Assembly: GCA_964016885.1 (NCBI GenBank) | Contig: OZ024756.1 | Location: forward strand, 15,004,001 to 15,068,000 | Length of the DNA: 64,000 nt | From: Eledone cirrhosa | Taxonomy: Eukaryota | Direction: 5' to 3' | Shown: one piece after another, positions 1-64,000 of the stretch | Layout of the letters: each line of letters opens with the position of its first letter | Numbering within the stretch: the first letter of the stretch is position 1 | Program-made: the position numbers and the translations under genes | Notes under the pieces: model-generated | Seen by the model: the letters and a program-made list of their open reading frames with translations, nothing else | Databases searched by the model: none | Told to the model about the DNA's origin: nothing

Positions 1-341
1 TACATAAAAAAAAGACGATATTATATATAAACTGCATTAGGAGAAAATTAGTGACGGAAATATATGAATGTTTATTTAAGCGATCGCTAACCGGAAGTGT
101 TGACATTTGAAAATGTTAAAGAAGTGAATCTCTAAATAAGCAATAAAATATATTTAATCAACAGCTACGAAATTTAGTAGATAAATTATGTAATATTCAT
201 TCATTATTTATTCAAAGTAATCCAACTTATTTTACTAACTGGATTAAAAGAAATAAACCGTACGCAGTCCCGCACTCCTTACTTTATTATAGTTTAGATA
301 ATAATAGTAATAAACGGAAGATATATACTTTATATCATCTC

Positions 342-419
342 TATTTCATTATATATGATTCGAAGATGCAAAATGTTATGTTATACATAAAACAAAACAT
401 GTCCTCTTCAGACAAAATA
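342..419 (-). ncRNA. Degenerate type I hammerhead motif, family A
   Basis: Minus strand: TATTTTGT-CTGAAGA-hairpin-GAAT-CATATA-TA-ATGAAATA. GAAA is mutated to GAAT. The downstream flank matches the copies at 12780 and 40728. Confidence 0.55.
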
Positions 420-507
420 CATATGAGATGTATAACTTTTTTTATGATATGCTGGTAGACAAACGAGCTGGACAGCTCGGTGACCACCATGCATATGCAT
501 ATATTAT

Positions 508-670
508 ATATAGAAATGGCTTCTACAGGACTAGAACTGCTTCATTCGCAGGAAATCATCAGGAAAGCCGAAACAGTTCTAGTCCTGTAGAAGCCATTTC
601 TATATTAAATACTTGTACTCTGTTATGTATTGAGTACCTTACTGTGGTTACCCCCGATTGAATCCGGGAT
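508..670. mobile_element. Family B HHR-bearing element with fold-back (arms 508-539 and 574-605)
   Basis: Minus strand: GGCTTTC-CTGATGA-TTTC ctgc GAAT-GAAG-CAG ttctagtc CTG-TA-GAAGCC. Tail gtattgagtaccttactgtggttacc is shared with the 11661 and 25209 copies. Confidence 0.65.
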
Positions 671-680
671 ACACACACAC

Positions 681-736
<56 letters not shown>

Positions 737-742
<6 letters not shown>

Positions 743-1055
743 AGAGGGTCGGATGCCAGGCTTTTCAGCATAGAGTTATGGTCCTTTACGGTCTGAGTTC
801 AAATTCCGCCGAGATTAACTTTGCCTTTCATCCTTACGGGGTCGATGAAATAAAGTACCAGTAATGCACTGGGATAACTGCTGGCCTTGTGCCAAAAGTA
901 GAAACAATTATTACTATTTCAATAAGGGCCGAGATTAACTTTGCCTTTCATCCTTACAGGGTCGATAAAATAAAGCACCAGTAACACACTGGGGTCGATT
1001 TAATCGACTTTCTCCTCTCCCAAATTGCTGGCCTTGTGTCTACAGTAGAAATCAT
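737..1055 (+). mobile_element. Two partial copies of the dominant tRNA-headed SINE
   Basis: B box GAGTTCAAATTC, core GCCTTTCATCCTTACGGGGTCGATAAAATAAAGTACCAG, tail GGCCTTGTGCC..AGTAGAAACAATT. Confidence 0.85.
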
Positions 1056-1229
1056 TTGTAACTCATTGTTATTGTGATTCTATATTATTGTTGTTGTTGT
1101 TGTTATTTTCATCTTTCAAATTTGAAATCACTGAAGCGTGAAATCATGTGGCAGTTGCAAGTATTTTACTTTCATTTTTCTGGTGGTTTTGCTGTTGTTT
1201 TTTTCTTGTAATATTTGACTAAGTTTACG

Positions 1230-1620
1230 ATTTGTTGTTGTTGTTGTTGTTGTTGTGGTGTGTATGGTGGTGTGTATGGTGGTGTGTATGGTGGTGGTGG
1301 TGGTGAAAGAGAAATAGTGGTGGTGGTGGTAGTGGTAGTGGTGGTGTGTATGGTGGTGGTGGTGGTGGTGGTGGTGATGAAAGAGAAATAGTGGTTGTGG
1401 CGGTGTGTATGGTGGTGTGTATGGTGGTGGTGGTGGTAGAAGTGTGGAAAGTAATGGCGGTCGTTGTGCGTTCTTCGTAGTTGTTATTGAAGGTGGGTGG
1501 TGGTGGTTTTAGTGGTGTGGTTGGTGGTTTAATGGAGGGTCATAGTTCTTATTGGTGATGATGGTGGTGATGGTTTTGACGGTAGTGATGCTAGTCTGGT
1601 TGTGGTTGGGGTTGTTATTT
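1230..1620. repeat. (GTT)n/(GGT)n low-complexity tract
   Basis: Visible trinucleotide repeats. Confidence 0.85.
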
Positions 1621-1962
1621 TTCAGCTCCATTTAATTTTATAAATGGAGATCGTCAAACTTAAAACGATCTGACGTTAATCCCGTTAGCTTCGGATTAAA
1701 CGTGACTTGGCGCCGTGTTTTGGCAACTGGAAAACGCGCGTGTGTATGTATGTGTGTATATGTGTTGCATAATTAACTGTTTACAATATATACATTCATA
1801 CATGGATACACATATTCACACACTTGCCTATAAATACTCGTTTACTATCACACACACACGCACACGCACACACACACACGCACACACACGCACACACACA
1901 CACACTCCCACTAGGATTTTTGCAAAAATACGAATATACTGTCATATACTACCTCGTCCTCC

Positions 1963-2056
1963 ATATATGTATGTATGTATGTATGTATATATAATATATA
2001 TATGTATGTATGTATACATGTATATATATATATATGTATGTATGTATGTATACATG

Positions 2057-2115
<59 letters not shown>

Positions 2116-2124
2116 ATATATATG

Positions 2125-2221
<97 letters not shown>

Positions 2222-2272
2222 GTATAGATATATATATGTATATATATATATATATGTATAGATATATATATG

Positions 2273-2305
<33 letters not shown>

Positions 2306-2316
2306 GTATAGATATA

Positions 2317-2370
<54 letters not shown>

Positions 2371-2388
2371 TGTGTGTGCATATATATG

Positions 2389-2437
<49 letters not shown>

Positions 2438-2532
2438 GTATAGATATATATATGTATAGATATATATATGTATAGATATATGTATATATATATATATATA
2501 TATGTATACATATATATGTATATATATATGAG

Positions 2533-2567
<35 letters not shown>

Positions 2568-2666
2568 TTATGTATATATGTATATATATATATAAATGTA
2601 TATATATATATATGTATATATATATATGTATATATATATATGTATATATATGTATATATATATATG

Positions 2667-2716
<50 letters not shown>

Positions 2717-3019
2717 TGTATGTATATATATATATATGTATATGTATGTATATATATGTATATATATGTATGTATATATATATATATATATGTATGTATA
2801 TATATGTATATATATATGTATGTATATGTATATATGCATATATACATGTATATGTATGTATATATATATATGTATATGTGTATATGTATGTATATATATG
2901 TATATGTATATATGTATATATATATGTATATATATGTATATATATATATACAAATATATATATATGTATATGTATCTATATATATATATATATATACATA
3001 CATATACATGTATATGTAT

Positions 3020-3063
<44 letters not shown>

Positions 3064-3209
3064 GAGTATGTGTATGTGTATGTATACACCCCTAAAAATC
3101 CATATATTGTCATACACAGGCATCCAACCGCAATCATCTCGCTCCAACACTTCTAATGTATAATCAATTCCTTGGCCCACTTCTCAATTCATACACTTGC
3201 ACACACACA

Positions 3210-3257
<48 letters not shown>

Positions 3258-3261
3258 CACT

Positions 3262-3295
<34 letters not shown>

Positions 3296-3522
3296 GTATG
3301 GGTGGTGCTGACCTTACAGATGACCGAACAGTTTCAAAGTGTTACCACAACCTCATCAGAGTTCAAATATGATTACATCAATAGTGCATGTATATATATA
3401 TATATATATATATATAGTTATGTAATAAACACACACATATATATACACACATACACACACATATATATACACACACACACACATATATATACACACACAC
3501 ACACATATATATACACACATAC

Positions 3523-3553
<31 letters not shown>

Positions 3554-3712
3554 CACACACACACATATATATACACACACACACACACACACATATATAT
3601 ACACACACACACACATACATATATACACACACACACACACACACATATATATACACACACACATATATATATACACACACACATATATATATACACACAC
3701 ACATATATATAT

Positions 3713-3745
<33 letters not shown>

Positions 3746-3746
3746 T

Positions 3747-3842
<96 letters not shown>

Positions 3843-3850
3843 GTATATAA
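1963..3850. repeat. (TA)n/(TG)n/(CA)n compound microsatellites
   Basis: Direct inspection. These give the spurious YI/CV/HT ORFs. Similar tracts lie at 8375-8930, 22855-23640, 29190-30470, 34250-34850, 36625-39435, 41455-41935, 45110-46435 and 47590-48410. Confidence 0.95.
3320..3383 (+). CDS. Possible small exon (MTEQFQSVTTTSSEFKYDYIN), frame and donor unresolved
   Basis: Unique island between microsatellites, preceded by ctgaccttacag (branch-like CTGAC plus CAG). Confidence 0.22.
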
Positions 3851-4004
3851 TATATTAAGTCTTATTGAACTTCGCTTTTCTTGGTTGTTTGATTGGAAAT
3901 ATCTAATATATCTACTTGATATTCATTTGCGTGTGACTGAAACCAGTAAAAAAATAAATGGATATATATAGGTTATATCATGTGAGTTCTTAGGGGTGTG
4001 GTTG

Positions 4005-6035
4005 TTATACTATGGTATGGGAGAATGTCCAGACGACAGACGTTACGTGGTCTACTACAGATGGAACAATGTCCAGACGATTGACGTTACGTGGTCTACT
4101 ATGGTATGGAACAATGTCCAGACCACAGACGTTACGTGGTCTACTACAGATGGAGCACTGTCCAGACACAGACGTCACGTCTACTACAGATGGAACACTG
4201 TCCAGACGACAGACGTTACGTGGTCTACACCAGATGGAACAATGTCCAGACCACAGACGTTACGTCTACTACATTATGGAACACTGTCCAGACGACATAC
4301 GTTACGTCCACTACAGATGGAACAATGTCCAGACGACAGACGTTACGTGGTCTACTACAGATGGAACAATGTCCAGACCACAGACGTTACGTGATCTACT
4401 ACAGATGGAACAATGTCCAGACCACCGACGTTACTTGGTCTACTACAGATGGAACAATACCCAGACCACAGACGTTACGTCTACTACAGATGGAACAATG
4501 TCCAGACGACAGACGTTACGTCTACTACAGTATGGAACACTGTCCAGACCACAGACGTTTCGTCTACTACAGCTGGAACAATGTCCAGACGACAGACGTT
4601 ACTTCTACACCAGATGGAACACTGTCCAGACCACAGACGTCACGTCTACTACAGATGGAACAATGTCCAACCACAGACGTTACGTCTACTACAGATGGAA
4701 CAATGTCCAGACCACAGACGTTACGTGATCTACTACAGATGGAACAATGTCCAGACCACCGACGTTACTTGGTCTACTATGGTATGGAACAATGTCCAGA
4801 CCACCGACGTTATTTGGTCTACTACAGATGGAACAATGTCCAGACCACCGACGTTACTTGGTCTACTATGGTATGGAACAATGTCCAGACCACCGACGTT
4901 ACTTGGTCTACTACAGATGGAACAATGTCCAGACCACCGACGTTATTTGGTCTACTACAGATGGAACAATGTCCAGACCACCGACGTTACTTGGTCTACT
5001 ACAGATGGAACAATGTCCAGACCACCGACGTTATTTGGTCTACTACAGATGGAACAATGTCCAGACCACCGACGTTACTTGGTCTACTACAGATGGAACA
5101 ATGTCCAGACCACCGACGTTATTTGGTCTACTACAGATGGAACAATGTCCAGACCACCGACGTTATTTGGTCTACTACAGATGGAACAATGTCCAGACCA
5201 CCGACGTTATTTGGTCTACTACAGATGGAACAATGTCTAGACCACCGACGTTATTTGGTCTACTACAGATGGAACAATGTCCAGACCACCGACGTTATTT
5301 GGTCTACTACAGATGGAACAATGTCTAGACCACCGACGTTACTTGGTCTACTACAGATGGAACAATGTCCAGACCACCGACGTTATTTGGTCTACTACAG
5401 ATGGAACAATGTCCAGACCACCGACGTTACTTGGTCTACTACAGATGGAACAATGTCCAGACCACCGACGTTATTTGGTCTACTACAGATGGAACAATGT
5501 CCAGACCACCGACGTTATTTGGTCTACTACAGATGGAACAATGTCCAGACCACCGACGTTACTTGGTCTACTACAGATGGAACAATGTCCAGACCACCGA
5601 CGTTATTTGGTCTACTACAGATGGAACAATGTCCAGACCACCGACGTTATTTGGTCTACTACAGATGGAACAATGTCTAGACCACCGACGTTACTTGGTC
5701 TACTACAGATGGAACAATGTCCAGACCACCGACGTTACTTGGTCTACTATGGTATGGAACAATGTCCAGACCACCGACGTTACTTGGTCTACTACAGATG
5801 GAACAATGTCTAGACCACCGACGTTACTTGGTCTACTACAGATGGAACAATGTCCAGACCACCGACGTTACTTGGTCTACTATGGTATGGAACAATGTCC
5901 AGACCACCGACGTTACTTGGTCTACTATGGTATGGAACAATGTCCAGACCACCGACGTTACTTGGTCTACTATGGTATGGAACAATGTCCAGACCACCGA
6001 CGTTACTTGGTCTACTATGGTATGAAACAATGTCC
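4005..6035. repeat. 44/45-bp minisatellite, about 45 copies
   Basis: Unit TACTACAGATGGAACAATGTCCAGACCACCGACGTTACTTGGTC, with a 45-bp variant TATGGTATGGAAC and shorter 41-bp variants at the left end. Confidence 0.95.
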
Positions 6036-6074
6036 CAAATATTTCAGCAAGATATGCGTGAAGAAGTATTGCAA
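5993..6074 (+). CDS. Candidate penultimate exon of the same gene (PPTLLGLLWYETMSQIFQQDMREEVLQ), 5' boundary uncertain
   Basis: Unique sequence at the end of the 44-bp array. CAA|gtagaa phase-0 donor is in frame with the exon at 8162. The acceptor would lie in the last repeat unit (tccag). Confidence 0.35.
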
Positions 6075-6152
6075 GTAGAAAAGAAATGTTGTTGTTTTTG
6101 TTGTTGATTTGTTCGTTTGTTGTTGAGCTGCGGGGAAGAAAAGTATTATAAT

Positions 6153-8122
6153 AGTTGTTTCTACTTTAGGCACAAGGCCAGCAATTACCCAGTGCATTAC
6201 TGGTACTTTATTTTATCGACCCCGTAAGGTTGAAAGGCAAAGTCAACCTCGGCGGGATTTGAACTCAGATCGTAAAGGGACGTAACTATGCTGGAAAGCA
6301 TGGCGTCCGACCCTCTACCGATAATTGTTTCTACTTTAGGCACAAGGCCAGCAAATACCCAGTGCATTACTGGTACTTTTATTTTATCGACCCCGTAAGG
6401 ATGAAAGGCAAAGTCAACCTCGGCGGGATTTGAACTCAGATCGTAAAGGGGCGTAACTATGCTGGAAAGCATGGCGTCCGACCCTCTACCGATAATAGTG
6501 AGCAGAAATATGTGTGAAGGTTTGAAAACATCAGAGCAACAATGCTGCTTTCTAATTCAGTGACAACACCAGCGACTTGTGGGACGGGAGTGGGGTGTGG
6601 TGCTTTATTTTATCGACTACAGGGGTTGAAAGACAAAGCTGACCTCAGCGAGATTTGCACTCAAAACTTAATGAGTCGAATCAAATACCACAAAGCATTT
6701 TATGGGTTGTTCAAACAATTCTCCTAATCCAGCGTCTAACAGGAAAATATGGCAGTTTCTAATTTAAGCAGAAAGCCAATAAATTGGGGAGCGAGAACAG
6801 TCAATTAAATCGACACCACGTCGTCTTGACCGGTTCCATCTCTATATACATTTCTGCGATTCTGTCACAGCACGTAAAGAGAGGGGAGTAGTTTGACTAC
6901 CTCATACTACTCCTCTCTCTCTTTACGTCTGCTGCTTGTATGTATGTGTGAATGTATGTGTGTGTAAAAGGGGGAAAGGGGATGGGGGGGGGGGGGGATA
7001 AACTACGCTGTGTATAGTGTGTGTGTGTGTGTGTGTATGTGTGCGGGTGTTTGCGTGAATGTATGTCTGTGAGCGTGTATTTTTGTAAGTGTGTCTGCGT
7101 GTTTATATTTATATACTCATACATATAAATGTATGCATTTTCACATACACACACGCATATACACACACGTACACACATATACACACACGTACTCACATAT
7201 ACACATACGCGTCAGCATATGGAAAAAACATTCTAGTATTTTATAAACTTCCAGGAAGATAGTTGACCTCGGTAAAATATTTTGTCAATATAATAATAAT
7301 AATTGTTTCTACTTTGGCACAAGGCCAGCAAATTATCCAGTGCATTACTGGTACCTTATTTTATCGACCCCGTAAGGATGAAAGCAAAGTTAACCTCGGC
7401 GGGATTTGAACTCAGATCGTAAAGGGACGTAACTATGCTGGAAAGCATGGCGTCCGACCCTCTACCGATACTGCCAATCCATGGTTTCTGATTTAGGCAT
7501 AAGGGCAACAATTCCAGGGGGGGGGGGGCAAGTCACCCAAATTGACCCCAGTGCATTACTGGTACTTTATTTTATCAACCCCCGTAAGGATGAAAGGCAA
7601 AGTTAACCTCCGCGGGATTTGAACTCAGATCGTAAAGGGACGTAACTCTATGCTGCAAAGCATGGCGTCTGACCCTCTACCGATACTGCCGATCCACCGT
7701 CCATCAACTGACACTAATAATTGTTTCTACTTTTGTCACAAGGACAGCAATTACTCCAGTGTATTACTGGTACTTTACTTTATTGGCCCCGTAAGGATGA
7801 AAGGCAAAGTTAACCTCGGCGAGATTTGAACTCAGAATGGCAAGGGCCGTAACTCTTTGCTGCAAAGCATGGCGTCCGACCCTCTACCGATACTGCCAAT
7901 CCACTAATCCACCCTGACACTAATAATAATAATTGTTTCTACTTTTGGCACAAGGCCAGCAAATAACCCAGTGCATTACTGGTACTTTATTTTATCGACC
8001 TCGTAAAGATATAAAGGCAAAGTTAACCTCGGCGGGATTTGAACTCAGATCATACAGTGAGGTAACTCTATGCTTCAAAGCATGGCGTCCGACCCTCTAC
8101 CGATACTGCCAATCCACCGCCT
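6153..8122 (-). mobile_element. Cluster of six tRNA-headed SINE copies (6153-6323, 6324-6495, 7302-7480, 7485-7700, 7720-7905, 7932-8122)
   Basis: Repeated TTGTTTCTACTTT.GGCACAAGGCCAGC...GGATTTGAACTCAG...CCCTCTACCGATACTGCCAATCC. An older diverged copy lies near 6600-6740. Confidence 0.9.
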
Positions 8123-8161
8123 GACACTAATAATAATAATTTGTTTTTGTTGTTATTGTAG

Positions 8162-8347
8162 GAGCTGAAGCGGGCAGTGATGAAGCTAGAAGGTGAAGAT
8201 TTACACCATTTTCACCCAATGACAATGAACTGGCTATCGTTGGATGGCCAAGAAATACTGCCTACCACCGACGAAAACCATGGAAACATGTCGTCTGCTA
8301 AAGTTATCTGCTTACAATATCATATAAAGGAATCTTCAACTGTTTAA
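8162..8347 (+). CDS. Probable terminal exon of an unidentified host gene (ELKRAVMKLEGEDL...IKESSTV*)
   Basis: T-rich tract then ttgtag|GAG. 61 non-repetitive codons to TAA. The C-terminal S-T-V fits a class I PDZ-binding motif. Confidence 0.5.
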   Translation, partial: ELKRAVMKLEGEDLHHFHPMTMNWLSLDGQEILPTTDENHGNMSSAKVICLQYHIKESSTV

Positions 8348-8758
8348 CAACATTTCATATATCGTTCTATACACGAACGCACACACACACACACATATAT
8401 ACATATACACACACACACATATATATATACACACACACACACATACATATATACATATACACACACATACATATATATTTACACACACATACATATATAT
8501 ATACACACACATATATATATATATATATACATATACACACACATACATATATATTTACACACACACACATATATACATATACACACACATATATACATAT
8601 ACACACACATACATATATATATATACTCACACACACATATATATATATACATACACACACATATATATACATATACACACACACACATATATATACATAT
8701 ACACACACATACATATATATATACACACACACACACACACATATATATACACACACAC

Positions 8759-8799
<41 letters not shown>

Positions 8800-9015
8800 T
8801 ATATACACACACATACATATATACATATACACACATACATATATATATACACACACACATATATATATACACACATACATATATATATACACACATACAT
8901 ATATATATACACACATACACACATATATATAGCTCGTATGTATACACATCTTTTATATTTAAGAATGTATTTTAGCAATATATATTCATAATCATTGGTT
9001 CAACCCCCCTCCTCC

Positions 9016-9740
9016 CCTTGAAATCTAAACTCCCACATCTCTCACTCCCACTCTCCCACATCTCTCTCTATCACTCCCATTCTCCCACATCTCTCTGTAT
9101 CGCTCCCACTCTCTCACACCTCTCTATCACTCCCACTCTCTCACACCTCTCTATCGCTCCCACTCTCTCACACCTCTCTATCGCTCCCACTCTCTCACCT
9201 CTCTATCACTCCCACACCTCTCTCTCTATCACTCCCACTCTCCCACATCTCTCTATCGCTCCACATTCTCCCACATCTCTCTCTATCACTCCCACTCTCC
9301 CACATCTCTCGCTCCCACATCTCTCTATCACTCCCACTCTCCCACTCTAACGCCCCACATTCTCCCACATCTGTCTATCACTCCCACCTCTCTATCGCTC
9401 CCAGATCTCTCTCTATCACTCCCACTCTCTCACACCTCTCTATCGCTCCCACATCTCTCTATCACTCCCACACCTCTCTATCACTCCCACACCTCTCTAC
9501 CGCTCCCACTCTCCCAATCACTCCCACCTCTTTCTATCGCTCCCACAGCTCTCTCTATCACTCCCACATCTCTCGCTCCCACTCTCCCACTCCCACATCT
9601 CTCTCTATCACTCCCTCTCTCCCACATCTCTCTCTATCACTCCAACTCTCTCACATCTCTCTCTCTCTCCCACTCTGTCTATCGCTCCCACTCCCTCTCT
9701 CTACCTACCTATCTCAATCTCTCTCGCTCGTTCTTTCACT
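9016..9740. repeat. Pyrimidine-rich degenerate minisatellite (ctctctatcactcccacat)
   Basis: Direct inspection. Confidence 0.85.
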
Positions 9741-10214
9741 CACCCTTTCACTCTCTGCCCTTATCTGGAAGAAATCGGCAGCGTTCAGACAGGGAAAGTG
9801 ATGGGCTCGACCAGATTGAAAGATGCCCAAGTCACGTCTTACGCCACAGCGGCGCCTCAGTGAAGAGGTACAGGTTCATACGATCCGTCAAATAGATATA
9901 ATCGTCATAAACTACGTGATTTACAATGTTGAAGTGGAAGAGAGAGGTTCTACTAAAATATATACCGACAAATAAAGAAATATCCCACGTCCTGTGCCTT
10001 GCATCTCTCTCAGCTGTAGTTGAATTGTGTCGTCACTGACCAGGTCGCAAAGGTGTGACGAAACTTTTGCACAACTTCATAATAGACTGTACGATTAAGA
10101 AATAAACGAAAAGTGACGTATAACAGTTGTTGTTTTGTTATTGAGGTTGTTTTTATTGTTTTGTTTTTTAATGGTAAAAATTACTTTTCTTTCAGTTTGA
10201 AAAAGTCATTTATA

Positions 10215-10524
10215 CAGTCGAACCTCGGTTTACGAACGCCTCTTATCACGAACAAATTTTCCGAAAATAAAACGTCACTGTTCTTTTACAATGTCTCAAG
10301 TAACAAATACACAAGCCAGCAACAATAGTTGGTGACAAGCTTTATTCGTCGGTGGGAAAGTGTCACAGTGTAGTTAGTTACCGTGGTGAGATCTGTCTTT
10401 CACACACACAGTCTCTCTCTCGCATTGTATTTCTCTCTCAACAGTTCGTATGGGAATATAGTTTCAGTTCGGGTGACGAATGGCCTTCAGAAATGAATTA
10501 AGTTCGTGAGCCAAGGTTCCACTG
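10215..10524. mobile_element. Tc1/mariner (pogo/Tigger-like) MITE
   Basis: Terminal inverted repeats (TIRs) CAGTCGAACCTCGGTTTACGAAC and GTTCGTGAGCCAAGGTTCCACTG, with TA on the left. Confidence 0.7.
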
Positions 10525-10536
10525 TGTGTGTGTGTG

Positions 10537-10585
<49 letters not shown>

Positions 10586-10671
10586 TTGTCCCCCGGTATT
10601 CGCAGGGGTTACGTTCCTGTGTGAAAAATCGCGAATATGTATGTGAAAATTAATTTTTCTTCCCCTTTTTA

Positions 10672-10711
<40 letters not shown>

Positions 10712-10915
10712 GGCGGTGGATTGGCAGTATCGGTAGAGGGTCGGATGCCATGCTTTGAAGCATAGAGTTACCTCCCTGTATGATCTGAGTTCAAATCCCG
10801 CCGAGGTTAACTTTGCCTTTCATCCTTACGGGGATCGATAAAATAAAGTACCAGTAATGCACTGGGGTAATTGCTGGCCTTGTGCCTAACGTAGAAACAA
10901 TTATTATTATTATCA
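10712..10915 (+). mobile_element. Full-length tRNA-derived SINE (reference copy); inverted copy at 11006-11190
   Basis: Starts GGCGGTGGATTGGCAGTATCGG (A box), has B box GAGTTCAAATCC, the conserved core and an (ATT)n tail, and sits in an (ATT)n tract. More copies: 12250-12330, 15830-16095, 16209-16382, 26735-26930, 30601-31362, 33940-34012, 43483-43560. Confidence 0.92.
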
Positions 10916-11281
10916 CTATTTGTACAAATATACAACATAACAATATTCTGCATATCCGCAATTGACAATACATATAATGGTGAAACCGATATTGTAAATA
11001 CATTAATTGTTTCTACTTTAGGCACAAGGCCAGCAATTACCCAGTTCATTACTGGTACTTTATTTTATCGACCCCGTAAGGATGAAAGTCAAAGTCAATC
11101 TCAGCAGGATTTGAACTCAGATCGTAAAGGGACGTAACTATGCTGGAAAGCATGGCGTCCGACCCTCTACCGATACTGCCAATCCACCGTCCTGTTTGAT
11201 ATTGTAAATACATTAATGCTTTGACATTTCACTGAAAAAAATCGCTTCAACATTTTCTACTGAAAAAATCTTTCCTTTCTA

Positions 11282-11333
<52 letters not shown>

Positions 11334-11419
11334 TTGACGGGCATCCACTGATGATTTATAAGTGCCCACCTACATATATTCCTACGGACTATGTGTAGGC
11401 TTCTACATAACCTGGACAT

Positions 11420-11650
11420 TATTTTCCCAATTTGTAGAAAACTTATAATGAAACAATTGTTTGGAAAGGAGGATGTATTTTAATTATGTCTCATATAAAA
11501 TAATACAACTGGCTATCCGCAAAATACGTATAGTTAGCACCCCAAACGTAAAATTGGGATTATACTAAGGTATATCCTAATGTTTGTTGAGGGAGAGGGA
11601 AACCGGTCGGAGTATTTGCTTAAAGATTTCTCTGTTAATGTATTAAATAT
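11420..11650 (+). repeat. (TA)n-embedded dispersed repeat, second copy at 23878-24105
   Basis: Two ~230-bp similar copies. Both contain GAAA-CAATTG-TT, which resembles an HHR 3' half. Confidence 0.75.
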
Positions 11651-11717
11651 ATATATATATATAGATGAGATTCTACAGGACTAGAACTATTTCATTCTTT
11701 AGAAATCATCAGGAATC

Positions 11718-11772
11718 TGGGATTCCTGATGATTTCTAAAGAATGAAACAGTTCTAGTCCTGTAGAATCTCA
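11718..11772 (+). ncRNA. Type I hammerhead ribozyme, family B, within hairpin 11661-11777
   Basis: Stem I TGGGATTC/GAATCTCA, CTGATGA at 11726, stem II TTC-taaa-GAA, GAAA at 11745, stem III CAG/CTG, GTA triplet ending at 11764. Confidence 0.72.
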
Positions 11773-11852
11773 TCTATATTAAAACTTTTATACTCTGCAA
11801 TGTATTGAGTACCTTACTTACTGTGGTTACCTCCGATTCAACCCGGAATAAC

Positions 11853-11901
<49 letters not shown>

Positions 11902-12630
11902 CAATGTTGTCTCTGATCGAGACGAAGCGAGAGTGTGTTTGATTGAATACATATAAAAATGAGAAAACTCATCGCTAGAACAGCCAATAAAACAGCTAAA
12001 TGTTGTCAAAGACAGCAATGAGCAAACATGCCTCAGAAGACAGAGACCAGCGGCCAGTGGTCAAGTGAGAGACAATTCACGAGGTGGGTGACAGGCAGAT
12101 GAAATATAGAGAAGATTGAAAGAGGAGGAAGACAAAGAAACGTGCACTGGCACAAGGAAATAAAGAAGGGCGATATACAAGACAAATTTACACACACACA
12201 CACACACACGCACACACACACACACAGCCTTATCAGCTCTCAAACCAATAATTGTTTCTACTTTAGGCACAAGGCCAGCAAATACCCAGTGCATTACTGG
12301 TACTTTATTTTATCGACCCCGTAAGGATGAAAAGCTCTCAAACCAACAATGGTGGTCAGGACTCAATGCAATCTTAAAGAGATGATTTCGACGATACCGT
12401 GCGGTGAGACCTGTAGTTGCTGAAGTAGGCCCTCGTCGTATAAGATTCCTTCACAGATACTAATCGTTTCTGGGACGATGATGAAATGGATCTAGGATAG
12501 CTGGTGGCATAACCCCTATCTATTAGTCAATATATCAATCAATGATGATCAATCAGCCCTCTGAAGCGATCGTAAGACAATGAACTGATTAAGAACCTAC
12601 CTTCGACTTTTGTTTTATTTTCATTGTTCA

Positions 12631-12707
<77 letters not shown>

Positions 12708-12779
12708 CAAAGGGATATTAAAACTTGAACCGTTAAGGTCTCATTCCTGGATATGTCACTATTTATAAAACAAACTTTG

Positions 12780-12840
12780 TATTTTATCTGATGAGAGCGT
12801 ACCAAAGTTTTAGTACCCTTGAAATATATATAATAAAATA
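12780..12840 (+). ncRNA. Minimal type I hammerhead ribozyme, family A
   Basis: Perfect stem I TATTTTAT/ATAAAATA, CTGATGA at 12788, stem II GAGCGTAC/GTACCCTT, GAAA at 12821, palindromic TATATA, predicted cleavage after 12832. Confidence 0.78.
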
Positions 12841-12884
12841 AATATGGTTTTATAAAGATAGTTTCCATTTATTTAATATCATTG

Positions 12885-12915
<31 letters not shown>

Positions 12916-13331
12916 TTGATATATAAATCCAGGATGTTACAAAAAAAAACAACAAAGAAACCATCGATCGTTCACTAAGTACAATATTGACAAATCATGT
13001 AGTGGTATTTATTGATGATTGGGAGAAAGAACCGTGTGACTGTTCGGTGGCATCAGACATATTTTAAATGTTTATTGTTTAACACCAATAATGTGTGACA
13101 ACATAAAGTGGTGTGTGAATTATTAATATGAAACTGTGCTGTCTGTTTAAATTGAGGAGAATTAATAACGGCATCTAGTAGCGCCATCTAACAGGAAACG
13201 GGAAAACTAAACTTCCTTTCAGATTAACTTTGCTGCCTACTCGTGGAATTAACTAACATATAACAGACTGAGCACTACAAAACAACACCTGCACCCATAA
13301 CTTGGTTCTCGGAGGAATTTCAGTAGGACGC

Positions 13332-14246
13332 AATGTGTGTCAAGCTTGGTCTGGTAGAGTCCATCGTGTAATGTGTGTCAAGCTTGGTCTGGTAGAGTCC
13401 ATCGTGTAATGTGTGTCAAGCTTGGTCTAGTAGAGTCCATCGTGTAATGTGTGTCAAGCTTGGTCTGGTGGAGTCCATCGTGTAATGTGTGTCAAGCTTG
13501 GTCTGGTAGAGTCCATCGTGTAATGGCTGTCAAGCTTGGTCTGGTGGAGTCCATCGTGTAATGTGTGCCAAGCTTGGTCTGGTAGAGTCCATCGTGTAAT
13601 GGCTGTCAAGCTTGGTCTGGTGGAGTCCATCGTGTAATGTGTGTCAAGCTTGGTCTGGTAGAGTCCATCGTGTAATGTGTGTCAAGCTTGGTCTGGTAGA
13701 GTCCATCGTGTAATGTGTGTCAAGCTTGGTCTGGTGGAGTCCATCGTGTAATGTGTGTCAAGCTTGGTCTGGTGGAGTCCATCGTGTAATGTGTGTCAAG
13801 CTTGGTCTGGTAGAGTCCATCGTGTAATGTGTGTCAAGCTTGGTCTGGTAGAGTCCATCGTGTAATGTGTGTCAAGCTTGGTCTGGTAGAGTCCATCGTG
13901 TAATGTGTGTCAAGCTTGGTCTGGTGGAGTCCATCGTGTAATGTGTGTCAAGCTTGGTCTGGTAGAGTCCATCGTGTAATGTGTGTCAAGCTTGGTCTGG
14001 TGGAGTCCATCGTGTAATGTGTGTCAAGCTTGGTCTGGTAGAGTCCATCGTGTAATGTGTGTCAAGCTTGGTCTGGTGGAGTCCATCGTGTAATGTGTGT
14101 CAAGCTTGGTCTGGTAGAGTCCATCGTGTAATGTGTGTCAAGCTTGGTCTGGTGGAGTCCATCGTGTAATGTGTGTCAAGCTTGGTCTGGTAGAGTCCAT
14201 CGTGTAATGTGTGTCAAGCTTGGTCTGGTAGAGTCCATCGTGTAAT
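13332..14246. repeat. 38-bp minisatellite, 24 copies
   Basis: Unit AATGTGTGTCAAGCTTGGTCTGGTRGAGTCCATCGTGT, contiguous, with no spacers. Confidence 0.95.
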
Positions 14247-14339
14247 GGCTGTGTATTCCAGAAACGTGCATCGTTTAAAGTAGTTTTCAGAGGAATTCAG
14301 GTTGTACAGGTACAGCCCATCTTGTATCTTTAGTTTACC

Positions 14340-14635
14340 CTCACAGTAGTTCTCAGGGAGATTCAGCGAGACGGAATGTCTGACTAGCTTAACTCTTTCA
14401 ATTACAGTCCACCTTCTATTATAGCGTAAGTGGCTGGTCATTCCACAGATGTGTGTCCTTAAAGTAATTCTCAGGGAGATGCAGCGATAAAGAGTGTGTG
14501 TGACAAGGCTGGGCCTTTGCATCATAGGTACAATATATACATCTTTGTCAGCTGAGTAGACTGGATCAACGTGAAATAAAGTATCCACAGGAATCGAACT
14601 CCCGACCTTACGACCGTCAGTCAAACACGCTAAAC
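14340..14635 (-). mobile_element. Diverged SINE of a second type
   Basis: GTTCTCAGGGAGATTCAGCG body twice and a reverse B box GGAATCGAACTC. Related pieces lie at 27630-27728, 55200-55397 (+) and 56680-57060. Confidence 0.6.
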
Positions 14636-14789
14636 AATGAGGTAACCTTTATGTTATTTTATAAAACTTCGTATAAAAACAATATTAAAGAGAACAAAAA
14701 AAAGGAGGGGAGGAGGTGAAAAGAAGAAACATCAAAAAAGAAGGAAGCAACGAAAGGGAAGGGTCAGACACTACACCCCAGTCTTGGCG

Positions 14790-15225
14790 GTGTTTCATAT
14801 GGGCCCCACCGACAAAATTGCAAAGATATTAACGGAGAGAATGGCCAGAAGACCCGCTGAAACAGCTATCACACCTCACCGGGTTCCATCCTCAAGCGGG
14901 TCACTCGTCTTTCCGACTCAACGGAGGAAATCAGCAGTGCGGGGCCTGAGGACGCCTGGCGTCTCGACGGAGACCGGTACGAAGAGGAAGTGGTGGGCCA
15001 GGCCCCGCTAGTTAACTATCTCTGTGGGCAGTGGAGCTCCGGTTTGTAGTAGAAGCGACAAGGCAAAGAAAGGGTCGCAGCACCACCACGTTATTAAATT
15101 CAACATATGCCATTTCTAGTAACAGCTAAAGTTTGTGGGTCCAACCGGATCAGTCGGAGACGGTTGCCTCTGACAGAACTTGCTGGAAGGGGTGTTTGAG
15201 GACTCAGCACCCACGACCCTCTCAG
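14790..15225 (-). mobile_element. Decayed 3' end of a CRE-type non-LTR element (restriction-like endonuclease domain)
   Basis: Minus translation RGLAHHFLFVPVSVETPGVLRPRTADFLR...LFQRVF/AILSVNIFAIL matches the KY..L....F.P.AVET.G...QR....GN signature, with stops and frameshifts. Confidence 0.6.
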
Positions 15226-16496
15226 AAATAAGAAGAAGAAAGAAAAAAAGAAGAAAAGAAAAAGAAAGAAAGAAAGAAAAAGAAGAAAAAAAGAAAAAGA
15301 AAAAAGGAGAAAAAGAAAAAAAGAAAGAAGAAGCTAAAGTTTAGTAACGACCAAATACAACTTTAAATTGTCATTTAAAAAACAGTTAAAGCTTTGGGAA
15401 GACCAAATCAATTTATGAACAGGAAATATAAAAGAAACAGCAAAATTATATTTTGGAAATTTTACACAAAGATTTCATGATTTTACAATTGAAAAGATAT
15501 GACTGGAGTGTTTATGTACAAATAAATGGTTTTCGAATGAATACAATGGCATATATAGTTCAGTTAAGTTCAGACTTATAGATTATACATCGTGCAAACG
15601 AGCTAGAACAAAAGACGTGCAGACTTCAGAGTCTTATAATAAAATTTAAAAATAATAATATTATTCTCGTGGTAAAATAAGCAAACCATGTTAAATTATG
15701 TGTGAATAATTGACATTAGAACATTGAGACAATACAGTAAATATGCTAGCTATGATAAAGTTGATAATACTTGTGTGTTTTTAAATAGCTAAGAGGGCTC
15801 TTCCACGCAGTAATTGTCTTAGTACAAATAATTGTTTCTACTATTGGCACAAGGCCAGCAATTACCCAGTACATTACTGGTACTTTATTTTATCGACCCC
15901 GTAAGGATTAAAGGCATGGCACAAACCAACAATTATCCCAGTGCATTACTGGTAATTTGTTTTATCGACCCCGTAAGGATGAAAGGCAAAGTTAACCTCG
16001 GCAGGATTTGAACTCAGACCGTAAAGGTCCGTAACTCTATGCTGCAAAGCATGTTGTCCGACGCTCTACCGATATTGCGATACTGCCAATCCATCACCCT
16101 ACAAATAATTATTTCTACTTTTGGCACAAGGCCATCACCCTACAAATAATACAAATTAAACTAACAATACTACACATAGCTCCCACATTATCACTATTAT
16201 AATGATAAGTATCGGTAGAGGGTCGGACGCCATGCTTTCCAGCATAGTTACGTCCCTTTACGATCTGATTTCAAATCCCGCCGAGGTTGACTTTGCCTTT
16301 CATCCTTACGGGGTCGATAAAATAAAGTACCAGTAATGCACTGGGTAATTGCTGGCCTTGTGCCTAAAATAGAAACAATTATAATGATATATGTCGTGGT
16401 GATAATGGCGGTGGATAATGTGAGAGAACGCTCTCCAGCGTATGACACTTCGTAGTCCCAGTAGACAGACAGAATAGAGAAAATATTACCCCTGAC

Positions 16497-16858
16497 CAGC
16501 GGTCACCAACATTTCGGACTACTGAATTCATAATTTTAAATCCCACGGACCACTAATATAAATTTTTTTAAAAAGATCAATACATTTGTAAAATAATGAT
16601 CAGAGAACTTCTATTTTATTAAACAATACTGAAGTGTACGTGTGTCATATTGTCGATAGATGATACATATGTGTAAAATTCTTTCATGGATGTTAGTTCT
16701 TTACTGAGGAGAAACATTTTTAGGGATGTTATAAAATTTATTTTAACCGAATATTATTTTTGTTTTATTATTAATAAAACATAAAAATTACAAATAATGT
16801 CCAAATTTTTCTGCAGATAACCAACATTTTCTCTCGGACTACCGGTTGGTGACCGCTG
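16497..16858. mobile_element. hAT-type MITE
   Basis: Perfect 14-bp TIRs CAGCGGTCACCAAC/GTTGGTGACCGCTG. The 8-bp flanks CCCCTGAC and CCCATGAT match at 6 of 8. Confidence 0.8.
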
Positions 16859-17899
16859 CCCATGATGGTAGCGAGGAAGACGTGTTGAAATAGTCATTCC
16901 ATCATGTGTAGTTCACTCCTGCGGGTGGCCAACTCCATCTCTATAGCAGCGAGTAAAAAGGTAATTTGGGGACCAAGAACACACGAAGTTTCCACCGCTA
17001 TAGTTTCAACGACAAAACTATAGGATATCTTGTGACAAACCTTTCAGCTTGTCGGGCAAAAAACACATGAGTAGGAGATTAAACTACGACATTAGAAAAA
17101 AAATTTCTTATGGCTTACCTTCTGCGTGCAGAACAAATAGTTAAGTGGTGGTTGACATAATGTAATGGACCCCCCTCCAAAAAAAAATGATCATTAAACT
17201 GAATTGAAATTATATCGGTAATGAGGACGAAAGCAGAGCGAAAATGTGAGTGGGAGAAGATGGGGAGAGGAGAGGGGTAGGAAAAATGTCCGTGAAAAAC
17301 GTGTCTCTGTGTATGTGTGAGAGAGAGACGGTGGTTTGTGTGCGTGAGAGAGAAAGAGAGAACGTTTCTCTCTTTTTTTTTCTCTATTTATCTCTCTCTC
17401 TCTCCCTCCCTCCCCATGTCTTTCTCTCTATCTATCTATCTATCTATCTATCCATCTCTCCTTTTCTCTGTATATATATATATATATATGTGTGTGTGTT
17501 TATGTAAAAATGATAAGTGAATACGTTGCATGGCGGATATAAAAACTCTTCGTAAATCCCAAACCAGTCCAACATCCGGTAGATATAAAAACCATGGAAT
17601 AAAACATTGTATGTAGCCCTTATTTCCAGGAACATTTTTAATGAAATTTTCCGGTGAGGGAAGACGTGTTGGTTTCTTTTTTAAATATCAAATAGCTTTA
17701 GGTTGTGTCGTCTGCTCATTAAAATACGTCTAACGACAATTGGGACGACATTGTTAATACTTGTAGTAGCAAACTGTGAAATGTTTGGGGAAACAATGAG
17801 TGTAATTAGAACCTCAGACGTTATGGGAACTGAGATGGATGATGGGATTGAGTGGGTCCTTCTAAACCTTTTATTTTACTAATATTATGTTTAGAGGAA

Positions 17900-18650
17900 T
17901 CAAGAAATTGTGGGAGTATTGTCAAGAGGTTTATTCTTGTTTTGTAGACCTCGAAAAGGCATATAACTTGCTGTGGAAGGTTCTGCTGGAATATGAGATC
18001 GATAATCAGCTCCTTGCTGCTCTGATATCTCGATACGAATGCCTGAGTTTTGTGTTCGGATAAATGATTCTAAATCGAAACCATTCAATGTTGTAGTCGG
18101 ACTCTGCCAAGCGTGCATTCTGTCACCTCTTCTGTTCATTATTTACATAAACAGATTGACATGCACAACCGGGTTGGAGATAGTATCAAGACTGTTGAGT
18201 ATAAAATTAGTCGGCTGGAATTTGCAGACGAGATGGTGTTACTTAACTCGGAAGGAGGTGATCTCCGACTTCCACTGGATAGGTTTGATGCCAAGTGCTG
18301 CATGGTTGGAATGAAAATCAGTGCTGCGAAAACTGAGACACTTGTCCTCTCAAAGAGGCCTGCCCAGTGCACACTACATGTGAATAGAGTTCCACTGAGG
18401 AAGGTAGAGAAGTTCAAGTACCTCGGGGCCGTGTTCACGAGTGATGGAAGGCAGGAAGTTGAATTAAGTGCAAGAATTGCAGGAGCTGGTGCAGTAATGT
18501 GCCAGCTTCCGGATTCGGTAATCAGAAGAAGGGAGGTAGGTGTAAAAGCCAAACTCGATTTCTTCAATTCAGCATTTGTGCCAACCCTTACCTATGGTCA
18601 TGAATCTTGGGTAATGACTAAAAGAATACAATCGCCAATACAAACGTTGG
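17900..18650 (+). mobile_element. RTE-clade LINE reverse transcriptase fragment (frameshifted)
   Basis: FVDLEKAY, GLCQACILSPLLF, LEFADEMVLL (YADD equivalent), EKFKYLG, PTLTYGHESW. Confidence 0.88.
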
Positions 18651-18788
18651 CTACATATATGTATCTGTGACTATGTCTAAATATATATATGTCCTTATGA
18701 CTTTCTTCTATATTCCCTAACGGTTGAGTAAACCTTAGACGGTAACTAATTGCTTTTTCTACCAATGAACTTACTTGCCACCGGCCTT

Positions 18789-19030
18789 CCCTTCACAACA
18801 TTTCTATCTTGACCGCTAGCCACGTGATGTTTTCCACCCCTTTTGAATTCGTTACTGACGGCAATCAATTTGGAAATGTTGGTCCTAACTAAGGGAATCT
18901 CCCTAACCCTAACCCTAACCCTTCACAACATTTCTATCTTGACCGCTAGCCACGTGATGTTTTCCACCCCTTTTGAATTCGTTACTGACGGCAATCAATT
19001 TGGAAATTTTGGTCCTAACTGAGGGAATCT
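18789..19030. repeat. 112-bp tandem duplication with (CCCTAA)3 at the junction
   Basis: Copies at 18789-18900 and 18919-19030 differ at 2 positions. Telomeric repeats occupy 18901-18918. Confidence 0.9.
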
Positions 19031-19354
19031 CTTGAAAAGCTCGGAGCCTTATGGATAATACGACGATTAGACATTTCTACAAAGTACGAGCGAAACTATC
19101 GATAGTAGGGATTGGGAGAATTTTTGGTAACCTTTATCTATTTTCTTCTTCAAACTTACATTTTAGACTTAGCTCCGTTTAATTGAGTATTTTTCTAGTT
19201 AATTTCTACAGACTTAGAGGAAAGACTAGGTAAACTTTATCTGACTCTACCTCATAAAGGAATATTGGTAACATTTATCTGTTATTTCTTCAAAGTTACA
19301 TTTTAAACTTAGCTCCGTTTAAATGATTATTTATCTGGTTGATTTCTCCGGACT

Positions 19355-19563
19355 AAGAAGAACAAAGTGGATAAAACTATACGAACACGCCAGACAAAAA
19401 CATGACGTTAATACAGACAACATAGAAATTAAAATAATATCGAAGCATAGAAATGACTCAACAGGTAGGCAAATCGCAACTGAGATAGAACTAAGAAAAC
19501 CGAAGTTGAACAGAAAACACGAATGGAATAACAACAACAACCATACCCAAACAAAGGGAAATA

Positions 19564-19594
<31 letters not shown>

Positions 19595-20020
19595 ATACAG
19601 AAGTACAATAACAACAAAGACACATAAACACACATTAGTGAACAAAGATAGAATACAAAAACACATACACTCAAAAAGAGGAAACTCACACGCAAACGCA
19701 TGCACAAACAGAGACAGAGACAAGGATAAATACATTAATTAATTAAATAAAGATGGCGTAGGCATTACAATACAACGGGAGGAAACATAATAGTACCACT
19801 GATGATGTCACAGATGTGTGACGAAAGAACTTTGATAGACTATATATATATTTATATCTGTATTTTTAACTGTTGGGTAATCAATGATAAACATTGATCG
19901 CCAGATAAATTAACTATGGAGATATAAAAGATACAGAAGCGAAAACCAACCAAACAGTGAGTGTGTTCTGTTATTATTTCTGGCAATATTATAACAATAT
20001 GACCCTCCTCATATATAACA
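19355..20020 (+). mobile_element. Penelope-like element 3' end: GIY-YIG C-terminus plus HHR-containing pseudo-LTR (pLTR)
   Basis: LYEHARQKH..IKIISKH...RQIA.EI..KPKLNRKHEW fits the Penelope endonuclease C-terminal pattern. CTGATGA-T-GTCACA gatg TGTGAC-GAAA lies at 19799-19826. Confidence 0.7.
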
Positions 20021-20028
20021 ATATATAT

Positions 20029-20076
<48 letters not shown>

Positions 20077-20214
20077 AGTGTTACGGGAAGTTACTGTAGG
20101 TTCACCCGGGTGAGCACTCGATGTTTAGGTTCACGTCAGTAGCGAAGTCTAGAGCTAGACAGAGTGTAATATAATAATACAAGGACAATTTGTTAAGCCT
20201 TCATTACATTTAAT

Positions 20215-20336
20215 GATTGGTGACGCGCGTTTCGCTATTGATCAGCTCAAGGTTCGATCTATATCCATCTGGCCCGACTCTAGAATCAAAAGCTCGTAGG
20301 ACCTCTGTTGTAGTAATGACAGAATTTGTCATTACT

Positions 20337-20342
<6 letters not shown>
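20215..20342 (-). ncRNA. Degenerate HHR with terminal hairpin
   Basis: Minus strand: CT-ACGA-GCTTTTGAT...ATCAATAGC-GAAA-CGCGCG-TC. A perfect hairpin TGTTGTAGTAATGACA/TGTCATTACTACAACA lies at 20307-20342. Confidence 0.45.
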
Positions 20343-20395
<53 letters not shown>

Positions 20396-20432
20396 TTTAT
20401 AAACAACAACCAAAGACTGTTTAAAACATTTA

Positions 20433-20480
20433 ATCGCTTACGATCGTTTCATCCTAACACAAGGTCGTGTCATCGGAGTA
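20433..20480 (-). ncRNA. HHR-like motif with CCGATGA core
   Basis: Minus strand: ACT-CCGATGA-...-GAAA-CGATCG-TA-AGC. Confidence 0.45.
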
Positions 20481-20689
20481 TATAATAAAGGTTGAGCAAA
20501 TATATCAGAAGTTTGTCATAAGAACATTAAGAGGATACATAATATGGGAAGTAAGCATAAGTATCGACATTCATATAAGAAAAGATAGTAAAGGTGGTAG
20601 AAGAAACATGAAAAATATGAGCATATAAATGCAATAAAATAAAATTAGGAGCAGCTAAAAGCATTAAAAACTTTGAATTAAATTAAATT

Positions 20690-21560
20690 TATTATATAGG
20701 AATGAGATTTTTTCCACTTTTTAAACCTAGTAACTAACTTATACCAATGTAGAGTTATACCTTATTTTTTTTTAAACATTAGTATTGCATTTTTATAGCA
20801 TCCCCATTCTGATCCCTTCAATTTTTATTATAATTTATTATAACCACCCGTTCACATTTAGGCATCGTATTATTTTATTATATTATTATATTATTTTATT
20901 ATATTATTTTTAATAAGCCCCACTTTTATTTGAATTTATTTTTGCTAATATTATACTATATATTAACCATTACCTCACTCTCTATTTTTTCAGTAGTATA
21001 TCTTCAATAGGTATATAATTTATTAATATTTAATTAACTAGTATAATTTTTTATCCTTTGATATTATTTAACATCTGTATATAATTTTTTTAATAATACA
21101 TAGCATTTTAGTATACACTGATAAATTATTTTATTTGTATTTTGTAAATATATTATTTTTAAAATAATTTTTAACAGTTCTTTAGTTCTATAATCATTGG
21201 CCCTAAATAAGTTTTTTAAGTAATTACATCTTGACTTACTAAAAAAATAATTTTCAACAGTTCTTTAGTTCTATAATCATTGGCCCTAAATAAGTTTTTT
21301 AAGTAATTACATCTTGACTTACTAAATACTTATTTTTCCCTTTAATAATTTGAAACTCTCTTATAAAAGATATTTATGAATTACCTCCCTTTTATTCTTA
21401 ATTTTGTATCAACTGTCAGCTAACGATAAATTTTCAAAGTCTATATTAAGATGGAGTTATTTATGCATATAAGACTTTCTTCCCTCTATTCATTCTATAG
21501 GCTTGTTTGTGTCTGGCTGGTTCGTCTTCAGATTTGATGTAATTTTTGTTGTTTTAACAC
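20690..21560 (-). mobile_element. Possible highly decayed Penelope-like ORF; contains an 84-bp tandem duplication (21160-21325)
   Basis: A-rich minus strand with LYIGIS/TRFKKWKKSH (GIY-YIG-like) upstream of the HHR-like motif at 20433. The support is weak. Confidence 0.28.
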
Positions 21561-21693
21561 TGGTCTGACGATCAGGCAGACTTGGAGTCTGGTCAGGGAT
21601 GATCCCAGATCAAGAGCCGGCTGCCTGGGAAACATTTGTAACCGGGTTGAGCAATAAATCTCATATGTAACACTTCCACTTTGTTATTATATA

Positions 21694-21726
<33 letters not shown>

Positions 21727-21728
<2 letters not shown>

Positions 21729-22108
21729 AAGGCGGGTAAAATTCCCGAGATCCATGGACGAGTTCTCTCCAGCGGTCTCTGTCCCTCATTATCGCTGCCA
21801 TGTCCTGCGTCTCCAACAGACCAGTGTCTGTCCTTAGGGCATCAACATACGTTAACCTTGGTCTTCCTCTTCTAGTGTGTCCATGTAGGGGCTCCCACAG
21901 GAGCACTGAGTGCAATGTCAACTCTGGATGTCGGTGAGCATGTCCAGCTAACCTCAGTCTCCTCTGTAGTGGAGTCTGTGCTGCTGTATGGGTCTGAGAC
22001 TTGGACACTGACCAAGAAACTCACTCAGATGGTGGATGGGTGCTACACGAGAATGCTGAGGATGGCTCTGAACATTAATCAGTATACACTGAGGATGAAA
22101 ACTCAGAG

Positions 22109-22110
<2 letters not shown>
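21727..22110 (-). mobile_element. RTE-type LINE 3' fragment with inverted 5' segment
   Basis: Minus 21727-21966 encodes RRLRLAGHAHRH..LLWEP..GRPRLTYVD. Plus 21963-22105 encodes SVVESVLLYGSETWTLTK..GCYTRMLR. Both flanks are (TA)n. Confidence 0.85.
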
Positions 22111-22142
<32 letters not shown>

Positions 22143-22146
<4 letters not shown>

Positions 22147-22280
22147 TTAATTAATTAATTATACTATTTATGGTTATGTAAATACAAAAACCTTTTGCAG
22201 TTATATATATTTTTTTATACAAACCCTAAATAGTGGTAGGCAGTAATATATTACTACCTTATTACCAGTAAGTTAAGTAA
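22143..22280. repeat. (TA)n-embedded dispersed repeat, second copy at 33805-33925
   Basis: Shared ATACTATTTA.GGTTATGTA...AAACCCTAAA.AGTG...ATTACTACCTTATTACCAGTAAG. Confidence 0.7.
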
Positions 22281-22298
22281 TATATATATATATATATA

Positions 22299-22590
22299 TT
22301 GTTATACTTGGGGAGGGTCATATTGTTGTAATAATATTGCCAGAAATAATAACAGAACACATTCACTGTTTGGTTGGTTTTCGCTTCTGTATCTTTTATA
22401 TCTCCACAGTTAATTCATCCGATCCTCAATGTTTATCATTGACTGACCAACGGTCAAAAATACAGATATAATATAGATATAAACACATATATATAGTCTA
22501 ACAAAGTTTTTTCGTTGCACATCTGCAACATAATCAGTGGTACTATTATGTTCCTCCTGTTGTATTGTATGTCTACGCCATCTTTATTTT
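22299..22590 (-). mobile_element. Solo copy of the pLTR seen at 19745-20020, opposite orientation
   Basis: Alignable over ~280 bp. HHR-like CTGATTA-T-GTTGCA gatg TGCAAC-GAAA at 22537-22510. The terminal motif ATGACCCTCCC.AAGTATAACAA also occurs at 40315 and 46305. Confidence 0.78.
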
Positions 22591-22852
22591 ATCGGTTTAT
22601 TTACATATATATGTGTGTGTGTGCGTGCATGTGTGTGTGTGTAATTGTTAGGATGTAATTGTTCATTAGAATATTAGAACAATGGTTAATAGAGACGAGG
22701 AGGAGGAAGAAGAAGAAGAAAATAAGTCAACATTTGTTTTATATTAGAATAAATGCATTGATTATTGTGTAATGTGTGAAGCAGGTAAAGTGTTTCACAG
22801 GTGAACTGTCTACCGAATACAAAGCTACTGGGGGCTGGTATATGTGTGGAGG

Positions 22853-22944
<92 letters not shown>

Positions 22945-23285
22945 CTGTGAATGTGTGTGTGTATGTGTGTGTGTGTGTGTGTCTGTGTATGTGTGTGTGT
23001 GTATGTGTATGTGTGTGTATGTGTGTATGTCTGTGAGTGTGTGTGTGTGTATATATGTGTGTGTGTGTATGTGTGTGTGTGTGTATGTGTATGTGTGTCT
23101 AAGTGTGTGTGTATATGTCTGTGTGTGTGTGCGTGTGTGTGTGTGTGTATTTATGTCTGTTTCTCTAAGAGTATGTATCTAAGTCCATGTGTGTGTATGT
23201 CTATGACTGTATGTGTACGAGTGTGTGTGTGTGTGTGTGTGTTTATGTGTGTATGTCTGTGAGTGTGTGCGTATGTGTGTGTGTA

Positions 23286-23328
<43 letters not shown>

Positions 23329-23347
23329 GTCTAAGTGTGTGTGTATA

Positions 23348-23378
<31 letters not shown>

Positions 23379-23790
23379 TTATGTCTGTTTCTCTAAGAGT
23401 ATGCATCTAAGTCCATGTGTGTGTATGTCTATGTCTGTATGTGTACGAGTGTGTGTATGTGTGTGTGTGTGTGTGTGTATGTCTGTATCTAAGTGTATGT
23501 ATGTTTGTGTCTAAGTATTCAGCCAGAAAGTGTACGTGTGTGTGTCTGTGTGCTGTCTATGCATGTACGTTTGTATATGTCTGTGTGTGTATGTGTGCGT
23601 ATGTGTGTGCCTCTGTATCTAAGTGTATGTATGTATGTGCCCAAGTATTCAACCAGAATGTGTCTATTCTCCTCAAAACTAATCTTTTAGTTGTTGTCAG
23701 TTTAATAGAATAATTAAACATCATTCTTCTTTTAGGAAGCCATCTTGTCTCATAACATATTCAGTTGAAATTGGCTTGGAAAGAAAAGTA

Positions 23791-23882
<92 letters not shown>

Positions 23883-24125
23883 CCCAACTTGTAGAAAACT
23901 TATAATGAAACAATTGTTTGGAAAGGGAGATATATTTTAATTATGTCTCTTATAAAATAATACTACTGGCTATCCGCAAAATACATATAGTTAGCACCCC
24001 AAACGTAAAATTGGGATTATACTAAGGTATATCGTAATGTTTGTTGAGTGAGATGGAAGCCAGTCAGAGTATAGCTTAAAGCTTTCTCTGTTAATGTATT
24101 GAATATATATATATATATATATATA

Positions 24126-25190
24126 TAAGAGACGTAAAATAAGAAAATTATAAAATTAACTTACTTACTAAAATATCACTTCCAACTAATTAGTTTATGG
24201 AATGGAGTAAATATATTTTCCGAAGAATAATATCGAGAAGCATTCCGTCGTCAGGAAAGTCTATTCTCATGTAAGTTTCTAGGCAAAGCGAGGACACTGG
24301 AAACTTATTAAAAAATAATTCAGTGGATAGGAAATAGCGAAGCGTGGACTGAATTCCAAGCCATTGAGAAAATCACTGCCTCTACGTCTGTGGCAAATTC
24401 AAAAAGAATCGAACACGTGACATCGAGGTCAATCAGTGGAAAGTGGTTTGCTAATAAGACAGCGGCCTGCCTACAACCGTAGCAGCAGTCATGGCCAATA
24501 TTGCTCGACAAATAATTTGGAGATAATAATAAAGAATTCATATCTAGTAACATATATATACATACAGATGCATATCAATGCTAGCAAATATATAGGTTTT
24601 GTCTTAATAACAGTGTGGTTCAATGCATGGGGTTGCAGAACAATAATATAAGAGACGTAAAATAAGAAAATTATAAAATTAACTTACTTACTAAAATATC
24701 ACTTCCAACTAATTAGTGTAGGCAGGCCGCTGTCTTATTAGCAAACCACTTTCCACTGATTGACCTCGATGTCACGTGTTCGATTCTTTTTGAATTTGCC
24801 ACAGACGTAGAGGCAGTGATTTTCTCAATGGCTTGGAATTCAGTCCACGCTTCGCTATTTCCTATCCACTGAATTATTTTTTAATAAGTTTCCAGTGTCC
24901 TCGCTTTGCCTAGAAACTTACATGAGAATAGACTTTCCTGACGACGGAATGCTTCTCGATATTATTCTTCGGAAAATATATTTACTCCATTCCATAAACT
25001 AATTAGTTGGAAGTGATATTTTAGTAAGTAAGTTAATTTTATAATTTTCTTATTTTACGTCTCTTATATTATTGTTCTGCAACCCCATGCATTGAACCAC
25101 ACTGTTATTAAGACAAAACCTATATATTTGCTAGCATTGATATGCATCCGTATGTATATATATGTTACTAGATATGAATTCTTTATTATA
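24126..25190. repeat. Complex inverted duplication A-x-B-a-A'-B' in (TA)n, carrying a degenerate HHR
   Basis: 24127-24475 is the reverse complement of 24717-25065, and 24527-24716 is the reverse complement of 24998-25188. CTGACGA at 24938 is followed by CGGAATG..CATTCCA-TAAA-CTAATTAG. Confidence 0.88.
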
Positions 25191-25208
25191 TATATATATA
25201 TATATATA

Positions 25209-25342
25209 CGTAGGTCCCGGGTTGAGTCGGGGATAACCACAGTAAGTAAGGTACTCAATACATGGCAGAGTAAAATTTTTTTATTCCTGAAGATTTCATC
25301 TGAATGAAACAGTACTAGTCCTGTAGAAGCTCCTTCTATAAA
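25209..25342. mobile_element. Family B element, rearranged (inverted tail then forward HHR)
   Basis: TTC-CTGAAGA(25287)-TTTC atct GAAT-GAAA-CAG tactagtc CTG-TA-GAA, preceded by the reverse-complement tail. Confidence 0.68.
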
Positions 25343-25702
25343 ATAAAAATAAATATATATATATAGTCAGATCTGCATATTAGCAGAGCCACTGATCAGC
25401 CAGATTTACAGATCAGCAGACTGGCCAGTCAGTTTCCTGTATACGAGTGATAAATGGCCGGCTTTGACACATTCAAAATAAAAAATAATAAAAACTTTAC
25501 CTGCCAACACAAGAATAAGAATGAAGGGTTCATTCTACTGACATGGCTTTAAAAATGAGGCTTGTTTGCATAATTGCAAACGTACCAAATGTTATTATTA
25601 ATATTCGAAAAACTCAGATTACATTTATTGTATTCAGCCATGTAGAGCGAACATTTTTTTTTCTTTTTATATATATACATATTCATATACATATATATAT
25701 AT

Positions 25703-25781
<79 letters not shown>

Positions 25782-26060
25782 TAAAAAACAATGAAATAAA
25801 AACAAAGAACAAGTTCCTTATATTAAAAAATTCACCATTTTACGATCGTTTCTGGGATGTATATGTGTGTTGGTATGTATGTTTTTATTAATTTATTTTG
25901 ACTTTGTTTTCCTATGACTTTTATCGTTAAGTTTTGAATGCATCTTTTCTTTTCATGATATCTTATATATTTGGATTACATTGAGTTCTTCATACGGATT
26001 GGACACTACCGTATATTTTGGTAGATTTATCTATATATATATATATATATATATATACAG

Positions 26061-26118
<58 letters not shown>

Positions 26119-27984
26119 TTATATATAGATATATATAGAGAGAGAGATAGATAGATACATGCTGCAAATATACTATATTATCTTATATTCAACTTACTCA
26201 GTGACGATTCAAATTATATGCTATGTAGTATTTGAAACGAGAAATAAATTTTAGTTGCTACCTTATCTTCCCTTTTATACAAAAAAAAAACCCCCCTCAT
26301 CATTATCGTCATGCACCTCCTAACCACAATTTCCATCGATTCCTCAATAAGCAGCACAAATACTCTGTCATTGCATACATTCCTTTAAATGTGTTATAGA
26401 GCTGAACACAGAATTGGCAGAGTCGTTAAAACATCAACTAGAATGCTTTGAGGTGTTTGTTCCAGTTTCCTGCGTTCTGAATGCCAATATCGTGCCAAGG
26501 TTGACTTTACCTTTCATCCTTTCGATGTCGGTAAAAAAAAAAAAGGGGTCCGTGTCGAGTAGTTCATCTCTACTTTACTAGCACTCTCTTTTTTCTCCTT
26601 CTCTGGAAGAAATCGTCTCCCCAAGAAGCCCCGCCCCGTATGTCATTACAGCGTCCCTTTACCATTCCACCAAAAGTTACATGTCTACACTTACATACGC
26701 TTTCATTACTTGTCAGCTCATATTACACAACAAATAATTTATTTCTAATGTTGGCTCAAGGCCAGCAATTACCCCAGTGTATTACTGGTGCTTTATTTTA
26801 TATCGACCCCCGAAAGGATGAAAGGCAAAGTTAACTTCGGCGGGATTTGAACTCAGAACGTAAAGGACCATAACTCTATGCTGCAAAGCATGTTTTCCAA
26901 TGCTCTACCGATTTTGCCAATCCACCGCCCAACAAATAATGTTAACTTTCCTGTGGTCTTTACTCAAATCATCGATAACCATCACTGAACAATGACAAAT
27001 AATTGCTACTGGCAATCCAATTTCAGTTCTTTTGATCATTTCCTCGAATTGAGAATATTTCTTTGCCATAAATCAGTGAATCGCAGCGTGAGACACCCCC
27101 CACCTCCACCCCCACTCCCACACACCCACACCCACACACACACCCCACACACACACCCCACACACACACACAGGGGAGCAATTTGCATATCCAAGGGAGG
27201 GTAATTTGAAAATGATGTTAATGAGAGCAAACTTCAGATTTTACCCTATTACTTTTACACCGAGGCAACTTATGGTCGGAAACACCTGTCTCACCTCCTC
27301 CATACATTTTATTGTACATCTGACATCACCTATACACTAATTTGTAGTTGATCATGGCTGTTTTTATATCAAAGTGGGGCATGTTTGAGATGTTGAGGCC
27401 GGGTATGGGGCACAAAAGGTTGGGAACCACTACCACAGATGAAGATAAATTACCATGATTTAATTCAGCTGGGTTAAATAGCGACAGTCGATCGACAAGA
27501 TCCCAGACCTCATTCACTTAACGAGTGGCCTGGAGCTCGTCAAATCAAACGAAAGAAACAATGTTTCCATTGGTCTTTCCAATTGCTAATACTATCTATC
27601 GGTCGCAACTCCAGGTAGAAGGAACAACCTGAAATAAAGTGTCTTGCTCAAGGACATAACGCATCACCCGGTCCAGGAATCGAACTCACAACCTCACGAT
27701 TCCCTAACCACTCAGCCATGTGCCTTCGATTAAATATATGCTTATATAAAATTGTTGATGTTCAAGATCACATGTTAATGTCCACCAACAGAATTTACTG
27801 TGTGCCATTGCTCAATTATTTACTGCTCTCTATAACCACCAATACATTTTTCTTTTCTTTTTTTATCTTTCTGCAATATTTATGGTCAGAATCGTAAAAA
27901 CATTTTGTCATTTTGACATTTTGTGTAGTAAAGAAAAAGTCAATTTTGTGCACACAGTGATGGAGTGCACAAAATTGACTTTAT

Positions 27985-28026
27985 ATATATATGTGTGTGT
28001 GTAGAGAGAGAGAGAGAGAGGGGGAG

Positions 28027-28093
<67 letters not shown>

Positions 28094-28470
28094 AATAGAT
28101 AAAGAGAGGAAAAGAGATTCATATACATATATGTGTGCGCGTGTGTGTGTAGAGACAGAGGGGGAAGAGAGAGGGGGAGACAGACAGACAGATAAGGAGA
28201 GGAAAAGAGATTCATATACATATATGTGTGCGCGTGGGTGTGTAGAGAGAGAGGGGGAGAGAGAGAGGGAGACAGACAGACAGATAAGGAGAGGAAAAGA
28301 GATTCATATACATATATATATATATATGTGTAGAGAGAGAGGGGGGGAAGGGAGAGAGAGAAGGGGGGAGGGAGGGAGAGAGAGAGAGAAGGGGAGAGGG
28401 AGAGAGAGAAATGGGGGGGACAGACAGACAGATAAAGAGAGGAAAAAAGATTCATATACATATATATATG
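27985..28470. repeat. (GA)n-rich ~90-bp degenerate tandem repeat
   Basis: Four repeats of GACAGATAA.GAGAGGAAAAGAGATTCATATACAT. Confidence 0.8.
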
Positions 28471-29185
28471 TGTCGTGTGTGTGTTTGTGTGTGTGTGTGT
28501 GTTTGTGTGTGTGTTTGTGTGTACAAAACCGGGGAGACACAGTACGATAAATGCCATTAGTTTAATGAAAAAGGAAAAGTGCCGTTTACGTTTCGGGCGT
28601 TATTCTTTCATCGAAAAGAAAACAATTACGACTACAACTGAGAGAGAGAGAGAGAAAGATAGAAAGAAAGAAAGCCAAATGAACGTGTGTATGTATTTAT
28701 GCATGTTTGTATGTATGTATGTGTGTATGTGTGTATGTGTGTATGTATATATGTGTGTATGTGTGTATGTGTGTATGTATATATGTGTGTATGTATATAT
28801 GTGTGTATGTGTGTATGTGTGTATGTGTGTATGTGTGCATGTGTGTAGGTGTGCATGTGGGCGTGTGTGTGTGTGTTGTTTTCCTATTTGTACTCATGTA
28901 TCTATTTATTTATATAGTGATATGTTTCTGATCGCAGTCTTATGTACATACACTCTGATATATGCTAATATATTTATATATGGGCAATTCTCTGATGCGC
29001 AGAAATATTGAGGTATATGTATAGAAGATACATATGAAAAATATATTAAAAGAAAACAAGGGCACATGTAATAATTATACGCGGGATATGAAGCCCGAAA
29101 TAAATGCATATGTAGCGATATATTTACATATATATCAGTGTGGGCATAAAGCAAAGCGATTGAAAGTGTATGAGCTAAAACAAGT

Positions 29186-29292
<107 letters not shown>

Positions 29293-29381
29293 TTGTGTGT
29301 TTGTACATTATATATATATATATATATATATATGTTATGAAATACTGTGGGCTTCACGCCCACAATAATTTCTATACTTTC

Positions 29382-29447
<66 letters not shown>

Positions 29448-29459
29448 ATAAACATATGT

Positions 29460-29496
<37 letters not shown>

Positions 29497-29541
29497 ATAT
29501 ACATATATATACATATATATATACATATACAATGTATATAT

Positions 29542-29588
<47 letters not shown>

Positions 29589-29611
29589 ATATACATATAT
29601 ATATGTGTGTG

Positions 29612-29662
<51 letters not shown>

Positions 29663-29687
29663 ATACATATATATATGTGTGTGTATG

Positions 29688-29723
<36 letters not shown>

Positions 29724-29731
29724 CATATATA

Positions 29732-29784
<53 letters not shown>

Positions 29785-29867
29785 ATATATATACATATAT
29801 ATATATATGTATACATATATTTATATATATATACATATATAATCATATATATACATATATAATCATA

Positions 29868-29902
<35 letters not shown>

Positions 29903-30093
29903 TCATACATATATACATATATACATACATACATATATATATATGTGTGTGCATGTATATCTATATATATATACAATAGATACATATCCATACATCTACA
30001 TATCTATATACATATATATATATGTGTGTGCATGTATATCTATATATATATACAATAGATACATATCCATACATCTACATATCTATATACATA

Positions 30094-30143
<50 letters not shown>

Positions 30144-30145
30144 TT

Positions 30146-30177
<32 letters not shown>

Positions 30178-30350
30178 CATATATATATAGATATATATAT
30201 ACATATATATATATATTCATATATATATATATCCATATATATATATCCATATATATATATATATCCTTATATATATATATCCATATATATATCCATATAT
30301 ATATATATCCATATATATATATATCCATATATATATATATATACATATAC

Positions 30351-30388
<38 letters not shown>

Positions 30389-31474
30389 GATATATACATA
30401 TATATACATATATATATATACAATATATACATATACATACATACATACATACATGCTTCCATACATATACATTTACATAAATACACGACTGTTTGTGTAT
30501 TTATGAGGGGGGCTCTACAAAACCCATCCGTCTGTATGATATATCCTTTCTCGCTCTTATCTACAGGTTTCTGTGTGTACGATGCTCTAATGTTATCTCG
30601 GTGGATTGGCAGTATCGGTAGAGGGTCGGACGCTATGCTTTGATGCATAGAGTTACGGCCCTTGCCATTCTGAGTTCGAATCCCGCCTTTCATCTTTGCC
30701 TTTCATTCTTACGGGGTCGATAAAATAAAGTACCAGTAATACACTGGGTATTTGCTTTGCCTTTCATCCTTACGGGGTCGATAAAATAAAGTACCAGTAA
30801 TGCACTGGGTAATTGCTGGCCTTGTGCCAAAAGTATAAACAATTATTTACTGCAAAATCATTTGATTTGCAGTAATCGGTAGAGCGTCAGTAACATGCTT
30901 TGCAGCATGGAGGTTAGCTTTGCCTTTCATCCTTACAGGGTCTGTAAACCACACAAAATTAATATACATTATTTAAGCATAGTTACGTCCCTTTACGATC
31001 TGAGTTCAAATCCCGCCGAGGTTGACTTTGCCTTTCATCCTTACGGGGTCGATAAAATAAAGTACCAGTAATGCACTGGGTAATTGCTGGCCTTGTGCCT
31101 AAAGTAGAAACAAGTAATGCACTGTGTAATTGCTGGCCTTGTGCCTAAAGTAGAAACAATTATTTATACATACAGGGTGGTGGATTTGCAGTATCGGTAG
31201 AGGGTCGGACGCCATGCTTTCCAGCATAGTTACGTCCCTTTACGATCTGAGTTCAAATCCCGCCGATGTTGACTTTGCCTTTCATCCTTACGGGGTCGAT
31301 AAAATAAAGTACCAGTAATACACTGGGTAATTGCTGGCCTTGTGCCAAAGAGTAGAAACAGTTATCTACATTCCTACAGTAAGTCTCACCACGTCGTTAG
31401 TACTGCTCATTGTTACTATGAAAGGTGCTGATAGTGGGGAAACAGTCATTTTTTCTTATATATATACACACATA

Positions 31475-31997
31475 CAGTTGACCCCCGGTATTCGCGGGGG
31501 TTACGTTTCTAGAGCAGCACACGCGAAGAGTAAAAAGATCGCGAATATTGGACGTGCTCCATAGAAATGCCTATAAATGGCAAAACTTAACGTAAAATAT
31601 AAGGCTGAAATGCAGTACAGGGTGTTTCAAAAAATTTGATATCAATGGCGTGTTCCCAAGGTTAATTAATGTTATAACGTGGACATGTTTTGAGGAATAA
31701 ACCTTGTGTTACTCAACATGGAGCCTGATTAGGCTCGTTGTCCTAGACCTTGTAGTTTCTGGGATATTTACATCTCAAATGATATTAAACTTTTTGAAAC
31801 ACCCTGCATATAACAGTATATTAATAATTTAGCGTTAAAATGTGTGAAAAATATATATTGCCACGAAAAAAGCCATAAAATATCGCGGAAGATATTTACG
31901 ATTCCGCGAATATGCGGTGGTTTCCACGAACAATTATTAGTTAGGTTCTAAGGAAAATCCGCGAATAGCCGGGACCGCGATCACCGGGGTTACACTG
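31475..31997. mobile_element. pogo/Tigger-like MITE with a nested mariner-like MITE (31618-31806)
   Basis: TA-CAGTTGACCCCCGG...CCGGGGTTACACTG-TA. Inner TIRs CAGGGTGTTTCAAAAA/TTTTTGAAACACCCTG. Sister copies lie at 49058-49423 and, partially, 10583-10637. Confidence 0.82.
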
Positions 31998-32039
31998 TAT
32001 ATACCAGGTCCGAACACAAAAGAACTAAACTCCATCTTT

Positions 32040-33265
32040 CCCGCTTTCCTCCATCTCTCACTATTGTGATCAAATATGGGGCCCACGTGCTGGCCGCCCC
32101 CACGGCTCTGGTTGACAGAGAAAAGAAGACGTTTCCCCAGAGGATGGTGAGGGAGAGGCGATGGAAGGGCCATTCCAGCTCGCGGGGCTTACACCTGCGC
32201 GTAAAGAACTCTGTGCCGATGGTGGTGAGTAAGGCGGTGGCCCTAGGGTCAAGGACACCAGAAGTCTTCACTGCTACGGGCTCGACCACAAACATGATGG
32301 AGAGCGACCGATATTTGAAGTCTTCACTGCTACGGGCTCGACCACAAACATGCTGGAGAGCGACCGATATTTGAAGTCTTCACTGCTACGGGCTCGACCA
32401 CGACCATGCTGGAGAGCGACCGATATCTGAAGTCTTCACTGCTACAAGGCTCGACCACAAACATGATGGAGAGCGACCGATATTTGAAGTCTTCACTGCT
32501 ACGGGCTCGACCACAACCATGCTGGAGAGCGACCGATATTTGAAGTCTTCACTGCTACGGGCTCGACCACAAACATGCTGGAGAGCGACCGATATTTGAA
32601 GTCTTCACTGCTACGGGCTCGACCACAAACATGCTGGAGAACGACCGATATCTGAAGTCTTCACTGCTACGGGCTCGACCACAAACATGCTGGAGAGCGA
32701 CCGATATCTGAAGTCTTCACTGCTACGGGCTCGACCACAAACATGCTGGAGAACGACCGATATCTGAAGTCTTCACTGCTACGGGCTCGACCACAAACAT
32801 GCTGGAGAACGACCGATATCTGAAGTCTTCACTGCTACGGGCTCGACCACAACCATGCTGGAGAACGACCGATATCTGAAGTCTTCACTGCTACGGGCTC
32901 GACCACAACCATGCTGGAGAGCGACCGATATCTGAAGTCTTCACTGCTACGGGCTCGACCACAACCATGCTGGAGAGCGACCGATATCTGAAGTCTTCAC
33001 TGCTACGGGCTCGACCACAAACGTGTCGCAGTGTGACCGATATTTGAAGAGTTTACCCTCTTCGGCCCGAAGTGCAGCAGAGTCTGGGTTAGTCGCAGAC
33101 TGCACCAGGTTGCTGCTGGAGAATATGTCGCAGCATGTGGCATCCCAGATGAGGGGGTTTACCACCGTGGAACGAGAAGAGGGTCCTGCCCTCTTGCTTT
33201 TGTCGTGATTACATTTCTATCGAAGAGTTGGTTTCTCTGTGACCGTGGGCGGCTGAGAGTCGAGT
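32040..33265 (-). mobile_element. CRE-type non-LTR element 3' end (RLE endonuclease) interrupted by a 56-bp minisatellite
   Basis: GGKPLIWDATCCD..AALRAEEGKLFKY..FVVEPVAVKTSGVL..RELEW..RLSLTILWGN. Confidence 0.8.
32261..33048. repeat. 56-bp minisatellite, about 14 copies
   Basis: Unit GAAGTCTTCACTGCTACGGGCTCGACCACAAACATGCTGGAGAGCGACCGATATYT. Confidence 0.95.
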
Positions 33266-33278
33266 GGCTCAAATGTGT

Positions 33279-33343
<65 letters not shown>

Positions 33344-33361
33344 CGTGAATATGTTTGTGAG

Positions 33362-33402
<41 letters not shown>

Positions 33403-33408
<6 letters not shown>

Positions 33409-33583
33409 AGGATGAATATAAAATGAAAGTGCTTTTGTTAAAAAAGGAATTTATACTTGCTAACATTATATGATTACGCAAGCAGCGATACATAGGTATT
33501 CGGTCTGTTACAGAAACATATGTCAATACCTAATAAATTCCTTTTTTAACAAAAGCACTTTCATTTTATATTCATCCTTTCTA
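33403..33583. repeat. Fold-back element with ~48-bp perfect arms and an HHR remnant
   Basis: Arms at 33403-33451 and 33533-33583. Interior TAGGTATT...GAAA-CATATG-TC-AATACCTA lacks the CTGANGA box. Confidence 0.75.
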
Positions 33584-33760
33584 CATTTCTCCGGAATATA
33601 ATTTATACTCGTTGAGCAAACCTGCACGTACGCTGTTCATCTCTAACGTAACGATATATTATCACTACATTATTGATAACCTGAAATTTTATATATATAT
33701 ATATATGTATATATGTATATGTGCATGTGTTTGTGTGTGCATGTGTGAATATGTTTGTGA

Positions 33761-33808
<48 letters not shown>

Positions 33809-34077
33809 TTAAGGATACTATTTAAGGTTATGTATATACTAAAACTTTTTATAGTTATATATATTTTAAACCCTAAACAGTGAAAGACAGTAATTTATTA
33901 CTACCTTATTACCAGTAAGATAAATAGCTTAATGTAATAACTGTTTCTACTTTAGGCACAAGGCCAGCAATTACCCAGTGCATTACTGGTACTTTATGTT
34001 ATCGACCCCGTAATCAGTTGTTCGACAGAGCTGTTATATAGAAATTACATGAATCAAAGTTCAGTTCAAAGCATTTA

Positions 34078-34128
34078 TTAGCTTACAATTGTTTCGTCCA
34101 AACCGAGGTATGGAATCTTCGGAGCAAT
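34078..34128 (-). ncRNA. HHR-like motif with CCGAAGA core
   Basis: Minus strand: GCT-CCGAAGA-T-TCCATACC tc GGTTTGGA-C-GAAA-CAATTG-TA-AGC. Confidence 0.55.
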
Positions 34129-34484
34129 TTTTCAATGATTGTTTACATACATGACCTACTTTCCAACACAAGAGACATACAGAAACATATGTATATATCG
34201 ATGCACAGTAGGGTGACATCCATTATAATATTTTAGCATGGCAATTTACATATATATATATATATATGTATATATATATGTATATATATGTGCATGTCTT
34301 TGTGTGTATATGCATGTGCATGTGTGAATATGTTTGTGAGTCAATATATATATATATATTTGTGTGTGTATACGTGTGCATGCGTGAATATGTTTGTGAG
34401 TCTATATATATATATGTATATATATATGTATGTATATGTGCATGTGTGTGTATGCGTGTGCATGTGTGAATATGTTTGTGAGTC

Positions 34485-34527
<43 letters not shown>

Positions 34528-34560
34528 ATGCATGTGCATGTGTGAATATGTTTGTGAGTC

Positions 34561-34592
<32 letters not shown>

Positions 34593-34638
34593 TATGTGTA
34601 TGTGTTTGCGTGTGCATGCGTGAATATGTTTGTGAGTC

Positions 34639-34673
<35 letters not shown>

Positions 34674-34782
34674 ATATATATATGTATATATATATGTATA
34701 TATGTGCATGTTTTTGTGTGTGTATGCGAGTGCATGTGTGAATATGTTTGTGTATCTATATATATATGTATATATATATGTA

Positions 34783-34850
<68 letters not shown>

Positions 34851-34853
<3 letters not shown>

Positions 34854-36620
34854 TCTTTTACTCTTTTACCTGTTTCAGCCATCCGGCTGAGGCCATGCTG
34901 GGGCACCGCCCTTGTTGCTACACATTTTATCTCCAGCCTGTATAGGTTGGCCACTGGTGTAGGAGGGAGTTTGTTGCTGCTGCCCTTAGGTTTCCCTCGT
35001 GTCTTGCTGTGGGCTCATCCGGGATCCTGGATAACAAGGTGTCGAGATGTTTCTTAAAGACATCCACCTCCACGTCATGCAAGTCTCGCAGATGCCTCGG
35101 CAGCCTGTTGAAGAGTTGAGGGCCCTTGAATCCCAGGCTATTGCAATACCTGCTCCTTATTCTAGATGTGGAAGACGGGACCTTTGGCACCACACAGTGA
35201 CGTCCTGTTCGACGGTTGGTCCAGCTCCCAATGCCAAAGTTTGGTGCTAGTCCCTCCAGGATTTTCCACATGTAGATCACTGCGTATCTCTCCCGTCTTC
35301 GCTCCAAGGAGTAGAGGTTCAGTTCCTTCAGCCTCTCCCAGTAGCTTGTCTCCCTCATCTTGGCAATCCTCTTGGTGTAGCTTCGCTGGATTGCCTCAAG
35401 CTCTGTGGTTAGTTTGACACTATGGGGTGACCACAGCTGGGAGCAGTAGTCCAGGCGGCTTAGGACAAAAGTCCTCCACAGTGTCAACATGGTGTCTCGA
35501 TCTCTTGTAAGGAAAGTCCTCAAGATCCAGCCAGCGAATCGTCTACATGCTGTCGCCACCTTCATGATGTGTGAAGAAAAAGATGCATCATCGCTCATGT
35601 CTATGCCCAGGTCTCGTATCGATTTTGACACGGGGATATCGGTCCCTCCTGGTCCTGTGTAGCTGTGTTCCGCTATATTTGTGTTTGTGTTTGCAGGTTT
35701 GTATTGTAGGGCTTGGAATTTGCCAGCATTAAACTGCATGTTGTTTTCTTCCGCCCATCTGTATATGGCATCCAGATCCTGCTGTAAGAGGGCAGCGTCA
35801 GCCGGGTTTTTGATTGCCTGTGCTACCTTAGTGTCATCAGCATAGCTAGTGAGGGATGTTGTTGCATGCACCACAGAGGGCATGTCCGAGAGAGCCACCA
35901 AAAACAGTAGTGGTCCCAGGACTGTCCCCTGAGGCACCCCACTTGTTATCGGTGTCTCCCTCGAGAGGGCCCTATTTGCTGCGACTGCCTGGCTTCTGTC
36001 CCTCAGGAAGCCATGCAGCCACTCACCTACTTTTCCAGTTATGCCGAGTCCGTGTAGTTTGTGACATATCATTCCGTGGTCGACCTTGTCAAAGGCCTTC
36101 GCAAAGTCAAGATATATCACGTCTACATGTGAGCTGTCTAGTAGCTGTCTCAGTACCCAGTCGTAGTGATGTAGCAGCTGTGTAAGGCAGCTTCTTCCTG
36201 GGCGGAAGCCATGTTGCGTGCTAGTCAGGCGATCATTTTCTTCGAGGAAAGTGATTAGTTTCTTTCTGACGACTCGCTCCATGACCTTACTGATATGCGA
36301 CGTCAGGGAGACTGGCCTATAGTTCTTGGCCTCCGCTCTACTACCTCCTTTATGGATAGGGCATATTGTGCCTTCTTTCAGCTCCCCGGGTAGTACACCG
36401 CTAGCCAAGGAGCTTCTGAAGAGCATCTTCAGTGGAGTTGCTAAGGCCCGCTTACATATTTTTAGGAGAACTGCTGGGAATCCATCAGGTCCAGCAGCCG
36501 AGTCTGTTCTAATTTCATCAATGGCGTACACCACATCCTCCTCCGTTATGTCTATGTGGTTGATGGTTGCCATTTCTTGATGTAGTGTTGTGGCATCAAA
36601 GAACTCCTCTGGCTTCGTTA
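34851..36620 (-). mobile_element. 5'-truncated CR1-clade LINE with an uninterrupted RT ORF (34927-36620)
   Basis: [62 protein letters not shown]. The 3' UTR GGCGGTGCCCCAGCATGGCC...GCTGAAAC ends in (TAAAAGAG)2. Inserted in (TA)n. Confidence 0.93.
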
Positions 36621-36633
36621 TTTGCATATATAT

Positions 36634-36688
<55 letters not shown>

Positions 36689-36888
36689 TATATATATATG
36701 TATATATATATGTATATGTGTGCATGTTTTTGTGTGTGTATGCGTGTGCATGTGTGAATATGTTTGTGTGTCTGTATATATATGTATATATATATATATG
36801 TATATGTGCATGTGTTTGTGTGTGTATGCGTGTATATGCGTGTGCATGTGTGAATATGTTTGTGAGTCTATATATATATATATATGTG

Positions 36889-36941
<53 letters not shown>

Positions 36942-37239
36942 GTATGTATATATGTGTGTGTATATAAATGCGTGTGTATATTACTCATCGTCAGCTATTC
37001 AGATATTAGTTATACATGCTTGCATTCATCTTACTCCTAACTACATTATACACACTGTAATGATATATACCCTACATTATATATCCTATACATCTCGATT
37101 TCTGGCTATTTAATGTGTTTACATGTGTATATAGAGCTGGGTATATATGGATATATATGTATATAATGTATGTACATATGTGCATAGAGCTATGTATATG
37201 TATATGTATTTACATTTGCATACATAGCTATGCACATGT

Positions 37240-37329
<90 letters not shown>

Positions 37330-37440
37330 ATAATGTATTTACATATGTATATATAGGTATGTATATGTATATATATATATATATATGTGTGCGTGTGTGT
37401 GTATAATGTATTTACATATGTATATGTAGGTATGTATATG

Positions 37441-37471
<31 letters not shown>

Positions 37472-37511
37472 GTGTGTGAGTGTATAATGTATTTACATAT
37501 GTATGTATAGG

Positions 37512-37566
<55 letters not shown>

Positions 37567-37588
37567 AATGTATTTACATATGTATATG

Positions 37589-37666
<78 letters not shown>

Positions 37667-37845
37667 ATGTATTTACATATGTATATATAGATATGTATAT
37701 GTATATATGTATATATATGTGTGTGTGTGTGTGTGTATAATATATTTACGTATGTATATGTAGGTATGTATATGTATATATATACATATATGTGTGTGTG
37801 TGTGTGTGTAATGTATTTACATATGTATATGTAGGTATTTATATG

Positions 37846-37889
<44 letters not shown>

Positions 37890-37981
37890 GTATTTACATA
37901 TGTATATGTAGGTATGTATATGTATATATATATATATGTGTGTATAATGTATTTACATATGTATATATAGGTATATATATG

Positions 37982-38018
<37 letters not shown>

Positions 38019-38050
38019 ATAATGTATTTACATATGTATATGTAGGTAGG

Positions 38051-38082
<32 letters not shown>

Positions 38083-38254
38083 CATATGTGTGTGTATAAT
38101 GTATTTACAAATGTATATATGGGTATGTATATGTGTATATAGAGCTATGTATATGTGTATCAATATGACTATGCGGGTATGTAAATATTTGTATTTACAC
38201 GAAGGTTTACGACCATTATCATTGTACACCCACCCACCCACGCATGTATGTATG

Positions 38255-38302
<48 letters not shown>

Positions 38303-38311
38303 TATATATAA

Positions 38312-38354
<43 letters not shown>

Positions 38355-38370
38355 CACATATGAATGTATA

Positions 38371-38428
<58 letters not shown>

Positions 38429-38433
38429 TACAA

Positions 38434-38499
<66 letters not shown>

Positions 38500-38573
38500 T
38501 TTTGAAGTTTGTAGATTTCTATGTACGTAATTGTGTTTATGTCTAAATATTTGTATTTTGGTAGATATGTATG

Positions 38574-38638
<65 letters not shown>

Positions 38639-38646
38639 TTATTTAT

Positions 38647-39231
<585 letters not shown>

Positions 39232-39261
39232 TATATATATACACATATATGTATATATATC

Positions 39262-39296
<35 letters not shown>

Positions 39297-39327
39297 CTAT
39301 ATATACACATATATATATATATACACA

Positions 39328-39403
<76 letters not shown>

Positions 39404-39405
39404 TC

Positions 39406-39440
<35 letters not shown>

Positions 39441-39546
39441 GCCTCTGATATGGTGCATGTTTGATCGCTCTGCTTTGTGCACATGCAAATATATCGATAC
39501 ATATGCATTTGCTTGCTCATTAATACTTCATCCTTTATAATCTATT

Positions 39547-39627
<81 letters not shown>

Positions 39628-39648
39628 CTTTCCGACGGAAATACTTCA

Positions 39649-39682
<34 letters not shown>

Positions 39683-39835
39683 CACTTTTATCTACTTCAT
39701 CTTAGTTGCCTCTATATTGTGTACGCATATCTATGAATGTCAACTTGTATGCATGTAAACACATGATGTGTGAGTGTATATGTACTTACATACATACATA
39801 CATATATATATATAGATATATACATATATATAAAC

Positions 39836-39868
<33 letters not shown>

Positions 39869-39916
39869 AATACATCTGTGTATGTAAATGTACGTACATA
39901 CATATATATATATATG

Positions 39917-39947
<31 letters not shown>

Positions 39948-39951
39948 ATAT

Positions 39952-39987
<36 letters not shown>

Positions 39988-40081
39988 ATATAATATATAT
40001 ATATATATAATATAATATATATATATATATATAATATATATATAATATATAAGATCAAAAGATGGTTAAAAGAGTTCCATG

Positions 40082-40152
40082 TATTTTATTATGCGCATTT
40101 CAAAAACAAATATCATCATGCAATAACATTTGTGTTTTCATCAGATAAAATA
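40082..40152 (-). ncRNA. Complete minimal type I hammerhead ribozyme
   Basis: TATTTTAT-CTGATGA-AAACACAAATGTTAT tgcatg ATGATATTTGTTTTT-GAAA-TGCGCA-TA-ATAAAATA. Confidence 0.8.
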
Positions 40153-40258
40153 GGAAGACATGATATGAAGGTTAAAAACCACTTGTGGATAGTGCAGTTT
40201 TAAATCAACATATCCGATATCTGCATTGCTTTATTGTACTACAATAAAACTCACCTCC

Positions 40259-40293
<35 letters not shown>

Positions 40294-40336
40294 GTATAAA
40301 TATATATTGGCAACATGACCCTCCCAAAGTATAACA

Positions 40337-40396
<60 letters not shown>

Positions 40397-40487
40397 ATAT
40401 ACCTATACATTCATATGTGTATATACATATATATCGATATGAATGTATATACGTACGTATATATGCATATAAATATATATATATATA

Positions 40488-40834
40488 TACGATATTAATA
40501 AATGGAAACTATAATTATAAAACCATATTTATTTCATTATACATATTTCAGGGATACCAAATTAAATTATGGTATGCCTTCATCAGACAAAATACAATAT
40601 ATAACAGTTTTACAAATAAGCTTTGACGTACCCTATTAAAATGCAACCAAAAATAATGGCTTCAAAAAATAATGGTTGCATTTTAATAGGGTACGTCAAA
40701 GCTTATTTGTAAAACTGTTATATATTGTATTTTGTCTGATGAAGGCATACCATAATTTAATTTGGTATCCCTGAAATATGTATAATGAAATAAATATGGT
40801 TTTATAAATATAGTCTCCATTTATTAATATCGTA
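40488..40834. mobile_element. ~160-bp-arm inverted repeat with a family A HHR on each strand (plus 40728-40792, minus about 40530-40594)
   Basis: CTGATGA-AGGCATACCA..TGGTATCCCT-GAAA-TATGTA-TA. Flanked by ~85-bp direct repeats at 40390-40475 and 40952-41035. Confidence 0.85.
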
Positions 40835-41173
40835 TATCTACTCCAAATACTTGTCGAGTGCTTTATATCAGTTATAAAAATATTTACTTGTTGTATCCCA
40901 ACAATTTTAAATAGAACTTTTGCATATATATATATATATATATATATATTCACATATATATACCTATACATTCATATGTGTATATACATATATATCGATA
41001 TAAATGTATATACGTACGTATATATGCATATATACATATATATATAAGAAATAACATTTCGCTTCAAGCTTAGCTTTATACAATAGGTATAGAAATACGG
41101 TTTTAGGAAGCCGTAGGTATGCAAACACCGGGGTTATCGCCCTCTGGTGGTGTCCAGCAGAAGCAAGGGGGAC

Positions 41174-41219
41174 AACCGTCTATGCATTTCAGGCTTGACT
41201 GGCCTTCGTCAGGACGGTT
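41174..41219 (-). ncRNA. Canonical minimal type I hammerhead ribozyme in a retrozyme-like unit (41048-41450)
   Basis: AACCGTC-CTGACGA-AGGC cagtcaa GCCT-GAAA-TGCA-TA-GACGGTT. Stem I is extended by 41152-41167 pairing with 41230-41245. Confidence 0.85.
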
Positions 41220-41507
41220 CCACCCACCGCTTGCTACTGCTGGACTTGAAAACAGTCGAGAATATATAGTTTTCTCGTCTGTGTAAGTGAGCTGATTAAT
41301 CTCATTTGCATATGAAGCTGCATAAGTTGGCTCAACTAATAATTGAAAAGAAATAAGATGTCACTTCAAGCATAGCTTTATACAATATGTATAGAAATTT
41401 CGTATTTCTAAAGAAATACTGTTTTAGGAAGCTGTAGCTATGCAAACACATATTATATATATATATATGTAATAAATGTACACATAAATATATAAATATA
41501 CACATAA

Positions 41508-41546
<39 letters not shown>

Positions 41547-42128
41547 CATAAATATATATACATATATATATGTACATAAATATATATACATACATATATA
41601 TACATATATATACACATACATATATATATACATACATATATATATACATATACATATATATACACATACATATATATATACATACATATATATATACGTA
41701 TACATATATATATATATACACATACATGTGTATATACATATATATATATATATATATACACATACATATATATATATGTGTGTATATATATATATTTGCA
41801 TATATATATATATATATATGTTTATGTATGTATATACATGTATGCATGATGCACATATGTATATACAGACATGTATATAGATATATATACGTACATATAT
41901 ATGTATGTATACACTCTCACATGTGTATATATGCATACAAGCTGGCATTCATAGATAAGCAAAATGTAAAATAATAAGCCAAGAAGGAGGAAGGTCTCTC
42001 TAAAAGCGAACTTAAAATTATTTAACATGTCCGACAACAATCTGGAGAAACGCCGCTTGGAATGGAGTTAAATCTTTTGAAATGGAGATAGTAAAATATG
42101 TAGAACTGAAACGTGCGGAAGAATGAGA

Positions 42129-43218
42129 CCAACAGTAATAAGTGTTTATACTTTTGGCACAAGGCCAGCACATAACCTCTGTGTATTACTGGTACTTTAT
42201 TTTATCGACCCCGTAAGGATGAAAGATAAAGTTAACCTCGTCAGAATTTGAACTCAGATCATAAAGGGACGTAACTCCAACAGTAATAATTGTTTCTACT
42301 TTTGGCACAAGGCCAGCAAATAACCCCCGTGTATTACTGGTACTTTATTTTATCGACCCCGTAAGGATGAAGGATAAAGTTAAGCTCGTCAGAATTTGAA
42401 CTCAGATCATAAAGGGACGTAACTCCAACAGTAATAATTGTTTCTACTTTTGGCACAAGGCCAGCAAATAACCCCCGTGTATTACTGGTACTTTATTTTA
42501 TCGACCCCGTAAGGATGAAGGATAAAGTTAAGCTCGTCAGAATTTGAACTCAGATCATAAAGGGACGTAACTCCAACAGTAATAATTGTTTCTACTTTTG
42601 GCACAAGGCCAGCAATTAACCCCCCGTGTATTACTGGTACTTTATTTTATCGACCCGGTAAGGATGAAAGATAAAGTTAACCTCGTCAGAATTTGAACTC
42701 AGATCATAAAGGGACGTAACTCCAACAGTAATAATTGTTTCTACTTTTGGCACAAGGCCAGCAATTATCCCAGTGTATTACTGGTACTTTATTTTATCGA
42801 CTCCGTAAGGATGAAAGCCAAAGTTAACCTCCGCGGGATTTGAACTCAGACTAATAATTGTATCTACTTTTGGCACAAGGCCAGCAATTATCCCAGTACA
42901 TTACTGGTACTTTATTTTATCGACCCCGTAAGGATGAAAGGCGGGATTTGAACTCAGAATGGCAAAGGCCGTAACTCTATGCGTCAAAGCATGGTGTCCG
43001 ATCCTCTACCGATACTGCCAATCCACCCAGACTAATAATTGTTTCTACTTTAGGCACAAGGCCAGCAATTACCCAGTGCATTACTGGTACTTTATTTTAT
43101 CGACCCTGTAAGGATGAAAGGCAAAGTCAACCTCGGCGGGATTTGAACTCAGATCGTAAAGGGACGTAACTATGCTGGAAAGCATGGCGTCCGACCCTCT
43201 ACCGATACTGCCAATCCA
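42129..43218 (-). repeat. Head-to-tail array of seven SINE-derived units, the first four with a ~148-bp period
   Basis: The junction GGGACGTAACTCCAACAGTAATAATTGTTTC repeats at about 42277, 42425, 42573 and 42722. Confidence 0.9.
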
Positions 43219-43672
43219 ATGATACATCTTATCCAGCATTCGTTTTCAAATGTCCTGTGTATCCTAATGTGTGCCTTTCGAATGCTGACTTGAACTGACA
43301 CCAATGACCACATGATGGTAAAGTCCAAGTTGACTATTCCAGCTTTGTTGCAGAGAATCAGGTTCAGTGCCATGTTTGTCAGAAACTTTACAAATGGTGG
43401 ATTGTAGCAACATCTGAATACCACAGAATAAGCAAACCCAAAGTGGAAACAAGAAGGAAAAGAGACGTCATTGTATTTATTTTGCCTTTCATCCTTACGG
43501 GGTCGATAAAATAAAACACCAGTAATGCACGGGGGTAATTGCTGCTCTTGTGCCAAAATAAAATAAATATGCCTTATACTCTACTAACGTACTGAGTAGC
43601 TTGTTTAACTGTGGTTACCTCCCGATATACATAGGGAATCAAACTCTACCCTTCTCTCTCTTTATATATATA

Positions 43673-43845
43673 CAGTGAAATTCCGTTATAACGAAATTCA
43701 CAGAGTATAAAAAAATTCGTTGTAACGAAAAATTATTTATAACGAGATCGACCTAACACATAGAACGTGTGGCCGGGGATTGAAAAAATGTCGATGTACT
43801 GACAAATTCGTTATAATGGTATTCGTTATAAGGGAATTTTACCTA
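43673..43845. mobile_element. Tigger-like MITE; reverse-orientation sister at 56308-56495
   Basis: TA-CAGTGAAATTCCGTTATAACGAA...TTCGTTATAAGGGAATTTTACCTA. Confidence 0.75.
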
Positions 43846-43899
43846 TATATATTTCTATATATGTATGCATGGTCCTGTAACTCTGGGGGGTGCCGTATG

Positions 43900-44280
43900 C
43901 CAGGGCATCTTTAAACTTGGTGGAGCCCAGTTCTCTCCAGATCTGTATACAGTAGATTTCTTCCAGAGACGGCAAGAGAGAGTGAGAGAATGGAAACGAG
44001 AGAAATATATAGAGGAAGAATCGACCCCAGTATTAGACTGGTACTTTTTTATCGACCCCCAATGGATGAAAGGCGAAGTTGAACTCGGGGCGATTTGAAC
44101 AGATTCGTTAGAACGTGGGATAGAGTGCTTTGCGGTATTCGTTTCAGCTTTCTGGTCTCTTGTTCAAATCGCACTGAGTTCAACTTTGCCTTTCATCCAT
44201 TGGAGGTCGATAAAAAAAGTACCAGTCTAATACTGGGGTCGATTCTTCCTCTATATCCTTCTCTCGTTTCCATTCTCTCA
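43900..44280. mobile_element. Head-to-head inverted pair of a long-tailed SINE (arms 43983-44101 and 44161-44280)
   Basis: Same GCCTTTCATCC..GGTCGATAAA core with a different tail. Tail relatives lie at 44743-44915, 9750-9860 and 26410-26615. Confidence 0.75.
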
Positions 44281-44459
44281 TATATATATGACTTCATATA
44301 TATATAGAAGTGGTTACACAACAGTTAGTTCACCATACCGAGGACAATCACCTTAGGTGATCCTCAGCTCGTAATGGACATGGTTATACGGAACATGAAG
44401 GACAACCGTACGAACGCGCATGCGCAGAAACGATCACTTCACACCATATATATATATAT

Positions 44460-44730
44460 ATATCATCATCATCAGGTCGAGCTTGCTCAGCTTTCTACGA
44501 CACGCTTCCTCCATCCATTTCTGTCTCTCAGCGTTTGCCAGTTCTTCCGCAGTGCATCCAGTATCGTCCTCAAGTTGCTTGACGTATGTCTTCTTGGGAT
44601 GACCAGCGTGCGTTTCTTGCTCCATGAGATGGACTCCATAACAACACATCACCTGCTATTTCTTCCTTGCTGCGAAAAGCCTGGGGAGCATTGAATGCAA
44701 TGGAAGAGATATGGAAATCAAACCTGCCGG
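44460..44730 (-). mobile_element. RTE-type LINE 3' fragment with (GAT)n tail and inverted 5' piece
   Basis: Minus: GHPKKTYVKQLEDDTG...DLMMM. Plus 44655-44730: RKAWGALNAMEEIWKSNLP. Confidence 0.65.
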
Positions 44731-45177
44731 TCATCCATTCATGGTCGATTCTTCCTCTTTATTTATTTCTCACTTCCATATTCTCTCTCACTCTTTCTCT
44801 CTATTCTTCTCTGGAAGAAATCTGGTGTAGTCAAAGCTGGAGAGGAGATGGGCTCCGCCAGGTTTTAAAAATTGATCCAGAAACGCTGTATGTCACTGCG
44901 GCGCCCCCTTACGACTCCTTCGGGAGTTACGGGAACCATACATATTGTGGCTGTGCATCATTGAAACAATCGTATGGAGTGACAATATTTCATATCTATA
45001 ATCTACGGATGATTGTTGACTCAGCACAATTACTCATCATGCATTGTGTTCTATTTCAGTATGTCAATAATGGTGAAATTGGACTTTTATTCGAGCCAAG
45101 CAAAAGTATATATAGACACACATACAAACACACGTGTGTGTATATATATATATATATAGACACACATACAAACACAC

Positions 45178-45220
<43 letters not shown>

Positions 45221-45333
45221 TACAAACACACGTGTGTGTGTATATATATATATATATATAGACACACATACAAACACACGTGTGTGTATATATATATATA
45301 TAGAGACACATACAAACACACGTGTGTGTATAC

Positions 45334-45382
<49 letters not shown>

Positions 45383-45401
45383 GATATATGTAAGTGTGTA
45401 T

Positions 45402-45436
<35 letters not shown>

Positions 45437-45480
45437 CATATATTCAGTAAATAGGAATATTCCAAAGCTTGGTAGAACAA

Positions 45481-45542
<62 letters not shown>

Positions 45543-45714
45543 CAATTAAGTTAAAGATGTACATCTATATATGTATACTGAAATACTAGTATGTATATGA
45601 ATACACACACGTATAGGGGGATAGATGACTGTCTTAGTTTGTCATTTATGTCCGTTTTCCATGTGCACAATTCCTATATATATATATATATATATACGCA
45701 TATATATATATATA

Positions 45715-45762
<48 letters not shown>

Positions 45763-45784
45763 TATATATATATATATATATACG

Positions 45785-45847
<63 letters not shown>

Positions 45848-46042
45848 GTATATATATATATATATATATATATATACGTATATATATATATATATATATA
45901 TATATGCGTATATATATATATATATACGCATATATATATATATACATATATATTTAAATATATACGCATATATATATATATACATATATATTTAAATATA
46001 TACGCATATATATATATATGCGTATATATATATATATATATA

Positions 46043-46102
<60 letters not shown>

Positions 46103-46207
46103 TATATATATATATATATATACGCATATATATATATATATATATACGCATATATATATATATACGCATATATATATATATATATATATATACGCATATA
46201 TATATAT

Positions 46208-46240
<33 letters not shown>

Positions 46241-46393
46241 CGCATATATATATATATATACGCATATATATATATATATATATATACGTTTCTGAATTTG
46301 TTAACATGACCCTCCCAAAGTATAACAATATATATATACGCATATATATATATATATATACGCATATATATATATATATATATATATATACGC

Positions 46394-46431
<38 letters not shown>

Positions 46432-46789
46432 ATACATGTGTTTGTGTAAGTTTGTATATCTTCGTGTATGTTGTGCATGTGTGTGTATTTAGACAGATGT
46501 GTGTGTGTGTGTGTGTGTGCGTGTGTGATGTGACGTGTGTGTATGTGGGTGTGTGTGTTGCCTGGATAACATCTAATTAAATCGTCAATAAAGATGTTTC
46601 TGCGAAATATTTCTGGATGAGAAGTTAGAACCAATATGGATGACATTGAACATTTAGCCAACTTCCGACATATCACGTGACTACAGATACGTAATGATGA
46701 TGATGATGATGATGGCTGTATATTAGATTTAGATGAGGGCCGCAGCTACACACACCGCATACATTGATGTATACACATGCATGTGTGTG

Positions 46790-47376
46790 TGGAGAGAGAG
46801 AGATGTGTGCGTGAGTGTTGCTGTGTGTGGAGAGAAGAGAGAGAGAGAGCGACGTACCTATGAACGTGTGTGTGTGTGTGTGAAGGAGAGAGAGAGGGGG
46901 GAAGAGAGCCGTACCTTTGAATGTGTGTGAAGGAGAGAGAGAGGGGGGGAAGAGAGCCGTACCTTTGAATGTGTGTGTGTGTGTGTAGAAAGAGAGACGT
47001 ACCTATGAACGTGTGTGTGTGTGTGTGTGTGAAGGGGAGAGAGAGGGGGAAGAGAGCCATACCTTTGAATGTGTGTGAAGGAGAGAGAGAGGGGGGGAAG
47101 AGAGCCGTACCTTTGAATGTGTGTGTGTGTAGAGAGAGAGAGAGACGTACCTATGAACGTGTGTGCGTGTGTGTGAAGGAGAGAGAGAGGGGGGGAAGAG
47201 AGCCGTACCTTTGAATGTGTGTGTGTGTGTAGAGAGACGTACCTATGAACGTGTGTGCGTGTGTGTGAAGGAGAGAGAGAGGGGGGGGGGGAAGAGAGCC
47301 GTACCTATGAACGTGTGTGTGTGTGTGTGTGTGTGTGTGAAGGGGAGAGAGAGGGGGAAGAGAGCCATACCTTTGA

Positions 47377-47414
<38 letters not shown>

Positions 47415-47535
47415 AGACGTACCTATGAACGTGTGTGTGAAGAGAGGGAGAGAGGGAGAGAGAGACCGTACCTATGAACGCGTGTGTGTGGAGAGGGAGA
47501 GAGAGAGAGAGAGGAAGTGCCATGCTTATGAACGT
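46790..47535. repeat. Compound minisatellite (GAGAGCCGTACCTTTGAATGTGTG / GACGTACCTATGAACGTGTG)
   Basis: About 16 recurrences of GTACCTWTGAAYGTG separated by (GT)n/(GA)n. Confidence 0.85.
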
Positions 47536-47594
47536 GTGTGCTCGCTTGTGTTTGAATGTTTGTCTCTTGAAGGCATGACAATGTTGTATATATG

Positions 47595-47625
<31 letters not shown>

Positions 47626-48098
47626 ATTTTTATGTGCATATGTCTATCTCTATCTATACTCACATATGTATATATATATGTATAAACTTACATATGTATA
47701 CTTGCACATATTTACATATATGCATACATATATATCTACACACCTATATATTTACACACACACACATACATACATATTTACACACACACACATATATATA
47801 TATTTACATACACACACACACACATACATACATATTTACACACACACACACATACATACATATATATTTACATACACACACACACATACATATTTACACA
47901 CACATACATACATATTTACACACACACACATACATATATTTACACACACGCACAAATTAATAAATGACAAAACTACGATGTGAAAAACTGAAAAGAGATT
48001 ATTTTTTCTTGAAAATCAGAAATCCGTTCTTTTTATAGTTTCTTCGTCGTCGTGACGTTGTTTAAATAACTTCTCTCAAACATGCTCTCTCTCACACA

Positions 48099-48189
<91 letters not shown>

Positions 48190-49432
48190 GTAGTTATACG
48201 TACATACATATATATATATGTGTGTGTGTGTGCGCGTCTGTGTGTGTATTTGTGTATATATATATTTATATATGCGTGTAGGTATACATCTATATATATA
48301 TATATATATATTCACATATATGTATGTATGAATGTAGTATATACATGCATACATATATATATATATATATATGAAGATATATACATACACATATATATAT
48401 ATATATAATTGTTTCTACGTTTGGCACAAGGCCATACATATATATATAATATATATACATATATATTTATTTATTTATATATATAGTATCAACAGAGAGT
48501 ACACACAGTTAAATAAGACAAACAGACAGCTGCATGCTTACCTCGTCAGCCACATTGCGAGCATGCAATTTCGGACATTAAGGTGGTACTGCACTTTTAA
48601 TGGCAGATTGCACAGCAGATTGAAAAACGGCTCCGTTGGCGAGATGCATGCGTGACGATAGTTTATATAGAAATACTGTTACGTCTAAAGCTGTTCTTGT
48701 AACTTTCTATTTCAGAAGTTGTTGTCTGGGAGTGTTTAGCTCAATAGTTAAAACACTCAGTCAGAATTTGAGAGAAACGAAGTCAGATGCTTCATAGCGG
48801 ATTCTGACTACTTTTGCTGTACAATGTTTGTGTTGTTTTATGTCTATATCAACGGCGCCTTTTGTCAGATTTTTGTTTAACAATATTTCTGTCCACAGTG
48901 TTGTGCATATTTCAGAGATCACTTACATTTTAGCTGCCATATCGTTAGTGACCTTACTACACACACAAGCATGCAAATATCATCACACTTAATTTTTTTT
49001 TTGTTCAATCTTTGTATATAAGTCGACTAATCAAATTATTTGTTGTATTTTCATATACAGTTGTCTCCCGGTATTCGCGTGGGTTACGTTCCTAGAACAC
49101 TCACGAAGAGTGAAAAACCGCGAATATTAAACGTAGTCCATAAAAATGCCTATAAATGTCAAATTATAACGTAAAATATAATTTTAAAAAAAGAGGGAGC
49201 GTTTATTGCGAAGGGACGTCCAATAGACGGGCAAATACGGTATATTGTTATTAATAATTTAGCGTTAAAAAAATATATTTATTGCCACGAAAATAGCCAT
49301 AAAATAATTGCGGAAGATATTTACGATTCCGTGAATATGCGGTGGTTTCCACGAACAATTATTAGTTAGGTTCTAATGAAAATTCCGCGAATAACTGGGA
49401 CCGAAAATGCCAGGAGTACACTGTATATAGCA

Positions 49433-50549
49433 CACCGAGTCAGCACTATCATATATTTTGATCATATATTTGGCAGCCATTTCAAGCGAAAAACATGCAA
49501 ATATCATCCTTCTTCGCGGGAAAGGCTATTCCCAGTGCCAAATATCTGTACAAATGGCTGTATCTATGACTGGTGTTCAAAAAACACCCATAATGCAACA
49601 ACAGGCGCTCCTAACCCAAACAAGTGGCATGAAAGATCATGCATGATAAGTGTTCAAACAGATCATATGATATGCCAACTTGCAGTGTCAAATCCAACTG
49701 CTTCCAGCTGATATATCCAAGCCCAACTTCGTCAGGACACAATCATATCATCTACCAAACAATGACATTGTGTTTAAGGAGTTATACCTTTGGGCTTTTT
49801 AAGCCAGCTGCCAAGCCTCAACTTACAAATAAAAGCATCAATGACCGTCTGTTGTTCTGTAACACCATCACTGGGGTGAAGTAATGTTTAAAGATGAAAC
49901 ATTAATTAGACAACTTGCCCCTTATAATCACCATGTAAAAAGACCACTTAGACATAGTCAGAATTCTCTTTATGTCAAACCAACAGTTAAAAATCACAAT
50001 CATTGAAGGTCTGGGCATCAATAAGCATAAAGGGACGAGCTGCACTGACCATAATTCCAGCAGGAAAGACTGTAAATGTAAACATGTATTTGGAAATCAT
50101 ACGAGCAAAGGGCCCATTATGGATGGCGAGGCATGGTTGCAAGATATATCAACAAAATAATGCTCCTTGCCATAGGGCAAAAACCATTAACCAATTCTTT
50201 CAAAAATCTGGTGTTGAAGTGTCGCAAATTTGGCCAGGTTCAAGTCCTGACTTAAACCCAATTGAAAACTGTTGCAAATTGATGAATGACAAAGTTGCCA
50301 AGATAAATCCCAGCTCAAATACTCATTTACAAAAAAAAATTCTTATTGTATGGACACAACACATTACTCCTGAACATTGTGCCTCCTTGGAGGGATCAAT
50401 GCCTTGCAGTAATTGCTGCTAAAGGTCATCAAACAAAGTACTAATTAGGAATAGACAATTTGTAGCATAACTTTTTGTGTTGGATGTTTTTATCTAATAA
50501 TTGTACCTTGTTCAACATTAATCTAACCTAATTATTGAGGTGGTCACTG
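49433..50549 (+). mobile_element. Decayed Tc1-family transposon (DDE transposase pseudogene)
   Basis: VWASIS.KG, YQQNNAPCHRAK, WPGSSPDLNPIEN. The upstream part is frameshifted and TIRs were not resolved. Confidence 0.82.
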
Positions 50550-50653
50550 AATTATATACAACACTGTTGATAGCTTAATTTTTATGTGTTTGTCTATATA
50601 TATGTGTGTGTGTATGTGTGTGTATGTGTGTGTATATATATGTGTGTGTGTGT

Positions 50654-51245
50654 AGCAGATTTGGAAAGAAGGAAACAGGCTCTGAAGATGAGATGCTTCA
50701 GAAAGCTCCTTGGCAGCACCTACAGAGACCACATCTCCAATGAGGAGGTGCAAAACAGAATTTGGCAAACACTCAGGCCCTACGAAGACCTGTTGACCAT
50801 TGTAAAAAAAAACACAAATTGAGATGGTACAGGAATGTGATAAGATCTTCAGGGATTGCCAAGACGGTCCTGCATGGAACAGTACAAGGAGGAAGGAAGA
50901 GAGGCAGGCAGAAAAAGAGATGGGAGGACAACATCCCGGAATGGACAGGCATGAGGCCAGGTGCAACCATGAGGAAGTCAGAGCGGGAAGAGGAATGGAA
51001 GAAGCTGGTTACCAGGTCATCTGTGGCACCCCAACAGTCCACCAGTCTATGAGTTACCAGGTCATCTGTGGCACCCCAACAGTCCACCAGTCTATGGGTT
51101 ACCAGGTTATCTGTGGTACCCCAACAGTCCACCAGTCTATGGGTTACCAGGTCATCTGTGGTACCCCAACAGTTCACCAGTCTATGGGTTACTAGGTCAT
51201 CTGTGGCACCCCAACAGTCCAACCAGAGAGAACAGATGAGATGAT
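50654..51245 (+). mobile_element. RTE LINE 3' end with five tandem copies of a 45-bp terminal segment (51008-51220)
   Basis: MRCFRKLL..ISNEEV, KLRWY..TVLHGTVQGGRKRGRQKKRWEDNI. Unit GGTTACCAGGTCATCTGTGGCACCCCAACAGTCCACCAGTCTATG. Tail AGATGAGATGA. Confidence 0.85.
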
Positions 51246-51303
51246 ATATATATATATATATATATATGGGATGTGTGTATTTATATATACACATATATAT
51301 GGG

Positions 51304-51531
51304 TTAACCCTTTAATGTTCAAACCGGCCAAAACCAGCCAGAATTCTCTAACTCTCTCTGTTGAAACTGGCTGTAACTGGTCGCTCAAACTGATGTTAAG
51401 GTATTGTTCTCAAAATAAATACTTTTAAAATCTCATAGATTCAATATTATGTGAGATAATTATGCAAGATAAAGCCTTTACCATGAAAATATAATAGTAT
51501 ATATAGAGTAATGTGAATGCTAAAGGGTTAA
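51304..51531. mobile_element. piggyBac-like MITE (TTAA-CCCTTT...AAAGGG-TTAA); sisters at 54822-55107, 55398-55625 and 57169-57399
   Basis: TTAA target sites, CCCTTT termini and a shared interior CTGATGTTAAGGTATTGTTCTCAAAATA. Confidence 0.82.
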
Positions 51532-51949
51532 CATATCTTTAATGATGTGTTCAAATTTAATATATCTTCAATGTTGGGTTAACATGTATTTGCATATTTT
51601 ATTATGGGGCAACATACAGTATATCTTTATCACAGGTTAATATATCATTACTGGTGGGATAACATATATTTTTATTGGTGGTTTAACATATAATACATTT
51701 TTAATGGTAAGTTGAATTGTAAATATTTTAATGGGTTAACATAATATATCTTTGATGATGGGAGTAACATATAATACATTTTAGGGGTAAGTTGAATTGT
51801 AAATATTTTAATGGGTCAACATAATATATCTTTGATGATGGGGGTAAGATATAATACATTTTAGGGGTAAGTTGAATTGTAAATATTTTAATGGGTTAAC
51901 AATATATCTTTAATGATGAGGCACATTATACTGTTCTGTAGTTTGATGT

Positions 51950-52042
51950 TCAACAGATCACACAGGTTATACTGTTATGTAGTTTGACATTCATATCTTT
52001 GTCATTGAACTTGCTGCTGAGAGCCATGTACTGCTGTGATAA
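51950..52042 (-). CDS. KIF28: Probable last coding exon LSQQYMALSSKFNDKDMNVKLHNSITCVIC* (CaaX box)
   Basis: tctatgttgtag|TTA acceptor, phase 0, 30 codons then TGA. Ends in Cys-Val-Ile-Cys. Confidence 0.58.
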   Translation of the reverse strand, partial: LSQQYMALSSKFNDKDMNVKLHNSITCVIC

Positions 52043-52349
52043 CTACAACATAGACAGATATGAAAAAAATAGTCAGGTATAGTGTGTAGTAAACCATACA
52101 TGTGTGTTTGAAATGTTGGAATCCAAACACAAAGATTGCTATAATTCCAGCATTTCAAATCATCTAAGTGTCTTGATTATATATATATATATTTTAATGA
52201 TACAAAATAGCAGGAATGTTCAGATAAATCTAGTTGGACTAGCATTTCTACATCTTGTTCATTTGTAAGATAGTGAAACACGTGTTGATTACATAATAAA
52301 TGTTGATCCTCTAACTGTGATATTGTCATATTCATGTTACTTATTATAT

Positions 52350-52665
52350 TCATCATTTCATTTTACGTTCGCTTTTCCCTGCTTGCAAGGGTGGGACGGG
52401 AACTGATTCTGGCTTGATTTCTACAGCTGGATGCCCTTCCTAACACCAACTTCATTTACAGTGAGTGCTGGGTGCTTTTTTTGCCTTGGCACCTCCACGA
52501 CCACTTTGCAGTGGAATGATATGGACCTCAGTCCCTATCATCTCATTTCTACAGCTGAGTAAACTGGAGCAATGTGAAATAAAGTGTCTTGCTCAAGGAA
52601 ACAACACATCACCCGGTCTGAGAATTGAACTCACAACCTTTCGATTGCAAGGCCAATGCTCTAAG
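52350..52665 (-). mobile_element. CORE-like SINE with an RTE-derived tail; near-identical copy at 62368-62705
   Basis: Reverse B box GAATTGAACTC, core GAAATAAAGTGTCTTGCTCAAGG, tail TTTCTACAGCTGGATGCCCTTCCTAACACCAAC. Confidence 0.78.
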
Positions 52666-52822
52666 TTCAAATTCGTAAGGGTCCAGATTTGCTAAGGTGA
52701 AAAAAATACTAACTATGGACAATAGGATTTGCCAGACTCAATTTAAGAATAAATCAAGAAAATAAATACAAACTGGAATTGTGGTAACTAGCAATCACCC
52801 AGACAGGACTAGTTTTGGCTTG

Positions 52823-54533
52823 GTTTCTACAGCTGGATGCCTTTCCTAATGGCAACCACATTTACAGTGTGTGCTGGGTACTTTTTCTTGTGACACCTAC
52901 ACAACCACTTTACAGACTGGACTAGGTGCTTTCTGTCGTGACACCTACACAACCACTTTACAGTGTGGACTGGGTGCTTTCTGTCGTGACACCTACACAA
53001 CCACTCTACAGTGTGGACTGGGTGCTTTCTGTCATGACACCTACACAACCACTTTACAGTGTGGACTGGGTGCTTTCTGTCGTGACACCTACACAACCAC
53101 TTTACAGTGTGGACTAGGTGCTTTCTGCTGTGACACCTACACAACCACTTTACAGTGTGGACCAGGTGCTTTCTGTTGTGACACCTACACAACCACTTTA
53201 CAGTGTGGACTGGGTGCTTTCTGTCGTGACACCTACACAACCAGTTTACAGTGTGGACTGGGTGCTTTCTGTCGTGACACCTACACAACCACTTTACAGT
53301 GTGGACTAGGTGCTTTCTGCTGTGACACCTACACAACCACTTTACAGTGTGGACTAGGTGCTTTCTGTTGTGACACCTACACAACCACTTTACAGTGTGG
53401 ACTGGGTGCTTTCTGTCGTGACACCTACACAACCAGTTTACAGTGTGGACTGAATTCTTTCTGTCGTGACACCTACACAACCAGTTTACAGTGTGGACTG
53501 GGTGCTTTCTGTCGTGACACCTACACAACCACTTTACAGTGTGGACTGGGTGCTTTCTGTCGTGACACCTACACAACTACTTTACAGTGTGGACTGGGTG
53601 GTTTCTGTTGTGACACCTACACAACCACTTTACAGAGTGGACTGGGTGGTTTCTGTCGTGACACCTACACAACTACTTTACAGAGTGGACTGGGTGCTTT
53701 CTGTCGTGACACCTACACAACCACTTTACAGTGTGGACTGGGTGGTTTCTGTCGTGACATCTACACAACCACTTTACAGTGTGGACTGGGTGCTTTCTGT
53801 CATGACACCTACACAAACACTTTACAGTGTGGACTGGGTGCTTTCTGTCGTGACACCTACACAACCACTTTACAGTGTGGACTGGGTGCTTTCTGTCATG
53901 ACACCTACACAAACACTTTACAGTGTGGACTGGGTGCTTTCTGTCGTGACACCTACACAAACACTTTACAGTGTGGACTGGGTGCTTTCTGTCGTGACAC
54001 CTACACAACCACTTTACAGAGTGGACTGGGTGCTTTCTGTTGTGACACCTACACAAACACTTTACAGTGTGGACTGGGTGCTTTCTGTCGTGACACCTAC
54101 ACAACCACTTTACAGTGTGGACTGGGTGCTTTCTGTCGTGACACCTACACAACCACTCTACAGTGTGGACTGGGTGCTTTCTGTCGTGACACCTACACAA
54201 TCACTTTACAGAGTGGACTGGGTGCTTTCTGTCGTGACACCTACACAAACACTTTACAGTGTGGACTGGGTGCTTTCTGTCGTGACACCTACACAACCAC
54301 TTTACAGAGTGGACTGGGTGCTCTCTGTTGTGACACCTACACAACTACTTTACAGAGTGGACTGGGTGCTTTCTGTTGTGACACCTACACAAACACTTTA
54401 CAGAGTGGACTGGGTGCTTTCTGTTGTGACACCTACACAACCAGTTTACAGTGTGGACTGGGTGCTTTCTGTCGTGACACCTACACAACCACTTTACAGA
54501 GTGGACTGGGTGCTTTCTGTTGTGACACCTACA
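52823..54533. repeat. 48-bp minisatellite, about 35 copies, derived from an RTE 3' UTR segment
   Basis: Unit TTTACAGTGTGGACTGGGTGCTTTCTGTCGTGACACCTACACAACCAC, led by GGTTTCTACAGCTGGATGCC. Confidence 0.93.
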
Positions 54534-54547
54534 TATATATATATATA

Positions 54548-54812
54548 TGATGACTGCTACTTCTTTACAGTAGAGGGACATCTCTTCAGCATTGAGCTGA
54601 ACGGCCATGACCCCACAAATGACTCTGTAAACCTGCCTCACTCCTGCACACCCTTTTATAGAGATGTGACGCACATGAGGCTCTGAGTCAGTCCTGGACA
54701 TAACTTGCTCCTTATGTCCTCTCATGTGCCACTTGAGTCCAGCATCAGAATCCATACCAAAACCTAAATGTATGCAGGATGTGGAACCCCTTCTGCCTGT
54801 GTGGGATGACAG
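54548..54812 (-). mobile_element. Possible LINE 3' end with a decayed C2H2-like motif
   Basis: Minus AGLKWHMRGH followed by UTR-like sequence ending GCAGTCATCATATA in (TA)n. Confidence 0.35.
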
Positions 54813-56087
54813 TAAGTTTAATTAACCCTTTAGTATTTAAACCGGCCATATCCAGCCAGAATTCCCACACCTCTTTCTGTTCAAACCGGCTGTAACCAGA
54901 CACTCATACTGATGTTAAGGTATTGTTCTCAAAATATATAACAAAATCTCATAGATTCGATATTATGTGAGATATTTATGTGAGATAAAGCCTTTAACAT
55001 GAAAATACAATAGTATATATAGAGGAATGTAAATGTCATGTGAGATATTATGTGAGGTAAAGCCTTTACTGTGAAAATACAATAGTATATATAGAAGAAT
55101 GGGTTAAGTACAGACTTGGTCAGTAACAACACATCCAACAACATCTCAATATTTCACACCTACTTTTATTTAGTCCATTTAACTATTTAGTAAACTAAAC
55201 AGGTATGGCTGCGTGGATAAATAGTTCGCTTCCCAATTGTTAAGTCTCAGGTTCAATCTCATCATATGGCAGTCGCATGTGTCATTTACCATAGCCTCAG
55301 TCTGACCTGTGCATTGTGAGTTACATTGGGTAGACAGAGACTGATTGGAAGCCTGCCACACACCACAGTGTCACAGTGTATCTCTCTGAGAATCACATTA
55401 ACCCTTTAACATTTAAACTGGCCATATCTGGCCAGAATTAGTCCACCTCTTTCTGTTCAAAGCAGCCATAGCTTGCTACTCATACTGATGTTAAGGTATT
55501 GTTCTCAAAATAAATAATATCAAAATCTCAAAGATTCAATATCATGTGAGATATTATGTGAAATAAAGCCTTTACCATGAAAATACAATAGTAAATATGG
55601 AGTAATGTAAATGCTAAAGGGTTAAGATATATGTATCTGTAGAATTTTCACTCAACCAGTAACATGTTAATTTCACAAGCAGGCTGTCCTGTTGCCTGGC
55701 CAAGTGGAACAGCCACAGTCAAAACTGACAGAGGTTCAATCCAAAGTAAATAGGTTTAGTTGTGTGGTTAAGGAGTTTTCTTCACAAACATTGATTAATC
55801 TGTTGACTGCCACATATATTTTACACAAATACAGCTGTTGTGCTGGGTTCTTTTTTTCTTTTAGTAAAATGATTATTTTTTAAACAAACATTTATTAACA
55901 ACACATATCTGAATGATAGACAAACATCACATCAATAAACTAGTAACCCCATCTAGCTTTGAAGTTATGAACTGTCAGAAATGAGTTCATAACTTTGAAG
56001 TTATGAACTGTTGGAAAAGAGTTCAAACATCTTAGGATGAGTTATCTCGTCTACGGCACTGAAGAGGTTAATAAAATAAATACTTAC

Positions 56088-56267
56088 CTCATTCTTTGGT
56101 TTCATTTTATCATAACAGTAAAGATGTGCTACTTTAGAATAATCAATCAAGCCATCATTTCCATCAAGTTCTGATGCCAATTCTTCTTCATCATCTCCAA
56201 ATACATACAGGCTGATAATTTCATTTTTGTCAGCTGATGCCATCGCTGAAGATTCAAAACCGCTGTC
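56088..56267 (-). CDS. KIF28: KIF28-like exon (60 codons, acidic DSGFESS...KPKNE)
   Basis: ccccccaacag|GAC acceptor and GAG|gtaagt donor, 180 nt, phase 0. Confidence 0.62.
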
Positions 56268-57664
56268 CTGTTGGGGGGGGGACAAACAAAAATAGAAATA
56301 GTTAATACAGGTAAAATTCCATTATAACGAATACCATTATAACAAATTTTTCAGTATAACGACTTTTTTTCCAATGCCCGAGGTAATGTCAAACAAACAC
56401 TTGATTTGTTTCAGTCGATCTTGTTATAAAGAAATTTTCCTGCTAATAAATTTTTTTTTATACCCCGTGAATTTCATTATAACGGAATTTCACTGTATAA
56501 AGAATGATGTGCTCACATGCAGAGATGCTATAAAATAGCTTATAAAATAGGATGAATACCCTTAAAAATAGAAAAACAAGTTGCTCTCAGCTGTTATGAG
56601 GAATTGAGCCCCATATCTCCCAGATATCAGTGAGATGCTTTTAACCATTAATCGAACAAAACTAGAAAAGTAAAGATATTAGTCATATGGAGTGGACCTC
56701 CATTGGTTTCAACAATGAGTGTTTCAGTTGTTTAATCAATAGAATAGCCTGATCATGGAATTAAAGTATAAGTAGCTGAGAATTCCTAGACAAGTGTACC
56801 TGTAGTGTAAGTCTCAGTGATATTTCACCTGACACACAGGTGTAAGTAGCTGAGTATTCCTAGACAGGTGTACCTGTAGCATAAGTCTCAGTGATATTTC
56901 ACCTGACACATGTGGGTGACAAGGCTGTACAAATATAGTTCATTAGACAGGCTTTCAATCAGGTTCCGTCTACCAAATTTTACTCACAAGACACCATGCA
57001 GGGGAATCAAACTCAGGACCTAATGATTGTAAAGCAAACTTATTTACCAGTCGGCCATGCAATGTCCATTAGTCATATAATTTCTACTGGTTAACTTCCT
57101 CTGACAACCAAATAAGTTCCCACAGATGAAAGGGAGAAGCAGACGATAGGACAAAATGGAGAAACTTGTTATCCATTTAGCATTTAAACTGGCTGTATCC
57201 GGCCAGAATTCTCTCACCTCTTTCTGTTGTTCAAACCAGCCGTAACTGGCTGCTCATACTGATGTTAAGGTATTGTTCTCAAAATAAATAGCATCAAAAT
57301 CTCGTAGATCCAATATTATGTGAGATAATTACATAAGATAAAACCTTTAACACAAAACTACAATAGTATATATAGAGTAATGGAAATGCTAAGGGTTAAG
57401 CTGCCTGCCAAGTTAACCCATATTTGAGCAGGGAAAATGGTCTTAACACTTTTCATTCAAAGTCACATGAAACTGCGCCTGGTACTATAAAACAAAACTG
57501 TCTCTTTTAAAGACTTAATAGTCATATTTTTTAAAAAACCTTCAATCATTATTTAAAAACATTTCTTAAGTTATATTCTAAAAATCAACAATTTAATGAA
57601 AAAGTAGTTATATTACTAAATCTCTTCAAATTCTTGAATATGTTCATAATTATTTTAAAACCAG

Positions 57665-58388
57665 AGGCAGTGTCTTTCATTACAAATACAGTAGTGAAAG
57701 GGGTTAAAACCATAGTGTCTTTCATTAGAAATATGGTAATGAAAGGATTAATGACATAGGTAGTGTCTTTCATTAGAAATATGGTAAAGAAAGGGTTAAA
57801 GACATAGACAGTATCTTTCATTAGAAATATGGTAATGAAAGGATTAATGACATAGGTAGTGTCTTTCATTAGAAATATGGTAAAGAAAGGGTTAAAGACA
57901 TAGACAGTGTCTTTCATTAGAAATATGGTAATGAAAATGTTCATGACATAGACAGTGTCTTTCATTAGAAATATGGTAATGAAAGGGTTAATGACATAGG
58001 CAGTGTCTTTCATTAGAAATATGGTAATTAAAGGGTTAGTGACATAGGCAGTATCTTTCATTAGAAATATGGTAATTAAAGGGTTAGTGACATAGGCAGT
58101 ATCTTTCATTAGAAATATGGTAATTAAAGGGTTAGTGACATAGGCAGTGTCTTTCATTAGAAATATGGTAATGAAAGGGTTAATGACATAGGCAGTGTCT
58201 TTCATTAGAAATATGGTAATGAAATGGTTAATGACATAGGCAGTGTCTTTCATTAGAAATATGGTAATGAAAGGGTTAATGACATAGACAGTATCTTTCA
58301 TTAGAAATATGGTAATTAAATGGTTAGTGACATAGGCAGTGTATTTCATTAGAAATATGGTAATGAAAGGGTTAATGACATAGGCAGT
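57665..58388. repeat. 48-bp minisatellite, about 15 copies
   Basis: Unit GGCAGTGTCTTTCATTAGAAATATGGTAATGAAAGGGTTAATGACATA, which includes an AAAGGG-TTAA MITE-like terminus. Confidence 0.93.
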
Positions 58389-58428
58389 AATATGAGGAAT
58401 ATATAGAAGAGACAAATGTTAGTCATAC

Positions 58429-58557
58429 CTCATTGTTTGATGAAAGGTTTGTTCTTAGTTTCGTTCCAGTGCTTTTAGCTACAGCAGAGATGGATTGCCA
58501 AAATTGCATGAAGTGCTGCTTCTCTTCAGGTTTTTGGGCCCATTCCAGACAGAGTTG
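58429..58557 (-). CDS. KIF28: KIF28-like exon (43 codons, QLCLEWAQKPEEKQHFMQFWQSISAVAKSTGTKLRTNLSSNNE)
   Basis: ttctacttaacag|CAA acceptor and GAG|gtatga donor, 129 nt, open frame, phase 0. This frame is not in the ORF track. Confidence 0.7.
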
Positions 58558-58867
58558 CTGTTAAGTAGAATGAATATATATATATATATATGTGTGTGTC
58601 TGTGTGTATGTGTGTGTGTGCATGGGCATGTGTGTGTGTGCATGGGCATGTGTGTGTGTGCATGTGTGTATAGATAGGTGCATGCATATATGTGTGTAAG
58701 AATGTACAGATGGATGGACAGCTGCATGCATATGTGCACGTATATATATGTGTGTGCATGTATATATGTATGTGTGTTTGTGTGTGTGTATAAACCTCCC
58801 AACATCTTGCCAGACCTCACTGCACCTCCCAACATCTCCCAACAACACCATGAATTAAATTCTTTAC

Positions 58868-59011
58868 TTGTATCCGTCTTTCCTTCTGTGTTAGTCTCTC
58901 ATTCTTCTTCTGAAGGAGGAGAAGTTCTGTCTTTAAATGCTGCTGTTGGTTCTTATCTGCTTTGTTATTGTTTGGTTTCATCAAGTCTTTGGATCTCTCC
59001 TGCCGTAATTC
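58868..59011 (-). CDS. KIF28: KIF28-like exon (48 codons, coiled coil ELRQERSK...KERRIQ)
   Basis: gactgtattgcag|GAA acceptor and CAA|gtaaag donor, 144 nt, phase 0. Joins as MTTQ-ELRQ. Confidence 0.7.
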
Positions 59012-59012
59012 C

Positions 59013-60856
59013 TGCAATACAGTCACATTGATATTTAGATTGCAATACAGTCACATTGATACTCAGATTGCAATACAGTCACATTGATACTCAGATTGCA
59101 ATACAGTCACATTGATATTCAGATTGCAATACATTCACATTGATATTCAGATTGCAATACAGTCACATTGATATTTAGATTGCAATACAGTCACATTGAT
59201 ATTCAGATTACAATACAGTCACATTGATTCTCAGATTGCAATACAGTCACATTGATATTCAGATTGCAATACAGTCACATTGATATTCAGATTACAATAC
59301 AGTCACATTGATACTCAGATTACAATACAGTCACATTGATATTCAGATTGTAATACAGTCACATTGATACTCAGATTACAATACAATCACATTGATTCTC
59401 AGATTGTAATAGTCACATTGATATACAGATTGCAATACAGTCACATTGATACTCAGATTGCAATACAGTCACATTGATACTCAGATTGCAATACAGTCAC
59501 ACAGATACTCAGATTGCAATACAATCACATTGATACTCAGATCGCAATACAGTCACATTGATATTCAGATTGCAATACAGTCACATTGATACTCAGATTG
59601 TAATACAGTCACATTGATATTCAGATTGCAATACAGTCACATTGATATTCAGATTCTAATACAGTCACATTGATATTCAGATTACAATACAGTCACATTG
59701 ATATTCAGATTGTAATACAGTCACATTGATACTCAGATTGCAATACAGTCACATTGATACTCAGATTGCAATACAGTCACATTGATATTCAGATTGTAAT
59801 ACAGTCACATTGATACTCAGATTACAATACAGTTACATTGATACTCAGATTGCAATACAATCACATTGATACTCAGATTGCAATACAATCACATTGATAT
59901 TCAGATTGCAATACAGTCACATTGATATTCAGATTGTAATACAGTCACATTGATATTTAGATTGCAATACAATCACATTGATACTCAGATTGCAATACAG
60001 TCACATTGATACTCAGATTGCAATACAATCACATTGATATTCAGATTGCAATACAGTCACATTGATATTCAGATTGCAATACAGTCACATTGATTCTCAG
60101 ATTGCAATACAGTCACATTGATATTCAGATTGTAATACAATCACATTGATACTCAGATTACAATACAGTCACATTGATATGCAGATTACAATACAGTCAC
60201 ATTGATATTCAGATTGCAATACAATCACATTGATATTCAGATTGCAATACAGTCACATTGATATTCAGATTGTAATACAATCACATTGATACTCAGATTG
60301 TAATACAATCACATTGATACTCAGATTGCAATACAGTCACATTGATACTCAGATTACAATACAGTCACATTGATATTCAGATTACAATACAGTCACATTG
60401 ATATTCAGATTACAATACAATCACATTGATATTCAGATTGCAATACAGTCACATTGATACTCAGATTGCAATACAATCACATTGATACTCAGACTGCAAT
60501 ACAGTCACATTGATATTCAGATTGCAATACAATCACATTGATACTCAGATTGCAATACAGTCATATTGATACTCAGATTGCAATACAGTCACATTGATAT
60601 TCAAATTGCAATACAGTCACATTGATACTCAGATTGCAATACTGTCACATTGATACTCAGATTGCAATACAGTCACATTGATTCTCAGATTGCAATACAG
60701 TCACATTGATACTCAGATTGCAATACAGTCCCATTGATACTCAGATTACAATACAATCACATTGATACTCAGATTGCAATACAATCACACTGATACTCAG
60801 ATTGCAATACAGTCACATTGATACTCAGATTGCAATACAGTCACATTGATTTTCAG
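59013..60856. repeat. 28-bp minisatellite, about 66 copies, abutting a splice acceptor
   Basis: Unit TGCAATACAGTCACATTGATAYTCAGAT. Confidence 0.95.
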
Positions 60857-61188
60857 AGAAAATGTTCTGGTTTCTTCTCCTTGGAATTAAATTAATACCA
60901 AAGAGAAGAGAAGGAACCAGAATATTTTCTCTGAAAGTTCCTCATACTCTGAAGAAGGGAATTTTAAGTCCTGAAATATTGGACAGAAGAAACTACAGCA
61001 ACAACAAAAAACAAAACAAAGATTACCAGGTAACTTACTTTTTTGTTACCTCCATCTTACCTTCCATTTTGAATTGTTTAGCCTTCTATCATTTTCCACA
61101 TTATATATTATATACAATGCTTCAAACAAACTACATTTTATTATAGAAAATAGACATTAAACAATGACGATGTTACTAATAGACTTAC

Positions 61189-61458
61189 TTGAGTTGTCAT
61201 TTCCTGCTTTTTCAAGTCTGCAGTAGTGTCATCCTGTGCTGCATACATCCAAAATGTTATGGAACCAGATGTAAAGAAAACCACATGCTCTTCTGTCAGT
61301 GGCTGGAAGCTAAATATTTTGGAATGGTTAAACACAGGGTTTAACATTCCTTTTACCATTTCAGTCTCAGTAAACACAGTTTTGGGATTTAGACGATAGC
61401 AGACTTTCAAACCTTTCATGAACCTCTTATTGTAAACTGTGGCATCTTTAACGGTCAC
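61189..61458 (-). CDS. KIF28: Internal exon (90 codons) of a kinesin-3 KIF28/KLP-6-like gene, C-terminal C2-like region
   Basis: ttttcatag|GTG acceptor and CAA|gtaagt donor, 270 nt, phase 0. Peptide VTVKDATVYNKRFMKGLKVCYRL...MLNPVFNHSKIFSF...GSITFWMYAAQDD...MTTQ resembles KIF28/KLP-6 tails from recall. Upstream exons lie beyond the window or were not found. Confidence 0.7.
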
Positions 61459-61612
61459 CTATGAAAACAGAAAACACAGAGAAGTGATGAGATTTTCATT
61501 TCTAGCTTTTTTGCCACCTAGCAACATGAAACTGCTCCTGAGTCTGTGATATGAAACTATGTTTTAACAGAAGGGAGGAATTTGTAGCTTACTTGAAAAA
61601 TTGTGTATGGTA

Positions 61613-61941
61613 TATAAAATTTGAAGTTTGAAAGCCATGACAGTTTGAAATGAATAAATAAAGAGTGAAACAAGGTTTTGTGTGTATTACCTTTATTTAT
61701 TTATACGTCCTGATATTTTGAGATTAAAATCTCTTCTTCTAAGGAAAATCACTTCCTCCATCATGGTATAACACACTCCATCAGACACTGGATTAGTCCC
61801 TTTTATTTTTCTCGGAAGAAGAGATTTTCATCTTGAAATATCAGGACATATAAATAAATGATGCTAAAACACACAACACCTTGTTTCACTCTTTATTTGT
61901 CCATTTCACATTGTTGTGGCTTTCAAACTTAAAATTTTATG
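61613..61941. repeat. Old inverted repeat (~135-bp diverged arms)
   Basis: 61613-61750 aligns to the reverse complement of 61805-61941. Confidence 0.75.
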
Positions 61942-62261
61942 TTTTAACACTTTCATTACAACAGGCTGTGTCAGTATTTTGAGGACACTTCTTTCTTGAG
62001 CTCTAACTTTCTTGTAAAAGTTCCCTGATTGGTTCAAATTGTTGGGAGTTTGTAGAAGTGAAAGGAACCTAGAAGAACTTTTGTACTATACTGCACAGAT
62101 ATTCATGGTTGTTAATAAAGGTATGTACATGTCGTAGGTAAGTGTATTTATATGATAGATGTGTATATAAATGCCATTTATATGTGTATATTACTAATAA
62201 AAAATACTGTGTAAGATTTTCAAATCAGGATTTAGTAATATAATTAACTTTCTCATTATTC

Positions 62262-62318
62262 GGTTAGTGTTAGGGTTAGGGTTAGGGTTAGGGTTAGGGT
62301 TATGGTTAGGGTTAGTGT
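62262..62318 (+). repeat. Interstitial telomeric (TTAGGG)n tract
   Basis: Five consecutive perfect TTAGGG units plus degenerate units. Confidence 0.85.
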
Positions 62319-62703
62319 TTGGAACTTAAACATTCTTACATAAAATTATGACAGAAGGTATATCATGATTCATTTCATTTTACGTCCACTTTTTCCCTGC
62401 TTGCAAGGGTGGGACGGGAACTGATTCTGGCTTGATTTCTACAGCTGGATGCCCTTCCTAACACCAACCTCATTTACAGTGAGTGCTGGGTGCTTTTTTT
62501 TGCCGTGGCACCTCCACGACCACTTTGCAATGGAATGATAGGGACCCCAATCCCTATCATCTCATTTCTATAGCTGAGTAAACTGGAGCAATGTGAAATA
62601 AAGTGTCTTCGTCAAGGAAACAACACATCACCCGGTCTGAGAATTGAACTCACAACCTTTCGATTGCAAGCCCAGTGCTCTAACCACTAAGCCATGTGCT
62701 TCC

Positions 62704-62795
<92 letters not shown>

Positions 62796-62950
62796 TTAGT
62801 CCAGAATTAGCTGTCGAAACGGCTTGACCTCAGCCGTCGGGGTCCTACTCATTCCTATCACCCACTCTACTACCCTAAGTATTGAGTACTTTGGTGCGTT
62901 ATGGTCCATCTGGTTCCTTACCACATTTCGTTCGTTATATATATATATAT

Positions 62951-64000
62951 ATCATCATCATCATCACCATCATCGTTTAATGTCCATCTTCCATGCTAGA
63001 ATGGGTTAGACAGTTTTGTTCCATTTGATGTGGGATTAGTTGGGAGACCATGTCTCGCTCATACGGAAGTGTCTCTAGAAGGTTTTCTACGGCTGGATGC
63101 CCTTGCTAACGCCAACCACTTTTACAGTGTGGACTGGGAGGTTTTTACCATATCTCCTACACAACCACTTTACAGTGTGGACTGGGAGGTTTTTACCATA
63201 TCTCCTACACAACCACTTTACAATGTGGACTGGGAAGTTTTTACCATATCTCCTACACAACCACTTTACAGTGTGGACTGGGTGCTTTTTGTTGGGTCAC
63301 CAACACAGTGGACGGAAATGGGAGGATGGGGTAGGATGTGTGGGGTGAGGTGTATATTGTGTTAAAAGGTGCCTACTGGCTGTAGGTTTGTATACAAGGG
63401 AACTGCATGGCACCAAAGATCTCGATCCAGCAACATTGTTTTAGAGAGGTGTAGGTGAGCAATGTCAGTCTTTATCACCTCGTCCCAGGTTTTTCTCGGT
63501 CTACCCACTCCGTAGCTTCCATCAATTATCATTGCTCTGCACTTTTTTATACAGCTGTCATCCTTCATACGCATCACATGACCATACCAACGCAATCTCC
63601 TCTCCAGAACATGACATTTGATACCTCTCATGCTTAATCTCTCTCTCAATTCGTTTATGCTTCGCCATTCGCGCACATTACTATTACACAAGCCATAACA
63701 GAGGAGTTTAAGACTGGCTGCCCATGGGAACTTCTCTTTCCTGATGATCTGGTACTTATAGCAGAATCAGTAGAGGAGCTAGAGAATAAATTCTGGCTAT
63801 GGAAACAGCAGTTGGAATCAAGAGGACTGAGAGTGAACTTAGCTAAGACTAAAGTGTTGATAAGTAGAAAAGCGGACAAAACTCTGATTCCGTCAGAAAA
63901 GGAACTGGCATAAATTCTATAGAATGTACACATGCAGATCTTGGGTGCACAAGAGATGTAGTGGGATAGCAGGCAAAATAACAGGTAAGGAAAACTACGT
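62951..64000 (-). mobile_element. RTE LINE 3' end with (ATG)n tail and an inverted RT segment (63689-64000, plus strand)
   Basis: Minus: ERRLRWYGHVMRM..GRPRKTWDEV. Plus: QAITEEFKTGCPWELLFPDDLVLIAES..GLRVNLAKTKV. Confidence 0.88.

Follow-up and report, generated by a model that had tools for sequence, protein, structure and literature searches.

Penelope-like elements (PLEs) carry an inverted 5'-truncated copy and a one-sided tail of 30-40 bp, and their insertions are biased towards (TA)n (PMC8557442). A head-to-head inverted pseudo-LTR (pLTR) with a tail is known in these elements, and self-priming was proposed as its source in 2013 (PMC3846280); the formation of the tandem and inverted structures has been named an open question (PMC8557442). 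In a study of the PLE from Anolis (PMC11167929), the element's protein cut both strands of the target and extended them. Reverse transcription began at two internal positions delimiting the tail, one of them within a stem-loop, and used uncleaved RNA. A dimer is predicted for the protein, and the later steps of PLE insertion are described there as unvalidated. Twin priming is the model for the 5' inversions of L1 (PMC2912911).

We analysed one 64-kb stretch of the Eledone cirrhosa genome, hereafter the window. The repeats were located by scripted BLAST, because microsatellites overwhelmed a generic repeat finder. Three homologous copies, termed family B, have a hammerhead ribozyme (HHR) sequence and a tail in common, as the initial annotation had recognized. 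We regard them, with somewhat better than even confidence, as non-coding insertions of PLE layout, 130-195 bp long, probably mobilised by a PLE reverse transcriptase-endonuclease and probably the product of twin priming. The copies, their parts and a fourth, diverged member are as follows.

509-672: copy 1, 164 bp; inverted arm, direct arm and tail
509..569, minus strand: inverted arm of copy 1; whole type I HHR, core box 562-556
570..604, plus strand: direct arm of copy 1; 35 nt, from the GAAA box on, without the 5' half of the HHR
605..672, plus strand: tail of copy 1; 68 nt, two small predicted hairpins, then (AC)n and (TA)n
11660-11853: copy 2, 194 bp; inverted arm, direct arm and tail
11660..11717, minus strand: inverted arm of copy 2; 58 nt, whole HHR, one C-to-T change in helix III
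11718..11778, plus strand: direct arm of copy 2; 61 nt, intact type I HHR
11779..11853, plus strand: tail of copy 2; 75 nt, then (TA)n
25210-25340: copy 3, 131 bp; inverted arm and tail, without direct arm
25210..25283, minus strand: tail of copy 3; 74 nt, head-to-head with the arm
25284..25340, plus strand (the HHR sense): inverted arm of copy 3; 57 nt, core 25287-25293, loop ATCT
43565..43645, plus strand: fourth, diverged member of family B; tail only, with 68-79% identity to the others

No HHR arm was seen at the fourth member, and another repeat adjoins it.

With the tail placed at the 3' end, all three full copies show one order among (TA)n runs: inverted ribozyme arm, direct arm, and a tail of 68-75 nt. 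The inverted arm has its outer end at one and the same base in all three, the tail ends agree to within a few bases, and only the inner junction differs. The earlier statement that inversion points differ is correct for this inner junction and incorrect for the outer end. Both the fixed outer end and the known PLE layout of inverted pseudo-LTR and tail had been overlooked in it. The direct arm measures 35 nt in copy 1, 61 nt in copy 2 and 0 nt in copy 3. Hairpins are present in copies 1 and 2, and not in all three copies as first described; copy 3 consists of a single arm and a tail in opposite orientations. The inversion in copy 3 is clean, with neither duplication nor loss at the arm/tail boundary, and the start of its tail is no more than about 1 nt away from where arm and tail meet in the other two copies. 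Inverted-arm sequence without a counterpart in the direct arm amounts to 26 nt in copy 1, where the arm reaches 7 nt upstream of the core, and to 57 nt in copy 3. The hairpin loop of copy 2 is formed by the first 3 nt of its direct arm. We also considered copy 3 as an unrearranged linear element and rejected this reading: copies 1 and 2 would each need an inverted insert at the identical base, and the stem I of copy 3 is itself reduced at the junction.

Arms were compared within and between copies, as suggested in the initial annotation. Within copies, 34 of 35 positions pair in copy 1 (570-604 with 509-543, one mismatch) and 57 of 58 in copy 2. Between copies, 30-32 of 35-36 columns are identical in the part that all arms have, and 47-49 of 57-58 when the complete HHR is aligned. 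The two hairpins fold far better than shuffled sequences (z -11.2 and -20.2), and none of 200 shuffles was as good. The single mismatches, one A-to-G and the other C-to-T, do not fit A-to-I editing, which was rejected as their source. These counts support the view that each palindrome is a copy of a separate template and is not descended from a single family-wide palindrome. At the level of sequence they demonstrate that the palindrome has been remade since the lineages split. Remaking at each insertion, as originally proposed, would be an extrapolation from two hairpins whose templates are about 15% apart.

A minimal type I HHR descriptor found six cores in the window, three of them in family B, compared with a mean of 0.02 and a maximum of 1 in 100 shuffles. 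The family B matches, which are predicted ribozymes, lie in both arms of copy 2 and in copy 3. In copy 1 no core is intact: the sole complete HHR, in the inverted arm, has GAAG for GAAA and is missed by the descriptor. In the direct arm of copy 2, the 5' strand of stem I (11718-11725) is followed by the core (11726-11732), a stem II closed by U.U (11733-11744) and the GAAA box (11745-11748). The loop of helix III is palindromic, and cleavage is predicted after 11764. The two cores of this copy lie 13 nt apart. As noted earlier, stem II is TTC/GAA in all four arms that contain it, with variable loops (CTGC in copy 1, TAAA in both arms of copy 2, ATCT in copy 3). Helix II, a U.U followed by 3 bp in 4/4 arms, departs from the minimal PLE consensus of G10.1-C11.1 and a long helix II, and helix III is long compared with that consensus. 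Stem I has 8 bp in copy 2, 6 bp with a bulge in copy 1, and 3 bp in copy 3, where the junction shortens it. The covariation that had been read into this stem did not exceed shuffles in the four-arm alignment (161 of 500 as high).

No Rfam family reached its gathering score within the window. The best HHR match in single-arm scans was Hammerhead_3 (16.3 bits, E 0.21, cut-off 48.5), and copy 3 had no Rfam HHR match at all. This negative result says little, because an HHR of textbook appearance at 41212 on the minus strand likewise goes unrecognised by Rfam. Rfam scans by E-value were dominated by hits of microRNA models to microsatellites and hairpins. The predicted self-duplex of helix III has -12.8 to -15.2 kcal/mol versus about -1.5 kcal/mol for the monomer hairpin in three of four arms, and -9.0 versus 0 kcal/mol in the fourth. 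From these energies the HHR is predicted to act as a dimer via the palindromic loop III. Since a hairpin transcript would sequester the HHR, the copies are probably dead relics.

The family B layout is repeated by two other families in the window, A and C, whose members include the following.

38646-38819: family C insertion; inverted-arm and tail layout, with the direct arm the longer
38880-39069: family C insertion; same layout, perfect palindrome
40490-40921: family A insertion; 160-bp arms with 2 mismatches, tail of about 90 nt
12788: family A solo arm, without tail or partner
62790-62935: family C tail-bearing copy, without a long inverted arm

Across the families, arm asymmetry runs both ways. 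In one family C pair, identity within the copy (34/39) is only slightly above that to another copy (32 of 38-39).

None of the six ends of the three full family B copies is more than 13 nt away from a (TA)4+ run. Over six insertions of families A, B and C, with ends chosen by the analyst and not blind, 12 of 12 lie within 15 nt, compared with 9-18% of window positions. The flanking sequences have only (TA)n words in common, and a target-site duplication is unreadable in (TA)n. There are no terminal inverted repeats: of 20 terminal positions, 2 match in copy 1, 6 in copy 2 and 5 in copy 3. The tail is one-sided in 3/3 full copies, and its 68-75 nt exceed the length described for PLEs. Folded singly, the tails do not stand out from shuffled sequences (z -0.04 to -1.8). 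Among the four family B tails a two-sided change occurs in one of nine pairs, and covariation was not significant in an eight-tail alignment, in which the second helix is placed out of register. The predicted tail hairpins are leads only. Similarity between the tails of families A and B is mostly not above shuffles (p 0.04-0.7), and that between B and C is weak (p 0.003-0.065, uncorrected).

The family B copies contain no coding ORF. GIY-YIG was absent from the 10 scanned of 176 ORFs or segments of the window, and no PLE ORF was recognised; these 10 gave two RT fragments, a DDE transposase and a weak C2 match. We did not file family B as an autonomous PLE (EN+), because no ORF with a telomerase-like RT and GIY-YIG was found. 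A PLE protein remnant, sought in two frames of the neighbouring repeat 24717-24880 with Pfam, Atlas and a homologue search, was not detected there. Two scans of prokaryotic genomes for family B gave no match, as expected. The features of a PLE insertion of the solo pLTR or non-autonomous kind are present, namely the type I HHR motif, the head-to-head inverted 5'-truncated copy and the (TA)n bias. It is this layout, by analogy, that makes a PLE enzyme likely.

By further analogy with the lizard PLE in vitro, twin priming from two RT start sites is a likely explanation of all three copies. Each of the two strands nicked at a (TA)n target would serve as primer for one cDNA, with head-to-head joining of the two products. 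The template RNA would consist of the HHR and then the tail, and would be copied uncleaved. The first cDNA could begin at the tail end, beside the small stem-loop, and the second at the arm/tail boundary, where the terminal TATA of the element can pair with the target. The two cDNAs would stop independently of each other, at the furthest in the 5' strand of stem I, 3-8 nt upstream of the core, and their overlap would set the hairpin length: 58 bp in copy 2, 35 bp in copy 1 and none in copy 3. A 58-nt overlap is not expected from classical twin priming on one RNA, so two RNAs or strand displacement have to be assumed. Counting against twin priming, there are three full copies only, from templates about 15% apart, and the 3-nt centres of copy 2 and of the perfect family C copy are those expected from fold-back. 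The family B junctions yielded no assignable microhomology, and the tail length, the departures of the HHR from the minimal PLE consensus and the lack of a recognised PLE ORF also weigh against the reading as a whole. A broader proposal, which we hold tentatively and judge somewhat short of even, is that octopod genomes contain several ultra-short families (130-430 bp) of HHR and tail that PLE proteins mobilise. Their copies would show that the PLE inverted repeat arises by obligatory twin priming with two fixed starts, the overlap ranging continuously down to clean inversion.

The best-surviving alternative, although an unlikely one, keeps the PLE origin and has fold-back self-priming, through folding of the cDNA or of an antisense template at the 5' limit, produce full hairpins, with copies 1 and 3 later losing some or all of the direct arm in a one-sided deletion at the centre of the palindrome. 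Long palindromes are unstable, the inverted arms end at a nearly identical 5' limit in 3/3 copies, and in copy 2 and the family C copy at 38958-39068 the palindrome is near-perfect and its centre minimal. Self-priming has also been proposed for the head-to-head palindromes of PLEs (PMC3846280). However, fold-back priming, as put forward in the initial annotation, is insufficient alone for copies 1 and 3, because their inverted arms hold sequence that the direct arms lack. Two later deletions would be required, both in the direct arm and one ending about 1 nt from the arm/tail boundary, and the arms of copy 1 are as alike as those of copy 2 and so not visibly older.

It is improbable that the hairpin was fixed in the source element of each subfamily and copied as a unit, with arms homogenised per lineage by quasi-palindrome repair and junction differences arising by deletion. 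The divergence between copies would allow different sources, and two hairpins cannot separate remaking per insertion from remaking per lineage. However, the arms have diverged (one mismatch per family B hairpin, five differences in one family C hairpin), which argues against continuous homogenisation, and a solo family A arm and a family C copy without a long inverted arm exist.

We give little credence to an origin from a tandem non-LTR retrozyme, in which monomers would be inserted after reverse transcription of circular or multimeric RNA and the inversion would be a side effect. Family B is non-coding, has a type I HHR and resembles axolotl HHR_Amex2 in the U.U at the base of helix II (PMC7229834); monomer derivatives are common, and retrozymes have been proposed as PLE derivatives (bioRxiv 10.64898/2026.07.22.740005). 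On the enzyme, this origin is compatible with the favoured reading. However, BLAST found no tandem unit at any of the four family B copies, the 5' limits bunch 3-8 nt upstream of the core with no run-on as from a circle, and the ends are off the predicted cleavage site, 11764 being 14 nt inside the arm. A DNA MITE with terminal inverted repeats and a TA target duplication would suit the TA repeats at both flanks, but is highly improbable given the mismatched termini, a palindrome at one end and none in one copy, differing junctions, non-uniform sizes (164, 194 and 131 bp) and an HHR core, and the initial annotation was right to set it aside. Fold-back artefacts of sequencing or assembly deserve equally little weight: PLE inversions are noted as difficult to assemble (PMC8557442), but the arms carry mismatches, the outer end falls at an identical base in all three of the diverged copies, and every copy has its tail outside the palindrome.

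Compared with the 5' inversion of L1 (PMC2912911), family B likewise has an inverted upstream segment head-to-head with a direct 3' segment, the form seen in copy 3, but it differs in a fixed second priming site, overlaps of up to 58 nt, no poly(A) and no readable target duplication. The non-LTR retrozymes (PMC7229834; bioRxiv 10.64898/2026.07.22.740005) are also non-coding, with a type I HHR, an HHR_Amex2-like U.U and a proposed PLE dependence; their units of 150-450 bp are in tandem, whereas family B consists of dispersed single inserts with an inversion. The minimal PLE hammerheads (PMC4209133; Cervera and de la Pena 2014) are of type I with a palindromic loop 3 and a predicted dimer. Neighbouring HHRs on opposite strands, about 100-700 bp apart, have been noted among them, as against the 13 nt between the cores of copy 2, and family B has a helix II of 3 bp closed by U.U and a helix III of 4 bp with an 8-nt loop.

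Anolis Poseidon PAc in vitro (PMC11167929) has an HHR upstream of two fixed 3' ends bounding the tail, a stem-loop near the distal end, an AT-rich target and an uncleaved HHR kept in the copy, all as in family B. The HHR and tail of PAc overlap the start of an ORF, whereas family B shows no open frame. A close layout is that of the endonuclease-containing PLEs Pen2a/Pen3a of Adineta vaga (PMC3846280; scheme in PMC8557442), in which a head-to-head inverted 5'-truncated copy adjoins a direct copy, with a tail on one arm, a palindrome at the junction and a microsatellite target. In contrast to these, family B has no ORF, totals 130-195 bp, has a tail of 68-75 and not 30-40 nt, and includes one zero-overlap copy; the published explanation for the Pen2a/Pen3a type is self-priming. 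If twin priming is true, an overlap census could decide between it and this published explanation, as the whole unit fits a single read. Repeat annotation would also be corrected, as automated tools see such hairpins as MITEs or microRNA precursors. The inverted pseudo-LTR, one-sided tail, type I HHR and (TA)n targeting are the published PLE signature, and family B is mostly its rediscovery in a new host. New here are the two of three copies with inverted-arm sequence missing from the direct arm and the clean inversion of copy 3; such asymmetric copies discriminate fold-back from two-primer models, and short families make them easier to count.

Three full copies of the family B repeat, each carrying one or two predicted hammerhead (HHR) arms and a tail, were found in the AT-rich window, which is crowded with microsatellites, tandem repeats and retroelement fragments. 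All three are homologous, as the initial annotation had proposed. The inverted and direct arms are opposite-facing HHR-bearing segments, and the tail is the one-sided 3' extension after the direct arm.

Family B copies in the window
Copy 1, (+): inverted arm 509-569, direct arm 570-604, tail 605-672 at the 3' end
Copy 2, (+): inverted arm 11660-11717, direct arm 11718-11778, tail 11779-11853 at the 3' end
Copy 3, (-): inverted arm 25340-25284, direct arm absent, tail 25283-25210 at the 3' end
Fourth copy: 43565-43645, diverged, tail only

The initial annotation described a hairpin in every copy; copy 3 has a single arm and no direct arm, and therefore is not a hairpin. The inversion points do differ, as it stated, at the inner junction, but all three inverted arms share one starting position, namely the base preceding the tail in the direct arm. 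The tail ends of the three copies lie within a few bases of one another. In copy 2 we count the 3-nt loop with the direct arm, as the pairing of stem I suggests. The arms match within a copy better than between copies, again as first proposed: 34 of 35 positions pair in copy 1 and 57 of 58 in copy 2. Between copies, 30-32 of 35-36 columns agree in the stretch that they share, and 47-49 of 57-58 when the whole ribozyme is compared. Both hairpins are far beyond chance expectation. Each has a lone mismatch (540 and 11689), which falls within its inverted arm; the two occupy neighbouring positions at the base of helix III and both retain a wobble pair, a pattern that with two cases may be chance.

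The inverted arm contains sequence missing from the direct arm, 26 nt in copy 1 and 57 nt in copy 3. Two cDNAs, one starting at the tail end and the other at the arm/tail boundary, could each halt independently and be joined head-to-head; overlaps of 58 nt (copy 2), 35 nt (copy 1) and 0 nt (copy 3) would then give all three forms. From these three copies we infer twin priming, in which two cDNAs are primed from both cut target strands. It is the standing model for 5' inversions of L1 (PMC2912911). For a Penelope-like element (PLE) of Anolis, in vitro work is reported in which both strands of the target undergo cleavage and extension, reverse transcription begins at two internal sites bounding the tail, the substrate is uncleaved RNA and the protein is a predicted dimer (PMC11167929). 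Where a 5' limit reaches the ribozyme start, as four do, it lies within a cluster at 3-8 nt upstream of the core; such clustering suggests that the template was short or the stop strong.

The initial annotation explained the palindromes by template switching or fold-back priming, and fold-back suits copy 2 and the perfect family C palindrome, both near-perfect and with minimal centres, equally well. A cDNA begun at the tail end and then folding back can duplicate only sequence already copied, so the 26 and 57 extra nucleotides would require that copies 1 and 3 later underwent one-sided deletions, of which one would end at the arm/tail boundary; fold-back begun from the inverted arm cannot yield the tail. 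The idea that the palindrome is remade at each insertion agrees with the matching of arms within copies, but two hairpins with diverged templates fit remaking per lineage equally well. Its core, that palindromes arise during retrotransposition, has been published for PLEs since 2013. A literature search covering few subscription papers found neither twin priming applied to PLE inversions nor a description of octopod hammerhead families.

A MITE was rejected, in agreement with the initial annotation: the copies (164, 194 and 131 bp) have no inverted-repeat termini, with terminal matches of 2, 6 and 5 of 20, and the palindrome is confined to one end. The flanks have only (TA)n words in common, and thus no target duplication is readable there. 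Family B copies are not tandem and therefore fall outside the definition of a retrozyme.

A minimal type I hammerhead descriptor found six cores in the window (one in each arm of copy 2, one in copy 3 and three from other families), versus a mean of 0.02 and a maximum of 1 in 100 shuffles. Copy 1 has a complete motif in the inverted arm only, with GAAG in place of GAAA. Helix II has 3 bp with a closing U.U and a variable tetraloop, and helix III has 4 bp and an 8-nt loop with a palindromic centre. For loop III, an intermolecular duplex is predicted at -9.0 to -15.2 kcal/mol, versus 0 to -1.7 as a hairpin. The hammerhead fold was the predicted minimum-energy fold in none of the four arms, and HHR covariation, which had been noted earlier for stem I, was not significant on four arms. 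Rfam gave only a sub-threshold match; it was also blind to a textbook-looking type I hammerhead of a further family at 41212(-) (41165-41220), with a 7-bp stem I and a palindromic short helix III. The conserved core and varying loops argue for a predicted ribozyme in family B.

Two neighbouring repeat families, C and A, lend support with a layout like that of family B.

Family C and family A copies
38646-38819, (+): family C, same layout, direct arm the longer one
38880-39069, (-): family C, same layout, perfect palindrome
62790-62935: third family C copy, without a long inverted arm
40490-40921: family A head-to-head hairpin, 160-bp arms with 2 mismatches, tail of ~90 nt
12788: family A solo arm without tail

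The first family C copy has arms alike at 34 of 39 positions, only slightly above the 32 of 38-39 that it shares with another copy. Family C carries only the 3' half of the hammerhead (GAAA box, helix III with palindromic loop, cleavage triplet) followed by a tail related to that of family B; its 5' limits are clustered in all three copies, and two copies (38646-39069) face one another across a single (TA)n run. An 11-mer is common to the family C and B tails, all six window matches lying within these six tails, a count not above shuffles (10 of 100). Family A consists of minimal hammerheads at 40490-40921, 12700-12890, 250-440 and 40050-40265, including solo and degenerate relatives; the 23-nt centre of its hairpin includes a short direct repeat of the kind that end-joining can produce. 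Nine occurrences of a small inverted motif from the start of the tail were counted in the window, all of them in the four family B tails and the family A tail (0 of 100 shuffles, with the pattern drawn from these same tails).

A very young complex insertion (24123-25189) adjoins copy 3, with three head-to-head pieces 99-100% identical: the minus strand 24720 to 24123 reads as 24995-25189, a 50-nt spacer, then 24717-25069, and so exceeds a single unit of what looks like a 523-nt repeat. In sequence the spacer is similar to the family A tail start (p 0.003), a degenerate hammerhead-like core lies at 24938, and no protein match was found for the insertion. Copy 2 and this insertion are each immediately preceded by the (TA)n end of a 231-bp repeat (11420-11650 and 23877-24106, 93% identical); thus other families use the microsatellites of one repeat family as targets.

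Other annotated features
34927-36867, (-): LINE-type RT ORF (RVT_1, E 5.6e-30), no link to family B
18074-18670, (+): RT fragment, no link to family B
49991-50422, (+): DDE_3 transposase fragment, no link to family B
61144-61458, (-): KIF28P-like kinesin gene exon, matching octopod proteins (Octopus bimaculoides 73%, Argonauta hians 79%, Octopus vulgaris 67%; 3 matches, 33 candidates)

The kinesin matches make an octopod cephalopod the likely host. Seven further local palindromes are ~77-92% self-complementary (10714-11189, 33401-33586, 43983-44280, 60851-60936, 61614-61940, 20306-20342, 27936-27982), two consisting of copies of an abundant short repeat. An abundant ~180 bp family, SINE-like by appearance, is present at 736-1055 and at about 25 further sites, both scattered and clustered in tandem (42129-43218). 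Minisatellite arrays occupy 32261-33049, 52853-54533, 57655-58389 and 59012-60857 (periods near 56, 96, 96, and 28 or 56 nt); one more, at about 4000-6100, is visible only as repetitive ORFs.

Family B copies contain no ORF, and scanning 10 segments of the window revealed no recognisable PLE protein, hence we regard them as solo or non-autonomous pieces whose PLE enzyme is suggested by the layout. Two scans of prokaryotic genomes found no stray copies. Judged by sequence, the layout is the footprint described for endonuclease-containing PLEs: an inverted 5'-truncated copy beside the 5' end, a one-sided tail, a pseudo-LTR (pLTR) that carries hammerheads and a microsatellite bias (PMC8557442). 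A PLE-type origin, taken alone, is very probable; that these are hammerhead-bearing PLE-type insertions in an octopod, made by the twin priming that their junctions favour, is, jointly, a rather likely reading. Head-to-head inverted pLTRs with junction palindromes are reported for PLEs and were attributed to an antisense template on which self-priming occurs (PMC3846280), and minimal hammerheads paired on opposite strands are described chiefly in truncated relics (PMC4209133). In contrast to the published PLE cases, family B has a longer tail (68-75 nt) and a hammerhead whose U.U in helix II brings it nearer to the retrozyme type of the axolotl (PMC7229834).

What the first reader, a model, noticed from the sequence alone, without database searches (positions are those of the whole stretch)
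19355..22590. GIY-YIG C-terminus followed by an HHR pLTR, and a sister copy with compensatory stem changes
Seen: a Penelope-type endonuclease tail (H..KH...IKII...R....EI...KPKLN.K.EW) precedes CTGATGA-T-GTCACA gatg TGTGAC-GAAA. The inverted solo copy at 22299-22590 has GTTGCA gatg TGCAAC, so two base pairs have changed on both sides and pairing is kept, although its core is mutated to CTGATTA. Inference: this is selection on RNA structure in the master elements, and it links the HHR elements to PLEs as the mobiliser.
Basis: partly seen in the sequence, partly recalled or inferred. Interest (0 to 1): 0.72.

Follow-up and report, generated by a model that had tools for sequence, protein, structure and literature searches.

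The report
Truncated Penelope retrotransposon with hammerhead ribozyme
Two broken copies of a very common repeat in an animal genome carry a hammerhead-ribozyme motif whose stem differs by a matched swap of two base pairs; they are likely leftovers of a Penelope-like jumping gene, an already described arrangement, and the swap hints at but does not prove selection on the RNA fold.

Summary
Copy A (19365-20022, +) has a motif like the C-terminal half of a Penelope-type GIY-YIG endonuclease, then a minimal type I hammerhead (19799-19832), and ends in (TA)n. Copy B (22300-22592, -) is a 90% identical 3' fragment with a broken core. Stem II reads CA..TG in A and TG..CA in B.

Reads and contigs from four public runs show a high-copy family in which the four positions move together (about 2% in organism B, 57-73% and 89-97% in organism A). 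These are two master subfamilies, not per-copy CpG decay. It is still only one swap event: CpG hypermutation or template switching could produce it, and stem I does not covary cleanly.

No profile search hit the 54-aa tail. Its identity rests on a motif match to a published PLE alignment and a weak Atlas lead, and it is two residues short where the catalytic Glu should be.

Hammerheads in PLE ends, solo copies and compensatory changes were described in 2014. Verdict: new member of a known kind, low interest.

The parts
19365..20022 (+). Copy A: likely 5'-truncated PLE insertion (endonuclease tail, 3' UTR, hammerhead, 3' end)
   Evidence: 5' junction against the unrelated duplication ending at 19362; 3' end shared with copy B and two short fragments; 19600-20010 is high-copy in 4 of 4 runs laid
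19368..19529 (+). 54 codons resembling the C-terminal half of a PLE GIY-YIG endonuclease (H-x4-H, hydrophobic strand, R...P-x-L-N); R-to-P spacing 11 instead of 13, catalytic Glu apparently lost
   Evidence: By-eye match to Fig. S2 of PMC8557442; motif found once in the window and in 0 of 5000 local and 0 of 60 whole-window resamples, but the motif was set post hoc; Atlas lead PF01541 at 15% of members, score 0.90; no HMM hit
19563..19597 (+). (ATAA)n microsatellite inside the 3' UTR, part of the family
   Evidence: TRF; 19452 reads of run X7 continue into this repeat before 19601 (table 7)
19790..19843 (+). Minimal type I hammerhead of copy A: stem I 19794-98/19833-37 with one C.A mismatch, core 19799-19805, extra U 19806, stem II 19807-12/19817-22, GAAA 19823-26, 2-bp stem III with a 2-nt loop, predicted cut after U19832
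   Evidence: Sequence and pair listing; no Rfam hammerhead match; only stem II is stable in the MFE fold, z 0.39
20023..20073 (.). 12-nt duplication of the 3' end and (TA)n target tract
22300..22592 (-). Copy B: independent 3' fragment of the other subfamily, tail-to-tail with copy A, between (TA)n and (TG)n tracts
   Evidence: 249 of 276 columns identical to A
22510..22537 (-). Decayed hammerhead core of copy B (G8 to U, G15.2 to A) with the TG..CA form of stem II
40311..40356 (+). About 46-nt 3'-end fragment of the same family followed by (TA)n
   Evidence: 93% to copy B; context printed
46303..46351 (-). About 49-nt 3'-end fragment of the same family next to (TA)n
   Evidence: 88% to copy B; context printed

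Best explanation
Both copies belong to one high-copy repeat family carrying a minimal hammerhead motif, and are likely dead, 5'-truncated insertions of a Penelope-like retrotransposon with a C-terminal endonuclease, copied from two master subfamilies that differ by a two-base-pair swap in stem II, probably kept by selection on the RNA fold. Shown: family membership, high copy number, two stem II forms whose four positions move together, a 3' end at (TA)n, and decay of copy B's core. Inferred: an intact master elsewhere made an RNA; its RT-endonuclease nicked AT-rich DNA and reverse-transcribed from near the 3' end, stopping early after about 660 nt (A), 290 nt (B) or 45 nt (two more fragments). 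Also inferred: in tandem master transcripts the hammerhead folds as a dimer or with protein help and cuts after U19832. The CA..TG form is probably older, since it is near-fixed in organism B and shared with a more distant hammerhead family. The TG..CA form probably arose stepwise through G.U wobble and CpG-containing intermediates and then expanded in organism A.
For:: laid records 9261 (X1), 286689 (X7), 1404 (X5), 110 (X6). B-type shares at 19809/19810/19819/19820: X1 0.57/0.61/0.73/0.68; X7 plus mates 0.97/0.94/0.89/0.90; X7 minus mates 0.53/0.55/0.49/0.37; X5 0.019/0.006/0.007/0.022; X6 0.02/0.02/0.025/0.025. Depth in X1 rises toward the 3' end: 16-80 thousand at 19600-19669, 250-500 thousand over the hammerhead, 1.1-1.6 million at 19936-19991. 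Of the 40 variant rows shown (of 105), 7 lie in 19799-19832, none at the 11 invariant core positions (chance about 0.046); they are N7, loop 2, the four swap sites and C11.1 to U (wobble). The endonuclease motif matches the Nematis and Poseidon rows of Fig. S2 and is rare in resamples. The architecture (long helix II, extra base between 9 and 10.1, G10.1-C11.1, tiny helix III, mostly solo copies) is that described in PMC4209133. U at the cleavage site occurs in 10 of 26 Hydra-clade rows of File S2.
Against: No HMM, phmmer, tblastn or PDB hit for the tail; the Atlas lead is weak (15% share, 129 of 256 features shared). One search gives per-site shares, not haplotypes, and hides 65 of 105 rows, so core variants may be hidden. 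X7 plus-mate depth is dominated by a RAD pile-up. The A-type depth in X6 comes from a short, very deep match over about 19796-19830 and may be another family. Stem I is not clean: T19794C (33% in X1, 87% in X7 plus) breaks a pair in my register, and A19835T (37% in X1) leaves a mismatch; only C19796T (35% in X5) restores one. Loop 3 (AA) is not palindromic. Only stem II is thermodynamically stable. Two subfamilies are one event.
Confidence: 0.72

Rival explanations
1. Same PLE family, but the stem II swap is mutational rather than selected. CpG deamination in a master copy, or one replication template-switch that copies one arm of the DNA hairpin onto the other, gave the matched change, and the new form spread by drift with a successful master.
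For: All four changes are transitions between CA and TG, the two products of CpG decay. Window CpG observed/expected is 0.64-0.67. From a CG/CG state, decay keeps Watson-Crick pairing in both lineages one time in four (arithmetic). Template switching is reported to make multibase compensatory changes in stems (abstract of PMC8794818). There is only one independent event.
Against: The shown variants avoid the core. At the CpG C19822-G19823, C-to-T is common (55% in X5, 12% in X1) while G-to-A is not among the 40 rows shown. An excess of C19819 over A19820 (5% in X1, 12% in X7 minus) hints at a wobble intermediate rather than a one-step switch, though the denominators differ.
Confidence: 0.3
2. 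The difference between A and B is per-copy neutral CpG decay of one master that had CG in both arms.
For: CA and TG are the CpG decay products; other A/B differences (19777, 19871) also sit in CpG contexts.
Against: The CG class is at most 0.6-0.7% in X5 and 3-10% in X7 plus mates. In X5 the left arm is 98% CA while the right arm is 98% TG, whereas independent decay would give near-equal TG and CA at each arm.
Confidence: 0.04
3. The amplified unit is a non-autonomous hammerhead element (retrozyme or SINE-like) of about 280 nt that borrows PLE enzymes; the endonuclease-like tail is a relic or a chance neighbour in copy A.
For: The hammerhead and 3' part are several-fold deeper than 19600-19669. 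109 reads of X7 (2 start places) jump from 19857 back to 19601, as in a tandem unit. The tail has no database hit and lacks the catalytic Glu. A 2026 preprint argues that animal retrozymes derive from PLE pLTRs.
Against: The depth gradient is also what 5' truncation gives. The family extends at least to the (ATAA)n at 19597, about 70 nt from the tail. Neither copy is in a tandem array. The tail is in the sense and position expected for a C-terminal endonuclease.
Confidence: 0.15
4. The tail is not endonuclease-derived and the hammerhead motif is a chance hairpin in an AT-rich repeat.
For: No Rfam match, fold z-scores of 0.39, -0.87 and -0.40, no protein profile match.
Against: Complete core with the diagnostic extra base and G10.1-C11.1; 14 core motifs against 1.66 expected; pairing kept across subfamilies; motif absent from 5000 local resamples.
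Confidence: 0.04

Closest known systems
Minimal hammerhead ribozymes (min-HHR) in pLTRs of metazoan Penelope-like elements (Cervera and De la Pena 2014, PMC4209133)
   Same: Type I core, long helix II, extra base between 9 and 10.1, G10.1-C11.1, short helix I, tiny helix III, many solo copies, families with covariation and compensatory changes
   Different: Helix II is 6 bp (7-8 bp reported for Schistosoma), loop 3 is AA and not palindromic, predicted cleavage base is U; this family had no match in any collection searched
C-terminal EN+ PLE clades Nematis and Penelope/Poseidon (Craig et al. 2021, PMC8557442, Fig. S2)
   Same: H-x4-H, hydrophobic strand, R ... P-x-L-N order at the ORF end; hammerhead downstream; AT-rich or (TA)n insertion
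   Different: This copy is two residues short between R and P and has no Glu at the catalytic position; RT and the GIY/YIG half are absent, so the clade cannot be set. It lacks the C-x-L-C-L-x-E-K pattern of the Hydra rows and the G-L-N ending of the Neptune and Naiad rows
PAc (Poseidon of Anolis carolinensis; PMC11167929)
   Same: Hammerhead at the pLTR, AT-rich targets, short tail variation at the end
   Different: PAc is active and was tested in vitro, where hammerhead cleavage was protein-assisted and not needed for insertion; nothing here is tested or intact
Non-LTR retrozymes of animals (bioRxiv 10.64898/2026.07.22.740005)
   Same: Short type I hammerhead-bearing repeats related to PLE pLTRs, including solo monomers
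   Different: Retrozymes are defined by tandem units without coding sequence; copies here are solo and copy A carries an endonuclease-like tail

Membership tests
Type I minimal hammerhead ribozyme | Core C3-U4-G5-A6-N7-G8-A9, G12-A13-A14, A15.1-U16.1, H17 | tested here: met
   Copy A 19799-19832, H17 = U; copy B fails at G8
Type I minimal hammerhead ribozyme | Helix II with G10.1-C11.1 and an extra base after A9; pairing kept across copies | tested here: met
   6 bp in both copies; the four swap sites move together in 4 of 4 runs; per-site shares only, no haplotypes
Type I minimal hammerhead ribozyme | Helix I closing the cleavage site | tested here: inconclusive
   4 of 5 pairs in copy A; one family variant restores a pair, two do not
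Type I minimal hammerhead ribozyme | Palindromic helix/loop III allowing a dimer | tested here: inconclusive
   A15.1-U16.1 and G15.2-C16.2 can pair, but loop AA is not self-complementary
Type I minimal hammerhead ribozyme | Match to an Rfam hammerhead model | tested here: not met
   No hit at gathering score or at E up to 10. My recollection, not a call result: Rfam models miss such minimal forms, so this is weak
Type I minimal hammerhead ribozyme | Self-cleavage | not testable with these tools
   Needs an in vitro assay
Penelope-like element, C-terminal EN+ | GIY-YIG endonuclease at the ORF end (cd10442 type, with R, H, E, N residues) | tested here: inconclusive
   Motif order fits Fig. S2 rows and Atlas lead PF01541, but no HMM or homology hit, Glu missing; cd10442 not available
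Penelope-like element, C-terminal EN+ | Telomerase-like PLE reverse transcriptase upstream | not testable with these tools
   Copy A is cut at about 19365; no genome held; upstream frames show no continuation
Penelope-like element, C-terminal EN+ | Hammerhead in the 3' terminal segment, sense to the ORF | tested here: met
   270 nt downstream of the tail, about 190 nt before the 3' end, same strand
Penelope-like element, C-terminal EN+ | 5'-truncated copies, 3' end at AT-rich or (TA)n targets | tested here: met
   4 of 4 family pieces found in the window end at (TA)n; depth peaks at the 3' end in X1
Penelope-like element, C-terminal EN+ | Partial tandem forming pLTRs, or an inverted copy joined at the 5' end | tested here: not met
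   A and B are tail-to-tail, 2.3 kb apart and of different subfamilies. Solo truncated copies are common in PLE families, so this does not count against origin
Non-LTR retrozyme | Tandem non-coding units each with a type I hammerhead | tested here: not met
   No tandem of this unit in 18600-22800; only 109 reads from 2 start places suggest a tandem elsewhere

The most novel reading that the evidence does not exclude
This family records a stepwise, fully compensated replacement of two hammerhead stem II pairs between an older subfamily shared across species and a younger one that expanded in one species. It would be a natural experiment showing that the PLE hammerhead fold is selected during retrotransposition in vivo, although cleavage was dispensable for insertion in vitro (PMC11167929) and hammerheads have been suggested to be mere passengers of PLEs (PMC8557442).
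Probability: 0.35. Interest if true: 0.4.

Novelty: new member of a known kind. Interest (0 to 1): 0.2.

Why it matters
It adds one more PLE-type hammerhead family, with a clear subfamily-level compensatory swap. The role of PLE hammerheads is still open (RNA processing, protein-assisted cleavage, or passenger), and a high-copy family with two stem II forms in related species is usable material for a proper covariation and cleavage test. The association itself, solo copies and compensatory changes within families have been in print since 2014, so a specialist would not be surprised.

Tried and rejected
Protein identity of the tail. All of these were empty: Pfam (only two sub-cutoff unrelated hits), NCBIfam, PHROGs, phmmer over 1.84 billion representatives (29; 0 hits at E 0.001), word-seeded searches for longer and near-length proteins (11, 30), tblastn-confirmed locus searches in metagenome and viral contigs (36, 52), PDB sequences (one de novo protein at E 0.57). 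A 54-aa diverged half-domain has little power, so these blanks are weak. A single-sequence AlphaFold model was unusable (pLDDT 54.7, pTM 0.19), so no fold search was run.

More copies for a haplotype alignment. No genome is held. Family patterns found nothing in metagenome, prokaryote genome or viral contigs. So R-scape-type covariation could not be run.

Rfam gave no hammerhead match; its weak snoZ5 and RAGATH-12 hits are chance. No RNA holder was listed. Earlier findings of the scan: nothing in 3 of 3 look-ups.

Rejected readings: per-copy CpG decay from a CG/CG master; copy B as the inverted partner of A's insertion (tail-to-tail, other subfamily); simple inversion of the hairpin (that would leave the arms unchanged and flip the loop, which is not seen); Hydra clade (motif absent); the upstream duplication as an inverted RT piece (a faint by-eye likeness to a recalled RT motif in one stop-ridden minus frame, not tested further).
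Full report
SETTING. The window is AT-rich and full of microsatellites, LINE and DDE fragments, so it reads as animal DNA (inference). No whole genome is held for it.

OBSERVATION. An 83-codon frame at 19323-19574 carries the quoted residues. The hammerhead core with a 6-bp stem II lies at 19799-19826. A minus-strand copy aligns over 19742-20044 versus 22592-22280, with 249 of 276 ungapped columns identical. In it, pairs 19809/19820 and 19810/19819 have changed on both sides and G8 is U. Copy B also has G15.2 changed to A, which breaks stem III. The core pattern occurs 14 times in the window against 1.66 expected; 0 of 100 shuffles reached 14.

ANATOMY. Copy A starts at about 19365, directly after an unrelated duplication (19124-19222 and 19265-19362, 85% alike). 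No reading frame continues upstream into GIY-YIG or RT sequence. It runs through an (ATAA)n tract at 19563-19597 and the hammerhead to a 3' end at 20022, followed by a 12-nt duplication and (TA)n. Copy B and two fragments of about 45 nt (40311-40356, 46303-46351) share that 3' end, and 4 of 4 abut (TA)n. A and B face each other tail to tail, 2.3 kb apart, so B is a separate insertion.

THE HAMMERHEAD. Copy A has the full core, an extra U between A9 and G10.1, G10.1-C11.1, a two-pair stem III with an AA loop, U at position 17, and a stem I with 4 of 5 pairs plus four more beyond a bulge. Only stem II is stable in the predicted fold; z-scores were 0.39, -0.87 and -0.40. Rfam has no match. This anatomy is that of the minimal hammerheads of metazoan PLEs in PMC4209133 (read: parts 1 and 2 of 4). 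[quoted passage not shown] U at the cleavage site is seen in 10 of 26 Hydra-clade rows of File S2 of PMC8557442.

THE ENDONUCLEASE TAIL. The fragment is 54 residues and lacks the GIY and YIG half, so these blanks are weak. The ESM Atlas recognised it as protein-like (2983). Its best hits (0.94) are unnamed eukaryote clusters, and the nearest cluster with a family has PF01541 GIY-YIG on 15% of members at 0.90 (one source, a lead only). By eye it follows the Nematis and Poseidon rows of Fig. S2 of PMC8557442 (34 rows seen). In four of those rows (PoseidonFr and three Nematis), R lies 4 before the catalytic E and P 9 after it, followed by x-L-N. Here R to P is 11 and no E sits at that place, so two residues including the catalytic Glu appear to be lost (inference). 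A motif set post hoc from that figure and the query hits the window once, at 19386, and 0 of 5000 local and 0 of 60 whole-window resamples; the post hoc choice inflates this. I put endonuclease origin at about 0.85.

THE STEM II SWAP. CA and TG are the two products of CpG decay, and the window is CpG-depleted (0.64-0.67). The first rival was therefore neutral decay of a CG/CG master. One search listed 9 runs; I laid 4 of them on 19600-20010 at 80% likeness. The family is high-copy (9261, 286689, 1404 and 110 records laid). B-type shares at 19809, 19810, 19819 and 19820 were: X1 (organism A contigs) 0.57, 0.61, 0.73, 0.68; X7 (organism A raw RAD reads) plus mates 0.97, 0.94, 0.89, 0.90 and minus mates 0.53, 0.55, 0.49, 0.37; X5 (organism B) 0.019, 0.006, 0.007, 0.022; X6 (organism C) 0.02, 0.02, 0.025, 0.025. 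The CG class is at most 0.7% in X5 and 10% in X7 plus mates. In X1 and X7 minus mates the per-site shares alone do not cap it, but the net excess is 3-12%.

LIMITS OF THAT RESULT. The shares are per site, not haplotypes. X7 plus mates are dominated by a RAD pile-up. The A-type depth in X6 comes from a short match about 9000 deep over the hairpin, against 50-280 in the neighbouring bins, and may be another family; its flanks look like organism A's majority type. X1 depth is summed contig depth, not copy number. Of 105 variant rows, 40 were shown. Seven shown rows fall in 19799-19832 and none at the 11 invariant positions (chance about 0.046), but core variants could be among the 65 hidden rows. 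Stem I is mixed: C19796T (35% in X5) restores a pair, A19835T (37% in X1) keeps a mismatch, and T19794C (33% in X1, 87% in X7 plus) breaks a pair in my register. A loose end in 14553 reads of X7 shows a further hammerhead family with another stem I flank and the CA form on the left arm, which suggests that CA..TG is the older state. From it, the TG..CA form needs four transitions, two of which would be CpG deaminations once the first pair has changed (inference). Two forms are one event, and template switching can make multibase compensatory changes (PMC8794818, abstract only). Selection is likely (about 0.6) but not demonstrated.

MECHANISM. By analogy with PAc (PMC11167929, 12 passages read), an intact master RNP would nick AT-rich DNA and reverse-transcribe from near the RNA's 3' end, and early stops would leave these fragments. 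The depth rise toward the 3' end in X1 fits this. The hammerhead would act in tandem master transcripts as a dimer or with protein help; in PAc its cleavage was protein-assisted and not required for insertion in vitro. Both copies here are dead as transposons, and B is also dead as a ribozyme (inference from G8).

KNOWN OR NEW. It works like, and most likely is, a C-terminal EN+ PLE with a minimal hammerhead. RT could not be tested and the endonuclease test is inconclusive, so the clade is open (Nematis- or Poseidon-like). The PLE-hammerhead link is in PMC4209133, PMC8557442 (12 passages and supplement parts 1, 2 and 55 of 59, plus one term search) and bioRxiv 10.64898/2026.07.22.740005 (part 1 of 5 read; its supplements were not seen and may list related families). 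Three paper searches showed no listing about this particular family, but they were not designed to exclude one. Verdict: new member of a known kind, interest 0.2.

Noticed in passing
window 11659-11779: Head-to-head inverted pair (59-nt arms, 98%, 3-nt spacer), each arm with a hammerhead-like core (11690-11712 minus, 11726-11748 plus); related copies at 499-622 and 25283-25359. Resembles the opposite-strand dual min-HHRs described for PLEs.
   Followed up: partly
window 40482-40840 and 12760-12900: Second hammerhead family: inverted pair with 168-nt arms (98%, 23-nt spacer; cores 40546-40586 minus, 40736-40776 plus) and an 80% identical solo copy at 12788-12824, with a clear stem I and a two-pair stem III; stem II differs between the copies.
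   Followed up: partly
window 24123-25189: Nested inverted duplication (353 nt at 100%, 195 nt at 99%) carrying a hammerhead-like core on each arm (24217-24254 minus, 24938-24975 plus); very recent, or an assembly artefact.
   Followed up: no
window 40098-40144 (-), 41187-41212 (-), 3332-3359 (-): Further solo hammerhead-like cores of other families; the one at 41187 has GC-rich stems.
   Followed up: no
window 34927-36867 (-): 646-codon open frame with a reverse transcriptase domain (PF00078, E 7e-30); LINE-type RT fragments also at 18074-18670 (weak PF00078) and, by eye, 21727-22154; DDE_3 fragment at 49991-50422.
   Followed up: no
window 19802-19807: Two ATG triplets overlap the hammerhead core and the start of stem II. 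In PAc the ORF starts at stem II, so the stem swap might also change codons; not tested.
   Followed up: no
window 19950-20008: Contigs of run X1 jump from about 20003-20007 back to 19950, i.e. the terminal 55 nt occur as partial tandems in some copies (table 5c).
   Followed up: no
window 18789-19031 and 19124-19362: Two local duplications upstream of copy A: a 130-nt unit with (CCCTAA)n between copies and a 99-nt match at 141-nt offset with no other copy in the window.
   Followed up: partly

What the first reader, a model, noticed from the sequence alone, without database searches (positions are those of the whole stretch)
41048..41450. Retrozyme-like ~300-bp unit: canonical hammerhead on a long hairpin between direct repeats
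Seen: the minus strand reads AACCGUC-CUGACGA-AGGC(CAGUCAA)GCCU-GAAA-UGCA-UA/GACGGUU with perfect stems. Stem I is extended by a second 16-bp helix (41152-41167 with 41230-41245). The unit is bounded by ~80-100-bp diverged direct repeats (41048-41128 and 41350-41450), has no ORF, and has (TA)n on both sides. Inference: this is about 1.3 copies of a ~300-nt monomer, as expected from reverse transcription round a small circular RNA (non-LTR retrozyme).
Basis: partly seen in the sequence, partly recalled or inferred. Interest (0 to 1): 0.85.

Follow-up and report, generated by a model that had tools for sequence, protein, structure and literature searches.

The report
Penelope-copied hammerhead RNA circle element
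This is one of a few thousand scattered copies of a 321-base non-coding repeat that carries a hammerhead (self-cutting RNA) motif, and the copies' ends and lengths suggest that a Penelope-type jumping-gene enzyme wrote them into DNA, likely by copying round a small RNA circle.

Summary
Observation confirmed with corrections. There is an intact type I hammerhead on the minus strand (cut after 41181). The period is 321 bp, not ~300, and this copy is 1.3 units with one ribozyme. The family is dispersed: 1,402 exact cut-site matches, only 54 exact head-to-tail pairs. Compensatory changes between subfamilies keep stems I and II. Insertions carry the Penelope-like (PLE) footprint: 3' ends at two sites ~43 nt apart, running into (TA)n, and head-to-head arms in 46 of 74 loci, one end of each type in 88 of 99 classed pairs. 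No copy held is the terminal repeat of a coding PLE. Arms read through the cut site, show no fixed 5' end, and stop about 3.7 times more often after ~265-295 nt, close to one lap. A coding PLE family used as control shows a fixed 5' end and stops at its cut site. This favours, but does not prove, a circular template (~0.65); an uncut linear multimer remains possible. No RNA data were available. Verdict: a new member of the metazoan non-LTR retrozymes. The scan noted the same anatomy in other families of this genome.

The parts
41046..41449 (-). Whole insertion: one arm of 1.3 units of the 321-bp repeat (subfamily 0), no inverted partner arm
41129..41449 (-). One full period (321 nt, 42% GC); as a circle it folds to -96.2 kcal/mol, z -5.0 (opposite strand -104.8, z -6.4)
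41174..41219 (-). Type I hammerhead: stem I, CUGACGA, stem II, GAAA, 2-bp palindromic stem III; predicted cut between 41181 and 41180
41152..41245 (-). Extended stem I hairpin (15 of 16 pairs in the outer helix) that would hold the two cut ends together
41348..41449 (-). 5' repeat: the second-lap part of the cDNA; holds upstream copies of end sites B (~41388) and A (~41347)
41046..41128 (-). 3' repeat with a 19-nt deletion; ends at site A (inferred RT start, 'tail' form) and runs into (TA)n
40924..41045 (.). TA-rich microsatellite at the 3' junction (target)
41450..41911 (.). TA-rich microsatellite at the 5' junction (target)

Best explanation
This is a 1.3-unit copy of a non-coding 321-nt hammerhead repeat present in thousands of dispersed copies, likely a non-autonomous element (non-LTR retrozyme) inserted by a Penelope-like retrotransposon protein that probably copied a unit-length RNA circle. 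Steps: (1) SHOWN: intact hammerhead whose stems are kept by compensatory change; no ORF; at least 54 loci with two cut sites in tandem. (2) INFERRED: a two-ribozyme locus is transcribed, cut twice and ligated to a ~321-nt circle, as shown for coral, mussel and axolotl retrozymes (PMC7229834). (3) INFERRED from the footprint and PMC11167929: a PLE RT/GIY-YIG protein nicks both strands of a (TA)n target and starts cDNA at two internal sites, about 112 (B) and 155 (A) nt after the cut site, one per strand, which gives head-to-head arms with one tail (SHOWN as anatomy). (4) INFERRED: the RT runs across the sealed cut site, and when it comes round to the start region it must displace cDNA or bound protein, so it stops about four times more often (rates SHOWN). 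The window copy is a site-A arm that stopped ~100 nt into its second lap and has since decayed; it is a product, not a source. Confidence: PLE-mobilised hammerhead element ~0.9; circular template ~0.65.
For: Family size: 1,402 and 1,247 exact matches of two motifs; rough estimate 3,500 cut-site-bearing copies. Selection on the fold: an older subfamily has stem II GAAC/GUUC in place of AGGC/GCCU (3 of 4 pairs changed on both sides) and a U-A for C-G pair in stem I. PLE footprint: 69 of 80 3' ends at sites A or B; 46 of 74 loci head-to-head; arm classes AB 88, BB 8, AA 3 among 138 pairs. PLEs are abundant here (10,595 GIY-YIG candidates, 150 scored; RT by Pfam in 7 of 7 long frames and GIY-YIG in 5 of 7). 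A coding family has the same two ends (40 long, 36 short of 76 arms). One template lineage per insertion: subfamily letters agree in 351/369 tandem and 472/506 arm comparisons against 0.50 at random; rare variants are shared 7.3% and 8.8% against 1.2%. No break at the cut: 1 of 60 first-lap arms stop near it, and the junction length is exact in 121 of 122. No fixed 5' end in 90 second-lap runs. Stop rate goes from 0.0036 to 0.0132 per nt at 265 nt (CI 265-295); the step lies at 285-305 nt in A arms and 245-265 nt in B arms, the same place on the unit. Control: the coding family has 45 of 59 arms stopping 130-200 nt upstream of the anchor, 4 of 71 at its cut site, and low rates (0-0.0025) further up. 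Only 1 exact trimer exists, and its private variant is rare among other copies.
Against: No RNA was seen: expression, cleavage and circles are untested. In vitro a PLE uses uncut linear RNA and does not need its hammerhead (PMC11167929), so read-through of the cut site alone does not prove a circle. The step lies 25-55 nt short of a full 321-nt lap. For B arms a smooth Weibull rise fits almost as well (log-likelihood difference 1.7; A arms 12; all 7). One search pools samples chosen by different motifs, and ends were called by BLAST. The control has only 14 long copies and is not shown to be the partner. No autonomous partner with similar ends was found (0 of 42 PLE loci). The compensatory changes are one event between lineages, and the older copies were picked by an exact stem II pattern. 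Folding stability is not strand-specific. There is no A>G editing excess on the ribozyme strand (135 A>G against 190 T>C). Masters may be lost or unassembled, since the family is ~3.5% diverged.
Confidence: 0.65

Rival explanations
1. Same element and same PLE enzyme, but the template was a long uncut linear multimer transcribed from a master array that is now lost or not assembled; circles may exist but were not the template.
For: Uncut RNA is the main substrate of the anole PLE in vitro (PMC11167929). It explains read-through of the cut site, exact junctions and shared variants equally well. One ~10-unit array exists.
Against: It gives no reason for the same sequence to be copied with a ~4-fold higher stop rate in the second unit (0.004 against 0.016 per nt). 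There is no fixed 5' end, unlike the coding control. The one long array is diverged, internally duplicated, and its shared variant is in 4 of 171 passes at that column.
Confidence: 0.22
2. The unit is just the pseudo-LTR of a coding PLE, and the copies are 5'-truncated partial tandems of it.
For: Hammerhead-to-end geometry and tail are like those of coding PLEs here and of PAc. Li et al. 2026 report pLTR ancestry of Xenopus retrozymes.
Against: Upstream of the unit lies another unit, an inverted arm or flank. No shared body was found in 50 unpaired runs. Of 312 locus records, 16 have a PLE protein hit and 3 have it upstream on the same strand, and in all 3 an inverted arm or microsatellite lies between. 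No DNA match to 42 PLE loci. Remote pLTR ancestry is not excluded.
Confidence: 0.06
3. The template was the cut linear monomer, and the RT jumped from its 5' end to the 3' end of the same or another monomer, helped by stem I.
For: Stem I would hold the ends together. Jumping round one molecule would mimic a circle, including the second-lap slowdown.
Against: Jumps should leave stops or indels at the cut: 1 of 60 and 1 of 47 arms stop there and 121 of 122 junctions are exact, whereas the coding control does stop at its cut.
Confidence: 0.05
4. Satellite DNA spread by DNA-level duplication, with an incidental hammerhead.
For: Seven copies on C1 are segmental duplicates, and one array has an internal duplication.
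Against: Fixed 3' ends, spread 5' ends, A/B arm asymmetry, microsatellite targeting and compensatory changes.
Confidence: 0.02

Closest known systems
Metazoan non-LTR retrozymes (Cervera and de la Pena 2020, PMC7229834: passages, first third of Results and Discussion read; Li, Clavereau and Pollet 2026, 10.64898/2026.07.22.740005: parts 1-3 of 5 read)
   Same: Type I hammerhead with a 2-bp stem III, 150-450-bp non-coding monomer, GC under 50%, thousands of copies, dimers present, self-paired monomer; PLEs proposed as mobilisers.
   Different: Here almost all copies are short dispersed arms (median 0.84 unit), often head-to-head, not arrays of up to 62-300 units. The window copy has one ribozyme and would be a 'monomer', not 'active', in Li's terms. 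Circles and cleavage were shown there and not here. The parts read do not describe two fixed ends, arm asymmetry or lap-dependent stopping.
EN+ Penelope-like elements (PMC8557442 and PMC3846280: passages read; PMC11167929: main text and methods read)
   Same: Hammerhead ~100-150 nt upstream of two RT start sites, optional 30-40-bp tail on one arm, inverted 5'-truncated copy, partial tandems, AT-rich or microsatellite targets.
   Different: No ORF, no fixed 5' end, tail ~43 nt; no partner identified by sequence.
Coding Neptune-like PLE family of this genome (L157, L158, L163; clade label from my reading of the linker cysteine motif, not from a tree)
   Same: 3' hammerhead with palindromic 4-nt stem III, two ends ~117 and ~168 nt after the cut, (TA)n junctions, head-to-head pairs.
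   Different: Has an RT+GIY-YIG ORF, a sharp 5' pile-up and stops at the cut site; no sequence similarity to the unit.
Plant LTR retrozymes (as described in the two retrozyme papers above)
   Same: Non-autonomous, hammerhead, circular RNA intermediate proposed.
   Different: Type III hammerhead, true LTRs, PBS/PPT and 4-bp TSD; here type I and variable-length repeats.

Membership tests
Metazoan non-LTR retrozyme | Type I hammerhead with intact core | tested here: met
   core intact in 131 of 161 passes, part of them selected on the core
Metazoan non-LTR retrozyme | Monomer 150-450 bp, GC under 50%, non-coding | tested here: met
   54 natural cut-to-cut units of 311-339 nt, mode 323, GC 0.43; open stretches within the shuffled range
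Metazoan non-LTR retrozyme | Head-to-tail repeats with two or more ribozymes (family level) | tested here: met
   54 exact pairs, 1 exact trimer; a small minority of copies
Metazoan non-LTR retrozyme | Two ribozymes in this copy ('active' in Li et al.) | tested here: not met
   one ribozyme, no second unit nearby; the copy is a monomer-class derivative
Metazoan non-LTR retrozyme | No fixed LTRs | tested here: met
   repeat length varies with arm length; PBS and PPT were not scanned
Metazoan non-LTR retrozyme | TSD longer than 4 bp when present | tested here: inconclusive
   no clear non-microsatellite TSD in the flanks examined; targets are microsatellites
Metazoan non-LTR retrozyme | Expressed as linear and circular monomer RNA; self-cleaves | not testable with these tools
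   no RNA holder listed
PLE-mobilised non-autonomous element | Two fixed 3' ends with an optional tail on one arm | tested here: met
PLE-mobilised non-autonomous element | Inverted 5'-truncated copy and partial tandems | tested here: met
   46 of 74 loci
PLE-mobilised non-autonomous element | Microsatellite or AT-rich target | tested here: met
   57 of 66 A/B ends run into a microsatellite
PLE-mobilised non-autonomous element | End similarity to an autonomous partner | tested here: inconclusive
   none in 42 PLE loci out of 10,595 candidates
Coding PLE (pLTR of) | RT+GIY-YIG ORF contiguous with the repeat | tested here: not met
Plant LTR retrozyme | Type III hammerhead in true LTRs | tested here: not met
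   type I topology

The most novel reading that the evidence does not exclude
The genome records reverse transcription round an RNA circle by a Penelope enzyme. Both RTs of one insertion start at two sites of a 321-nt circle, cross the ligated hammerhead site unhindered, and slow about four-fold when they come round to the start region, a lap signature absent from a linearly templated coding PLE in the same genome. This would be direct genomic evidence for the proposed retrozyme cycle and a general test for circular templates in any repeat family.
Probability: 0.55. Interest if true: 0.72.

Novelty: new member of a known kind. Interest (0 to 1): 0.5.

Why it matters
The retrozyme papers propose that an autonomous RT, perhaps a PLE, copies small hammerhead circles back into the genome, but say that the mechanism is not established. 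This family gives a large natural data set in which the PLE footprint is plain and the template form leaves a measurable trace (no 5' end, no stop at the cut, higher stopping after about one lap). With the existing in vitro PLE system it yields a direct experiment: circle against uncut dimer against cut monomer. The element itself is of a known kind, and the scan has already noted the same anatomy in younger families of this genome.

Tried and rejected
Rfam: no hammerhead match at gathering score or at E up to 5. RNA: no RNA holder listed, which says nothing on expression. Runs X1, X3, X4 (kind unknown) and X5 (DNA) were laid; they show a multi-copy repeat and variants only. My first '0 of 79 5' ends at the cut site' was biased, because those patterns span the cut; I replaced it with a downstream-anchored sample. 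An apparent 5' pile-up at the C-tract (18 against 8.5 expected) suggested a transcription start for a 1.3-unit RNA. The dedicated second-lap sample showed a smooth decay (KS against exponential p 0.14), so I rejected it as a mix of laps. RNA-editing scars, a lead from note e1-8803865, were not found (slight T>C excess, p 0.012). Rolling-circle translation was rejected: stops in all frames and most units not multiples of three. Two inverted copies 4.5 kb apart (L061) frame an integrase-like fragment, not a PLE. The long array L217/L218 was rejected as master. Rows dropped: 14-15 duplicate or segmental-duplicate records, 1; arms with ends at neither site or at locus edges were left out. Literature searches found no paper on this family or on head-to-head retrozyme arms (0 papers); the library lacks most subscription papers, and I read no supplements, which may list cephalopod retrozymes.

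Full report
OBSERVATION. The minus strand holds a complete type I hammerhead: stem I 41219-41213/41180-41174, CUGACGA, a 4-bp stem II with a 7-nt loop, GAAA, a 2-bp stem III within the palindrome AUGCAU, and a predicted cut after 41181. The scan gave 6 hits in the window and none in 100 shuffled windows. The outer helix has 15 pairs and a U.U mismatch. The 302-nt stretch folds at z -5.0, and one period folded as a circle at z -5.0, but the opposite strand folds as well (z -6.4). There is no ORF and no Rfam match.

FAMILY. In the 3.0-Gb genome the unit gave 2,927 candidates, 40 scored. Exact motifs matched 1,402 and 1,247 times. A rough estimate is 3,500 cut-site-bearing copies (37 of 92 passes exact; probably low). 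Exact head-to-tail pairs number 54 and trimers 1. Two subfamilies differ at 12 columns, and copies lie a median 3.3-3.6% from each column's commonest letter. An older third subfamily (59 exact matches, 20 examined) changes three of four stem II pairs and one stem I pair on both sides while keeping the core (18 of these and other copies aligned). This is one evolutionary event and those copies were picked on stem II, but it shows that the fold was maintained.

INSERTION ANATOMY. I sampled by position on contig C1 with a motif downstream of the cut (78 records from the first 100 of 1,247 matches; 74 after duplicates; 80 runs). Of these, 35 3' ends fall at site B (~112 nt after the cut), 34 at site A (~155) and 11 elsewhere. 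46 of 74 loci have a second arm joined head-to-head, and the median arm is 0.84 unit. Over all loci held, 138 distinct pairs class as AB 88, BB 8, AA 3, and 39 with an end at neither site. In an earlier sample 57 of 66 A/B ends ran into a microsatellite. This matches the PLE description: an inverted 5'-truncated copy and a 30-40-bp tail on one end (PMC8557442, PMC3846280; passages). The anole PLE protein nicks and extends both strands of AT-rich DNA and starts at two internal sites that bound the tail (PMC11167929; main text read). That the two arms are primed from the two strands is my inference from this paper and from earlier notes of the scan.

MACHINERY. The genome holds many PLEs (10,595 GIY-YIG candidates, 150 scored; RT in 7 of 7 long frames and GIY-YIG in 5 of 7; one frame of 1,096 aa). 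One coding family has a 3' hammerhead and ends ~117 and ~168 nt after it. None of 42 PLE loci matches the unit. No shared body lies upstream of 50 unpaired runs, and none of 312 locus records (232 distinct left flanks) has an ORF running into the unit. The partner is therefore unidentified, and the unit is not seen as a coding element's pLTR.

TEMPLATE. Passes within an arm and the two arms share subfamily letters (351/369, 472/506; random 0.50) with no upstream/downstream bias. They share rare variants 7.3% and 8.8% of the time against 1.2% within a subfamily. Arms cross the cut site: 1 of 60 first-lap arms stop near it, and 121 of 122 junctions have the exact length. In 90 runs from 91 matches that reach a second lap, 5' ends decay smoothly at 0.016 per nt, with no pile-up at the cut or elsewhere. 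The same sequence is copied at 0.004 per nt in the first lap. Over 292 arms with delayed entry, a step from 0.0036 to 0.0132 at 265 nt (CI 265-295) fits better than a Weibull rise (by 7 log units; A arms 12, B arms 1.7). The step falls at 285-305 nt for A arms and 245-265 nt for B arms, both ~25 nt before site A on the unit. As control I measured 76 arms from 70 records of the coding family (7,061 matches). They share the two ends (40 and 36), but 45 of 59 stop at one place, 4 of 71 stop at the cut (p ~0.001), and the 14 longer copies stop rarely. A linear PLE RNA thus leaves its start and its cut in the copies, and this family leaves neither.

LIMITS. Uncut linear RNA is the main substrate of the anole PLE, so read-through alone proves nothing. 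The step is short of a full lap and needs an assumed footprint. Samples were motif-selected and pooled, and the control is small and not the proven partner. A lost master array cannot be excluded. The one long array (~10 units, C2:83.92 Mb) is diverged, and its shared variant is in 4 of 171 passes. No editing signature was found. No RNA was available.

THE WINDOW COPY. It is a single site-A arm of subfamily 0 between two TA tracts, 1.3 units long, stopped ~100 nt into its second lap. Its repeats differ at 8 of 83 sites, as expected from decay after insertion. With one ribozyme it cannot make a monomer by itself.

COMPARISON AND NOVELTY. The family meets the sequence-level definition of metazoan non-LTR retrozymes (PMC7229834); expression and cleavage could not be tested. 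PLE origin is argued for Xenopus retrozymes in 10.64898/2026.07.22.740005, and PLE mobilisation of circles is proposed in PMC7229834. Eight searches found no description of this family. Eight earlier notes of the scan describe 310-, 422- and 467-nt families of this genome with like anatomy; none matched this sequence, and they are leads, not support. That the host is a cephalopod is a recalled resemblance of its repeats, not tested.

VERDICT. New member of a known kind; interest 0.5. PLE-mobilised hammerhead element ~0.9, circular template ~0.65.

Noticed in passing
window 40482-40923: A second, unrelated hammerhead family: two head-to-head arms (168-nt inverted repeat, 98%) with ribozymes at 40586 (-) and 40736 (+), the + arm ~83 nt longer at its 3' end; similar copies occur in other loci.
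   Followed up: partly
window 40386-40481 and 40949-41045: About 95 nt of complex TA-rich sequence is duplicated on both sides of that insertion, like an unusually long target-site duplication. The 321-nt copy abuts the right-hand duplicate.
   Followed up: partly
window 12788 (+) and 40144 (-): Two more hammerheads with the same stem I but different stem II; three hammerhead insertions cluster within 40.1-41.5 kb.
   Followed up: no
L157, L158, L163 and L357-L426: Coding Neptune-like PLE family with 7,061 exact 3'-end matches; most copies are ~270-320-nt solo terminal repeats with a sharp 5' end, often head-to-head, and some begin at the hammerhead cut site, a sign of cleavage in vivo.
   Followed up: partly
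L154:1275-4562 (+): [quoted passage not shown]
   Followed up: no
L217:8631 to L218:1935 (G000:C2, 83.92 Mb): About 10 head-to-tail units of the family in one arm, with an internal block duplication and a variant shared by all units.
   Followed up: yes
window 41130-41135 and family: The C-tract after the GGGC-GUUA-GCCC hairpin varies from 4 to more than 15 bases among copies.
   Followed up: partly
window 34927-36867 (-) and 18074-18670 (+): Frames that look like LINE reverse transcriptase fragments; not scanned.
   Followed up: no
window 6151-8140, 42129-42850 and elsewhere: Tandem and dispersed copies of a 130-213-bp SINE-like repeat, and several 38-56-bp minisatellites.
   Followed up: no
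flanks of L029, L075, L090, L098, L101: Another repeat with a hammerhead-like core recurs next to family copies, again at TA tracts.
   Followed up: no
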